Shown in pieces: positions 1 to 64,000 of a DNA stretch of 64,000 bases. The translations under genes were made by a program, and so were the position numbers. Source of the stretch: Carcharhinus amblyrhynchos (lineage: Eukaryota); the NCBI GenBank assembly GCA_965287045.1, contig OZ336879.1, positions 58,962,001 to 59,026,000 on the forward strand, read 5' to 3'. How positions within the stretch are numbered: position 1 is the stretch's first letter; every line of letters starts with the position of its first letter. The notes under the pieces are model-generated. The model had not been told where the DNA came from. It was given only the letters and a program-made list of their open reading frames with translations, and made no database searches.

Positions 1-199
1 TAACAAAGAAAAAATTCACTCACATATAACTAAGTTGTAATGGCCCAGATCTTTCATTCCCCTGAGGGGATTGTATCCCAGTTCCCTCAGGATTCCCCAC
101 ACATGGACTGCACAGGAATTGCCAGGGAAGTTTAAACTTCTGATGGGTAATTACCCTGCACCTAGAACCATCTGACACTCTGACTTTGGACAGTTCCAA

Positions 200-905
200 T
201 TTCCTGATTGATTCCTTTGGCCATTTTCACTGTTGCCTCAGCCTTTTCATTCAACTGGGAATAGTGCAGAGAAGATGTATAATGCTAAATTTCCCAGTCC
301 TTTGTGAAGTGGCTGAACTTTACACTCATGAATTCATCACAATGTCTGAAATGCCATAACAACTGAGATGTGCTTTCAAACAGTCTGCTATCTCTCCTTC
401 AGTCATTGAAATCAACTAGTCTAACTCCCTGTAAATTAGTAGTTGACAGTGACAAGATAATTGGTTCCTGCTATACTGAAGAGCTCTACTCCCAGCTTCA
501 TCCGTGGTCTGTCTGGGATGTCATGGGATATTTAGCTTGGCTTTCGTTATAAGCACCACACTGGTTGATTTAGTCCATAACTTCATTGCTCAGGTTTGGC
601 CAGTAGAGCATTTCTCTTACTCTCCTCAAATTCAGTTCAATTCCTTAATGGCCTGCTGGATGTGATTCAGTATTGTCTTCTGATAATGACTCTATTTCCT
701 CAATGCCATCTTGGGCTGTCAATTCATCTCAGTATGCCCAATATGGTGACACGGGGTGTCTTTAATGCTCTCAGGCCATCCTATCATCACTACTACTTGT
801 AGCAGTTGGAGAGTTGCATCTTGTTGGGCAGTTGGCTTAATTTGAGCAAAAGGGCTTGTCTGTCAGATTCAATGGACAGAGTCTTATTGTATTTTTTCAA
901 AGTAT
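200..905 (-). mobile_element. Gypsy/Ty3 LTR-retrotransposon integrase remnant (frameshifted)
   Basis: Minus-strand reading gives integrase-like pieces such as LKAHLSCYGISDIV and HYSQLNEKAEATVKMAKG. It is colinear with the RT/RNaseH remnant at 4731-5710. Confidence 0.75.
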
Positions 906-985
906 CAGGCTCAGATTGAAAACCAGTTTGTAGCCAGGGCGGTGCCAGGGAACTGTTGCCTTATAGCCCCTGGGGAGAGGGATAA

Positions 986-1294
986 ACGCAGTAAAAAGTC
1001 TGACAACACCAGGTTTCAGTCCAACCGATTTATTTGATAGTAAACTCACTAGCTTTTGAGGTTTCCCTCTTCTTCAGGTGAATGGAGAGTTCTGGCCTCA
1101 GACAGAGCATATAAAGCACAGACTGTCTGTGCTTTACACGCTCTGTCTGAGGCCAGAACTCTCCATTCACCTGAAGAAGAGGGAAACCTCGAAAGCTAGT
1201 GAGTTTACTATCAAATAAATTGGTTGGACTGAAACCTGGTGTTGTCAGACTTTTTACTGTGTTTACCCCAGTCCAACACTGGCATATCCATATC
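986..1294 (+). mobile_element. Non-autonomous Penelope-like element: inverted pLTR palindrome (983-1265, centre 1124) plus ~30-nt unpaired tail
   Basis: Near-perfect ~141-bp arms with a 1-nt loop. The tail ccccagtccaacactggcatatccatatc matches the GIY-YIG-bearing element at 16.8 kb. An 11-bp duplication gagagggataa flanks it at 975-985 and 1295-1305. Confidence 0.88.
1165..1204 (+). ncRNA. Minimal type I hammerhead ribozyme motif (PLE-type)
   Basis: attcac-CTGAAGA-a-gagg(gaaa)cctc-GAAA-gcta-gtgagt. Both core boxes are present, with a 6-bp stem I, a 4-bp stem II with GAAA loop, a palindromic AGCT in place of stem III, and a putative CUA cleavage site. Confidence 0.8.
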
Positions 1295-1351
1295 GAGAGG
1301 GATAAGCCCAGACAGTTCCCTGGCTACACACTAGTTTTCAGTCTGAGTTGT

Positions 1352-4300
1352 TGCAAACCTTGCCAACGTGGTTGCAGGATGGTCATGACTGGGAATTGAA
1401 TATCCAGGGGTATCAAACTGTTTGGAGGGACCGACAGGAAGGTAAGGGAGGTGGTGTGGCTCTGATATTTAAGGATGATATCAGGGTGGTAGCGAGAGAT
1501 GATACAGGTTCTATGGAAAAAAGGTTGAATCCATTTGGGTGGAAATTAGAAATAGTAAGGAGAAAAAGTCACTGATAGGTGTAATCTATATGCCACCAAA
1601 TTATGACATCAAGGTGGGACAAGAAATAACTGATGCATGTAAAAATGGTGCAGCAATTATCGTGGAGGATTTAACCTACATATCAATTGGTCAAGGTAGC
1701 CTTGAGGAATAGTTCATAGAATGTATCCGCGATAGCTTCCTTGAACAGTATGTAATGGAACCGACGACGGAGCAAGTTATTCTAGACCGGGTCCTGTGTA
1801 ATGAGACGGGAATAATTAATGATCTTGCAGTTAGGGATCCTCTTGGAAGAAGTGATCAAAGTATGTTTGAATTTAAAATACAGATGGAGCGTGAGAAAGT
1901 AAAATCCAATACCAATCTTGTGCTTAAACAAAGGAGACTATAAAGGGATGAGAGAGGAGTTGGCTAAGGTAGACTGGGAGCCAAAACTTTATGGTGGGAC
2001 AACTGAAGAACAGTGAAGGATTTTCAAAGTGATTTTTCAGTGCTCAGCAAAAATATATACCAGTGATAAGGAAGGACTGTAGAAAGAGATAATCAGCCAT
2101 GGCTATCTAAGGAAATAAAGGAGGGCATCAAATTGAAAGAAAATGCATACAAAGTGGCAAAGATTAGTGGGAACCTACAGGATTGGGAAATCTTTAAAGG
2201 CCAGCAGAAAGCCATGAAAAAAACTATAAAGAAAGGTAAGATGGATTATGAGAGTAAACTAGCTCAGAATAAAAATAACATAGCAAAAGTTTCTACAAAT
2301 ATGTAAAATGAAAAAGAGTGGCTAAAGTAAACATTGGTCCTTTTAGAGGACAAGAAGGAGGATGTAATAACAGGAAATGAGAAAATGGCTGAGGCATTGA
2401 ACAGGTATTTTGTGTCAGTCTTCACAATGGAAGACACAAATAACAAGCCAAAAATTGATAAGAGGAAGGCTATGGCAGGTGAGGACTTAAAACTATCATT
2501 ATCACGAAAGAGGTAGTGTTGGGCAAGTTAATGGGGCTAAAGGTAGATATGTCTCCTAGTCTGATGGAACGCATCCCAGGGTACTAAAAGAAATGGCGGG
2601 GGAAATAGCAAATGCACTAGTAGAAATTTACCAAAATTCACTGGACTCTGGGGTAGTTCCTGCAGATTAGAAAACAGCAAATGTAACACCACTGTTTAAA
2701 AAAGGAGGAAGACAAAAAGCAGGTAACCATAGGCCCATTAGCTTAACTTCAGTAGTAGGAAAATGCTTGAGTCGATCATCAAGGAAGAAATAGCGAGACA
2801 TCTGGATATAAATTGTCCCATTGGTAAGACACAGCATGGGTTCATAAAGGGCAGGTCACGTTTGACTAATTTGGTGGAATTCTTTGAGGACATTACATGT
2901 GCAGTGGACAATGGGGAACCTATGGATGTGGTGTATCTGGATTTCCAGGAGGCATTTGACAAGGTGCCACACGAAAGACTGCTACATGAGATAAAGGTGC
3001 ACACTGTTACGGGGTAATGTATTAACATAGAGGATTGGTTAACTAACAGAAAGCAAAGAGTGGAGGTAAATGGGTGTTTGGCGATCAGTGACAAGTGGTG
3101 TGCCTCAGGGATCAGTGTTGGTACTGTAATTGTTTACGATTTACGTAGATGATTTGGAGTTGGGGACCAAGTGTGGAGGCATTGGAAAGGGTGCAGAGGA
3201 GGTTTACCAGGATGTTGCCTGGTATGGCGGGAAGGTCTTATGAGGAAAGGCTGAGGGACTTGAGGTTATTTTCATTAGCGAGAAGAAGGTTACGAGGTGA
3301 CCTAATTGAGGTATACAAGATGATCAGAGGATTGGATAGGGTGGACAGTGAGAGCCTTTTTCCTCAGATGGTGATGGCTAACACGAGGGGACACAGCTTT
3401 AAATCAAGGGGTGGTAATTATAGGACGGATGTCAGAGGTAGGCTGTTTACTCAGAAGGTAGTAAGGGCGTGGAATGCCCTGCCTGCAGCAGTTGTGGACT
3501 CGCCAACTTTAAGGGCGTTCAAATGGTCGGTGGATAGGCATATGGATAACACTGGAATAGTTTAGGTTAGAGGGTCATTAGATTGGTTCCACTGGTCGGC
3601 ACAACATCGAGGGCTGAAGGGCCTGTACTGCGCTGTTGTGTTCTATGTTCTAAGTGTAGTGTGTCAACATTCGCAGATGAAACTAAATTGGGTGGAAGAG
3701 CAAAGTGTGCTGAGGACGCTGAAAGTCTGCAAAGGGATATAGATAATCTAAGTGAGTGCACGAGAGTCTGGCAGATGGAGTACAATGTTGGTAAATGTGA
3801 GGTCATCCATTTTGGTAGGGATAACAGCAAAATGGAGTATTATTTAAATGGTAAATTGCAACATGCTGCTATACAGTGGGACCTGAGTGTCCTTGTGCAG
3901 GAATCTCAAGGAGTTGGTTTGCAGGTGCAGCAGGTAATTAAGAAGGCAAATGGAATTTTGTCCTTCATTGCCAGAGGGATGGAGTTTAAAACAGGGAGAT
4001 TACGTTGCAGCTGTATAAGGTACTGGTGAGGCCACACTGGAGTACTGTGTACAGTTTTGGTCTCCTTATTTGAGAAAGGATATACAGGCAATGGAGCGGA
4101 TGCAGAGGAGATTCACTAGGTTGATTCTGGAGTTGAGAGGGTTGGCTTATGAGGAGAGATTGAGTAGACTGGGGCTCTTCTCATTGGAATTCAGAAGAAT
4201 GAGGGGAAATCTTATAGAAACATATAAGATTATGAAGGGAATAGATAAGATAGAAGCAGGGAAGTTGTTTCCACTGGCAGGTGAAACTAGAATTAGTGGG

Positions 4301-4594
4301 CATGGCCTCAAAATGAGGGGAAACAGATTTAGGACTGAGCTGAGGACTTCTTCACACAAAGGGTTGTGAATCTGTGGAATTCCCTGCCCAGCGAAGCAGT
4401 TGAGGCTGCTTCATTAAATGTTTTTAAGGCAAGGATAGATAAATTTTTGAACAGTAAAGGAATTAAGGGTTATGGTGAGCAGGTGGATAGGTGGAGATGA
4501 GTCCAGAAAAAGATCAGCCATGATATTGAATGGCGGAGCAGGCTGGAGGGGCCAGATGGCCTATTCCTGCTCCTAGTTTTTATGTTCTTATGTT
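1352..4594 (+). mobile_element. CR1 LINE ORF2 (APE endonuclease + RT), degenerate, with 3' tail
   Basis: Motifs RDRQEGKGGGVAL, VVYLDFQEAFDKVPH, FADETKLGG and QRRFTRLI, followed by a ttatgttcttatg tail. Confidence 0.95.
3175..3651 (+). mobile_element. 5'-truncated CR1 (different subfamily) nested inside the RT of the larger CR1
   Basis: Open C-terminal frame (ALERVQRRFTRMLPG...VRAWNALP), a tgttctatgttct tail, and TSD aagtgt at 3169-3174 and 3652-3657. The host frame resumes after it. Confidence 0.92.
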
Positions 4595-4605
4595 ATCTTT
4601 ATATG

Positions 4606-4730
4606 ACTTCACCTTGCGACGTCACTGGCAATGGGCATGGAAAATCAGGAAATGCAATTATTCTGGAGAGAATCACCTGCCCCAATTCTCTCCGGATTTT
4701 CTACCCACATAGCGGGCTGAAAATCACCCC
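4606..4730. mobile_element. Short MITE-like repeat (GGAAAATC/GATTTT-type termini, possibly Harbinger-related)
   Basis: Internal inverted motifs ggaaaatc..ggagagaat / attctctccggatttt, ending in gaaaatcacccc like other short repeats in the window. Confidence 0.45.
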
Positions 4731-5710
4731 TGATGTCTCTGCTGGATTGATGACTTCCAGTTCATGTCAAGTTGCTGCTCACATTCAATCTGGAAGATTT
4801 CACATGACTTTGTTGCATTCTCAACTTTCTTCATAGGGAGTGCTGCTTTTGACAGCATGTCAGCAATGTACATCTGTTTCCCTTGCCAGAATGTCACATC
4901 CAGATGATATCTTTGTAAACAAAATAACATTCTTTGGAGCAGAGGAGCAGTTGTGAAAAATGCTTTGAAGTGGCCTGTGATCAGCGTCCGCTGTTACTTT
5001 GCCTCTCCTGAGCAGGTATTGATGAAAATGTTCATAAGCACAAGCAATAACCAGGCACGCTTTCTCAATCTGAATGTAGCATCGGTCAGTTTGCGTTAAG
5101 GTCCTAGATGCAAATGCAACTGATTGTCCATGCTGCATTAGGGTTGTTCCAAAACCTGTCTTGGGCAAGATGACATCATCATTGACATAACAGTTCTTCA
5201 GCACTGGCGTTTTTCGTTGCTAGGTGTTTGATTTTGGTGAATGCTGCTTCTTGTTCTGTGCCTCCAAGACCACTGCACATCCTTGACCGTGATCCTAAAA
5301 AATGGTTCACATTCTGATTACAAATCAGGCAAACATTTTGTTAAATAGTTCATGAATCCACAAATCATTGCGCTGCTTTCTCATCTAGCTGTTGCTACAT
5401 CGCTGCCTCAGCTCTCACCTTGTCAGGATCTCATAGAATCCCTACAATGCAGAAGGAGGCCATTTGACCTATTGAGTCTGCACCAACAATGATCCGATAA
5501 TGTTGAAGATGTTTTGCTGTCAGTAAATGACACGTGTACTTGACTTTAGGCATCTTCAATTGCAATTCCTTTCTCATTCAGCTTTTGACAAGCTCCCTCC
5601 AGCAGTCATATTAAATTCTGATCACGGTCAGTTATGGTTTCTTTCATTCTGTCTCCACATCCATTAATGAGTAGATCGTTCAATATGGCTTTCACTCCAG
5701 GAGATTATTA
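4731..5710 (-). mobile_element. Gypsy pol remnant (RT-RNase H), interrupted by a SINE tail at ~5430-5490
   Basis: ORFs contain AFASRTLTQTDRCYIQIEKACL, DHRPLQSIF and GKQMYIADMLSKA, which are typical Gypsy RNase H motifs. Confidence 0.88.
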
Positions 5711-6767
5711 TCGGTTGTTGTAGAGAAATCATGAGTAATCTTCCCATTGGCCAGTAATTACAAGTATTTGTGAAAAGTTATTTATAATGCTTATATAAGT
5801 GCTCAGACATGGGTTGAATACTGCAAAAGCTATTTGCAAAGGTACATTAAATAGGGGAGCAGATCTGGTATCTCTGCATTTGCCACAGGGTAGCATCAAT
5901 CTCAGGAGACTTGCTAAAAGTGGGGGAAATGTGGGGTTCTTGCTGGGAGAAAGTTGGGAGTTAATAGTTGTGCCAATCCAAACACAAGGTTTGGAGATGA
6001 ATGTAAGAAACCCAGATATAGATTTGTGAGAAACCCAGTAATGACCTAGGTCATTGTCATAAAGATTCAATGTTGATCATATGAAACCTAGAAGTAAACA
6101 TAGGTTTAGGGGTTTGCTGCAAGAATCAGAGAACTAGAGGTTTGAAATTTGCTGGGATTTTTCAGTCCCACGAGTGAGTTTTCCGGCAGTGGATTTCCTG
6201 GCAATGCAGCCCACTTTTAGCAAGTGTCCTGAAATTGATGCTACCCTGTGGCAAATGCAGAGATACCAGTGCTGCTCCCCTATTTAATATACATTTGCAG
6301 GTAGCTTTTGCAGTACTCAACCCATGTCTGAACACTTGTATAAGCACAACAAATAACTTCTCTGAATATTTGTAATTCCATTGGGAAGAATTCTCATGAT
6401 TTCTCTACAACAACCAACAACAATAATCTCCTGGAGTGGAAGCCATTGTGAATGATCTATTCATTAATGGATGTGGAGACAGAATGGAAAAACCATAGCT
6501 GAGCATGGTCAGATTTAATACACTGCTGGAGGGAACTTGCAAAAGCTGAATGAGAAAGAAATTGCAATTGAAGATACCTGAAGTCAAGTACACATGTCAT
6601 TTACTGACAGCAAAACGGCTTCAACATTGTCAGATCATTGTCCGTACAGACTCAATGGGCTGAATGGCCTCCTTCTGCATTGTAAGGATTCTATGAGAAC
6701 CTACAAGGTGAGAGCTGTAGCAATGATGTAGCAACCGATAGATGTGAAAGCAACACAATTTGTGGAT
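5356..6767. repeat. Large local inverted duplication (arms 5356-5924 and 6210-6767, ~285-bp spacer)
   Basis: Reverse-complement match by eye along ~560 bp. The ORF track shows the same pseudo-peptide on both strands (5799+ and 6162-). Confidence 0.95.
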
Positions 6768-7111
6768 CTATACGCCTTTGTCTTCAGCAGGACTAGGAGA
6801 TCTCACTTGTGGCCACGGGGGTAGTGGAAATCTCAGCCAGGTATGGGTTAGATGGGTATTAGAATTAGATGACTCACAGCTTAAGAATGATTAAGCCTAG
6901 CTGTGCTCACTTAGAAGAAAAAAACTAAACTGAAGCAAGAGGCTCTAAGCATGTGAAAAGTTATTTTAAAGCTTTGTTACATGGTCCTGTTACAAAAACT
7001 CGTTACATTAATAGAAGCTTATGTATCATCTCTGCATACCTCTTCTACGCTTCTGGTGAGTCTGTATCATCTGTCAGAAAGGATATAGCCAGGAATGGTG
7101 ATGAGTCTTAA

Positions 7112-7420
7112 AGTTTAAAAGTTGAAGTTTATTTTATTGGTCACAATCAGGCTTATATTCACATTGCAATGAAGTTACTGTGAAAATCCCCTAGTCACCA
7201 CACTCCGGCACTATTCGGGTACATTGAGGGAGAATTTAGCAAGACCGATGCACCTAACCTACACATCTTTGGACTGTGGGAAGAAATCGCAGCACCTGGA
7301 GGAAACCCACAAAGACACAGGGAGAAAGTGCAAACTCCACACAGTTTCCAAGCCGGAAATCAAACCCAGGTTCCTTGTAACTGTGAGGCAGCAGTGCTAA
7401 CCATTGTGCCACCATACCAC
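7112..7420 (-). mobile_element. V-SINE (HE1-like), tail type B
   Basis: tRNA-like head, V-domain (gtgggtttcctcc..ggtgct), and tail tcacagtaacttcattgca..tgtgac..aataaa on the minus strand. Confidence 0.9.
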
Positions 7421-7664
7421 TCCAAGTCTGTGCTCTTATCTGAAAGATGTAATTCTGTAGACATGACTATGTCAAGGTACAGTCAGGTTAATCTGTAGTG
7501 GGCTTTCCTCATGTGTTAGTGAGGAAGACACTGCAGTATTGAATGGGATGAGTGTGTCTTTGTCGTATCTGAATTTGGCGCCAAACTCAAAATCAGGTGG
7601 TCTATCCAGTTCAATTCTTATTACAATTTCTCATCGTAATTTTGATGAAATTAATGACTTTTGA

Positions 7665-7905
7665 GGCTATTTCAGAAGATAATTAAGAGTCAATCATGTT
7701 CCTATGAATCTAGAGTCACACGCTAGCCAGACCAGGCAAGGGAGGTTTCTTTTTCCATAAAGTGCATGAATGTACAAGTAGGTTTTTATGATAATGCAGT
7801 AGTTTTATGGTTGCCTTTACTGAGATTATTCTTTTATTCCAGAATTGTTAACTGAATTTAAATTTGCTAGTGCAATGGCTTGATTTGAACTCAAGCTTGC
7901 AGACT
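7665..7905 (-). mobile_element. Degenerate tRNA-derived SINE (family also at 16.7k, 42.1k, 50.3k, 51.8k)
   Basis: Shares gagtcaa..tagagtcaca..gccagaccagg and attccaga..gaatttaaatt..gatttgaac with the other copies. Confidence 0.7.
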
Positions 7906-8449
7906 ATTTGTTTTAATTATTTTGTTTAATTATAAAAGAGGTCAGATTCAGGTTGTTGCAGAGACGCCCGAGGTATTTAGAACATTGGTTGGAATGATTC
8001 ACAGATGGTTCAGCCATTATGGATTGTTTACTTTGGCATTTTGTATTATTTTTGAAATAATGGCAGGAATTCTACATTCTCTTATCAGTGGGTTTGTAGA
8101 CAGGGATGAGTGTAAAATATTATGGATGGGCATCCCAGTGGATTCCCACCCACCTTGGCCTCCCAGCAATTTCACATTGTGACTTGTGCCATCCAGCCTT
8201 GTTCCACTTGAGGCCCTTCAGTGGCCCATTATTGACCATGCACCCAACACACCCCCCCCCACCCCCCCCCCCCCCCACCCCCCGCAGCCAGTTAATGCTT
8301 GCTGGGAGTGTTAAATAGCTGCAGGGAGCATTGGTGAGAATGTCTTTCCCATCTTGGAATGGCAGGGCTGGAAACCTGCCATATTAAAAATCCAGGCCTA
8401 GTGTCGTTCCTTTGATCCTAAGTGGTTCACCACATTGCGATGGGATGGG

Positions 8450-8600
8450 ACAAAAACAGAAAATGATGGAATAGGGCCAACGTTTTGTGTTTGGATGACA
8501 TTGGCTCTATTCTGTCTCCACAGATGCTGTCAGATCTGCTGAGTTTTTCCATCATTTTCTGTTTGTTTCAGATTCCAGCATCAACAGAATTTTGCCTTTA
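8450..8600 (+). mobile_element. Hairpin fragment of a second PLE-like non-autonomous family
   Basis: acattggctctattctgtctccacagatgctgtcaga..ctgctgag..ttttcc is shared with 52071-52291 and 29650-29750; it has terminal inverted arms. Confidence 0.7.
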
Positions 8601-9852
8601 TCTTTGTGATATAATGGGGTTTCATTCTACATGCCAGATTGATGGCCCTAATTGGACAGACAACGCATAAGTTGCCTCCAAATTGAGGGGGCAATTCTCC
8701 ATTCAAGATAGCAAAGTGAGGACTGAAAAGCATGGATATTTCTGTCTTTAGATGTTAGGTATGAATCAGTCTTCCCTGCCTTCATTTAATTTCTGGTCTC
8801 CCTCTGCAGTAAGTCTAGCAAGAGCTGGTGGTCAGGCATAGTGCACTGCTGTCTCACAGGGAGGATGCCCTGAGTGCAAAACAGGGGAAACTTCTTTGCA
8901 TCTGCTCCTTGCAGCGGAATATTCACTCCTCCAACTATCAAAGAGTACAGTTCGCCCACTGATTCTAAATTTGTGTTTGCACATTGGATTTCCTTTCTTA
9001 TGCTTTGAGTTGTCAATTCTTTCACCATATATTGTATTTGTTCTGACTTCACTAGACACAATCATTTACATTTAAGTAACTGGAAGCTTTTAAACAAAAT
9101 AAGGGGTGGGAGCGTTGTTAATTGGGTAACTCCCAAAATCACGCATTGGTATTGCAATGCACAATTACCTTGCACACATTCCAGAGATGCAGGCAGAAGG
9201 TAAACTTCATGATGCCTGCTAATTGTAATGAATGGGAATTGCAGAAGATTGGTTATTCCATACTGCAAGTTGTTAAGGCAAAGGAACTGGTTTAGTCAGT
9301 GGAGTTCTCCTCATCACAGTCAAAGATCTAAAATTGTCCTTGTGAATTGGTGCTGGGGTGAAAACTCAGGAATCCAGGGAAATGGATTTTTGGCAGATGT
9401 GTTTGAAATTCTGCAGGGTGGACCATTGTTGGAGAAGATCAAATCAGAAGAACCTTTGGAGCCTGGAAAATGCATGGGATTACGGAAATAGGGCAGGGGG
9501 GAGGATCTGGGTGGAAAACTTTTTCAGAGAGTCAATGCAGACTCAGCAGGCCAAATGGCCTCTGAAAATCCCTGCACTGTAGGGATTCTATGATTCTATT
9601 TTAGAATTCCAAGACGAAAACTGGAATCTCTCATCGAAAAGATAGAGTTGTTTCAAAGAGATTGACTGACTCAGTATTTACTGACGTTTAGATGGGTTGC
9701 TGAGTAATCCATTGGTTGTGTCTTGATCTTATCTGTGTTAGACACTCGTTTGCTTCTTAATTCGTGTATAGCTCATATTAACACTGTTGGAACATAAGAT
9801 AGATATTATAATTTGTTTTATCGTTCTGATCTCATATAGCAACCTAAAAACC

Positions 9853-10421
9853 ATGGAGTACTGTGTGCAGTTTTGGGCGCCGCACCTGCGCAAGGATATT
9901 TTGGCCCTGGAGGGAGTGCAGAGGAGGTTTACTAGGCTGATACCGGAGTTGAGGGGATTGAGCTATGAGGAGAGGCTGAATAAACTAGGCTTGTACTCGT
10001 TAGAGTTTAGAAGAATGAGGGGAGATCTCATTGAGACGTATAAGATGATGAATGGGATGGATAGGATAGAGGTGGAGAGACTCTTCCCGCTCAAAAAAGA
10101 CAGTAGGACTAGGGGGCACAGCCTCAAGATAAAGGGGAGGCGGTTTAGAACGGAGTTGAGGAGGAACTTCTTCACTCAAAGGGTGGTGAATCTCTGGAAT
10201 TCTCTGCCCGTTGAAGTGGTGGAGGCTGCCTCGCTAAATATTTTTAAGAAGCGGGTTGATGGGTTCTTGATAAGAGAGGGGATTAAGGGTTATGGGGAGA
10301 GGGCGGGAAAGTGGAACTGAGCCACAACAGATCAGCCATGATCTTATTGAATGGCGGGGCAGGCTCAAAGGGCTAGATGGCCTACTCCTGCTCCTATTTC
10401 TTATGTTCTTATGTTCTTATG
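9853..10421 (+). mobile_element. Young 5'-truncated CR1 (open ORF2 C-terminus, (ttcttatg)3 tail)
   Basis: Uninterrupted EYCVQFWAPHLRKD...GYGERAGKWN, retained CpGs, and an octamer tail. Confidence 0.95.
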
Positions 10422-10859
10422 AATCTTGTGGTATTGTTCTCTTAGCAGGTATCTTGGATCTCAAACTTTGACTATTTTAAATAAAAAATTAATGAATTCT
10501 AACCGAATCATACCAAGAGCTTGTGGAGGTTGTCCTGGATCAGAAAAAGCTGAGACGCATCCTGACTATAAGAGAGGCTGGAACTGCTTAAAGAAGAGTG
10601 GTAGACCAGATAGAAGTTACAGAAATTGTGCAATCAGCCAGAGGAAGGGCTGGTTTACAGCTATTCAACTGTAGCAGCCGTATTATCCAACCACATTATG
10701 CCCCATGCATTGACACCCTTCCCTCTCTTTTTACAGGGCAAGGTGGTCCATAAAAGGTTGCAATGACAGCTATCTGGCAGGGGGTGTAGGAAGGGCTGCA
10801 TGTATTTGCCCTCATGGGGGAGACAATGTTGGAAATAAGTGGAGTGGCTCTCACCTTGT

Positions 10860-11070
10860 TATATGGATTTAAGGTGGAATTTGCTGCCTATGAGGATAAT
10901 AGAAGCAGAACTGATGAACAATTTCAATCAGAAATTGGATAGGCATTTGAGGGAAAGAAGCTTGGAATGCTGTAGGGATAGACTGAGAGAGCAAGACTGG
11001 TTAAATTGCTCTACAGAAAGCCAGCATGAGCTTGATGATCCAGAAGTTCTCCTTCTGTGCAGTAATGACT
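10860..11070 (+). mobile_element. Old CR1 3' fragment
   Basis: WNLLP..IEAE..NFNQKLDRHLRE is a CR1 ORF2 C-terminal motif. Confidence 0.65.
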
Positions 11071-12374
11071 TTATGACCCTATAACTGAGGCTGTTGCTAG
11101 CAGCATGGCTGAAACCATCAAATAAATTGTTAAGTTCTTGTTGAATGCACCTTGTTAAAAGCCACTTCACCCTCCTCCTGCAATCTGTTATAATGTACAA
11201 GCTGCAGACAGTGTAACTATCCACCTCTTTTATTCCCACTATTACCTCATCACAATCCTACCCCCTGATTTTATGCTTTCAAATTCCATAGAACTGCTCT
11301 TAGGCCAGCAGTACTACTGAAGCTGATGGCGTAGAGGGAAAATTGAATGAGGAAAAAGAAACACCATCACTTGAACTGACAGCCACCAGCTCAGATAGTA
11401 GCACAGTGTGAACTTTAGACAGCAGTCCAGGGGATAGGATCATGTGGGTGGCAGCTCCCCACAGAGTGAAATGGTACAAGAATTCTGCTGCCCGGGACTC
11501 TGATGAGGACTTCACTGGGGTGGTGCATAGGAAAAGGTTGACGAGCGTGCATACTGAAATGTTTGGTGCAGTGTCTGCTAACAGCCTGCTGTCACTGTGG
11601 AATGGAGAAATCCAACTGTAACATAAGTCAGACTTTTGCACAAAGCTTGGAGCTTCTCCTTTCCATTGTAGGAGTGGTTGCCAAGCCCCAGGACTGTATT
11701 TGCAGACCTCTCCATCATGCAGTATCTGATTACCTATATCTCTGCTTCCATTACAGGACAAACCAAAACCACCCATCATCTAAATGCCACATTACAAGAT
11801 CAGGTTGATGTCAGAAAATCTCAACTTGTTGCCATGTAAGGCTAGATTGGCGCTAAGCAAGCCCAGCTTGGTGTCATAAAAGCTCAGGCTGCTGCCATCA
11901 TGGGTGCCAATACTAATGCTCAATGGATCTTTCAGGGCTTCACAACAATTCAGCAATTTGTCTTCTAACAGCTTGCTCTCATATCTGAGCACAGCCTGGA
12001 GGAATGGCAGTAATGCCATGGAGGATAAACCTACTGTCCTCTCTAAGTGACAGCATTTGTTGCTCCTACCACTGCCATTCCACCAGTGCCTCTTCTGTTT
12101 CTTGTCAGTCAGCCAGCCTAGATTGCTACATCTGACGGTATGGTCTAAAATAGGGCCTTCTTGATCCAGAACTGCACAGGGAAATCCTGCAAATCCTCAT
12201 GCACCTTCCTGTACTGAAAGTCAGCAGCATCCACTAACCATACTGCAGCCATAAGGTTAGCACCTAGACAGGCAAATCATCCCAAGACAATCAGTAAGGA
12301 ACTTAGATTGTGATTAGTTGAGTATTATCTGAGAGTCTTTTGTGGTTTCAGTGCACCTTTACCATTGAAATTTA

Positions 12375-12980
12375 ACGTCTGCAAAGTCACATGTGTGCAG
12401 TCAATGGCACTCTGCACCACTGGTATATCTCAGTGCGAACAGAAAAGATAACAAAGTTCCCTCTCCGGGCAGCCTCTATCACCCCCCAAATGCAGCAATG
12501 GATGATGAACCACAATATGTTGTCTTTGTTCCCATTTCATAGAATCCCTAATGTGCACAAAGAGGCCACTCGGCCCATTGAGCCTGCATCAATTACAATC
12601 CCACCCAGACCTTATCCCAATAACCCCATGTATTTACCTTGCTAACCCCTCAAACACTAAGTTACAATTTAGCATGGCCAATCAACATAACTAGTACATC
12701 TTTGGAGTGTGGCAAGAAACTGGAGGACCCAGAGGAAACCCACACAGACATGGGGAGAATGTGCAAACTGCACACTGACATTGACCCGATGCCAGAATTG
12801 AACCCGGGTCCCTGGTGCTGCAAGGCAGCAGTGCTAACCAGTTAAGTGTATAAAATATTCAGAGCAATGGTCACCGTCATATTAGAGCCATCATTGTCTT
12901 GCACTGAGGCTGCAGGGCTGGTTCAAGAAGAGGCATAGATCTGTGACCAACTCTTTGATGAATCGCAAACAACCACTCAT
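12375..12980 (-). mobile_element. PIF/Harbinger (HARBI1-like) transposase remnant, split by a SINE
   Basis: Minus strand encodes CLRFIKELVTDLC, VTIALN and PVVQSAIDCTHVT (cf. the HARBI1-type GAIDCTH motif). The flanking ~11.1-13.6 kb is probably the rest of the element. Confidence 0.75.
12538..12841 (-). mobile_element. V-SINE, tail type A (CR1-type gattctatg)
   Basis: catagaatcccta...gaggaaacccac..gacatggggagaatgtgcaaact..ggcagcagtgctaacca. Confidence 0.9.
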
Positions 12981-14394
12981 GAATGAAAGTGGAAGCAGGA
13001 GAAGTGCTACTGGAAGAAGATAGATGGTTAACTGTTGTGAACTCATCATCACTTCCTTCTCCTTTCTCAGCAAGCAGCCTGTCTCATTTACTGCCTCTGC
13101 CCCATCTGCCTCTGATGCCGCAGTGCAAGGTAGACTCAAGAGTTCTTGAAGTAGCAAATAATGCTTTTACATGTCTTCTACATCTCTTTTACCAATTGCC
13201 TTCAACTCCCCCAAACACTTAGCACCTCCACAAACTCAGCAGGAGCTGATAGAAAATGATACAGGACTTAGTGACAAGTTGTTAATGATCTCTTTTAAAA
13301 GCACTGTTGGGGGTGCCCTTGCACTACTCAGTGTAAGTTTGTGATTTGGAAAGGGCATTAACTAAAGTCTAAAGTGGCAACATCAGCATTAGATGTCAAC
13401 TGACATTGCGATCTGCCAACTCTGCATAATTCCAATGCATACACTTAATGTCAGCGATAATGCCCTCATCAACGTGGTGCTCAGCACATGTGACACTGAA
13501 AGAGGGTGGAAATGGCATGGCAGCCATTTTCTACAAACTGACGCTATCGCACCAAAACTGCCAGTAGTTCAAAGCTGAATTTTACTGCCAACAGTTTCTG
13601 GATATCACACGCATCTAAATCAATGTGTACAGCAAGTAAATTAAATTTAATTAAATGTCTTAATCCCACAACTCAGGTGAGGTCAACTCTGTTGGTTGCA
13701 TAATGTAGTCAATGGTGACAACAGGACATCATGAACACATAGCCCATTCCATTCTCTCTTATAAATTGTCAAATGTTAAGTTTTGCTGAGAGAAACATTT
13801 ATTGTTCAAACTCCAGTCAGATTCTGATTAACAGAGACTTTTCAAGCCCTAACTTGTCTCCCTGAAACTTTAGTCACCAGTGCATTTTAAATTTTGCAGT
13901 AATCCCATTGATTAAATTTTTCATTAAATTCAATATTATATTTTTCATCTCTATATAATTTTGTTTCACTTTAATCCTAAAATACACCAATAGGCATGGA
14001 ATCAAAGCCAGTTAATCTGTGTTTCAGCAGTTGACCTATTTTATGTGTGTAGTTCCTCCTCATCAGAAGCATGTTTAGTGAAGTGGCAAAGCAATGTTTC
14101 ACCTGTCAAAGACAACTACAGTAACCAGGATGAATGCCACTTTATTAATGCTGACAACTGAAAGCTGCGGGTTACAGACACACATCATTTTATCTACTGT
14201 TTCTCAGTCTTATCTTTTTAGTGTTTCTCAGGATATGGGCGACACTGGGAAGGCTACATTTATTGTTCGTACCTGGTTACATTGATATGGTAGTGATGGA
14301 TCATCTTCTTGAACCACTGTAGTTCTTATGACAATGATACTTCCACAAAGTAGGAAAGTCCAGGGTATTAAACCAGTGATGATCAAAGAAGTTT

Positions 14395-14595
14395 GTACTT
14401 AGGCGGATTGGCCATGGTAAAATGGCCATGGTAAAATGCCCCTAGTGTCCAAAGAAGGGTAGGTTAGGGGGATTAACAGAATAAATGTATGGGGTTACAA
14501 GGATTGGGCAAGGGAAAGATGCTCTGACAGAGTGTCGGTGCAGACTTGATGGGCTGAATAGCCTCCTTCTGCAATGCAGGGATTCTATAAATCTA
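14395..14595 (+). mobile_element. V-SINE 3' half with internal 14-bp tandem duplication
   Basis: ggccatggtaaaat occurs twice in tandem, and the copy ends in gggattctat. Confidence 0.75.
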
Positions 14596-16868
14596 TGTCC
14601 AAATCCAGATAGTGTGCCAAGGTGAAGGACGTATTGATGATGTTCCTGCAGAATTGTTGCTATGATCCTTTTTGGTAATGGAAATTCCAGTGCCTGCTGC
14701 TAATTTTCCAACCTTAGCCACAACAGAAAGGAATTTTGACATTTTTGGCAAAGTGTTTTCTCAGGTGGAAAAAGCCAAGGTAGCTGGCAGGTTTTCCTGT
14801 AGTATTTTTAAACACTTCGCCAAAAAAAAGGGGCTGGTCACATATCATGCTGGCGGGACGAGGTCTAATTGACCAGCAACTTATACTTTTATACAATCAA
14901 GATGTAAATTAATAAAAATTGAATCCCCCTACCCCCTACAGAACTACCAACTGCCCATCTATCCCCCACCATGGAACTCACCCCCAGAACTTCCCGCACG
15001 GAACTCCAGACCCTACCACCACCACAGAGCCCCCTCCACCCCATCCCACCTTATGAAACTGCAACAAACCCCAACGCAACACCCTTTGCCCTTGGAACAC
15101 TCCCCTGGCACTGCAGACTGCAGAGAGCAGTCTGGCACTGCCATTGAATCTAAAAACAACAGCAATGAAAAAACTGCTCTCTTGTTTCCTTACTTTTAAA
15201 TGTGTAGTATTAATAGGTGCCGTTCCATGGTAATATGCTATGAATAAAACCTTGGTTTTATTGGTGACTATGAATGAATGAAAGCAAGCATATTTTGCTC
15301 TAATGATTGTGAAAGGCTTAGCAATAACTTTATAACTGCCAGTCACAATCCTTAAGAGGAATTCTTCTTATCTTTCACCCACTTCTGCACGGTGCATACT
15401 ATACCAGATGAGTGATTATTTTAGGCAACGCAGTTGAAAAAATCAATAATAGAGTGGCAAAATACTGATCATTTCAGAAATGACTTAAAAAGTAATATTA
15501 CCTTAACGCATGTACAATAATAAATCAGTAGCTTCATAAACAGTCCTATGTACATATGGATGAAAGACAAATGTTTTCAAGCACAGACCTAATTGAATTT
15601 TGTGAGCCCGTGAACCCTGGGTGAGGTGGGTGGATTGTGTTGCGGGGGAAAGGCTAGGGATCCTACCTGCTGGAGGTTCAAATCACAAGTTTAATCACAT
15701 ACTGACCATGGTTTTCCAAACATTTAAATAAATTGTCTGAAAAATGTGGGCAGTGAGCATTGATTTTATTTATGTAAGCTTCTTGGGGGCAAGGTTACTT
15801 GCTGAGAATGAGTACGCAGAATTAATTTCAATAAAAGAATAAAGGTGAGAAAAAAATGAAAGAAGTGATTGGATTTTGAATTTTTATTAATTAAATATTT
15901 TGATTGTTATTTTTTAATTGCTTTAATTGCACAAAATTAAAATTGTGGCATTTCACCTTTGTATGACAGTCATGTTGTGTGGAGCCTTCTGCTCAGTGTT
16001 GGCAGGCTAGAGGGAGAAAGATGATTGCCTATAAGTGCAGCTGGCACTGGGTACTGCCATTGTTACATGGGACCTTAAAAGTCAGGGACTTTCAGCATTT
16101 GGAGCAGTGCTGAAGAGCCAGGCTGGTGGGAAAAGCTTGGACTGGACAGAAAATGATGTGGGAGAGCACGGAAAAACTTGAGTAATGGGAAATCACTGAA
16201 ACCAAATGGGAAAGGCGTTGAAGTTTCACTGTTATCCTTGGATTTAGAACAGTACAGAGGTAAGGATGTGAGTAAGACATTTACTTTAAAGCTGATTCAT
16301 TCTTCAAGGATGTTCTTTGTTTTAAGTGTTAGTTTTGACCTGATGTTATTGTGTTGTATGAAAATAAAAAAAACAGCAAGAAGAAATTGTACATGAGAAA
16401 CTAACCTTCCCCAAGATTGACAGGAAATGTGCACTTTGAATAGATTAATTAATAGATATGGCTAGAGAGAAATATTATTCACTAATATTAGTATCAATCA
16501 TTAGTGTAAATCAGTACTCAGAGCTTTAAAATTACAATTGAATTTAATTTTAATCCATATATATCTTCACATAAGTTGCACAACAATTTGTCCAATTACT
16601 CACATGGGAAGTTTTTAAGTCCCCTTCAATACTTTGAATATTCAGTCATTCCAGAAACCCCGCACCATAGTTACATGATTCTGGAGCTGTTTTGCATTCC
16701 AGGCCTCATTTTAATATGATCCTTTCTTTAAATTCATTTGTGGGACAAGGCTGTTGCTAGCTGGCTAAGATTTATTGATGTGGAGATGCCAGCATTGGAC
16801 TGGGTTAAACATAATAAGGAGTCTCACAACATCAGGTTAAAGTCCAGTAGGTTTATTTGGTAGCACAA

Positions 16869-16910
16869 GCCACTAGCTTTCGGAGAGCTGCCCCTTCATC
16901 AGGTAAATGG
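16869..16910 (-). ncRNA. Minimal hammerhead ribozyme motif in left pLTR
   Basis: Reverse complement reads ccatttac-CTGATGA-a-gggg(cagct)ctcc-GAAA-gcta-gtgg. Confidence 0.7.
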
Positions 16911-17570
16911 GAGTTCTGTTCACAAACAGGGCACATAAAGCCAAAACTCAGTTTACAAAATAATGGTTGGAATTTGAGTCTTTACAGGTAATCAAGTCTG
17001 AAAGGTACAGACAATGTGAGTGGAGAGAGGGTTAAGCACATGTTAAAGAGATGTGTATTGTCCCCATTCAGGACAGTTAGTGACATTTTGCAAGTCCAGG
17101 CAAGTCGTGGGGGTTACAGATAGTGTGACATAAACCCAAGATCCCAGTTGAGGCTGTCCTCATGTGTGGAACTTGGCTATCAGTCTCTGCTCAATGACTC
17201 TGCTTTGTCGCGTGTCATGAAGGCCGCCTTGGAGAATGCTTACCCAAAGATTGGAGGCCAAATGCCCATGACCGCTGAAGAGTTCCCCAACAGGAAGAGA
17301 ACACTCTTGCCTGGTGATTGTCGAGCGGTATTCAACTACCTGAAATGCTGCAGGAAAGGATGTCCCGAGGCATAGTACACTGGGGAGATCATGCAGACAC
17401 TACGACAATGGATGAATGATAATACACATCTCTTTAACCTGTGCTTAACCCTCTCTCTGCTCACATTGTCTGTATCTTTATGATTTGATTACCTGTAAAG
17501 ACTCGCATTTCAACCATTATTTTGTAAATTGAATTTGTGTTTTTATATGCCCTATTTGTGAACAGAACTC

Positions 17571-17611
17571 CCACTTACCTGATGAAGGAGCAGCACTCTG
17601 AAAGCTTGTGG
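17571..17611 (+). ncRNA. Minimal hammerhead ribozyme motif in right pLTR
   Basis: ccacttac-CTGATGA-a-ggag(cagca)ctct-GAAA-gctt-gtgg. Confidence 0.68.
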
Positions 17612-18029
17612 TTTGTGCTACCAAATAAATCTGTAGGACTTTAACCTGTTGTGAGACTTCTTACAACATTTATTGACCACCCCTAGTTGTCCTTGTTCAG
17701 AGGGCAATTGAGAGTCAACCACAATACTGTGACTCTGGAGTCACACGTAGGCCAGATGAGGTAAGGACATTAATGAACAGATAGGTTTTTCAGACAATTG
17801 ACAATAGTTTTATGGTCATCAATAGATTCTTAATTCCAGATATTTTTTATTGAATTCACATTCCACCAACTGCCATGGTGGGATTTGAACTTGTGTCCCC
17901 AGAACATTAGCCGAGTTTCTGGATTAATAGTCTAGTGATAATACCACTAGGTCATTGCCTCCTCCTCACATCAGGAAACAGAATAATTTTTATAGCCTGC
18001 CATGCCTTAAAAGCCTTCCCTCAGTTCCC

Positions 18030-18140
18030 CTAACTCATCCCAAAACCGGAAAATCCCAGCCGAGGTCAATGGCTCTTTCCATGGTTTGCCCCTCACCTGC
18101 TATGATTCCCATGGTGGGTGGAATGGGAAATTTTGCTCCT
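18030..18140. mobile_element. MITE-like repeat (family also at 30414-30540 and 55916-56055)
   Basis: ggaaaatccc..aggtcaatgg..ctatgattccc.tgg is shared among the three copies. Confidence 0.65.
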
Positions 18141-18984
18141 CTTTCTTTTATTCCAGAGTTCTTGAATAATTGTGAACTGTGAGTCATAGGAAATTACCAT
18201 TTATTAAGAATCTAATGTCAGTCTGGTAGTCAGATAGTTCAGCGATAGCCCTGATATTATTAGCGGTGGAGAAAATATGGGTGGAATTTTAACTCCTCAC
18301 CCCATTCAGGTCAGTTGTTTAAGAAGGAATAATGAGTTGAGGACAACACTGATGGATGCAATAAATAGCTGCCAAGGTTTACACAGACAATTTTTCTTTC
18401 CTCCTCAATCCAGCGCAGCTGAGATCTGTAATGCTCCAATATAATCTGAGTATTTCTTGCCATGTTAAAAAAAGACAAATTAATTCTACCCAGAATATTA
18501 GTTATCCCTAACCCACACAGAACTCAGTACAATTCTTCTGATATGCTTAACTTTGACTATGAAATTGATTACAATCATGCAGCACTGTTAAGTTGGTCAT
18601 CATGTAGAAAGGATACATTTGACTACACAGCTGGATATCAATAGCTTCAGGTTGTAAATAAATGGGAGCACAGCATGTTTTATAAAGTAATGCCACTGCT
18701 TATATCAACACACTCCTTCTTGATCTGATGTATTTAGACTGACATGTTAACTGAACACAAGCCTCCAGACAACAGTGAGTATAGCCACCTCATACATCTG
18801 TAAAAACCACTTAGATGCTGGAATTTTACTCAAAATAATAAATATTGCATCATAATTTTGGCATTTTCAAACAATAACGAAGGGGACAATTTCTTCTCAT
18901 TTTATTTCCAGCCTTTTAAGGAACTCTACTGTTTCAGAGGTGATGTTGCAGTATGTTTTAAGACGTCAATAAGCAAGGTTTGTT

Positions 18985-21160
18985 TTTATTCATTCATGGG
19001 ACATGGGCATTGCTGACTGGCCAGCATTTATTGCCCATCCGTGTTGCCTTTAAGAAGATGGTGGTGAGCTGCCTTCTTGAATCGCTGCAGTCCACGTGCT
19101 GTGGGTTGACCCCCAAAGCCATTAGGGAGGGAATTCCAGAATTTTGATCCAGCAACTGCGAAGGAAAGATGATATATTTCCAAAGCAGGATGGTGAGTGG
19201 CTTGGAGGGGAACTTACAGGTAGTGGTGTTCCCATTTATCTGCTGCCCTTTTCCTTCTAGATAAAAGTGGTCATAGGTTTGAAAGGTACTGTCTAAGGAT
19301 CTTTGGTGAATTGATGCAGTGCATCTTGTAGAGAGTTCACACTGCTACTTCTGAGTGTCGGTGGTGGAAGGATTGAATGTTTGTAGATGTGGTGCCAATC
19401 AAATGGGCTGCTTTGTCCTGGATGGTGTCAAGCTTCTTGAGTGTTGTTGGAGCTGCACCCATCCAGGAAAATGGGAGTATTCTATCAAACTCCTGACTTG
19501 TGCCTTGTAGATAGGGGATTGGCTTTGGGGAGTTAGGAAATGAGTTACTCACTGCAGTATTCCTAGCCTCTGACCTGTTCTTGTAGCTTATGTGGTGAGT
19601 CCTGTTGAGTTTCTGGTCAATGGTAACCCCAAGGATGTTGACAATGGGGAATTCAGTGATAGTTACACCATTGAATGTTAAGGGGCAGTGGTTAGTGTCT
19701 CTTACTGGTGATGGGTCATTGCCTTGTATTTGTGTGACGTGAATGTTACTTGTCACTTGTCAGCCCAAGCCTGGATATTCTCCAGATCTTGTTGCATTTA
19801 AATATGGACTGCGTCAGTATCTCAGGAGTCGCAAATGGTGCTGAACACTGTGAAATCATCGGCAAAGATCCCCACTTCTGACCTTATAATGGAGGGAAGG
19901 CCACTGATGAAGCAGCTGAAGATTGTTGGGCCTAGGGTACTACCCTGAGGGACCCCTGCAGGAATGTCATGAAGCTGAAATGACTGACCCTCCACAACCA
20001 CAACCATCTTCCTATGTACCAGGTATGACTCCAACCAGCAGAGAGTTTGCCCCGTGATACACATTGATTCCAGTTTCCCTAGGGCTCCTTGACGCCACAC
20101 TCAGTCAAATGCGGCCTTGATGTCAAGGGCTGTCACTCTCACCTCATCTCTGGAATTCAGCTCTTTTGTCCATGTTTGAACCAAGGCTGTAATGAGGCCA
20201 GGAGCTGAGTGATCCTGGCTAAACCCAAACTGGGCATCACTGGGCTGGTTATTGCTGAACAGGTGCTGCTTAATAGCACTGTCGATGACTCCTTCCATTA
20301 CTTTACTCTCGATCATCAGCAGACTGATTGGACGGTAATTGACGGGGTTGGATTTGTCCTGCCTTTTATGTACAGGACAAACCTGGGCAATTTTCCATAT
20401 TGTTGGGTAGATGTCAGTGTTGTAACTGTACTGGAAGAACTTGGCTAGGGGAGCAGCAAGTTCTGGAGCACAAGTCTTCAATGTTATCAGGACCCAATGC
20501 CTTTGCAGTATCCACTGCACCCAACTGTTTCTTGACATCACATGGAGTGGATCGAATTGGCTGGAGACTGGCATCTGAGATGCTGGGCACCACTGAAAAC
20601 GGATCATCCATCCGGCACTTCTGGCTGAAGATTGCTGTGAATATTTCAGCCTTGTCTTTTGCATTAATGTACTGTTCTCCTCCAGCATGGAGGTTGGGGA
20701 TATTTGTGGAGCGTCTTCCTCTAGTGAGTTGTTTGATTGTTCACTACTATTCACAACTGGAGGTGGAAGGATTGCAGAGCTTAGATCTGATCCATCGGTT
20801 GTGGGATTGCTTAGCTCTGTCTATTACTTGTTGTTTTTGCCATTTGGCATGCAAGTAATCATGTTTGGTAGCTTCACCTGGTTGACACCTCATGCTCCTG
20901 GCATGCCCTCCTGCAGTCTCCATTGAACCAGGGTTGACTACCTGACTTGATGTTAATGGTTATGTTCCGAGCCATGAGCTTGCAAATTGTGCTGGAGTAC
21001 AGTTCTGCCGCTGTTGATGGCCCACAGCACCCCATGCATGCCCAGTCTTGAGTTGCTAGATCGGTTCGAAGTCTGTCCCATTTAGCATGGTGACAATGCC
21101 ACACAACAAAATGGAGGTTATTCTCAATGTGGAGGTGGGACTTTGTCTCCACAAGGACTT
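18985..21160 (-). mobile_element. CR1/L2-group LINE ('family B') RT region with 3' end
   Basis: Motifs NYRPISLL, TALDIKAAFD, GVPQGSTLGP and FADD. The 3' end cccatgaatgaataaa is shared with the tRNA SINE. Confidence 0.92.
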
Positions 21161-22711
21161 AATAATTGCAATATTAATGAAGTGAGAGTGGGCATCCTTG
21201 GTGTACCCGTCAATCATTGATTGGTTAGGACCCAATTTTAAAGAAATCCAAATGATATCCTTTGCCAAGGTGCTTCCCCATCAGAGGATGGAAAAAGACA
21301 GGTAGGAAAGACACAGGACCCAGAGGGTACCTTTTTCATTTTCCAGGGGCATTGGGCTTGTATTGAGGAGTTATTTTTGGACTCTCCTGCTCCTGACTTG
21401 TAAACTCTGCTACAGCAGTAAATATTCCTTCCCATTTCTAGTTGCAGAGCCTTATACGGAAGGGCACATTGAGACCAGGATATTGACCTGAACTCGGAAG
21501 ACCCCAGAATTGATCCTCACAGTCTAGGATTTACTTCTGAAATTGTTCTGGTGCGTTTAGCACTCACATCATGCTCACAAACATGAAGCTGTCAGAAAAT
21601 AGATTGATGATCAGTAAGACAGTCAGTCAATTGCCTGGTGAGCACCCGTTTAAAAAAAAGTTACCAAACTTAGATGCATTGATGCGGTCATATAATGTTT
21701 GTAGTTTCATAAATAACAGAGTGAATTTAGGATCCAATGACAAATACACACATGTCCAATGGGTAACATTGAGTCCTTTTAGAAGGATTCCTGGTTGTTG
21801 AGAGAATTTAACCTGCCTTAAATCTTTGCAAAGAAATAAACAATATCGCTTCTTATAGGAATATATTTGTATCTCTGTCTAATTAATTTCTTTCATGCTG
21901 ATTTTTTTTGTCACAGTAGCCCAACAAGTGTAGTGCTATCCGTACTGGCCTAACTTCACTATAGCAACATGCATTAGTCCAGTTGATAATGAGTTATTTG
22001 TACAATTCCACCCCTGCCCCCCCCAATCTTAGTTATAGTTTATATGGAGATGCCGTCTCCAGGCCCAAACTTCTATCTAATTAATTCCGTACATTAAAAT
22101 TTCCAACTTAATAAAATGTTCAATTTCTGTTCCAGCTGAATGAAAAGACTTAATATGTCATTGGTACTTGCACTAAATAAAAACCAAATTAAATTCTAAT
22201 TATTTTAATGAAGGACATGTGGTTACATCTGCAGTTTGTTATTAACAATGCAGAATTTATTCTGTTTCATGTGGACATCACAAATTGATTCAGCTAATGA
22301 GATTATTCAAGATGAACATTGTCATATTTACCATCACTGCAATATTGATTTTTCTGTCATGTTATAAACACACCATATAGTGTAATGCATAATGCTTATT
22401 TTAGTTTCTTACACATCCAGTATGTAAACTCATATATATTGTCCATTTGTGTCCAAAATCAAGAGTAAGAATGTAAATGTACTCAGATTTTAGTTGCACT
22501 GTGCATCATAATCACAATAAAAACAGTTGTCCAACAGTTACTATTGAGATATGTAAAGACTAAAAATTTATCTGCCTTTATATGAACATTTAGTTTGTTT
22601 TGAATCATCTCCACTCAAAGGATGTTCCTAGTTTGTATATTTTTATACTCCTCGATCTCTTAGCAAAGCTACAAATGCTTAACTGCCAATCTCATTTAGT
22701 TCAGTTCAGAT

Positions 22712-23085
22712 TGACCTGATAAAGGTCTACAAAATCATGAGAGGCATAGACAACATGGATTGTCAGAGGCTTTTTCCAGGGATGGAAATGTCAACTACGA
22801 GAGGGCACAGGTTCAAGGTGAGAGGGGAAAAGTTTAAGGGAGATGTGCAGGGTAAGTTTTTCATGCAGAGTGATGGGTGCTTGGAAAGCTCTGACAGAGG
22901 ATGTGGTGGAAGTAGGCACGTTAGCAACAGTTAAGAGGCATCTGAATGGATACATGAATAAAGGAAATAGACGGATATGGACTGAGTAAGGGCAGGTTAT
23001 TTTTAGTTAGGGCATCATGACTGGCATAGGTTTAAAGGGCCAAAAGGGTCTGTTCCAGTGCTGTACTTTTCTTTGTTCTTTGTTC
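22712..23085 (+). mobile_element. CR1 3' fragment
   Basis: KIMRGIDNMDCQRLFP..TRGHRFKVRG, with a ttctttgttctttg tail. Confidence 0.9.
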
Positions 23086-24477
23086 AAATCATATTTTACT
23101 GTCATACCATTAACCAGTTGAATTCTGAATATTTTTCAAACTGTGTGTTTGACTTGTTCTCATATCTATTATTGGACAGCCAATAGCAACAATCTTTGCA
23201 ACATAGGTGTGAAGAATGGTTGAGGACTACTGGTTCCTTCTAAGTTCTCATTTACAGTGTCTGCCTAAAGGGGTGGTAACAAGACAAAACCAAAACTGAA
23301 CCACTCCCTATTTCACATGTTGTTCAAAGAACATGTTATTCACTACTCAAGAACAGTTCATTACCTCTTTCTTTCCTTCTTTCAAATCACGAAACTGGTG
23401 TCTTATGTGAATTTTCTGTCATTGTTTGAGATGCAGATATTTCAGTGAATTGCAACTTCTCATGACTAATGATGGAAATTGTTTCATAAACCTCATCAAA
23501 GTTATGCATTAGTTTTCATTTCCAGGAACTCAGAGTCAGTAGCTTTATTGCCAAACACTTCAGAATATTTAGGTACAGTAAGCTTTCCTGCATTTGAGTC
23601 TTGCACGAACAGCTGGTCGAACAACCAAACACTTTTATGTTGCCAGTTCTGAAGGAAAATGTGTGTATGTGTGTACAGGAGTGGAGATTATATGAATATA
23701 TTGTTCTCCTGGATTCACAGTCCTAAATGTGGGGTATATGTAGTAGGAAGGTATATTAAAATTGAAGATTTATTGTATTATATGTATAAAATATTCATTA
23801 ATAATTTTTATTGGCAAAGCAGAAAGTTTTATATGCAAGAACATGGTTTAATGTCTTATTGCAACAATCTCTAAAATAATGTTCCTCAGATGATTCACTA
23901 TTCAATGTCATATATTCATAAATTATAGATTTATATCTATAATTACCTACATCCCAAATGATTAAATCGCCACTTTCTTGGTTGAGGAGAGAGATTAAAC
24001 TTTAGTTGATTCATAGCCCTTATTTCAAATAATGTCTCTAAATTCTGGTTATAATTTCCATTTTACTACTAGTTACAATGTCTATCTTGCAAAGTTAATG
24101 GAGGAAATTGAATAGTGGCATAGCTCTCCGCTAGTTTTAACTCATACTGCAAAAGCAGAAATTCACTCATAAAAATGCATTTGCCACTGGGCTACATTTA
24201 TACCCCTTGGTGCTTTGAAATTCATACAGCACAAAATAACATCAAAAGGTATCTTTCATAATTCAAGGGGTCAGTCACATGTAAGTTCCAACAGCATGCT
24301 GATTGATATAGAATCAGACACAATTCATATCCTTTGAGTATTCCCACAGAATTTCAGGCTCTTTGGCTGGCATTTTCCCTGATATAGGCAATGGCTGATG
24401 TTGGGGAGGAAAAGCAGTGTTGAAATTGGCAGTGGTGGTTTTCTCCATCAATGGCACTTGAAAAAAAGTGCCATTAA

Positions 24478-25655
24478 AAAGGTATGTAAAGAGAAAAAGA
24501 TTGACAAAAACAAATGTAGACCCTTTATTGTCAGGAAGAGGGGAATTCATAATAGGGAACAAAGAAATGGCTAAGGAACTAAATTCATATTTTGCTTCTG
24601 TCTTCACAAAGGAAAGCATGAATAATGTACTGGAAGTTCAGAGAAACACAAGTTTTAGTGAGGAGCTGAAGAAAATCAATATTAGTACAAAAATGATTTT
24701 GGAAAAATTAATGGGATTGAAGGTGGAAATATCTCCCTGATAATCGTCATTCCAGAGTACTTAAGGAAATTGCCATAGAAATAGTATATCCAATGGTGGT
24801 CATATTCCAAAATTCTTTGGACTCTAGAGTGGTTCCTACAGATTAGAGGATAGCTAATGAACTAATGAACCAATGAACTAATGAACAGGGAACTATAGAC
24901 CAGTGAGCCTAAAGTTGATAGTAAGGAAGTTTCTAGAATCTATTATCAAGGATTTCATGGCACGGAATTTGGAAAGCAATGGTATAATCATATAAAGTCA
25001 ACACGGATTTATGAAAGGGAATTCATGTTTGATAAATCCACTGGAATTATTTGAGGATGTAACTAGTAGAGTTGACCAGGGAGAACCGATGGATGTGGTT
25101 TATGTAGACTTTCAGAAGGCTTTCGACAAGATCTCACATAGCAGATTACTATGTAAAGTTAAAGCACGTGGGATTGCAGGTAGTGTCTTAAGATGGATAG
25201 AAAACTGGTTAGCAGACAAGAAGCAAAAAGTTGGCATAAATGGGATTTTTTCCAATTGGCAGTCAGTGACTAATGAGGGACTGCAGGGATCTGTGCTAAG
25301 ACCCCAACTGTTTGCATTATATATTAATGATTTGGATGAGGGAACTGAATGGATTATCTCCAAATTTGTAGATGATACAAAGTTGGATGGGAGGGTGAGT
25401 TGTGAGGAGGATGTAGAGATGCCTCAATATGATTTGGAGAGACTGAGTGAGTGGGCATATGCATGGCAGTATAATACAGATAAACGTGGGATTATCCACT
25501 TCTGTAGCAAAAAATAGGGAGTCAGATTATTATTTGAATGCATGTAAATTGAGAGAGATGGATACTCACCTTGACCTTGGTGTTCTCGTGCATCAGTCCC
25601 TGAAAGTAAGCATGCAGGTACAGCAGGTAGTAAAGAAGGCAAATGGTATGTTGAC
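24478..25655 (+). mobile_element. CR1 RT internal fragment
   Basis: Motifs NSYFASVFT, VVYVDFQKAFDK, QGSVL and KFVDDTKL. Confidence 0.92.
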
Positions 25656-25759
25656 CTGTTTACTGCCCACACCACTCCTACTTGGGCATCTTCAGGGACA
25701 ATTGACTTTGCTGACTCTTGACTGCATTTTGGTGATTAAGTCATATCATTTTCTGTAGC

Positions 25760-27340
25760 CCAACTTACAAACAGTCAAATAAACTTAAGATCACCACAGC
25801 CTTCCATTTTATGCCATAGTTTCCTTCCAGGCCATCAGGAGATCATTGTCAACCTAAAATTCATTTCTGTCTGCGTCAAGTGAGTAACACTTCATATACT
25901 GAGGATCATTTTTACCAGATTCTTGCCAGAAAGACTGTAGCACGTAGGGAGAGCAGAAAGCTTTTAGCATCTGACTGGCCTACCAAGATGAAGGGAATTA
26001 CAAACGAAACCATCGATGTAAGGTTCATTCATACGCAAATAGTGAAGGATCTCTGGCTGTCTTCTGTCTTGTGAGACAATAGTTTGGTCTTTGGTGATCA
26101 ACTCAATGTTAAATATCATGCTGTATGGCTCAAGACCCCCACTCTGGAATGGCAGTCTCTGCTCTATTTGCTGCAGGTAAGGACAGTGGACTGAAAAGTT
26201 GCAGGATTCTCTGTTCTCTATTTTCTCTGGAGCCTGTTGTCTGTCAATTGGGCCTCCTGCTTCTGCAATTGTCCCAGCAGACAGTCAGCCTCCAGGAGTC
26301 ACAGCCATTGGCAACTATCTCCGAATGTCTGCCATGTTCATATCTTACTTTCAGATGGCCTGGTAGGGAAGTATGGATTGTGCGTTTGTTGTGACCCAAT
26401 AGACTGCTCATCAGACAGAAGTCTTTAGTTACGTGACCATCATCCATCCAATAACATGGCCAAGCCAGTACAAACATTGTTGGTTTAGCAATGTATGTTG
26501 ATGGAATTAGCATTAACATCTTCGAGTTGGTGACCATGTACTGCAAAGAGATGCCGAGGAAAGATCTGAGACTGGAAACTGGTCAGCCTTTTCTCCTGGC
26601 TAGCCAGATCTTACTATTGTAGAAGAGTGCACTGAGCATACAGGCTTGGTAGACTTGCAGTTTGGTGTTCTCAGTCAGATTACTGTTGTTCCACACTCTT
26701 TTACTCAGCTTGGATACAACAATGCAGCTTTTGCAATGCATGTTTCTATCAAGTCGTGTAATTGTGGAGCTTAAACATGTGAAGCTATTAACAACATCCA
26801 GAGTTACATTGTTAACATTGAATGATGGTGGTATGGTAGGTTCCTGGGCTATGATCATAGAATCCATACAGTGCAGAAGGAGGCCATTTGACAATTGAGC
26901 CTGCACCATAAAACAATTCCACTCAGGCCCTATTCCTGTAACCTCATGTATTTACCCAGCTAATCTCCCTGACACCGAGGGGCAATTTATCATGGCCAAC
27001 CAAACTAACCCACACATCTTTGGACTGTGGGAGGAAACTGGAGCACCCAGAGGAAACCAACACAGACACGGGGAGAATGCCTTCCTGATGCTGATGGTCA
27101 AAGCAAATTCATTACAAATGTGAGACAGCCTGTCCATTTACTGCTGAAGGTGTTCCTCAGGTTGGGATGTGAGTATAGTATCATTGGTGCAAAACAGTTC
27201 TCTGGATAGGCCACCTCTGCTTGCATGATCAAATGCCTTTGTGTGATCAATGAAAGCAAAATATAGTGGTATTCTTTGATCTTGGCATTCCTCTAAAGCT
27301 ACCTCACTGAGATGTTCATGTTGACTGTCAATCTTTCAGT
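25760..27340 (-). mobile_element. RTE-clade LINE remnant, interrupted by a V-SINE
   Basis: FALTISIRK and LSKRVWNNSNLTENTKLQVYQACMLSALFY are RTE-type RT C-terminal motifs. Confidence 0.75.
26855..27080 (-). mobile_element. V-SINE (5'-truncated), tail type A
   Basis: atcatagaatccatacagtgcagaaggaggccatt...gaggaaactggagcacccagaggaaacc. Confidence 0.88.
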
Positions 27341-27364
27341 TCTGAAGCCACTCTCAGATATGGA

Positions 27365-27460
27365 ATTGATGCAGAAAATGTTGGAAATATTTGGTAGGTC
27401 AGGCAGCATTTGTGGAGAGAAGAATTTATGTTTCAGGTCAATAACTCTTCATCAGAGCAG
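27365..27460 (-). mobile_element. PLE family-2 pLTR fragment with degenerate hammerhead
   Basis: Reverse complement reads CTGATGAagagttattgacctGAAAcata..tctctccacaaatgctgcctgacct. Confidence 0.65.
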
Positions 27461-28282
27461 TCCTTACGTCAATCAAAATGAGTTTATCACTTGTAATAAC
27501 TGTCCCTTCCATGTTATGTTGATCTTCTGTAGCAGAACTGAAGTGTGCTCTCCAGGACTCAGGCCATTTAATGTGATCATAGCTGATTTATATCTTAGAT
27601 GGTAGCCTTCCATTCAGAATCTAAGTTCATTTATTAGTGCAGAAATAAAAGTGATTTCCATTGGAGGGTAGGATGGCTGACGATGTACAATCTTGCACTG
27701 TTGTGCTCATTAAATATGCATGTACAAAACATCACCGACTCTTGCGATAGTGGCAGGCAGAAAGTTGCCACCATTCCATTACCTTATGGTACTTGAAGGT
27801 CTGAGCACTATATTTAAAGGACACCTAGACATTCTGCATTATCCCTTCCTCCTTGGTCCGGCCACAGCTTCACCCTTCCCCACTAACCCTTCCTTCCTTC
27901 CTTGGTAATCATCCATGCTAATTACACTGCATCACCCAGATTTCAGCATGGGCCAATACTTATAGCTGCTCCCCAAAGAGCACAATGATTGTTAATCATG
28001 GAAGAAGTCACCTCGCCAGGTGCAGCCATAAACATGAATAATCTAAATTCTCGCTGGTGAGAAACTAAATTTAATATTTAATTCCAGCAAGCTGATCTTC
28101 TGATGAAAATGCATGACAAGCCAATGCATGCAAACAGATTTCCCAACATTGTTCGTCGTGAAGCTTGAGCTGCCCTTAAAATCCCAAGAACATAATTGTT
28201 GAAGTGCATTTGCCATCAGAAAACTGTTTTTTTGGCCTCATGCCAAATTAAGTTTGCCCACCCGCCATGCTTCCTGGTTGAG

Positions 28283-28415
28283 GGCCAGGATTTTATAGTC
28301 AGTCCCACCCAGCGGAATATTACAGTTCCAGTGAAGTAAATGGCCACATTCACTGGGGGCAGGTGGGTGGGCGGGGTGACACACATGCTACAGTGGGGCT
28401 GATAAAATCCTGACC
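28283..28415. mobile_element. Small MITE with 14-bp TIRs
   Basis: ggccaggattttat ... ataaaatcctgacc (one mismatch). Confidence 0.65.
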
Positions 28416-28747
28416 TTGGTGATTTCTAACCGGAGCTTTGTACGGCTAAAGTATGACTTCTATTCCTGTATTCCAGTCCTTTAGATATAAAGGCTAAAAT
28501 TCCATTAGCCTCTTTGTTTATATTTTGAATCTGATTACCACATTTTGGTGATCGGTGTACATGTGCCCCTTAAATCCCTAAGTCTACTGGCCATGACTCC
28601 CAGATTGCCTATATTCAGGTTTGGTTCATCAGCTTTTGTGTAGCAATTATCTTTTAGGACATTGTCGTGATTTTTCTCCTAGTTTTCTTTTATCATTCCT
28701 ACACAGGGATTCATCCTGTTTCACAATGGAGAAAATATATTACTCAC

Positions 28748-29146
28748 TTTTACCCATTGTAATCTTATGACTGAATGAATGAACCTTTAAACAACACTCC
28801 CCCACACTGGTTCTACAGTATGACAGTCTTCCCCTTAAATTGTTAGCATTTGAAGCAGCATCCTTCAAGATCTTAAAATCAATATTCACTATGTTAGTTG
28901 TTACATAAACCAAAATGCTCTTCCTTCCATATACACTCTCAAGTCTGATGGGCATTCAGCTGGATGATGAGACTGCTGGTCATTGCAGAAAGGTCCTCTG
29001 CCAGCAATCAACTTCTTTGTTCAATGAATCTGATTAATACGTCACATTGTGAGCAGCATCCTCCCAATCAGCACTGATAAAGGTCAATCGCACAACAAAG
29101 ACAAATCTAGAGTTATTGAGGGAACTTATCCTTGTCCAGCGAGTAA
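28748..29146 (-). other. Candidate 399-nt spliced exon (5' UTR/first coding or lncRNA)
   Basis: Minus-strand acceptor tttttttgcag| and consensus donor aaa|GTGAGTA in unique sequence. All three frames stop in the 5' half; an ORF runs open into the donor. Confidence 0.4.
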
Positions 29147-29644
29147 CTGCAAAAAAATGTTTTGTTTTTCATGATACATCACACCTTCTACAAGAAAGGT
29201 CAGAGTATAGTTCTCGTAGAAAAGGAAATGTGCATATATATGGCATTATATTTCAAATAATATTTTCTGTGTGCAGTAAATTGAACTGAGTTTTGAAATC
29301 CAGTTTCTGCTTGCTTAGCTTATATAACTTGTTCATTCTTGATGTGCTTTCATCGTGCAAAGGTGAAAAAAACACCCTTGAGGTTATTTGCATTCACTAC
29401 AAACTGGGTCATGTTTTTCATTCAAAGGCAGATGAAACCTGTTTTATCTGCGACCTAATAAGTGGATAATTAAAAAAGAAAATCCGGCTCCGGAAATCAT
29501 GTATTCCTCATTTACCAGTTGTATACAGTCAATGGAACATCCGTGATCATGAAATACAAGCTGCGCTTCTTCAACAATCGTCCAAACACCAAGATTCTGC
29601 ACCTTTCTGTGACAATGTTTTCAACTAAAGCTGTTCGAATGCAC

Positions 29645-29750
29645 GAAGGTTCTGAGAGAAGATCAGTGACCAGAAACCTTAACTCTATTTCTCTCTCCGC
29701 AGATGCTGCCTGACATGATGAGTATTTCCAGCATTTTCTCTTTTTATTAT
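29645..29750 (+). mobile_element. PLE family-2 pLTR fragment, decayed hammerhead
   Basis: ctgagagaagatcagtgaccagaaaccttaactctatttctctctccgcagatgctgcctgac..gagtatttccagcattttc. Confidence 0.6.
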
Positions 29751-30164
29751 AGGTGGATAATTGGCATTGGAACTATTTCCAATTAGCATATGGCAACTAT
29801 TTGAATGCAGTTGTTGTTCAGCAAATTAGGCTTTCATGAATATTTGATGTTCTAACACAAGGAAAATGAAATGCAAAAAAGTAATCTGATCTGCCACTAT
29901 TGCTCCTTACACAACTATATAATGTAAGTTTTATTACAGTATCTATTACTAACATCTGTGTGAAACTATGACAGATATCTAAGGTTGTAGAATCTCTTTG
30001 ATCACAACAGGAGAAAAAGGACAAATCAATCAAGCAATGACATAGAACAGCAAATAATAGAGGAAGAAATTGCATTTATATACTGCCTTTCAGGCCCTCG
30101 AGGACACTCCAAAATGCTTCAAAGGCAATTAATTACTTCTAAAGTGATTCACAGTTCTAATTAT

Positions 30165-30750
30165 TTTTATATTCTTTTGTGGGATGTGAGCATCGCTAGT
30201 AAGGCCAGCATTTATTGCAGAACTCTCATCGACCTTGCAAAGGTGTGGTGAGCTACTTTCTTGAAAGGAGTTCCAGACTTTTCATCCAGTAACAGTGATG
30301 AAAAGGTGATATAGTTCCAGATCAAGATTTTGTGTGACTTATGAGGGGAACCTTTGGGTGGTGGCATTCCCAAGTGCCTGGTGCCCTTGCCCTTTAAGGT
30401 TGTAGAGATCCTGGCTGGAATTTTGCCATCTCGCCTGCCATGGAAATTAGAACGGGCAAGGAGAGACCATGGAAAGGTCCATTGACTTTGGATGGGATTT
30501 TCTGGTTTTCAGGGCAAGTGAGGCCGGAAAATCCCACCCCTAAGTTTGGGAGCCTTGGCTAATTGTGTACCTTGTGTATCAAACACACTGCTGCCACTGA
30601 GTGTGGGTGGTGGGGGAGGTGAATGTTGAAGGTGGTGTTTGGAGTGCCAATCAAGCGGGCTGCTTTGTCCTGGATAGTGTTGAGCTCCTTGTGTGTTTAT
30701 GGAACTGCATTCCTTCAGCAAGTGGAGAATATTTCATCACACTCCTGTCT
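30165..30750 (-). mobile_element. LINE family B 3' fragment with a MITE inserted at ~30414-30540
   Basis: Matches 18985-19500. MITE termini are ggctggaatttt / aaaatcccacc. Confidence 0.8.
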
Positions 30751-30789
30751 TGCGCCACAAATATCCCCATTGTCAGTAATAGAGGTGTT

Positions 30790-32520
30790 TGCACATCAGT
30801 GTAAAAGACAAAGCTGATGCATTTACAACAATCTTCAGCCAGAAGTAAATGATCCATTTCAGTGTCCTCCTGAGGTCCCAAGCATCACAGATGCAAATCT
30901 TCAGCCAATTCAATTCACTTCATATAATATCAAGGATCAGCTGAAGGCACTAGATACTGTGACAATATTCCAGTAATAGTACTGAAGATTTGTGCTCCAG
31001 AACCATCTCTGCCCCTAACCAAGGTGTAACCCAGTACAGCTACAAAACTGGCCTGTACCCAATAAGGCGAACAATTTTGTGGGCACGTCCTGTCCACAAA
31101 AAGCAGGACAAGCCCAACCTAACCAATTACTGCCCATCAGTTTTCTATTCATTAGCAAAGTGATGGAATGTATTTTTGTCAGTGCTATTGAGCAGGATTG
31201 CTCAATAATAACCCAGTCACCGATGCTTAGTTTGCGTTCCATCAGAGTCACCTGGCCCCATCATAGTTTGATCCAAGCATGGTCTAAAGAACTGAACTCA
31301 AAAGGCGGGAGTCAAAGCCTTTTTGACAAAAGGCAGTATTTGACAGAGTGCGGCATCAAGGAGCTTGAGAAAAACTGGAGTCAGTAGGAATCAGGGGAAA
31401 AGTCTACTCTGGTTGGAGTCATACCTGTTAGAAACCAATCATCTCAACCCCAAGACGTTGCTGTAGGAGCTTTTCAGGATAGTGACCCACATGCAACTAT
31501 TTTCAGTTGTTTCATCAATGACCTTAAGCGGGATTTTCTGGCCCTTTCTGGTCAATGGGATCTTCTGGTCCACCAAAGGTGAGCCACCAGAATGGGTTCC
31601 TTGGAGGTGGGACAGGTGACCACACAAAACACTGTAGACATTGATGGGACTGGAAGATCCTGCCAGCGGCCAACGGTGAGCCACCTCTGCCGCTGGAAAC
31701 CAAAAATAAGTTCAGAAATAGGGATGTTCACTGATGATTGCATAGTATTCAGGTCCATTTGTAAGTTCTCAGGTGCTGTAACAATCCTTGCCTACATTTA
31801 GCAAGCTGTAACAATCCTTACCTACATGTAGCAAAACGTGGAAAACATTCAGACTTCGATTAATAAATGGCAACTATTATTCATGTCACACAGATGCCAG
31901 ATGATATCCATCTCCAATAAGAATGAGTCTTACCATCTCTCTTTGACACTCAAGAGCATTATGATTGCTGAATCTCTCTCCACCAACATCCTGGGGTCAA
32001 CATTGATAAGAAATTGAACAGGTCCAACCATATAAATACTGTGAAGTCAAGAGCAGGTCAAAAATTGGGAATTCTGTGACACTCTAAAACCTTTCTAATA
32101 CCTACATAGCACAAATCACAGGTGATGGGGCACTCTCCTCCTGCCTGCATGGTTGTAGTTCCAACAACATGCAGAAACCCCAACAACATTCAAGACCTAA
32201 TCCACCATCTTAAATATTCATTCTCTCTACCATTGGTGTATCGTTGCGGCAATGTTATGCCACTTACATGATACACTGCAGCAGGACTGCATTAACAGTA
32301 ATTCCACTGTGAAAGACTAAGGGAGCAGACACATGGGAACATGTGAAGTTGGCAAGTTCACCTTCAAGTCACTTCATCCTCACAACAGTGTTGCAGTTCC
32401 TTCATCTCACAGACTGTAGCAGTTCATGAAAGTAGCTTACCACCACCTTCTCAAAGGCAATAAGGGATTGGCAATAAATGCTGGCCTTGCCAGTGACATT
32501 GATATATTTTTGGAACAGAA
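30790..32520 (+). mobile_element. LINE family B RT to 3' end, decayed, with a MITE at ~31527-31700 and a 30-bp tandem duplication at ~31776-31833
   Basis: Reverse-complement homology to 18985-20640. Contains EIGMFTDD and the tail ggcaataaatgctggcc. Confidence 0.85.
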
Positions 32521-33929
32521 TGAACTAACACAGCAGGCTGCACCTAACCAATATAGAAACCAAAAGATCTATAAGAAACATTGAGGCAACACTTGAGAAC
32601 TGCTTTAACGAGATAGATAGGGGAGTCCAGGAAATAAACAAAATTCCAGAAGTCAACATGTGGGTATAGACAGAACATTGTATTTTCCTGACTCTGGGAG
32701 ACAGGTTTGGCATCTGGGGCTGGGAAATAGTGTGGAGTTCTACCAGGTTGGCTAGCCAAAGCATTCCCATTGCAAGGGGCCTTTCTGGCAACAGGCCTAT
32801 TCCAGGAAGGTGGCAGCCAAATAGAGTGGTTAAGATCTCAATTAGTATTGTGGTCGGAACCTTCCCACCAGTGGAGTGGCCGCTGCCGAATGCGGAGACC
32901 ACCAGCTCATTGGAGGTGACCATGCATGCATGAAAGTCATCAGAGAAGAAGGCTCCATGTTCCAATTATGGGGACGTGAGGATGAAAGGCCACTTTCACA
33001 ACCACATCTGACCTTACAGAAGGATTTCCCCTCCACTCCAAGCCCTTGCCAGCTTCAGGAGTTTTTTTTGCAGCCGTTCTGCTTTGGTCAACAAGGGCAC
33101 CTCCATATTCAATCACCCTTGTGATTCTTGACCTATCTCAATCATGCCTACTTCTCCTGGTTGGGCTGCTAAGGCTCCAGGGGTAGCGGCCATTTGATTA
33201 GAGCTGCAGCATTGGAAGCCTGCTCACTGTCCTTAATAAGAAAATGCGAATGGACGTGCAATTAGGAGGTCACCATGTGGAAGATTGTGTCCTTCATCTT
33301 GTTGCCGACAAGTTTAGCCTCAGGACTCCTATTTGATCCTGACGCTGGGGTGCTGAAGCCTGCAGGAAAACCCAGTCTCAATCTTCAGGGATATATACAA
33401 GAATTAATAAATATACATTCACTGCTTAAATTGACCATCCAGAAAGGTGACTCTAGCAACTTTAGAGATATAAGTAAATGGAATAAAGCATTAGTAACAT
33501 GGGGGATTGCTTAATGATTGCTGCAAAAGGCATCAGACATGTTTGACACAACCAACTTTAGCCATTAGTGTCTTAACTCCTTCCCCCCTTCAAATAAAGA
33601 GCTAATCCTTAATCCTGCGCCCATTTCAGAGCATTGCAACGCATCAGATCTCTATTCCCTCACATGACTACATCAATAATAGTCACCTGATTAAATAAAT
33701 CAGATGGAACAACTGCACCCTTTTTCTGTAATCTCCATGATTTACAAAGCAGGCCTTCAACACACATTCTCCTTAATAGAATAGTCTCCAAAATGAACAC
33801 AAACCAATCTACACTTTCCTAACATACTTCTCTGGATATCTACAATTGTCTTTCTTTCTCTTGTTCTGCCCACAGTACTTCTCCTGGACACATCTGAGGT
33901 GAGTAGGGAGTTAGGTATTTGTTCGCTGC

Positions 33930-34132
33930 AAACCACAGAAAGTAGTTGAGGCCAAAATGTTGAGTGATTTCAAGAAGAAATTAGATATATCTCTTGGGGC
34001 TAAAGTGATCAAAGGATATGGGAGGAAGGCAGGATCAGGATATTGAATTTTGATGATCAGCTATGATCAGAATAAATGGTGGAGTAGACTTGAAGAATCG
34101 AATGGCCTACGCATTCTTCTATTTTCTATGTT
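33930..34132 (+). mobile_element. CR1 3' tail
   Basis: gtagttgaggcc..aaggatatggg..atcagctatgatc..aatggcctac..ttctatg. Confidence 0.8.
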
Positions 34133-34715
34133 TCAAAAAAGTTCTTGGGATTGATAGGCTGCACACCTTTACCCCTCACCTCGTTTAGATCCTGCCCTTT
34201 AAGGCAATTTTCTTTTTGTGGGAATCCATGATTGGTTGCACATCTGGGGCTTCTGCCCAAGCAACCTAACATCATCTTCTGCGTGCCACTGGTAGGATGT
34301 TCTAGGAGGAAACTGGATGCTTAGCTTTGCTGACAAGAGCTAATTGGGTAACTTTATTTCAACTGCCATTTTTTAACTACATCAGTCTTCCCACTGATCA
34401 GTGGGATGGCTGCTCTAATGGCAGGTAGCAGATCCTAAAAGCCCAAGAAAGAGGCCTTCATATTAGCCTCTTAGGCCTGGGAGCCAGAATGCTTGACACT
34501 ATCTATTCTGATCCTAATTGCCACCAATGAGACAGTATATTCGCCCAATGGAGAATGAAGCACCCACTGGTGTTTATGTGCGGGGATGCTGCAAACTCAC
34601 TGTTAGGCAAATGAGGAATGTTGATTCCAAAGATGCAACTATCAGTTGCCACACATCTCAGAGGTTGTCCTCAGGGCCCAGCAAATAGATATAAAATTTC
34701 TCAAACGGTCTTATG

Positions 34716-35010
34716 GGTGGCATGGTGGCAGAGTGGTTAGCACTGTTGCCTCACAGCTCCAGGGACCCAGTTTGATTCTAGGCTTGGGTCACTGTCTGTG
34801 CGGAATCTGTACATTCTCCTCATGTCTGCGTGGGCTTCTTCCGGTTTCCTCCCACAGTTCAAAAGATGTGCTGATTAGTGGCATTGGCTATGATGAATTC
34901 TTCCTCAGTGTGCCTGAACAAGCACCAGGGTGTGGTGACTACAGGATTTAGACAATAACTTCATTGTAATGTTAATGTGACCTACCTGTGACTAATAAAT
35001 AAACTTTAAC
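34716..35010 (+). mobile_element. V-SINE, tail type B
   Basis: Head gggtggcatggtggcagagtggttagcactg and tail tacctgtgactaataaataaac. Confidence 0.9.
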
Positions 35011-35099
35011 TCCTTTACCTAAATCACATGTTTCTGTCCCATTACTGCAGAATCATAGACAGGAGTTTCATTGGCCCTTGCTGGAATAGTGTCACATTT

Positions 35100-35345
35100 T
35101 CACCAACTTCGCCCTCCTTCAGCTTGAGAAATCATTCCGTTTTACTTGCTCGATTCTCCTGGATGAACGTCTGTGCTGCTGTGGGTGAGTGAAAAAGCAT
35201 GTGGCACACCATGTGAGATGAAATAAGTTGTGGCAGATGAACAGAGGGCAGAGACTCAAGGGTCGGGTTGACCTTCACATGCTTCTTCTCATTATGCCTT
35301 TTTTCTTCTTCATTCTCCTCAGCTTTCTCATTCTCATGGTTCAAA
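35100..35345 (-). mobile_element. Possible L1 ORF1p C-terminal remnant
   Basis: HMLFHSPTAAQTFIQE resembles the F-x-S-P-x-x-A-x-x-F end of L1 ORF1p. The support is short and weak. Confidence 0.3.
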
Positions 35346-36114
35346 ATCAGTTATTTCTTGTAAAGGTGCATTTTTATTATGTTACGCATCAAATATCCAG
35401 CTGATTAAGTAAATATAAAATAAAAGCTAAATGATTGCCTCAAAATTTTCATCTTCTATTTTATTTCTTCAGCATTGAGTGTACACAGTTATAAATAACA
35501 GCCCGGAAATTGTGGCAGCTGACTCATTTCACCTTAACTCTGACAAGAGTGTAATTTGAGACAGAAAATGTATCCATTCGTTTTCCTCTTATGATGCTCA
35601 GCAAACTGCAATTTCAGATTGGATGGACACTCAATTTACCTGCATCTGCAATTTGTGGACATTGATAATGTCACAAACTGGCTGAAGTTACCTGCAAAGA
35701 TGTCCCAACCTCGAACACCAGCTCATGGTGGTGTATGATTTTGTTCACTGGAATGGTGAGTCACGCATAAGACCCAGTGAGAATTGTGACCAGTCCAGGT
35801 ATGGTAGAACACTTACTGAAAATCTATTTATTTCAATAAAGAAAACATGCATATATATGAACAGGACTACAATGGTCTAAGACTATTATAAGAGCTACTA
35901 AGCACACCCACACAGTTTGTGCAGAAATTACTCTTTCTGATCCAAAGAATGTTCATAAGAACTTGAACTCTTTCAAGACTTCCCTCTTCCCAAGCAACAT
36001 CCAATTCAATAGATCTATAAGTAAGGCCAGCTTATAGTTATAACACAGTGTGTACAGTTGAGGAGTTAGTCTGGGGAACATCTCTTGGTTCGGCAAAGAT
36101 CTGAATTTGATGAT

Positions 36115-37350
36115 GCAATGAGGCAGACTTGATTAGGGAACTTAAGGTAAAGGAACCCTTAGGGAGCAGTGACCACAATGTGATAGAATTTACCCTGCAG
36201 TTTGAGAGAGAGAAGATGGAATCAGATGTAATGGTATTACAGTTAAAGAAAGGTAACTACAAATACACGAGGAAGGAGCTGGCCAGAGTTGATTGGAAAG
36301 GGAGCCCAGCAGGGAAGACAGTGGAGCAGCAATGGCAGGAGTTTTTGAGAGTTATTCGGGAGGCACCACAGAAATTCATCCAAGGAGGAGGAAACATGCT
36401 AAGGGGAGGACGAGGCACCCATGGCTGACGAAGGAAGTCAAGGACAGCATAATAGCAAAGGAAAAAGCATACAAAGTAGCGAGGAATAGTGAGAATTCAG
36501 AGATCTGGGAAGCCTTTAAAAGCAAGCAGAAGACAACTAAAAAAGCAATAAGAGGAAGAAGATGAAATATGAATGTAAGCCAGCTAGTAATATAAAAGAA
36601 GATAGAAAGAGATTTTTTTCAATGCATAAAAGGTAAGAGAGAGACAAAAATAGCCATTGGACCACTGGAAAATGAGGCTGGAGAAGTAATAATAGGAAAC
36701 AAAGCAATGGCAGAGGAACTGAATAGTTACTTTGCATCAGTCTTCATGGTAGAAGATACCAGTGGGATGCCAGAACTCAAGGAGAGTCAGGGGACACAGA
36801 TGAGTGTAATGGCTATCATGAAGGAGAAGATAATGGGGAAACTGAAAGGTCTGATGGTGGATAAATCACCTGGACTGGATGGATTACACCCCCGGTTTCT
36901 AAAAGAGATAGCGGAGAAAATTGTGGAGGCAGTGGTTGTGATCTTTCAGGAATCTGTAGAGGCAGGGAGGATACCAGAGGACTGGAAAGTAGCTAACATA
37001 ACACTGCTGTTTAAGGAGGGAGGTAATTATAGGCTAGTTAGCCTGACTTTGGTCATTGGCAAGATTTTAGAGTCCATTATTAAAGATGAAATCTCAGAGT
37101 ACTTGGAAGTGCATGATAAAATAGGACTGAGTCAGCATAGCTTTGCCAAGGGGACCTCATGTCTGATAAATCTGTTAGAGTTCTTTGAGGAAGTACCAAA
37201 CAAATTAGATAAAGGAGAACCAGTGGACGTGATTTATTTAGATTTCCAGAAGGCCTTTGACAAGTGCCACATAGAAGACTGTTAAATAAGTTAACTATCC
37301 ATGGTGTTAAGGGTAAGATCGTGGCTTGGATAGAGGATTGGCTGACTGGC
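36115..37350 (+). mobile_element. CR1 ORF2 fragment (EN C-terminus to RT)
   Basis: Motifs LGSSDHNVIEF, KSPGLDGLHPR and VIYLDFQKAFDK. Confidence 0.95.
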
Positions 37351-37369
37351 AGAGTGGGAATAAAGGGGT

Positions 37370-37623
37370 CCCATCAAGTCTGCACTGACCACAATTCCAC
37401 CCTGGCCCTATCCCCATAACCTCATGCACTTACCCCAGCTAGTCCCCCTGACACGAAGGGGGCGATCCACCTAACCTGCACACCTTTGGACTGTGGGAGG
37501 AAACCGGAGAACCTGGAGGAAACCCAGGCAGACACGGAGAGAATGTGCATAGTCCATACAAACAGTGACCCCAGCTGGGAATTGAACCCAGGTATCTGGC
37601 AGTGCTAACCACTATGCCACCGT
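37370..37623 (-). mobile_element. V-SINE
   Basis: ctttggactgtgggaggaaaccggag..gcagtgctaaccactatgccaccg. Confidence 0.88.
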
Positions 37624-38709
37624 TTGCCCATAAATTGCCACTTATAAATTACTGCAAGAAGTTTACTGACATAGGTCTATTCCCCAGCTTATAGTCTGTG
37701 GCGTTAGTGAGAAATTTCAATTTGGCTTGTGTTCTAGTGTTTGCAGACCTGTTGACAAAATCTTGGTGTTGTGAAAACGATTCATCATGGAGTTTTCATC
37801 CTGTCTTGGGGTGAAAGCTACACAGAGTGCACCACACTATACAGATGGAAATTCAAGAGATCTCTAACCCTTTGCATCACTGGATTGCATTTTTGAACTT
37901 GATCCAGCAGAACTGCAATCTAAGGAAAGCAGTCTCAGAAGTGTGCAATATGAATAATTTATACAATTTTATGAAGATTCTGAGCCAACTATGTCATTTG
38001 TGATAAGGCAGCAGAATTTTTCCAATGGCCAATTTTCCTACCCCATCAACAGAGAAGTTGGCAGGGAAACACATCCCTGCCCTGGACACATGAAACACCT
38101 CAAAGGAGGGTTAAGCTTTCTATAAAGTGAAGGCAAGCTTTCCATACCTAGCTCAGGCAAAAGTCCTGCCTCAGAGAGGTGCCAACCAATCAAATTTCAA
38201 AAGGAGGTGTGGGGTTTGCTGAACTAGAGGCACTTAAACCCAAGATCCAAGTAGGGGATAAGCTGCCGAGATTCCCTCCCCCATCACTGATGTTCACTCA
38301 TCGGCCTCAGAATTGGAGGCGCAGTGAGAGGAGGTCCTTAAGTGGCCTGAAAAGTTGCAAATAGGTCAGGGCTGGGCAGCAGAAAGGCCACCCAGAGAAT
38401 TTTATGACTCCTCTGTCTGCAAACCCAATTCTGCCTTTGGTCTTTTAATATTGCTCTGGGGGTCTGCAGTTACACTTTGAACTGAGGACAGTTTAATGTT
38501 TTGATGCTGGTGTTGGACATTGTGCCCAGAGTGAGGTAGTCCAGCAACAGACAATGGTGCAAGTTTACTTAACTGCTGAGACTTAACAATGGAGAAACTA
38601 CCATTGACAATGCTATACTAACAACTTCAAACACAACAAAAAATATTCCATGGGAATAAGGAGGAGGATAAATATATTTTATAGCTTTTATGCTAAAAGG
38701 AGCAGAGTA

Positions 38710-38985
38710 TTGGATGAGGTGTTAAATAATATGTTTTCTTAATTGGATGTAAAAAATCCCATTACACTATATTAAAGAAAGACCAGGGAAAGATTCCCAG
38801 TGTCCTAGCCAATATTTATTCCTCAATCAACATCATTGAAAAAAACAGATTATCCTATTGTCTTTTGTGGGATCTTGCTATGCAACATTTGCTGTTCCAT
38901 TTCCAACACTTTGAAAGTATGTAATTGGCTGTAAATTGCTTTTGGATGTCATGAACAGTACGGTACAAATTCATGTTTTTCCCTT
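38710..38985 (+). mobile_element. DeuSINE (AmnSINE1/SacSINE1-like) Deu-domain and L2-type tail
   Basis: ggatgtaaaa.atccc..gtgtcctagccaatatttattcctcaatcaacatca..aacagattatc..tgtgggatcttgct..attggctgtaaa matches the recalled Deu core. Confidence 0.8.
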
Positions 38986-38991
38986 TCATAG

Positions 38992-39280
38992 TGCTTGGCA
39001 CTGCTGCCTCACAGTGCCAGGGATCCATGTTCGATTCCCAGCTTGGGTCACTGTCTGTGTGGAGTTTCACGTTCTCTTTGTGTCTGTGTGGGTTTCCTTT
39101 GGGTGCTCTGGATTCCTCCACAGTCTGAAAGACGTGTTGGTTAGGTACATTGGCCATGCTAAATTCTCCCTCAGTGCGCCTGAACAAGTGCCGCGGTGTG
39201 GCGACCAGGACATTTTCACAGTAACTTCATTGCAGTGTTAATGTAAACCTACTTGTGAAACTAATAAATAATAATTAAAG
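38992..39280 (+). mobile_element. V-SINE, tail type B
   Basis: cactgctgcctcacagtgccaggga...ttttcacagtaacttcattgcagtgttaatgtaaacctacttgtgaaactaataaa. Confidence 0.9.
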
Positions 39281-40189
39281 TTATTCATATAAGTTATAGT
39301 TTCAGTAAATTTGTTATACCATAGCACTGGAGATCTCATTGCTGCATTGCAGATATTCAAATCCTGATCATCTGTGACGAACATGACAAAAAACCTAATA
39401 TTTACAATATAAAATGAGAATTAACGTTCACATGCTTCGAGGAGATTTTGAATAACTGGCTGTGAAATAAGCTTTGTTGCTCAAAGTCCTCTTGTCTCCA
39501 TGATTTGTTTAGGTGTTTGGAATGGGCTATTTTTTTCTGCTGTTCCCTATTCCCAAAGTCTCCTCATCACTATTTAAAAGCTGCATGTTATTAAGATTTT
39601 TCTCAAGTTTAGTTTACATTTCTTTGTCTCAGCCACATCAACACAGCTATGTTAACAGAATAAGAAGAACTATAAATATACGCATGGGGCACCAATGAAT
39701 ATATTATTTATCTAATGGCAGGTTACACTGAGGACAGTGGCAATTGTGAGGATATTATCCCTAACCACAGCCTGATAGTTTCTCCCTGGCAGGCTTGGTT
39801 CCACCAGCTAGAGCACTTCCCTCTATGCTGGGAAATTAAACAAGACTCCTATTTGCTGGATCCTCACTCAAATTAGCGCAGCAAATAATCTTCATGCCAA
39901 GAATGAAGTGAAAATTGTATTTTCATACTGAAATTTATGGTAATGATTGAACAAATCTGTGAGTAATTCTCCAATCCTCCCACGGGGGATATGCTGCTTT
40001 CAGCTTGCCAAGTGAAATTGTCAGTGGAGGGTAAGAATATTCTGATCTTTGAGGAAATTTCTGAAACTTGAACTGATGGGGTTTTGATAGCTGGGATTTC
40101 TACATCCCATCCTGGATTTTTATTGCTATAGATTCAGGCATACCTAGTAGGAAGTTACTGAGGACAACTGCCTTTGTGTATTTTCCCTG

Positions 40190-41490
40190 CAGATTTCTTC
40201 AAAGTACGGGTATTAGGGATGTGCCTTACAGCTTTCGGGAGGGAATCCACAATTCAATCCAACTGCTTTACACAGATATCGGTAGTGCAGTTTCAGTTAA
40301 CAGGTGAAATCAGAAAGCTTTCCAATTAAATCTGGAGTCAGGCAGAGTTGCTTACTCTCCCCAGTCCTGTTTGTGCATTGTAAAGAACACTTTGCTGACT
40401 CTATCACAAAGGGTTCGGGCATAAGTGATGATCCCAGGCAGTGGAAGCACTCAAGTCAAAGCCTCCCTGTATATGGACAACATCACCGCCTTCTGCTCAG
40501 ATTGGCTGTCAGTGTGCAGGCTGATCAACATCTGCAACCAATTTGAATTGACCCTGGTACAAAGATAAATCATGGCAACAGCAAGGCCATGTTCTTCGGG
40601 AACTGAGCTGACCGATCCCTTGTCCCCTTCACCATAACGTCAGACTGCCTGCAGATGCTGTGGATATGGATCGGAGGGACCAGGGCATTCAAGAGAAAGT
40701 GGAAGGAGCTAGTAGGTATAATGAACCTTGTAATCAGGTGTGAGGCACTCTCGGTCTTGTTATATGTGGTGTAGGTCTGGCCCATTCCTCATTCCTGTTC
40801 TGTGGCAATCATCCGAGCTATTTTCTGATTCATCTGGTGGTCAAAAATGGACCATGTTCAAAGGGATGTAATGTACAAATCTCTAAATAAAGAAGGAAAA
40901 ACCATGCCCAACATTGCCCTAATCCTGATGGCCATCTTTGTGTATGGCTTCATTAAGATACGCATAGATCCATGGTAGGCAAACACCAAGGATTCTCCAG
41001 CAGCACTCACCTGAAAACCGGCTTCAGTGGGCCTTTACATGGTCTGCCCCCCATCCACTAGAATTCCAGCAGCAGGCAGGATGGGAGAATTCCGGCCCAT
41101 GTGTAATTACATGCTGAGACATTCCAAGGTTTAGGACTATGTGCTAAGGGATGCACTGAAGTTTGGGGCAGTCGCTGTCAAGGCACTGTGTAAGGCCCTT
41201 TAGCCAATGTACACTGAGCGGTTGGTAACCATGGAAAACCCCTTAGACTGTAGGGCTATTCCTGGCTGCATAAAGTAAATGTATCTGTGTTGAGGCACCC
41301 ATAGTGCAGCACGACTGATGTATATAATTTGAACAGCAAAAATACCAGAATATTTGTGATGTTCTCATTACAGTGTTGAATGCACCTTGATCTCTATAAA
41401 GAATGTATATGTCATTGCACTTTCCTGTTATGACAACTTGAAATGTTGTGTAATGTTTCTTTCAGATATTTTATGAATAAAGTATATTAT
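40190..41490 (+). mobile_element. Tx1/L1-clade LINE remnant (RT to 3' UTR)
   Basis: SFPIKSGVRQSCLLSPVLF, ctgtatatggacaac (YMDD-like), and a 3' end atgaataaagtat. A second related 3' end with A-tail lies at ~41800-41993. Confidence 0.8.
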
Positions 41491-42121
41491 GTCTGTACTT
41501 ATCAGCTTGGATCTAGTATGTCCCTTTTGTGGAGACCATGTATTGGATTGAAGTTGAATTGGCTTTTGGAGCAAGGAAGGAGGTGGGTTAGGGACTTTCC
41601 CCAATCACTCTGCCATTAACTTTGCAACTCTGAGAAAGGAATAACATTTTTAAAAATATGTTTATCTAATAAACATCAGCTGCTGCTGCAGAATTATCAG
41701 ATCTGTGAAAAATACTCTTTGGTTCTGCCCGAAACTTGTTGGACTTCCAGTGCACAGAATTATCCCCGATCAAGTGCTGCAGGCTGGCACATTCTAAAGC
41801 CCAGGACTATGCGCTGAGGGATGCACTCGTTGAATATTACATGTGTTACAATTGTACTGAAGCTTCTCAGAGCGCAACCTGAACTGTGTAGAGATCATGA
41901 ATATTATTGCACTATGTGTGATAGCCATTTTTAAATGTTTGTAATGTTCATTCAGATATCTTACTGAACAAAGTAGATTTTTGCAAAAAAAAAGTTTACC
42001 TGAGCCCTCATGCTATATATATCACAGAATCATATGAAATGTAAATGTATATTGTAAATATAACATGTAATACAGAAAGTGTAGTGAAACAACTCATGTA
42101 CTGTATTGAAAGAAACTGATC

Positions 42122-42468
42122 TTTTTATTCATTTGTGGGATATGAGTCCAGCATTTATTGCCCATTCCTAACTGTCCTCTATTCCAGAGGGCATTTAAGA
42201 GTCAACCACATGATGTTGGTCTAGAGTCACATATAGGCCAGACCAGGTAAGGATGACAGTTATTCCCTAAAGGACATTAGTGAACCAGAGGGGGTTTATT
42301 TACGGCAATCGACAATGGTTTCATGATTATTGTTAAACTTTTAATTCCAGATTGTTTTTTAAATTCAAATTTCACCATCTGCCTTGGTGGGATTTGAACC
42401 CAGATCCCCAGATCTTGCCCTGGGTCTCTGGATTACTAGTCTAGTGACACTATGCCACTGCCTCCCCT
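42122..42468 (-). mobile_element. tRNA-derived SINE, near full length
   Basis: B-box gggttcaaatcc on the minus strand; the 3' tail is shared with LINE family B. Confidence 0.88.
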
Positions 42469-42694
42469 TCTGTATCACACTTAATGTGAAGTGAAATTCA
42501 GACTGTCATGGAATCAAACGTTATGAATGAAATATATTTCAATTAATGTCAGAGGTTACTTTCTACTGGTGTCTAAGTAGTGAATGACCAGCAACACAGG
42601 TTTGTAGAAGTGAAAACCTGTTTTTATTTTGCAGTCATGATGTCTTCAACTTAAAGGCAATTATTGACAGGAAGGGAAGGAGGAATGTGTTCAA

Positions 42695-42950
42695 AGAAGA
42701 ACAAAGAACAAAGAAAATTACAGCACAGGAACAGGCCTTTTGGCCATCCAAGCCTGCACCAACCATGCTGCCTGACTGAACTAAAAGCCCCTACCCTTCC
42801 AGGGACCAGATCCCTCTATTCCCATCCTATTCATGTATTTGTTCAGACATCCCTTAAAACTCATTGTTGTGTTTGCTTCCACCACCTCCCCTAGCGGCGA
42901 ATTCCAGGCACCCACCATCCTCTGTGTAAAAAATTTGCCTTGTACACCTC
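42695..42950 (-). mobile_element. CR1-type 3' end
   Basis: An (aagaacaa)n tail followed by cagcacaggaacaggcc..gaattccaggcacccacca. Confidence 0.8.
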
Positions 42951-44714
42951 ATTTCACTCATTCTTTCACAGGACTGCTCATCTGCTGAAAGTAGCCACAG
43001 TTGGTATTTGCCATTCTGTCTTTTAGATGCTTAATTCTTAGAGGTGTGATTCATAGTTTAGTTTAGCATTTGAAGCTCTTTTTGTGCTTTTTGAACAATT
43101 TCATCTGTATTAGCATATCAGTTGCTTTGTTTTTGAGTTGCAAGCATATTTTAGTAGATATTCTTTATATTAGCAGCAATCACAGCATTTAGCATGGAAA
43201 TTCAATTTGACATCCTAATGGCAGTGATGGATTTGAAAGTTTATCTGTAGGGAAAATAGTTAAGTACAAAAGCACCTCAGACAATGCTCCATCCTGAGAT
43301 CTGGGTTTTTACACTTACGCAGACCTACTTGGGAATGTTTGAAAAGGCTGACCTTTGTCAACTACACTTCGCAAAAAGGGTTGTCACAAAGCAATGCCTT
43401 TTCTAACTTTGGTAAGGTCTTCTGCAGGATCAGCCCTGTCCCTCTGGGAGTGAAGATCACCACAATGTCCATTTATTTTACAACACTGGATCCTTCCAAG
43501 CAACCACTATTGACAATCATAGCAATAAATAAAGAGCAGAACATCAAATAATCTCTGATTACTACCTAAGCCGTGGATGAATTGGTATAAAGCAAATAAA
43601 ATCAGCCGGTTAAATGCATGGCTCAAAGTTTGATCTGTGAGAAATGGGTTTCAATTCATGGGGCATTGGCAGCAGTACTGAGGAAAGAGGCAGCTGTACC
43701 AATTGGACAGTCTTCATCTGAACTGTGCTGGGATGAGTGTTCTGGCGAGTCATATAAATAAGACAGGAGAGAAAGCTTTAGACTAAATAGTGGGGGAAAG
43801 GGATCAAGTTTGGCAAAATGTGATAAATTAAGTAGAAAGAACAAGGCAAGAGAGCAAGGTAGGAATAAGGGAAATGATAATCAAAGTACAGCAGGAATGG
43901 ACAGAGTTTTACAAACCCAAGAATCACCTGCAGATAAAGCTGGAGTTACAAATATAGTGAAAAGACAGACTAAAGGCTTTATATCTGAATATATACAGCA
44001 TTCATCATGAAACAAGTTAACTAACACCACAAATAGAAATAAATATATATGCTCTGATACTCATTACAGAGACATGATTGCAGGATGACAAACATTAAGA
44101 CCTGAATGTGCAAGAGTTCGGAAATTTAGGAAAGGGAGGAAGCTAGGAAAACATGGAGGGGTAGCTCTTTTAATTAAAGATTACATTGGTACAATGAAGA
44201 AAGATGACCTTAGTTCCAGAAATCAAAATGTAGAATTGGTTGGGGCAGAGATGAAAAATAGTAAAGGTCACTTGTGGGAATGGTTTACAGGTCTCCTAAT
44301 AGCAACCAAACTGTTGACAAAATAGACAGGAAGAAATAATGGGGGCTTGTCAGAAATGTATGGAAAAAATTACAGATAATTTAAATCTACGTATAGATTG
44401 GACAAATCAGATTAGCCTAACCTGGATGAAGAGTTTTCAGGACAGTTTCTTAGGGCAGCACAACTTAACATCAACACTAATAGGCTGTACTATATCTGAT
44501 AATGTGCCATGAGACAGGATTAATTAATGACCTCATAGTAAAGCCTCCCATTGGTAGCAGTGATCATAATACAATTGAATTTCACATTCATTTTGAGGGA
44601 GAGGGCAGTGGATCTAATAGTAATGTTTTAAGCTTAAGTGAGGGCAATTATGAAGGCATGAAGAATGAGCTGGCTGAAGTGAACTGGAAAATTAGATTAA
44701 GTGATAATCAGTAG

Positions 44715-45075
44715 TGTTACGACCAGTCCCCATGTGAGAGTGCCAAATCTGTTAACCCAGGTCAGAACACTCAAATTGTTATGCCTGGGCAAGAAGGGAT
44801 GAACAGGCTTCCTCTCTTTATTTATTTTGTCACCATCACCTCCCATTTTCTCCACCAGAGATGGCAATTAGTTTTTGTATGCTTTAGTAATATCCTTGGC
44901 TGGAAACAGGGTGTGGTTCCATTGTCTCTGAGTTTCACCCACGTGCAATTCAGTCAGTGACAGAATTTACATCTTCAGCTAACTTTGTCTTGTATGTCCA
45001 TTTCTAAAAAAAACTCACAGGTCTTACTTAATATTCAATACTTCCAAATGTAATTTTTCCTTCATTATAATGACA
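44715..45075. mobile_element. Solo LTR (TG...CA, 4-bp TSD)
   Basis: Begins tgttac and ends atgaca, with gtag at 44711-44714 and 45076-45079. The CR1 host reads through once it is removed. Confidence 0.8.
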
Positions 45076-45318
45076 GTAGGGATACAGTAGCAGACACTTT
45101 AAAGAGATATTTTAAATACTCAAAAAACTTACATTCCACTGAGAAAAAAAACACACCAAGGGAAGAACCCACCCATATGTAGCTAATTAAAGAAGTTATA
45201 AATAGTATCAAATTGAAATCAAGGTATACAATTCTGGAGGATGAGTGACATGTCAAAGCTTGGGCAGAATGTAAAGAACGGCAAAGAATCACTAAAACGT
45301 TAATAAGGAGGGAGAAAT

Positions 45319-45594
45319 GAGAATCATATTATAGAACATTCTCTCTTCCATCAGGAAAAAAATACAAAAGTCTGAGATCACATACTAGATGACTCAAAAA
45401 CAGCTTCTTCCCTGCTGCCATCAAACTTTTGAATGGACCTATCTCGCATTAAGTTGATCTTTCTCCACACCCTAGTTATGACTGTAACATTCTGCACTCT
45501 CTTCTTTCCTTCTCTATGAATGGTATGCTTTGTCTATATAGTGCGCAAGAAACAATACTTTTCACTGTATACCAATACATGTGACAATAAATCA
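45319..45594 (+). mobile_element. Rex1/Babar-like LINE 3' end
   Basis: LPSG..YKSLRSHTR.LKNSFFPAAIKLLN, followed by the tail tacatgtgacaataaatcaa. Confidence 0.8.
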
Positions 45595-47624
45595 AAAAAT
45601 AGAGTACAAGAATAATCCAGCAAAAAGTTATAAACAAATAGTAATAGTTTCTACAGATATTGAAAAAAGAGAAGAGTAAGTAAAGTGAGCGCTGATCCTC
45701 TAGAGAGTGAGAATTTGGAATTCATTATGGAAAATAAGGAAATGATGGATGAATTGAACAGATATTTTAGAGAATACAAATTACATCCCAGAAATAATTT
45801 TGAATCAGGAGGTGAAATAGAGGGAGGAATTTAAATCAATTACTAAGAAAATTATTAAAACTAAAAGCTGACAAGTCCGCAGACACTGATTGACTTCATT
45901 CTCGGTCTTAAACTGAGTGTTTGCTGATAAAGGAGTAGTTTATTGGTTTTAATTTTTCAAAGTTCCTGAGATTCTGGAAATGTTCCATCAGATCGGAAGA
46001 TAAGGAATGTGACACCCCTCTTCAAGAAAGGAGGGAGACAGAAAACAGAAAATTACAGGCCAGTTAGCTGAACATCTGCCATAAGAAAATTGCCAGAATC
46101 TATTATTATGAAAGTTATAGCAGGGCTTTTAGAAAATTGCAATGGAAGCAGGCAGAGTCAACATGGTTTTGTGAAAAGGACATCATGTTTGACTAATTAT
46201 TGGAGTTATTTGAGGAAGTAACAAGCAATGTAGGTAAAGGGGAACCTGTGGATGTGCTGTATTTAGATTACTAGAAGGCATTTGACAAAGTGCCATGTCA
46301 AAGGTCACTATGCAAAACAAGAGCTCATGGTGTAGGTGTTAGCAATGTTAGCATGGATAGAGGATTGCTTAATTAAAAGAGAGTAGGCATAAATGGGTCA
46401 TTTTTGGGTTGGCAAGATGGTACTAGTGGAGTGCCATAAGTATCAATGCAGGGGCCTCAACGGATTACAATTTATACTGATAAATTGGCTGAAAGGACTC
46501 AATGTATGTTGTTAAATTTGGTGACACAAAGCTCAGAAAGTAAGTTATGAATATAACACAATGAGTCTGCAAAGGAACGTAAGATTAAGCAAGTGATCAA
46601 AAATATGGCAGACAGGGCAGAAGGTCCTTGTCCACTTTGGAAGGAAGAATTGAAAAGTAGTACATTATTTAAATTGAAAGAGACTGAAGAACTCCATAAT
46701 ACAGAAGGATCTAAGTGGCCTAATGCGAAAGTCAGGAAACATTAGTGTGTAGGTATAGCAAGGATTAAGAAGAAAAATGGAACATTGTCATTAATTGCAG
46801 AAAAGGGAATGAAATATAAAAGTAGGCATAATTTGCTGCAGTTTTACAGTACATTGGTGAGATCACATTAATAGCACTATGTACAGCCTTGATCTCCTTA
46901 TTTATGAAAGGATATAAATGCAGATAAGCAGGGAAGAGGAGGATCACTTCACTGATAGCTAGAATAGGGGTGTAATCTTACGAGGAAGGGTTGGACATGC
47001 TGAACCTGAACTTGAGTTTAGAAAATTAAGGGGCGATCTTACTCAAATATATAAGATCCTGAGCAGACCTGGTAGGATGGATATTGAACGGATGTTTCCC
47101 CATATAGGAGAGTCAAGAACGAGGGAACACAGTGTAAAAATCAGGGATCTCCCTAAGATAAGAAGATTATTTTTTTCTCAGAGGATTTTGAACCTTTGGA
47201 ATTCTCGTCCTCAGTAAGTAGGAGAGGCATGATCTTTGAATATTTTAAAAGCAGAGGTAGATAGATTCTTGACTAACAAGGGAGTCAAAGATTATTGGAA
47301 TAGGCAAAATGTGGAATTGAGATCACAATCTGATCAGCCATGATCTTATTGAATGGTGGAGAAGGCTAATGGCTTAATTCAGTTACTAATTCATATGTTC
47401 ACATGTAATTAATTTTCAGTCTGGTGATGCATTAAACTGCTGGTTGAAGTTTTATTTTTTGTGTTATATAAGTATGTCATTCTAAATTGTTAATGTTGTT
47501 TGAAGTACTTTCATTACTTTCCCATTGCAAAGGAGGCACCAGAACAAAAGGGAGCAGTACTTTTACCAGACAGCAATCTTTCTAAAAGCGCTAAGCCTCA
47601 ACGATAGCACGTATGTGACCATCA

Positions 47625-47750
47625 GTTACCATGGCAATGACCTCATGGCATCTATAAAAAGGAAAAGGTTCTCATTTCATTATTGTATTGATAGAATTGG
47701 AATAAGGAAGCAGAATAATGCAAGTTAATGTGCAATTGCCTGGCAGCAAC
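47625..47750. promoter_or_regulatory. Candidate RFX X-box pair
   Basis: GTTACCATGGCAAT (47625-47638) differs only at the last base from GTTNCCATGGNAAC. TTGCCTGGCAGCAAC lies at 47736-47750. Both are in non-repeat sequence. Confidence 0.45.
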
Positions 47751-47859
47751 CACAATCACAACATCAACAATTTACATTTATGTAGCACTGTTAATACAAA
47801 AGAATGTCCCAAGGCACTTCAATGGGCCACTTTAAAACAAAATTAAATACTGAGCTTGG

Positions 47860-48420
47860 TCAAAATCTTTGAATAGGTTATCCTCTCCCAAATCCATGCC
47901 CACTTTGCCCTGAACTGTTTGAATCTCTCTTATTTGGTACTGCCACTGTCACTGTACCAAAACACCTGTAATCAAAGTCACAGCAACATATGTATCAGTG
48001 AGAAAGGTAAACTTTCCCTCCTCATTCTTATCAACCATCCACATCCTCTGACATGGTTGACCACACCATCCTCTGCACTGATGTCTAGCTGGGAGGGGCA
48101 GCTCTCATCTGGTTCCATTCTTATCTATCTAATTGAATTCAGAGTCTCACTTGCAATGGCTCCTCTCCTAGTCCTGCACCTTTCCCTCTGGTATTCCCCA
48201 AGGATCTTGGCCTCCCTCCTACTTCTCATCTATACACTGTCCACAGCCACATCATTCAAAAGCAAAGCAAACGCTGACCCACAACTTTACCTCAGTGTTA
48301 CTGCTAAATTATCAGACTGCTCATCCAACATTCAGTAAAGGACAGGGAGGATCTTCTGCCAATTAAAAATTGGGAAGACTGTAGTCACTGTTTTCCCTTG
48401 TACCAATTCCATCCCTATTG
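47860..48420 (+). mobile_element. Old L2-like LINE RT fragment
   Basis: ggtattccccaaggatcttggcctccctcctacttctcatctatac (GxPQGS.LGP.LF.IY-like), then a decayed ADDxQLY motif. Confidence 0.6.
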
Positions 48421-48782
48421 CTGGTATAACAATCTTGACAGGGGAACTGTAAACAAAAATATCCAAATTTATTGAATGACCCTCAAATGAGGAAATTATC
48501 AACAAGATTACACTTCCTGCAGATTTTGATTTAACATGAATCAAAACCAATGCAAAGTAAACATGAATCAAGTGGGCTGTTTTGTTTGGGATGGTCTTAT
48601 TGGTGCCACACTCATCCAGTCAAGTGGGAGTATTGCATCATAGTCCTGACTAGTGCCTTATAGATAACTGAGAGATTAGGAACCGCATTGCTCAGATAGA
48701 TTTCCCAATCTCAGATCTGCTCTTGTAGGCACAGGATTTATATGGCTAGTCTGCTTAAATTTCTGATCAATGGTGACTACCC

Positions 48783-48893
48783 GCCCCCAAGGACATTGAT
48801 GGTCAAGAGTTCAACTACAATAATGCCATTGCACCACCCCCCAGCCCCCAGGATATTGATGGTCAGGTATTCAACTACAATAATGCCATTGCA
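48783..48893. repeat. 60-bp-period tandem duplication within a LINE family B fragment (48.56-49.02 kb, minus)
   Basis: ccccaaggacattgatggtcaagagttcaactacaataatgccattgca is repeated with few changes 60 bp downstream. Confidence 0.9.
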
Positions 48894-49887
48894 TGTCATT
48901 GATTTCTTCACCTGTTGTGGATAGTCATTGCCTGGCATTTGGTGGCATAAATTTTGCCTGTCACTTATCAGGCCAAGCCTAAATTTTGTCCAGTTCCTGC
49001 TGCGTAAAAGCATGCAGGTAGTTGAATTTTCATTACACTCGTCTTTCCTGTCCTGTTTAACTCATTAAACTACTTCTAGCACTATAAGCAGGAATGTGGC
49101 ACTGCAGTCCTCCTGCTCAGCAACCCATGTATTTTTGTTCTCAGTGGCAGGCTCCTTCCTCCCATCAACAGGGGAGTGTATCTCCCTGCATGCTCTTACA
49201 GTCAGCAACATCAGAGGGAGGCATCTGTGAAGTGAGTCACAGTTTTGCCACGTGGGATTCCACAACGCCAGTTGCTTCCTCTTTTTCTCCATATCGAACT
49301 GTCATCCTTGCAGTGACCCTTGAAACAATTCAGTTAAAATTGACTCGAGCGAATCATTGTCACATTCGCTCTTTCAAATTGGTCACAAAACCAAGAGTTC
49401 AGTATGAATGCAGTGTTTGGCTTAAAACTGCCACTGGCAGGCATGTTGCATTCTCTTCTGAGCTCATTGTGTACCTCCCACAGTGTTGTCACAGTAAAAT
49501 TTGCCCCAGCATGTGAAATTGGTCCATTGTTAATTGAAATCTGATTCTGAATAACAATCAATGAGGAAGTTTGAGTTTTTCATAGCTTCCCACCCCTCAC
49601 ATGCTGTGCTGTAATCATGTTCATTTCATATGAATGTTAAATTCTAAGTTGGGAACAGATCCTTTAAAACAACATGGTTTATTTGTTTTTGCTGCCAAGC
49701 ACTTGCAAGAAATGATCCCCTCTCACTACAGTTGACAAAAAAGACAAATAAAGAGATATTTAGGATATCTGCAGGTTCTATTTAAGCAGATGCGCTATTT
49801 GTTGCCTAATTTCATTTCCAACCTGCTTTACTATATTTCTGATTCCTTTCAAATTACCAGTCAATAGCTGCCTGAATGAGTAAAAAA

Positions 49888-50168
49888 TAAAATTTATTTA
49901 TTAGTCACAAATAAGGCTTACATTAACATTGCAATGAAGTTACTGTGAAATGCCCCTAGTTGCCACACTCTGACACCTGTTTGGGTCAATACACCAAACC
50001 AGCACATCTTTCAGACTGTGGGAGGAAACTGGAGCACCCAGAGAAAACCCACGCAGACACAGGGAGAATGTGAAAGCTCCACACAGACAGCGACCTAAGC
50101 CGGGAATCGAACCTGGGTCCCTGGTACTGTGAGGCAGTAGTGCTAACTACAGTGCCACCTAGTGCCAC
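49888..50168 (-). mobile_element. V-SINE, tail type B
   Basis: tttatttattagtcacaaataaggcttacattaacattgcaatgaagttactgtgaaa...gtagtgctaactacagtgccac. Confidence 0.9.
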
Positions 50169-50719
50169 CCAGTCAGACTAATGTATTGTCCAGCAGGGTC
50201 AGAATAAGCATAAACAGGGCTGGACTATCCCTTCATTCTTTCATTAGATGTAGTATTGCTGGTATTTGCTGCACATCTTGAATGGCCATTTCAGAGTCAG
50301 CCACATGCTGTGTGTCTGGAGCAGTGTAGGCCAGACCAGGTAAGGATGGCAGATTTCCTTCCCTAATGTGGTACTGGTGAAGCAGATATGTTTTTACAAT
50401 AGCCCATGCTTGTTGTCATGTCACCATTACTGAGACTAGCTTTATATTCCAGATTTATTAGTTGAATTTAAATTCCACCAACTGTTGGGGTATGATTTGA
50501 TTCCATGTCCCCAGAGCTTTAGCCTGGGCTTCAGGACTATTAGCAACATTACTACTACATTGCTGTCTCTTATTATTATGTCTTCAAATACAAAGTACTG
50601 GGCCATGAAATTGTGCTTACAGATCCAGATTGCTCATGAACTCCATTAGCGTGCAGCTTAGGGGTGACCACCAACATTGTATCACCATTCATCATCTCCA
50701 GCACTGCAATTTCTAACCA

Positions 50720-51220
50720 TGAAATTCCTACAGAGCAGAAGGCCATTCAGCCCATCAAGTCTGTATCAAATCTCTGAAACAGCATTTTACCAATGCCCAC
50801 ATCCCCACCCTTGCTGTCCTATCCCTGTAACCCTACATATTTACCATGGGTTATCCACCTAACCTACACATCTTAAAACTCTATGGGGCAATTTAGTTCA
50901 GCCAATTCACCTCTCCTGCACATAAGAACATAAGAAATAGGAGCAGGAGTAGGCCATCTAGCCCTTCGAGCCTACTCCGCCATTCAATAAGATCATGGCT
51001 GATCTGAAGTGCATCAGTTCCACTTTCCTGCTTTCTCCCCATAACCCTTAATTCCCCTGTCTATCAGAAACATCTTTGGACCTCTGCAAGGAAACCGGAG
51101 CATCTGGAGGAAATCCACAGAGACATGAGGAGAACGTGCAAACTCCACACTCAAGGACGAAATTGAACCTAGGTCCCTGGTTCTGTGAGGCAGCTGTGCT
51201 AACCACTGTGTCCCCATGCC
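50720..51220 (-). mobile_element. V-SINE (tail A) interrupted by a young CR1 tail (~50921-51070)
   Basis: cataagaacataagaaataggagcaggagtaggccatctagccc is the reverse complement of the 10.4-kb CR1 tail. It sits between the two SINE halves, with a possible short caca/aca duplication. Confidence 0.85.
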
Positions 51221-51824
51221 AACGACAGAAGGAAAATCCAATCTTTAATCTCCTTCATTGGTAGAAGGAATTGATACAATGAAGCATGGAAAAGCAAATC
51301 CTATTTTACAGACCTCACTTCAGCTTTTCTCTTCATTCTTGATCATCACAGGAAGAATTCTAGGGTCAAATTCTGCTGTGGATGTTTGTTTTAAAACAAC
51401 ATAAATTTGCAAATATTTAAAAAGAATACAGATTGCTGGCATTGAAGGATATGTACTAAAGCCATGATAATAGCTGAGGGGGGGGTGGAATTCATATCAA
51501 GTTAAATATTTACACTCACTGTGGTGAGGAAGTGTCTGTTCGTTTGAATGCATCCTAGGGTTTTGGTGGGGCTGTTTGTCAACATTGGACCTGTAATCAC
51601 GTTCAGTGAGAGTTCTTTAGAATCTGATCCCAACCATTATCAAAAAGACTGGCTGAATGCTTCAATTTTTATTATTATCAATTCTGACAGGCGTGTTGGT
51701 AAAGGCATTGGGGACAGTGCCCCCTCTGCTTGCTGGAGAAGAATTAACAGAGCTAAAGGATGGGCAGTCGGGTTTTGAATGGAGGGCATGACCTTGGCCT
51801 GGAGCTGAAGGTTGCTGGATTTTT

Positions 51825-52350
51825 CATTATCTATTCATGGAGCATGGGTGTCGCCCATTCCTAGTCAACCAGATTGCTGTGGCTCTGGAGTCACATGTAG
51901 GCCAGACTACGTAAGAACGGTAGATTTCCTTCCTACACAATAAACCAGATGGGTTTTTCCAACAATCGACACTGGCTTCATCAGTAGATTCTTAATTCCA
52001 GATTTTTTTTATTGAATTCAAATTCCGCCAACTGCCGTGGCAGGATTCAAACCTGGGTCCTCAGAACATTTCAAAAAATGCTGGTAAATCTCAGCAGGTC
52101 TGACAGCATCCATGGAAAGAGAAAAGAGCCAATGTTTCAAGTCTGGATGAACCTTCACCAGGGCTAGATCATCCAGACTTGAAACATTGGCTCTATTCTC
52201 TCTCCACAGATGCTGTCAGAACTGCTGAGATTTTCCAGCATTTTCTATTTTTGTTTGCGATTCCAGCATCTGCAGTATTTTACTTTATTCCCAGAACATT
52301 AGCTTGAGTTTTTGGGTTAATAGTCTGCCAGTAATACCACTGGGCCTTCA
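51825..52350 (-). mobile_element. tRNA-derived SINE split by a PLE family-2 hairpin
   Basis: The halves join at the duplicated cagaacatt. Confidence 0.85.
52071..52291 (+). mobile_element. PLE family-2 inverted-pLTR hairpin element
   Basis: Arms 52075-52150 and 52169-52244, an unpaired ~45-nt tail, and TSD cagaacatt at 52062-52070 and 52292-52300. The minus strand has a decayed CTGGTGA..GAAAC motif. Confidence 0.82.
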
Positions 52351-52714
52351 GTACCCTTTAGTTTTGTAATTAAAAGAAAGGCAATGTCAAACATTACTGA
52401 TCAGCCCGGGAGAGGGCAAAATGTTATGTTTTTCCTATGATGTTAACAAGATAGGAAATGGAATGTCTGCCCATTAGCTTTGAAATAAATCAGGTTCACG
52501 ATTCCTCAGAACTCCAAAAGATCCCCAAACTGAAACAATAACCAATGTTTCCACAGATGCTATTTGTCAACATTCCACCTTAAACCATTGATCAGATCAC
52601 ACTCAATGAGAGTTCTTCAGAATCTGATCTCAACCATCACCAAAAAGACTGGCTGAACACTTCAATTTTTATTATTCAATTCCAGCCTCTAGTCTCTCTC
52701 CCCTGGCTAATAGC

Positions 52715-52808
52715 AAAAGAGGAAGGGGCAGCGCTCCAAAAGCTTGCGACTTGTGCGACCAAATAAACCTGTTGGACTTGAACCTGGTGTTGTGAGACTT
52801 CTTACTGT
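52715..52808 (+). mobile_element. PLE family-1 pLTR fragment
   Basis: gaaggggcagcgctccaaaagcttg..ccaaataaacctgttggacttgaacctggtgttgtgagacttcttactg. Confidence 0.85.
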
Positions 52809-53149
52809 AACAGCAAAAGCACGGCTATACAGAAGCCATTCAAACGTGTTGGATAGTGTTGACTCAGTGTAACTGTTTCTGACTTATTCCCCCACTGCAG
52901 AGTTTTAAAAGTCTTTCTCTCTCTGCGGTTTAACTGTTTTTAAGCGCTGCCGATCTCAAAACAAAACCTCGAGATCGGAAACACTGGAGATGTGAGCCTG
53001 AATATTAGCCGATCCACGACCGTATTTTGAAACGTCGCAACATCTTACATAAGGAGTGGCTAATTTGGGCGCAGTGACGGAAGGAGATTGAACATTGAAG
53101 TTACTGACCTACTTTCCAAAATAAAAAAAATCCCCGCACTTCCATCGTG

Positions 53150-53299
53150 CAGCCAGCGTCAATACGCTGTCATCTCGGAGTGAACCAAGAGCGGGGTGCG
53201 CCCCTTTGTGCCCGGAATCTGGTCCTGGCTCCGGGCACCTTTTCTCAATGAGGTTTCCGCCGCCAGCCCCCCCAGTTCAGCAATGAAGCTCTCTGCACG
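53150..53299 (+). other. Probable first exon (start uncertain) ending at donor ACG|GTGAGT
   Basis: Consensus donor at 53300. An ATG at 53283 (MKLSA..) lies just upstream. Confidence 0.55.
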
Positions 53300-53826
53300 G
53301 TGAGTCCGCCGCTGCCTCCCTGCGGGGCAAAGCGTGCCCAGAATGGGCAAATGGATCTGCCGCCCTCCCCTCCATCCTCAGCCACAGGAAGCACACCTCC
53401 CTGCCGCACATTTCTCTTGGCTCACGTTCCCTTGGACCCGCGCCTGTCTCCTCCCCCAGGAGGCAGAAAAAGGTCACAGATGTTTGGAAAAATATTTAGG
53501 TCAGTGGATCATTTCCTCCTGTTCAGTCAGAGAGGGGACTGCATCCAGCCCCGCCGGGGGAGGGGAGGGGAGCAAACACATTTTTTACAATCCGGAGAGA
53601 GAGAGGGAGGGAGGAGAGAGAGAAAAAACAAAACCTCTGACCTACTTAATGTTTATTTATCCCAATCTTTGTGTCAGTTTGCCTTCATCATCACTTAATG
53701 CGAAGAGTGACAGAATTGGATTGATTATATAATCAGTTTTTTTTTAAAACTAAATGCGTTTCTGCCATTTACTAGTTTCTATGGTGATTGGGAAGTCTGC
53801 GGATTTCACTCTTTCCCCTGCCCCAG

Positions 53827-54023
53827 GTTCAGTCGCCCGCCTTGAGATGCGTTTGCAACATGAGATACACCGAGAAGGCAGCATGTAGGAGGCCGGCTTC
53901 GCTGGTGAGCCGCAGCCGCGCGGCGCTGCCCACTGACCGCGCACCCATCGCTCCAGCTGACAGCAGCAGCAGCGGCGGCTCGGCCGTGTGGAGTCACCCG
54001 GCAGGTGTCAGCAGCGGCAGAAG
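53827..54023 (+). other. Probable exon (197 nt) between acceptor ctctttcccctgccccag| and donor AAG|GTAAAC
   Basis: Polypyrimidine tract plus AG at 53825-53826, and GT at 54024. An ATG at 53860 is open through to the donor. Confidence 0.5.
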
Positions 54024-56074
54024 GTAAACCTCAGACACTCACTCACTCACTATCACCCCCACTCTCCTGTATAAACAGGCTCGGCTTCCCAAATACCCGG
54101 GAAGAGCTGGGGAGGGGAAAACAACTTTCAGACCCACCGTGTAGATTTCAGCGGAACTTTGACAACTCTTAAGCTTTAATGTGATGTCTCTGCTCTTATG
54201 CGCTGCTTTCGTGTGTCAAACCTTTTCATTAATTTCACAACGGCGTGGGCGGTGTAGAGAACATTCATTATTGGTTTTCTTTGATTATTGAATGTCTCTT
54301 TGAATGCTGATCGTGGTTATAAAATCACAGAACTTTTCCTTTTGGTTTTCGTGTCCTTGTCTTTAAAAAACGCAAAACTTGCTATATTTAGTACAGTTGA
54401 GATTGCCTGCCCCTTTTTTAAATTCATGTTTGCATAAATGCATGAATGGATGCGTATCTGAAGCCTGTACTCAATAGTAAATCTGGCTGTCAAGATACGT
54501 GCTATGTAATGACAGCTACGTTCCATTTTTAAAATGGCTTTTTTAAGCTTGTCTCAAAAAAATTTGCCTGTAACCATATAACTTCAAAGCCAATTGAGCC
54601 TCCTTTATAAATCTATGCATAAATATCATACATCATTGAACTGCCTTCTTATTATTTCATTTTAATTGTCATTTATTTAATTATAAAATTGAATCTGTTT
54701 AAATTTGAAAATATCTAAGTTTTATTTTGAACCTCGAGGTTTTATTATCATCTCTGATTATGATTTATCCCGTTCACTACAAACTGATTGCACTAACTGT
54801 TGAGGACCGGCTGTTCAGTCTCAAAAATGAATGTATGGCTCCCTCGCTGGCTAGTAGGCAGAGGTACTGTGTCTTGTCTCCCTAAGGCATAGAGAAAAAG
54901 ATGCTCCTAGTCTCTATTTCATGCTTGCTGAAGACCAGCTCATCTCAGCTAGGCAACATCGGATTGCAACAATTAGTTTCAGTACCAGTAAGCTAGAGAA
55001 GAGGAAAATGAGCCAAGATTCCATGACATGCTATTTAATGACATGTATTAGAAAGTGAGTTGAGATGTTGGGTGAGGACACAATTCAGCATGATCACAAT
55101 GATATTCATAGTCAAGTAGCCGAAAATACCAGTCAAGGTTCACCTAAGAACCTGGGCGAGGCACTGTGGGGATTCAGGGGAAGAGGAAATAAGGAGGACT
55201 AGCCCTACAAAGTAAATATTTTGCCGATATTTGCAGAATTTCACCTTTAGCATCTCTAAGTTGAGAGATAATGGAATAGATTTTGATTAAGCAGGTGTCA
55301 CTGATGGAGCAGATTTCCTCTTCTGGAGCCTGCATGCGTTATATTTGCATTGTCTGCAAGTTTAATTTTGTCTTGAGTTTCGCGAGAAAGAGGTTGACAT
55401 GTCACATGAACTTTTTGGCCTTCCTCCTCCTCCTTGTGAATTGTTTATTAAGTTATGTCCTTCGTTCTGGCAGTTCCGTATACCATTCCATGATAGAGGA
55501 GGCATTCAGGAAACTTGCATAAAGATATACTGTCCATTTCTGTTTTTAGTTCAGATTTCCATTACCTGCTGTGTTTTGTTTTTGGACAGTCTTTACACAT
55601 GTATATGCTCCCTCACTTGTTGTTTCTAATCTAGTGCTTAGCAGCAACATGTGGAAAATGGACTTTATTACACTGTGTAGTTTTAAATCACAATGTCTTA
55701 TGTACAGATAAAGTCACATTAAAGAGGATTCAAGACCTAAATCTAGTCATTATATATTTGGGTTTTATTGCATTGTTTTTCTCCAGAATGCACTGAAGGT
55801 GAATTCCCAAGGGCATACACTGCAAAGTAACAGGGTGGCCAGATCACTGCTAAGTTGTTTAACAGATTCTTAATCCTGTGCATAGACTTGTGATAAGTGC
55901 AAACCAGAAATCTGTGCCAGGTTTTCTGGCCACGCTCGCCCCAAGACTGGAAAATCCCACCCAAGATCAACGGACCTTTGTATAGTAATTTCCCTCCAGC
56001 TCCCCGTCCCACCCACTATGATTCCCGTGGTGAGCAGGATAGAAAAATTCCACCCATCAAATCTGTTCAGCATT

Positions 56075-56525
56075 GTGTTTGTTCTGACTCTGAGAGCTGC
56101 CCAATTAGTCCCATTCTCCTGCCCTTCTCTACACCCCTGCAAATTTTCCCCTTTCAAATAGATATTCAAATTCTCTTTGTAAGTTATTATTGAATCTGCT
56201 TCCAGCAGTCTTTCAGGAAATGCACTCCAGCTCACTGTATAAAAAAAAACTTCTCTCTCACTCTGCCTCCTCAACTGGGAAGTTACCTCACTCATCAAAA
56301 CTGATCATAATTTTGAACACCTCTGTTAAATCTCTCTTTACTCTTCCCTGCTCGGAGGAGAACAATTCCAGCTTCTCTAGCGAGTCTGTATAATTGAAGT
56401 TCCATGTCTCTGATATCATTCTTGTACGTCTCCTTTGTACCCATCGGAAGGCTTGACATCCTTCATAATGCGCGGTGCCCAGAATTGCTCACAGTACTCC
56501 AGCTGGGGCCTTATCAGTGATTTAT
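56075..56525 (-). mobile_element. Old CR1 3' fragment
   Basis: Minus strand gives cagctggagtactgtgagcaattctgggcaccgc and WSAFPERLLEADSI. Confidence 0.75.
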
Positions 56526-58501
56526 ATGTAAATATACTTAATAAACTGTGGTCCTTGTGCTTCCAAATGATTTTTGGTATAAGATTGCTTACCAGTTAGA
56601 ACAATATTGTGTGTAGTTTTCTCAAATCAGTTAATTTAAATTTGAAGACTCTAGAATAGGTTGTAAATACAATGTAGCTCACTTAAAAACAGCATTTACA
56701 AATTCAAAATGCCAGCAATTTGGTCCAAGAAAATATGTTTTGTTTTAACACTTTAACCATAAATGGATAACATTACACTTGATTCCATCTGATTATTGAT
56801 TTTCCTGTTCCCCCTCCTCCTGACAGCTGCTGCTAAGCAATCGTGATTATTAATACTTAATCTGCTCAACCCAGTTTCTAGTGGGTGTAGGAACCAACAC
56901 AAACTTGCACTTAATTTGACACCAAATTAACTGCCTCACTCACAATGTATCTATCAAACAGTTCCATTGTCAATAGTAGCATTGATTTCTGACAATATTC
57001 TGACAAGTGCAACCTTTTCCCAACCAACAGGGAAATATTCAGCATTAGAAAAAAATGGCATACTCACCATTGTCTTATGTCAGTGGTGCTACGGCATTCC
57101 AACATTCCTCCAATGGCCCAAATGATTTGCGGTAACTAAGCCATGTAGCCAGAGAAACCAGAAAGTTCCCATGTGTGATTCACTTACCTTGCTGATCCAG
57201 GCCTGAACAACGGTAGGGATGCGCCATTGGGAGGTGGTTCTGTAATAGAGAGTGAACATTCAAATGTAATAAAAATGTGTGACATTGGAACTATTTCCAG
57301 CCATACACTGGTAAGGTTTTTTTTTATGAGAATATTGTTAACTGCTTTTGCAGCTGAGCGAACTTTGCTTTTTTTCGTTCTGGCCTTGAAATGTGGGTGA
57401 TCGATTCTGATGTTGCCAAACAGAAATATTCCAGGTGCAGTCCCGCTATGCCTTTCTTCAATGATCACTCAAAAATAGGAGAAGGGTACTCTTTGCTGAA
57501 TTGTGCTATTTAAAGAAATCTTCCTCATTTTTATTATGCATCATGACTGGATAGGGTGAAGAGGGCTGCATCGCACAAAATTCATCCTTACATTTGAAAA
57601 TTATTTTCACATGGCCTGTCAGCTGTTTTTAACTGTTGATGTGTGCTTTCTGAACTTTCACTTAAAACGTTCAAGCTTCATGTAAAACATTGAATCAGCA
57701 ACAGTTTGTATTTGTATTACACCTGGTCTTCATAAGAGAACATTCAGCTAAAAATTGCCAGATTCACTTTAAAAATATCATATTCCAATATGAATATAGA
57801 ATTTGCTGCAGTGAAAGGAAACATTTTTACAGAGTCCTAGATAAGGATATCTTTATTTGAATCCTGACCACCAAGTTCTCTAGCAGGCTGCGGAAGCTCA
57901 AGTCCAATTTAATTTAATAAACTGTAATTTTGATGTATGATGACATTGACAAATTTCCTATCCCGAATGCAGTCTAATTGACTGGCTTGACCACAAGTTG
58001 AGTGGGAAGCAATCCAGAGACAGGTGGTTCTGCATCACAGGTGGGGGCTGTGGATCCTTCGGAGGAAGTGACTGGGATCCTGGAGAGGAGTGGCGAGAAT
58101 TGATTGGAGGCCTAGTGGAAGATCAGAGGCTACGGAAGAAGGCAAAAGCCTGAGGTGGTGAGAGGTCTTGGGTTGGAAGGACTGGAGGCCTCCAGGTGTG
58201 GACGGAGAAGCTGAGAAGTGCAAAGGGTTGTCATGTTAGGGTGCTTTTTCTAAGCAAACATGCTGAATCCAGCAGCAGTGGAAAGGCAGTTGCTTTCAGG
58301 ATCCAATAGCACTCTCCTGGGTTTAATTTCTGGGGATGGTATTTAATGGTGGAGACAGGAATCTTGCCTGCTGGCTGGAGAACTGGTGAGAGCTCCACGT
58401 TAACCAGTTTAGGAAATTCCCATCACATTAAGTGCCCCTCAGGCATTTAACTGGACAGTGTTGCAGGCCAATCAGGGGTGGACAGATCTAATGAGTGATC
58501 G

Positions 58502-58525
58502 CCCCCCCCCCCCCCCCCCCCCCCC
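58502..58525. repeat. Poly-C tract (24 nt)
   Basis: Direct count. A similar interrupted C-run lies at ~8252-8284. Confidence 0.9.
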
Positions 58526-58756
58526 GGAATTGGTGGCTGCTGCCAGTTTGACACCCCCCTGAGGCTTAGTATTGTAATTGAAGCCCAGACAAAAGATGAG
58601 TGATAGCAGGGATCAGGGTGTGGGATGGCAGCAAGGACAATGGGGATGGCAGTCAGTAGTCCAGCCTTTGCTGATCCTAGATGCTACCAGGCTCTTAAAT
58701 CACTATCCCAGGGAGCCCAGGGCAAACCTGAAAGGCTTGTTTGTTGATCTACTTGC

Positions 58757-59068
58757 ATGGGGAGGCAAAGTGGCACAATGGTTAGCAATGCTGCCTGACA
58801 GTGCCAGGGACCCAGGTTCAATTCCAGCTTTGGGTGGCTGTATAGAGTTTGCACATTTTCCCCAAGTCTGCGTGAGAATCCTCTGGGTGCTTTGGTTTCC
58901 TGTGCAAGTTAAGTGGATTAGCCATGCTAAATTGCCCCTTAGTGTCAGGGGGATTAGCAGGGTAAACATGTGGGGTTAGAGGGATAGGGCCTGAGTGGGA
59001 TCATTGTTGGTGCAGGCTCAATGGGCTGCATGGCTTCTTTCTGCACTGTAGGGATTCTATGATTCTAT
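58757..59068 (+). mobile_element. V-SINE, tail type A
   Basis: Head ggcaaagtggcacaatggttagc and tail gggattctatgattctat. Confidence 0.9.
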
Positions 59069-61204
59069 ACCAAGCATCCTCTCCCCAACTTACCCACCCA
59101 TCACAGGCTTGATGTCAGCGGCGGGGCAATGAGGTCCTCATTTGCCCACTTCAAGTCCTCAATTGGTAGTGGCATGGGAAGGATGTCCATGGGCTTTCCA
59201 GCAGGGACTTAATCGGATTGGCGGTGAGAAAGCAGCATGGACCGCACCCACCATCCTCCTTCCTGATTAAATGCCCCTTGGCACCAAACTCACCAAAAAG
59301 AAGAGTAATAAATTCTGCTGCGGATTTTCTGATGATCGGGAAACTCAAACACTCAAGAGGTAAATTCAAACAATACATAAGCTCGCAGCATCAAAGTACC
59401 AACCTGTGATTTGATTGCCTATATCCTACCCTGTTGCCGTTAAAACCATAAGAAGGTGGGATGGGTTTGGGATTGAGATTTTTTAATATTTTAATCTACC
59501 ACTCAACCTAAATCTGCCTGTTCTTTGGGTGAAAACTCGCTTTTGTAGTGTTCTTACAGTGCTTCAATGAAGTAGGAACTTAGTTTCCTAATAAATAAAG
59601 TGGTACATCCTTTTTGACATTGCTTTAGCTTTGAACTGTATATTTGAAATTCATATCAGTGTAGGCACATTGCACAGGCTTAAGTGCTGTTATGAATTCA
59701 AAGATTCTGAAATGGAAACAAGATGTGAATCACAAGTTGACTTCTATATTATTATATGTAATGAGTGTAATCTATTTTCAGAACTTTCAGCAAATTTGGA
59801 GGTTAACTTTAAAACTCTGTGATCTGCTGCTTCTCAGCTGTCCAGATACAAATGCTATAATTGCCTTCATTTGGGAAGGGAAAGGAAATTCATCCAAATT
59901 TCCCAAGCTGGACCTGTATCCAGTGACTTCTAGTAGGAGATTGATGTGTATGAACATTAGGTCAGGACAGGTTTAGGATTTACAATGATCCGTCTAGTGT
60001 TAAATAACTTGCGGATATAATAGTCACGCATGAATTGAAAAACCATCAGTTCCCATGGAATCATACAGCAGCATTGAGCTAACTTCACAGGAGAACCCAA
60101 AAGCAAAGAAAATTGGTCAGAAAATTGCTACATAAAAGTTACCAATACTGAGGACTAAATAGAATAAAGAGTTAGGATGAAATTATAGAGAAGTTTGAGC
60201 TGTTTATGAACAGTGTTAGAACTGAATACTTAACTAAATTTGAGATACTTATTGCTAAAAATATATTTCCTTCAAAATATGCCATCATACTCTGAGACTG
60301 CTAAGTATAGCTGTGATGTTAAGGTTGTTTGGCAAAGGTTACTTAATGTTTTACTTCAAGCCATACCACTATATAATGGATACTAAAGGATCTTTAATAA
60401 TGAACGTGAAATTACTAATCACTGATATTATTCAGGGGAGGAAATCTGCCACCTTATCTGGTCTGGCCACATGTAACTCTAGGCCCACAGCAACGTGGTT
60501 GACTCTGATGAACCCTTTGAAATCATCAAACATACCACTCAGTCACATCAGACTAAGACAAAAAAATTGACTAAGGATAAAATTACCTGTCGTCAATTTA
60601 AGTAAGCACCAGAAACAATGAAGACATGCCCTACCCAGCCAACCCAGCAAAGCCCTCCTTACTAACATCTGGGGACAATGGGAAAGTTGCCCTGAGAACT
60701 TGACATTCTCATACTCACTGAAACATACTTAGCAGTCAATGGGTCGACACCTCCGTTACCAACTCTGGGTATGTTCTGTCCAACCTAGCAGAGGTAGTGG
60801 CACAGTGGTGTACAGTCAGGTGTGAGTGTCATGGGAGTTTCCAGCACTGCTTTCATATCCCATGATGTCACATGGCATCAGGTCAAACATAGGTAAGGAA
60901 ATCTGCTGATTATTACCATCGCCTTCCTCAGCTGATGAATCAATGGTACCTACATGTTGAATACTAATTAGAGAAGCATTGAGGGTGACAAGGACACAGA
61001 ATGTACTCAGTGGGGAGACCTCCATGTCCCCTACTCAGCCAGCATGGCTGAGTCCTGAAGGAAATACCTGCCAGATTGGGGATATAGTTGATGCTGAGAG
61101 AACCAATGAGGAAAAAACCTCCTTGTTCTCACCCTTAGCAATTTATCTGTCACAGTTGAATCTGTCCATGACAGTATTCATAGGTGTGGCCAATGCAGAA
61201 TTCA

Positions 61205-61535
61205 TAAAAGCGTAGAATCCCTATAGTGCAAAAGGAAGCCCATTCAACCCATCAGGTCTGCACCATCAACAATCCCATCTAGGCCCTATTACCATAACCC
61301 CACATATTTATCCTGCCAATCCTCCTGACATAAAGGGGCAACTTAGCATTGACAGTCAACCTAACCTGCACATCTTTAGTCTGTGGGAGGAAACCGATGC
61401 ACCCAGAGAAAACCTATGCGGACACAGGGAGAATGTGCAAACTCCACACAGACAGTCACCCAAGGCCAGAATCGAACCTGGATCCCTGGCGCTGTGAGGC
61501 AACAAGTACTAACCACTGTGCCACCATACTGTCCT
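61205..61535 (-). mobile_element. V-SINE, tail type A
   Basis: tagaatccctatagtgca...taaccactgtgccacca. Confidence 0.9.
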
Positions 61536-61822
61536 AGCACTGCTGTCTCACAGTGCCAGGGACTTGGTTCAATTCCTGGCTTGGGTCACTGTCTGTACAG
61601 AATCTGCACATTCTCCCTGTTTCTGTGTGGGTTTCCTCTGGATTCTTCAGTTCCCTCCCACAGTCTGAAAGATGTGCTGGTCGGGTGCATTGGCCATGCT
61701 AAATTCTCCCTCAGTGTACCCAAACAGGCACCGGAGTGTGGCGACTAGGGGATTTTCACAGTAACTTCATTGCAGTATTAATGTAAGTCTATTTGTGACA
61801 GAAATAAATAAATTATAAACTT
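61536..61822 (+). mobile_element. V-SINE, tail type B, head-to-head with the preceding copy
   Basis: agcactgctgtctcacagtgccaggga...tcacagtaacttcattgcag..aaataaa. Confidence 0.9.
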
Positions 61823-62489
61823 TAATCACTATGCCACCATGCCATCCTCATTTAGCGGCAAAGTTCCATCTTCAAAATGAGGACATCTTCCATTGTGTTG
61901 TGTAGCACTAACGCCATGCTAGAAAGGATAGACTCAGAACAGATCTCATTTAGCAGGTCAGAGGATGAGAATTCTCTAGCAAATAATTCATATCCTGACT
62001 TCCTAAAGCCTGTCCACCATCTACAAGGCACAAGTCAGGAATGCGATAGAATACTCTCCGCTTGTCTGGATGAGTGCAGTTCCACAATATTCAAATTTGA
62101 CACATTCCAGGAAAAAGCAGCCCACTTGATTGGCACACCATCTGCCACTGTAAATATTCACTCCCTCCACCACTAATGCGCAGTGGCAGTGTGTATACCA
62201 CCTACAAGATACAGTGCAGCAATTTGCTAAGGATCCTTCCACATTATCCTCCAAATCCATGACCTCTACCACCTCGAAGGACAAGGTCAGCAGACACATG
62301 GGAACACACATCATTCTGACTTGGAACTATATCATTGTTTCTTCACAGTTGATGGGAAAACAATACTTGAACTCCCCCTGTAATAGCACTGGGGTGATGT
62401 GATCAATGCAAAACAGATATTTAAATTCATACAATAATCATCAAATAAATGGGTGAATATCTGAGTTGTTGAAAGTAGTGATTAGCTAG

Positions 62490-63026
62490 CCACACAAACC
62501 AGGAGACCAGAGAGTTGATTAGCAGTGTTTGCTGAGTTAACAGATCTTAACTGGAATATTAGAATGACCACGGTGGGTGGGAAAGATCAGATGATCTTGG
62601 GTGGTACGGTGGTTAACAGTGTTGCCTCACAGCACCAAAGACCCGGGTTCGATTCCTGGCTTGGGTCACTGTCTTTGTGGAGTCTGCATATTCTCCCTGT
62701 GTCTGCGTGAGTTTCCTCCGGGTGCTCCAGTTTCCTTCCACAGTCCAAAAGTGTGCAGATTAGATGGATTGGCCACACTAAATTTCCCATTGGTGTCAGG
62801 GGAACTAGCTAGGGTAAATGCATGGGGTTATGGCGAAAGGGCCTGGATGGGATTGTGATTGGTGCAGATTTGATGGGCCAAATGGCCAACAGTGCTAACC
62901 ACCGTGCCACCCAAGATCATCTGATTTTCGTTTCCACCCACCAGTGGGTCATTCTAACATTCCAGTTAAGATGAGTTAACTCAGCAAACACTGCTAATCA
63001 AACCTCTGGTGTCCTGGTTTCTGTGG
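62490..63026. repeat. Inverted duplication (62490-62624 / 62887-63026) enclosing a tail-truncated V-SINE (62599-62887, +)
   Basis: ccacacaaaccagg..ttgattagcagtgtttgctgagttaac..cagatgatcttgggtggtacggtggtta is reverse-complemented after the SINE body. Confidence 0.93.
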
Positions 63027-64000
63027 ATGATTATATGTATCTATGATTCCCTGGCTCCCTGTCCAACTGTATCTAGACAGGGAGGAGGTTATGGGAGGAT
63101 CTTGCATTTGAAGAGGAGAGGCAGGGCAGAGAACTGTTTTCTTCTTAAAAGAATCCCACTACTTCTGGAAAATGTTATACGTACTGAAACAGCATTATAA
63201 TCCAGTCAATAATTACATATACTGAGTGTATATTATGTAGCACCTGCACTGGTTTTATGCCAGACATTAGCGAGAGACATCTCCAAGGAAAGACTGAAGT
63301 CCCAAAAGCATAAAGCTTTTGCAGTCTTAATATGAAATTTGATAGGTAGCAGGTTTTTGTCTGCTAACTTTCACAACCCCATCCATATCTATGTTTGAAA
63401 GCATAGGACCTCATTTCTAATAGTTACGTGTAATTTGATTACTGCACAATAATTGAAAATCATTTGATATTAATTTAACTTTATTTGAAGTGATGCCTTT
63501 TGCTGTTCTCTATAATTTAGGATTTGTATATCTGTATCCTTCCCAGGTAACCTCCCAATCTTCCTGCACTCAAATCAACATTACATGAAATTAAATGACG
63601 GTTAAATTACAGACAATAAGGAATAACAGAGACTTAAGGAAGACATTTTGAGCAGTGAGGTAATGGAGATAGTTGGTAAGTTAGTGATGAAGCCTGGGCA
63701 ATTATTTTCTGTTTTTTACTATCATTTCAATATACATTGTAAAGCAAAATTCACATGTATTTCACAGATTTTTTTTATACTACAAGCATTTAATTTGTTG
63801 CATTATATGAGCTAATGAATGGCTCCTATTCTGATCAACTGTCAACGTGTTTAATCAAGCCAACAAATAGTTTATTGCTGAAAATAATCCTGAAAGAAAG
63901 GTTGTTATGGATAAACTATAAAATTTAAAGATTTTGATTTGAAGTGCTTGAAAATTGATTATGTTTAATTATTTTAAAATGTTGTTGATTATTCTGATGT

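Follow-up and report, generated by a model that had tools for sequence, protein, structure and literature searches.

The hammerhead motifs in the window, i.e., the whole 64-kb stretch of DNA analyzed here, belong to a small hammerhead type that has been described before in Penelope-like elements (PLEs). Very probably, these minimal type I hammerheads lie in the ends of two distantly related PLE families of a shark-type genome, mostly preserved as decayed stubs, where the motif likely heads the element RNA and reverse transcription likely starts at +65 or +97 from the predicted cut site, reading through the uncut motif.

Hammerhead Motifs in the Window

The original prediction had listed eight motifs, and all of them were located at their positions in the window. 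They derive from six insertions, i.e., the copies are not independent, and 1045 and 1166 are the arms of a single inverted insertion, as are 16869 and 17574. The features are the following:

975..985 (+), left copy of an 11-bp target-site duplication (right copy 1295-1305) of a family 1a inverted insertion
986..1124 (-), family 1a short arm, ending ~65 nt past the predicted cut site, without tail
1045..1082 (-), family 1a minimal hammerhead carrying A at G12 through CpG decay, predicted inactive
1125..1294 (+), family 1a long arm, with TATA-like box, hammerhead, and 97-nt leader
1166..1203 (+), family 1a minimal hammerhead that matches the strict descriptor, with a 6-bp stem I, a 4-bp stem II, and AGCT
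8455..8600 (+), additional stub of family 2b that lacks the hammerhead core and includes a short inverted segment
16779..17350 (-), long arm of family 1b, comprising a decayed GIY-YIG C-terminus (17117-17350), the 3' UTR, the hammerhead, and the tail
16869..16907 (-), family 1b minimal hammerhead that matches the strict descriptor, one of its four stem II pairs being G-U
17337..17669 (+), family 1b inverted short arm, with a GIY-YIG N-terminus piece at 17337-17423
17574..17612 (+), minimal hammerhead, family 1b, descriptor-intact, 10.1-11.1 pair G-U
27341..27460 (-), family 2a stub that keeps both core boxes, with a broken stem II and a palindrome that has become ACAT by decay
29645..29769 (+), family 2a stub, first core box with insertion, stem II broken, ACCT
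52071..52166 (-), short arm of family 2b, whose hammerhead (52126-52166) has G in place of A6
52167..52291 (+), long arm of family 2b, truncated within the hammerhead, with a 9-bp duplication (52062 and 52292)
52720..52811 (+), stub of family 1b, truncated within the core, with A in place of G12 and an 8-bp duplication (52712 and 52812)

The 97-nt leader of the family 1a long arm ends, in full-length units, at the ORF start codon. The hammerhead at 1166..1203 (+) has its predicted cut after 1198 and is predicted to be buried in a long hairpin with the opposite arm. The family 1b inverted insertion may be flanked by a 7-bp duplication at 16772 and 17670. The original list lacked the stub at 8455 and the arm at 52167..52291, which is the partner of the arm that carries the 52126 motif.

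The window contains 21 CTGAnGA..GAAA matches against 7.6 expected (none of 100 shuffles reached this number), and three of the eight motifs match the strict descriptor, against none in 50 shuffled windows. These three belong to family 1 and lie within inverted repeats that are predicted to bury them (-259 and -369 kcal/mol). The core boxes, which had been said to persist in the better-preserved copies, are both kept in half of the motifs (1166, 16869, 17574, and 27422) and altered in the others: G12 is A in 1045 and in 52720, which is additionally cut within the core, the first box of 29652 is interrupted by an insertion, and 52126 carries A6 to G. Stem II was found to differ between the copies, with GAGG/CCTC at 1166 (+) and 1045 (-), GGAG/CTCT at 17574 (+), and GGGG/CTCC at 16869 (-), the last one being a G-U wobble and not a compensatory change. 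Within the window, true compensatory changes occur only between subfamilies 1a and 1b, and the three family 2 copies all have a disrupted stem II. The segment behind the core is AGCT in family 1 and ACAT or ACCT in the family 2 window copies, and the proposal that the latter are decayed ACGT agrees with the ACGT of family 2 copies genome-wide. Up to E 10, an Rfam scan of the window gave 18 matches, none of them to a hammerhead family; its miRNA matches are inverted element arms.

Identity of the Two Families

Both families, as originally proposed, are the pLTR ends of endonuclease-bearing PLEs, as evidenced by their linkage to RT/GIY-YIG ORFs. Family 1 occurs as intact units of 3,024 bp in tandem, each junction carrying a hammerhead, and five of the six loci fetched have an open 893-aa RT + GIY-YIG ORF. 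This ORF contains DKG and YIDD motifs, and its RVT_1 match is above the cutoff, while the GIY-YIG match is below it (E 0.0004). The GIY-YIG pieces of the window show 65-88% identity. Thus, a single ORF with RT and C-terminal GIY-YIG, tandem units, inverted arms, and a one-sided tail place family 1 among the EN+ PLEs.

Family 2 is older than family 1 and is sited behind a decayed GIY-YIG ORF. Of 29 loci selected solely through a decayed endonuclease fragment, 16 have the family 2 tail in the same orientation and no more than 700 bp away. The ORF remnants comprise decayed RT-thumb, linker, and GIY-YIG frames, with GIY-YIG matches below the cutoff in three of five, and the protein is 28% identical to that of family 1 (E 1e-23). 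The RT core motifs were not recovered from these remnants. A conserved core and this linkage distinguish family 2 from a non-PLE DNA transposon. A CX4CxxC linker, read by eye in both families, falls within the Neptune pattern CX2-5CxxC (PMC8557442) and suggests that the elements may be of Neptune type. The shared flanks of four family 2 loci, considered as element body, look like segmental duplication instead.

Architecture and Covariation of the Stems

The CUGAnGA and GAAA boxes, U16.1, and H17 are the majority state in both families, although in the grid sample the core boxes are intact in only 11/31 family 1 and 3/19 family 2 copies. The extra base between 9 and 10.1 is A in 28/31 and 12/19 of them, respectively. 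The palindromic 15.2-16.2 is GC in family 1 and CG in family 2, where it decays to CA; position 16.2 of family 2 is G in 8/19 and A in 9/19 grid copies, a change such as CpG decay predicts.

Stems I and II pair in both families, and their covariation was assessed with shuffle and slide controls. In family 1, 34 cells were changed on both sides compared with 9.8, and none of 500 shuffles, which ignore the relatedness of the copies, was as high. In 47 young family 1 copies, chosen without using the motif, the stem II-loop differs by 31%, against 7% for the tail and flanks and 7% for the core. These copies carry at least 24 stem II variants; stem II keeps at least 3 bp in 42 of them, all seven recurrent variants pair, and 15 of 18 distant variants pair compared with 22% for random edits. 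Stem I of family 1 hardly covaries, and an A-C mismatch in it is present in 6/48 young copies, which means that a lineage can spread without strict pairing. The stems of family 2 are paired at 86%, with pair 2 of stem I unpaired in 10/32; the covariation score was 0.345 against 0.294, reached by 6 of 500 shuffles, which again ignore relatedness, and both-side changes were reached by 46 of 500. The idea that RNA structure was selected in the master elements is, therefore, strongly backed by covariation of stem II in family 1 and marginally in family 2. Hairpin-templated mutation during reverse transcription could also keep stem II paired without selection. Cofolding of dimers gave no clean double hammerhead, and this fold was not singled out.

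Abundance and Decay

A grid sample of 800 kb contained 107 element ends and 13 strict-descriptor matches, which extrapolates to about 390,000 ends in the genome, about 47,000 of them descriptor-intact. The density of the window is ordinary, since its 10 ends in 64 kb match this average. The large genomic load of ribozyme-like motifs that had been anticipated is thus real in number, but most of it is decayed (13 strict matches versus 107 ends in 800 kb), and motif counts overstate the ribozyme load of this genome about eightfold. The genomic stubs appear to decay neutrally, with CpG loss at G12 and 16.2, while selection would act on the source elements.

RNA Start and Reverse Transcription

A TATA-like box lies 33-36 nt before C3, ~30 nt before stem I, in both families. 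Copies start at -37 to -32 from the predicted cut site in 10/50 cases for family 1 and at -39 to -31 in 14/50 for family 2, a pile-up at stem I that may be inflated because local alignments tend to end at conserved motifs. The 3' ends are bimodal in both families, near +65 and at +97 to +102. Inverted pairs of family 1a have one long and one short arm in 52/56 cases, and 38/56 pairs have a duplication of at least 9 bp; the 12 inverted pairs of family 2 in 800 kb all have one arm that ends 13-44 nt past the end of the other.

We propose that the pLTR promoter would start transcription at the first base of stem I, so that the element RNA likely opens with the 40 bases of the hammerhead. Its reverse transcription probably begins 65 or 97 bases past the predicted cut site and proceeds through the uncut motif, the two 3' ends probably being the counterparts of the two internal RT start sites of the anole PLE in vitro. 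cDNAs that reach the capped 5' end would give the common 100-135-bp stubs. Cleavage would require two motifs pairing through the AGCU/ACGU palindrome. Since cutting would part the priming sites from the element body, it most likely does not make the template; it would most likely process the mRNA pool, by removal of the capped leader or trimming of tandem transcripts. Among the listed sequencing runs that contain such sequence, none is recorded as RNA; they are assembled contigs from other organisms.

Alternative Explanations

PMC4209133 proposes that the template RNA is cleaved by the hammerhead ahead of its reverse transcription, setting the 5' ends of the genomic copies. Two of 50 copies in each family do start within 2 nt of the predicted cut site, but neighbouring bins contain no fewer, and 40/50 family 1 and 41/50 family 2 copies extend past the site; no pile-up there was found among the 100 copies, a sample too small to exclude a few percent. 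As ribozyme mutants of the anole PLE still insert in vitro, uncut RNA being the main substrate (PMC11167929), we judge template cutting unlikely. The motif might instead act mainly as an RNA dimerization signal, two RNAs pairing via the AGCU/ACGU palindrome and one being copied per inverted arm. The palindrome is retained in both families with different letters, a protein dimer has been predicted for the anole PLE (PMC11167929), and four of 38 duplication-flanked pairs (in L010, L015, L025, and one in L287) have arms with different stem II types that recur elsewhere; three more (L268, L282, and the other L287 pair) differ at two or more linked sublineage sites. These 4-7 of 38 insertions with arms of different sublineages hint at two RNA templates. 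However, stem II is identical or one edit apart in 31/38 pairs, while random arms agree to this degree in 9%, so that most arms come from one source; discordant arms are also expected from a single RNA of a mixed tandem array or from later gene conversion, and the set that yielded three of the four clearest cases had been selected for similarity to one arm. Dimerization as the main role is less likely than not, and we put it forward tentatively. The combined reading, in which the hammerhead is the capped first 40 bases in both independent families and its palindrome is a pairing signal, with one RNA per arm, is rather doubtful; if true, it would explain the one-sided tail, the discordant arms (4-7/38), and the fast reshuffling of stem II.

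Another reading takes family 2 as a short non-autonomous element in its own right (SINE, MITE, or retrozyme) and not as PLE debris. Most of its copies are 100-140 bp long and start at stem I, and an intact ORF was not found, the longest open frame among 150 matches having 513 codons. Longer copies, nevertheless, continue into a pyrimidine-rich 3' UTR and the GIY-YIG ORF, the one-sided tail and inverted arms are those of family 1, and no tandem arrays were seen among the loci read. Long copies and endonuclease linkage already largely refute this reading, and we consider it very unlikely. Non-LTR retrozymes were likewise rejected for the window copies, which are single or inverted and not tandem monomers, while tandem units elsewhere carry the full ORF. 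Finally, the dispersed motifs could be host-selected, intronic ribozymes regulating local transcripts, given that three window motifs are descriptor-intact and that runs of related organisms contain the CpG-rich region at ~53,000-54,030, which ends in a splice-donor-like sequence. But the element density equals the genome average, the intact motifs are predicted to be buried in inverted repeats, the motifs face both strands, and Pfam revealed no host exon in 169 of the 173 non-repeat frames (two weak matches, below cutoff), the other four overlapping frames already scanned; such a host role is extremely improbable, and the intronic position anticipated for some motifs gained no support from this search. 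Subfamily 1a has a donor-like GTGAGT at the predicted cut site, missing from other subfamilies, and an acceptor-like end ~73 nt later. An element intron there is unsupported: four contig runs over the full-length unit showed no joint, although contigs cannot show absence.

Comparison With Known Systems

The arrangement of a hammerhead in a pLTR is already published (Cervera and De la Pena 2014, PMC4209133), and therefore the finding itself is ordinary. As far as the available parts of that paper describe them, the min-HHR of metazoan PLE pLTRs, which occur in Neptune and Poseidon elements of vertebrates, share with the motifs described here the type I fold, a short stem I, the extra base 9/10.1, the G10.1-C11.1 pair, the palindromic 15.2-16.2, high variability within one genome, and a majority of dispersed single motifs from truncated PLEs. 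Sharks are not named there. In contrast, subfamily 2a has A10.1-U11.1, and stem II is 3-6 bp here. The estimate of ~47,000 intact motifs is higher than the 4,000 of coelacanth and the 9,000 of Xenopus, counted with a different descriptor (PMC4209133). No literature specific to shark PLE hammerheads, to a PLE start site at the hammerhead, or to two-template PLE insertion was found, and the supplements of PMC4209133 and of a 2026 preprint (bioRxiv 10.64898/2026.07.22.740005) may list sharks. That preprint sampled one chondrichthyan genome and describes animal non-LTR retrozymes, whose type I hammerheads also derive from PLE pLTRs but form tandem monomer arrays, whereas those of the window lie in stubs, single or inverted, that have duplications.

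Neptune-type EN+ PLEs, as described by Craig et al. 2021 (PMC8557442) and Arkhipova et al. 2013 (PMC3846280), likewise have a single RT + GIY-YIG ORF, a CX4CxxC linker, tandem units, an inverted 5'-truncated copy, a 30-40 bp tail at one end, a pLTR with TATA-like box and initiator, and target duplications of ~9-15 bp; their tail ends inside the ORF, while here it ends at the start codon. In the Poseidon element PAc of the green anole, as reported by Frangieh et al. 2024 (PMC11167929), two RT start sites 3' of the hammerhead define the tail and copies read through the uncut motif, as we propose here. PAc, by its clade, lacks the Cys linker, and its ORF starts in stem II, whereas here it starts 97 nt past the predicted cut site. 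According to PMC8557442 and PMC11167929, the function of PLE hammerheads has yet to be settled. To these systems, the present genome adds a PLE family that has been spreading recently, with diverse stem II variants and many 893-aa ORFs still open, whose variant-tagged arms make the RNA start site and the number of templates (one or two) testable from DNA alone.

Hammerhead motifs in the window

All eight hammerhead motifs of the original prediction were found in place, with the stem II and post-core letters ascribed to them. The core pattern occurs 21 times in the window against 7.6 expected, a count that none of 100 shuffles reached. Three of the eight satisfy a strict descriptor that demands both boxes, 3 bp or more in each of stems I and II, palindromic 15.2-16.2, U16.1 and H17, and 50 shuffles gave no match; the other five are damaged.

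Motifs in the window (start, strand, family, state)
1045 (-), family 1, G12 changed to A
1166 (+), family 1, descriptor-intact
16869 (-), family 1, descriptor-intact
17574 (+), family 1, descriptor-intact
27422 (-), family 2, stem II broken
29652 (+), family 2, insertion in the first box
52126 (-), family 2, A6 changed to G
52720 (+), family 1, G12 changed to A

Six insertions account for these motifs. Three of them are inverted pairs flanked by duplications: 1045/1166 (11 bp), 16869/17574 (a possible 7 bp), and 52126 with a partner absent from the original prediction (9 bp). The three intact motifs all lie inside such inverted repeats, where they are predicted to be buried in long duplexes. 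Rfam gave no hammerhead family match anywhere in the window. The family 1a insertion sits within a pre-existing hairpin (910-974/1306-1347), located where a CR1/L2-type LINE remnant (about 1300-4600) begins.

Two families of Penelope-like elements

Family 1 is a Penelope-like element (PLE). Its copies continue upstream into a frame encoding a reverse transcriptase (RT) and a GIY-YIG endonuclease, pieces of which are present in the window itself (17117-17423). The N-terminus of a relative, used as query, gave 150 matches, among which open frames of around 917 codons are frequent, and an 893-aa ORF is open in five of six loci examined. The units repeat with a 3,024-bp period and a hammerhead at each junction, the start codon lying 97 nt downstream of the predicted cut site. 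The deduced protein carries DKG, YIDD and a CX4CxxC linker, as read by eye, and fits Neptune or Nematis as these are defined in PMC8557442. The family has spread recently: 893-aa ORFs are open in many copies (e.g., L225, L226, L229 and L230), some of which stand in tandem arrays with identical end repeats. Pieces of the ORF also occur, at 63-93% identity, in the annotated shark proteins P0024, P0026, P0030, P0035 and P0036, and are likely parts of the element that were exonised or wrongly annotated. This resemblance points to a genome of shark type.

Family 2 is also a PLE, and older than family 1. A decayed endonuclease end was found upstream of one copy, and in 16 of 29 other loci chosen solely by that fragment, the tail of family 2 lies no more than 700 bp away, on the same strand. 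Longer remnants, 28% identical to family 1, retain an RT thumb, the CX4CxxC linker and GIY-YIG, with Pfam matches in three of five, all below cutoff; no intact ORF was found among 150 matches. The endonuclease linkage and the GIY-YIG remnants argue against a DNA transposon without a conserved core and uphold the PLE assignment.

Covariation of the stems

Among 37 family 1 variants picked by hand, pairing holds in 90% of cells, and both-side changes occupy 34 cells against 9.8 in shuffles that ignore relatedness (0/500 as high). The signal is located in stem II; stem I hardly varies. A stronger set comprised 47 young copies picked by upstream sequence alone (60 loci minus 13 duplicates or already seen). 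Between these copies the stem II-loop differs by 31%, and tail, core and stem I by 7% each. Stem II occurs in 24 variants, at least 3 bp being kept in 42 of the 47 copies, and all seven recurrent variants pair. In an earlier set (n = 48), 15 of 18 variants at least two edits from the commonest still pair, compared with 22% for random edits. Since pairing is kept despite the 31% divergence, stem II is a fast-changing spot whose fold is maintained, a pattern already remarked on in general terms in PMC4209133. A-C mismatches in stem I of 6/48 young copies speak against strict selection.

In family 2, 86% of cells are paired and covariation is marginal (score, 6/500 shuffles as high; both-side cells, 46/500). 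Its subfamilies contrast A-U with G-C at 10.1-11.1 and U-A with C-G in stem I, both blurred by CpG decay. The proposed stem covariation is clear for family 1 stem II, but not for its barely varying stem I, and is marginal in family 2.

Genomic load and decay

Eighty 10-kb stretches sampled on a grid over contigs C1-C31 contained 56 ends of family 1 and 51 of family 2, and the reversed control none. Extrapolated to the whole 2.92-Gb assembly, this gives about 205,000 (139,000-278,000) and 186,000 (128,000-249,000) ends, respectively; with 10 ends across its 64 kb, the window is of ordinary density. Strict-descriptor matches numbered only 13 (11 family 1, one family 2, one unrelated; 0 in five shuffles), or by extrapolation about 47,000 intact motifs genome-wide (18,000-88,000). 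The very large load of ribozyme-like motifs that had been anticipated thus holds for element ends, but just 13 strict matches stand against 107 ends in the sample.

Among grid copies with a locatable core, G12 is A in 11/31 of family 1 and 7/19 of family 2, because G12 lies in a CpG. At two core CpG sites (L125-L204, motif strand) G-to-A changes number 27 and C-to-T 11, an excess that may be chance, the arms of one insertion having been counted separately. The unrelated type is represented by an intact hammerhead-like motif at L136:3071-3117 (-), outside both families, with a 6-bp stem II and an AATT palindrome; it is perhaps a third PLE family.

Ends, arms and a proposed mechanism

The 3' ends of both families form two clusters relative to the cut site, one near +65 and the other near +97 to +102. 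Among 56 family 1a inverted pairs, 52 join one long arm, which carries the tail, to one short arm without it, and two have two long arms with the element continuing; 38 of the 56 have a duplication of at least 9 bp. In vitro, for an anole PLE, tail length corresponds to the spacing of two internal sites at which RT starts (PMC11167929). The 5' starts cluster where stem I begins (10/50 family 1 and 14/50 family 2 copies), and those no more than 2 nt away from the cut site (2/50 per family) do not exceed neighbouring bins. A TATA-like box lies 33-36 nt upstream of C3 in most, not all, long copies inspected of both families. We propose that transcription would start at stem I and that RT would read uncut RNA up to its capped end, yielding the common stubs. 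Because cleavage would separate the priming sites from the element body, the predicted cleavage would act on the mRNA pool.

In the 38 duplication-flanked pairs, stem II is the same or one edit apart in 31, against 9% for random arms, so both arms come mostly from one source. Four pairs combine arms with distinct recurrent stem II types, and another three show differences between their arms at two or more linked sublineage sites; three other stem II differences, which look like decay, were left uncounted. The discordant pairs cannot be products of one arm copied from the other. Two paired RNAs serving as templates would explain them; so would a single RNA if a mixed tandem array were its source, and so would gene conversion.

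Splice-like sites and host context

Subfamily 1a (window 1199-1271 and full-length units) has a splice-donor-like GTGAGT directly after the predicted cut site. An acceptor-like end follows roughly 73 nt further on, immediately before the start codon; no joint of the two was seen in four contig runs. Three acceptor-like sites, each a pyrimidine tract and CAG, occur in copies of family 2 (e.g., window 52189-52260, L049 and L052): one lies just upstream of stem I, the others roughly 21 and 70 nt past the cut site. In Drosophila Penelope, the 5' end of helix I is where an intron ends (PMC4209133).

No host exon was identified in the window by Pfam in 169 non-repeat frames. A CpG-rich stretch at 53000-54030, with a splice-donor-like terminus on the + strand and matched in runs of several related organisms, is likely the promoter and first exon of a gene; the distance to the stubs at 52071-52811 is 200-900 bp. 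An LTR-type element has left an RNase H-like fragment (4860-5219 (-), Pfam RT_RNaseH), placed between inverted repeats at 5356-5924 and 6210-6767.

Comparison with published hammerheads

No paper was found, among main texts (supplements may differ), on shark PLE hammerheads, nor was any found in the literature on transcription start at the motif or on two RNA templates; a 2026 preprint (bioRxiv 10.64898/2026.07.22.740005) sampled one chondrichthyan genome. The one-sided tail of inverted pairs is a published PLE feature (PMC8557442 and PMC3846280). The motifs share all structural features of the min-HHR, the minimal type I hammerhead of PLE end repeats, as described in the sections of PMC4209133 available; the likeness is one of structure, with self-cleavage predicted. 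The motifs are thus real, but of an already published kind.
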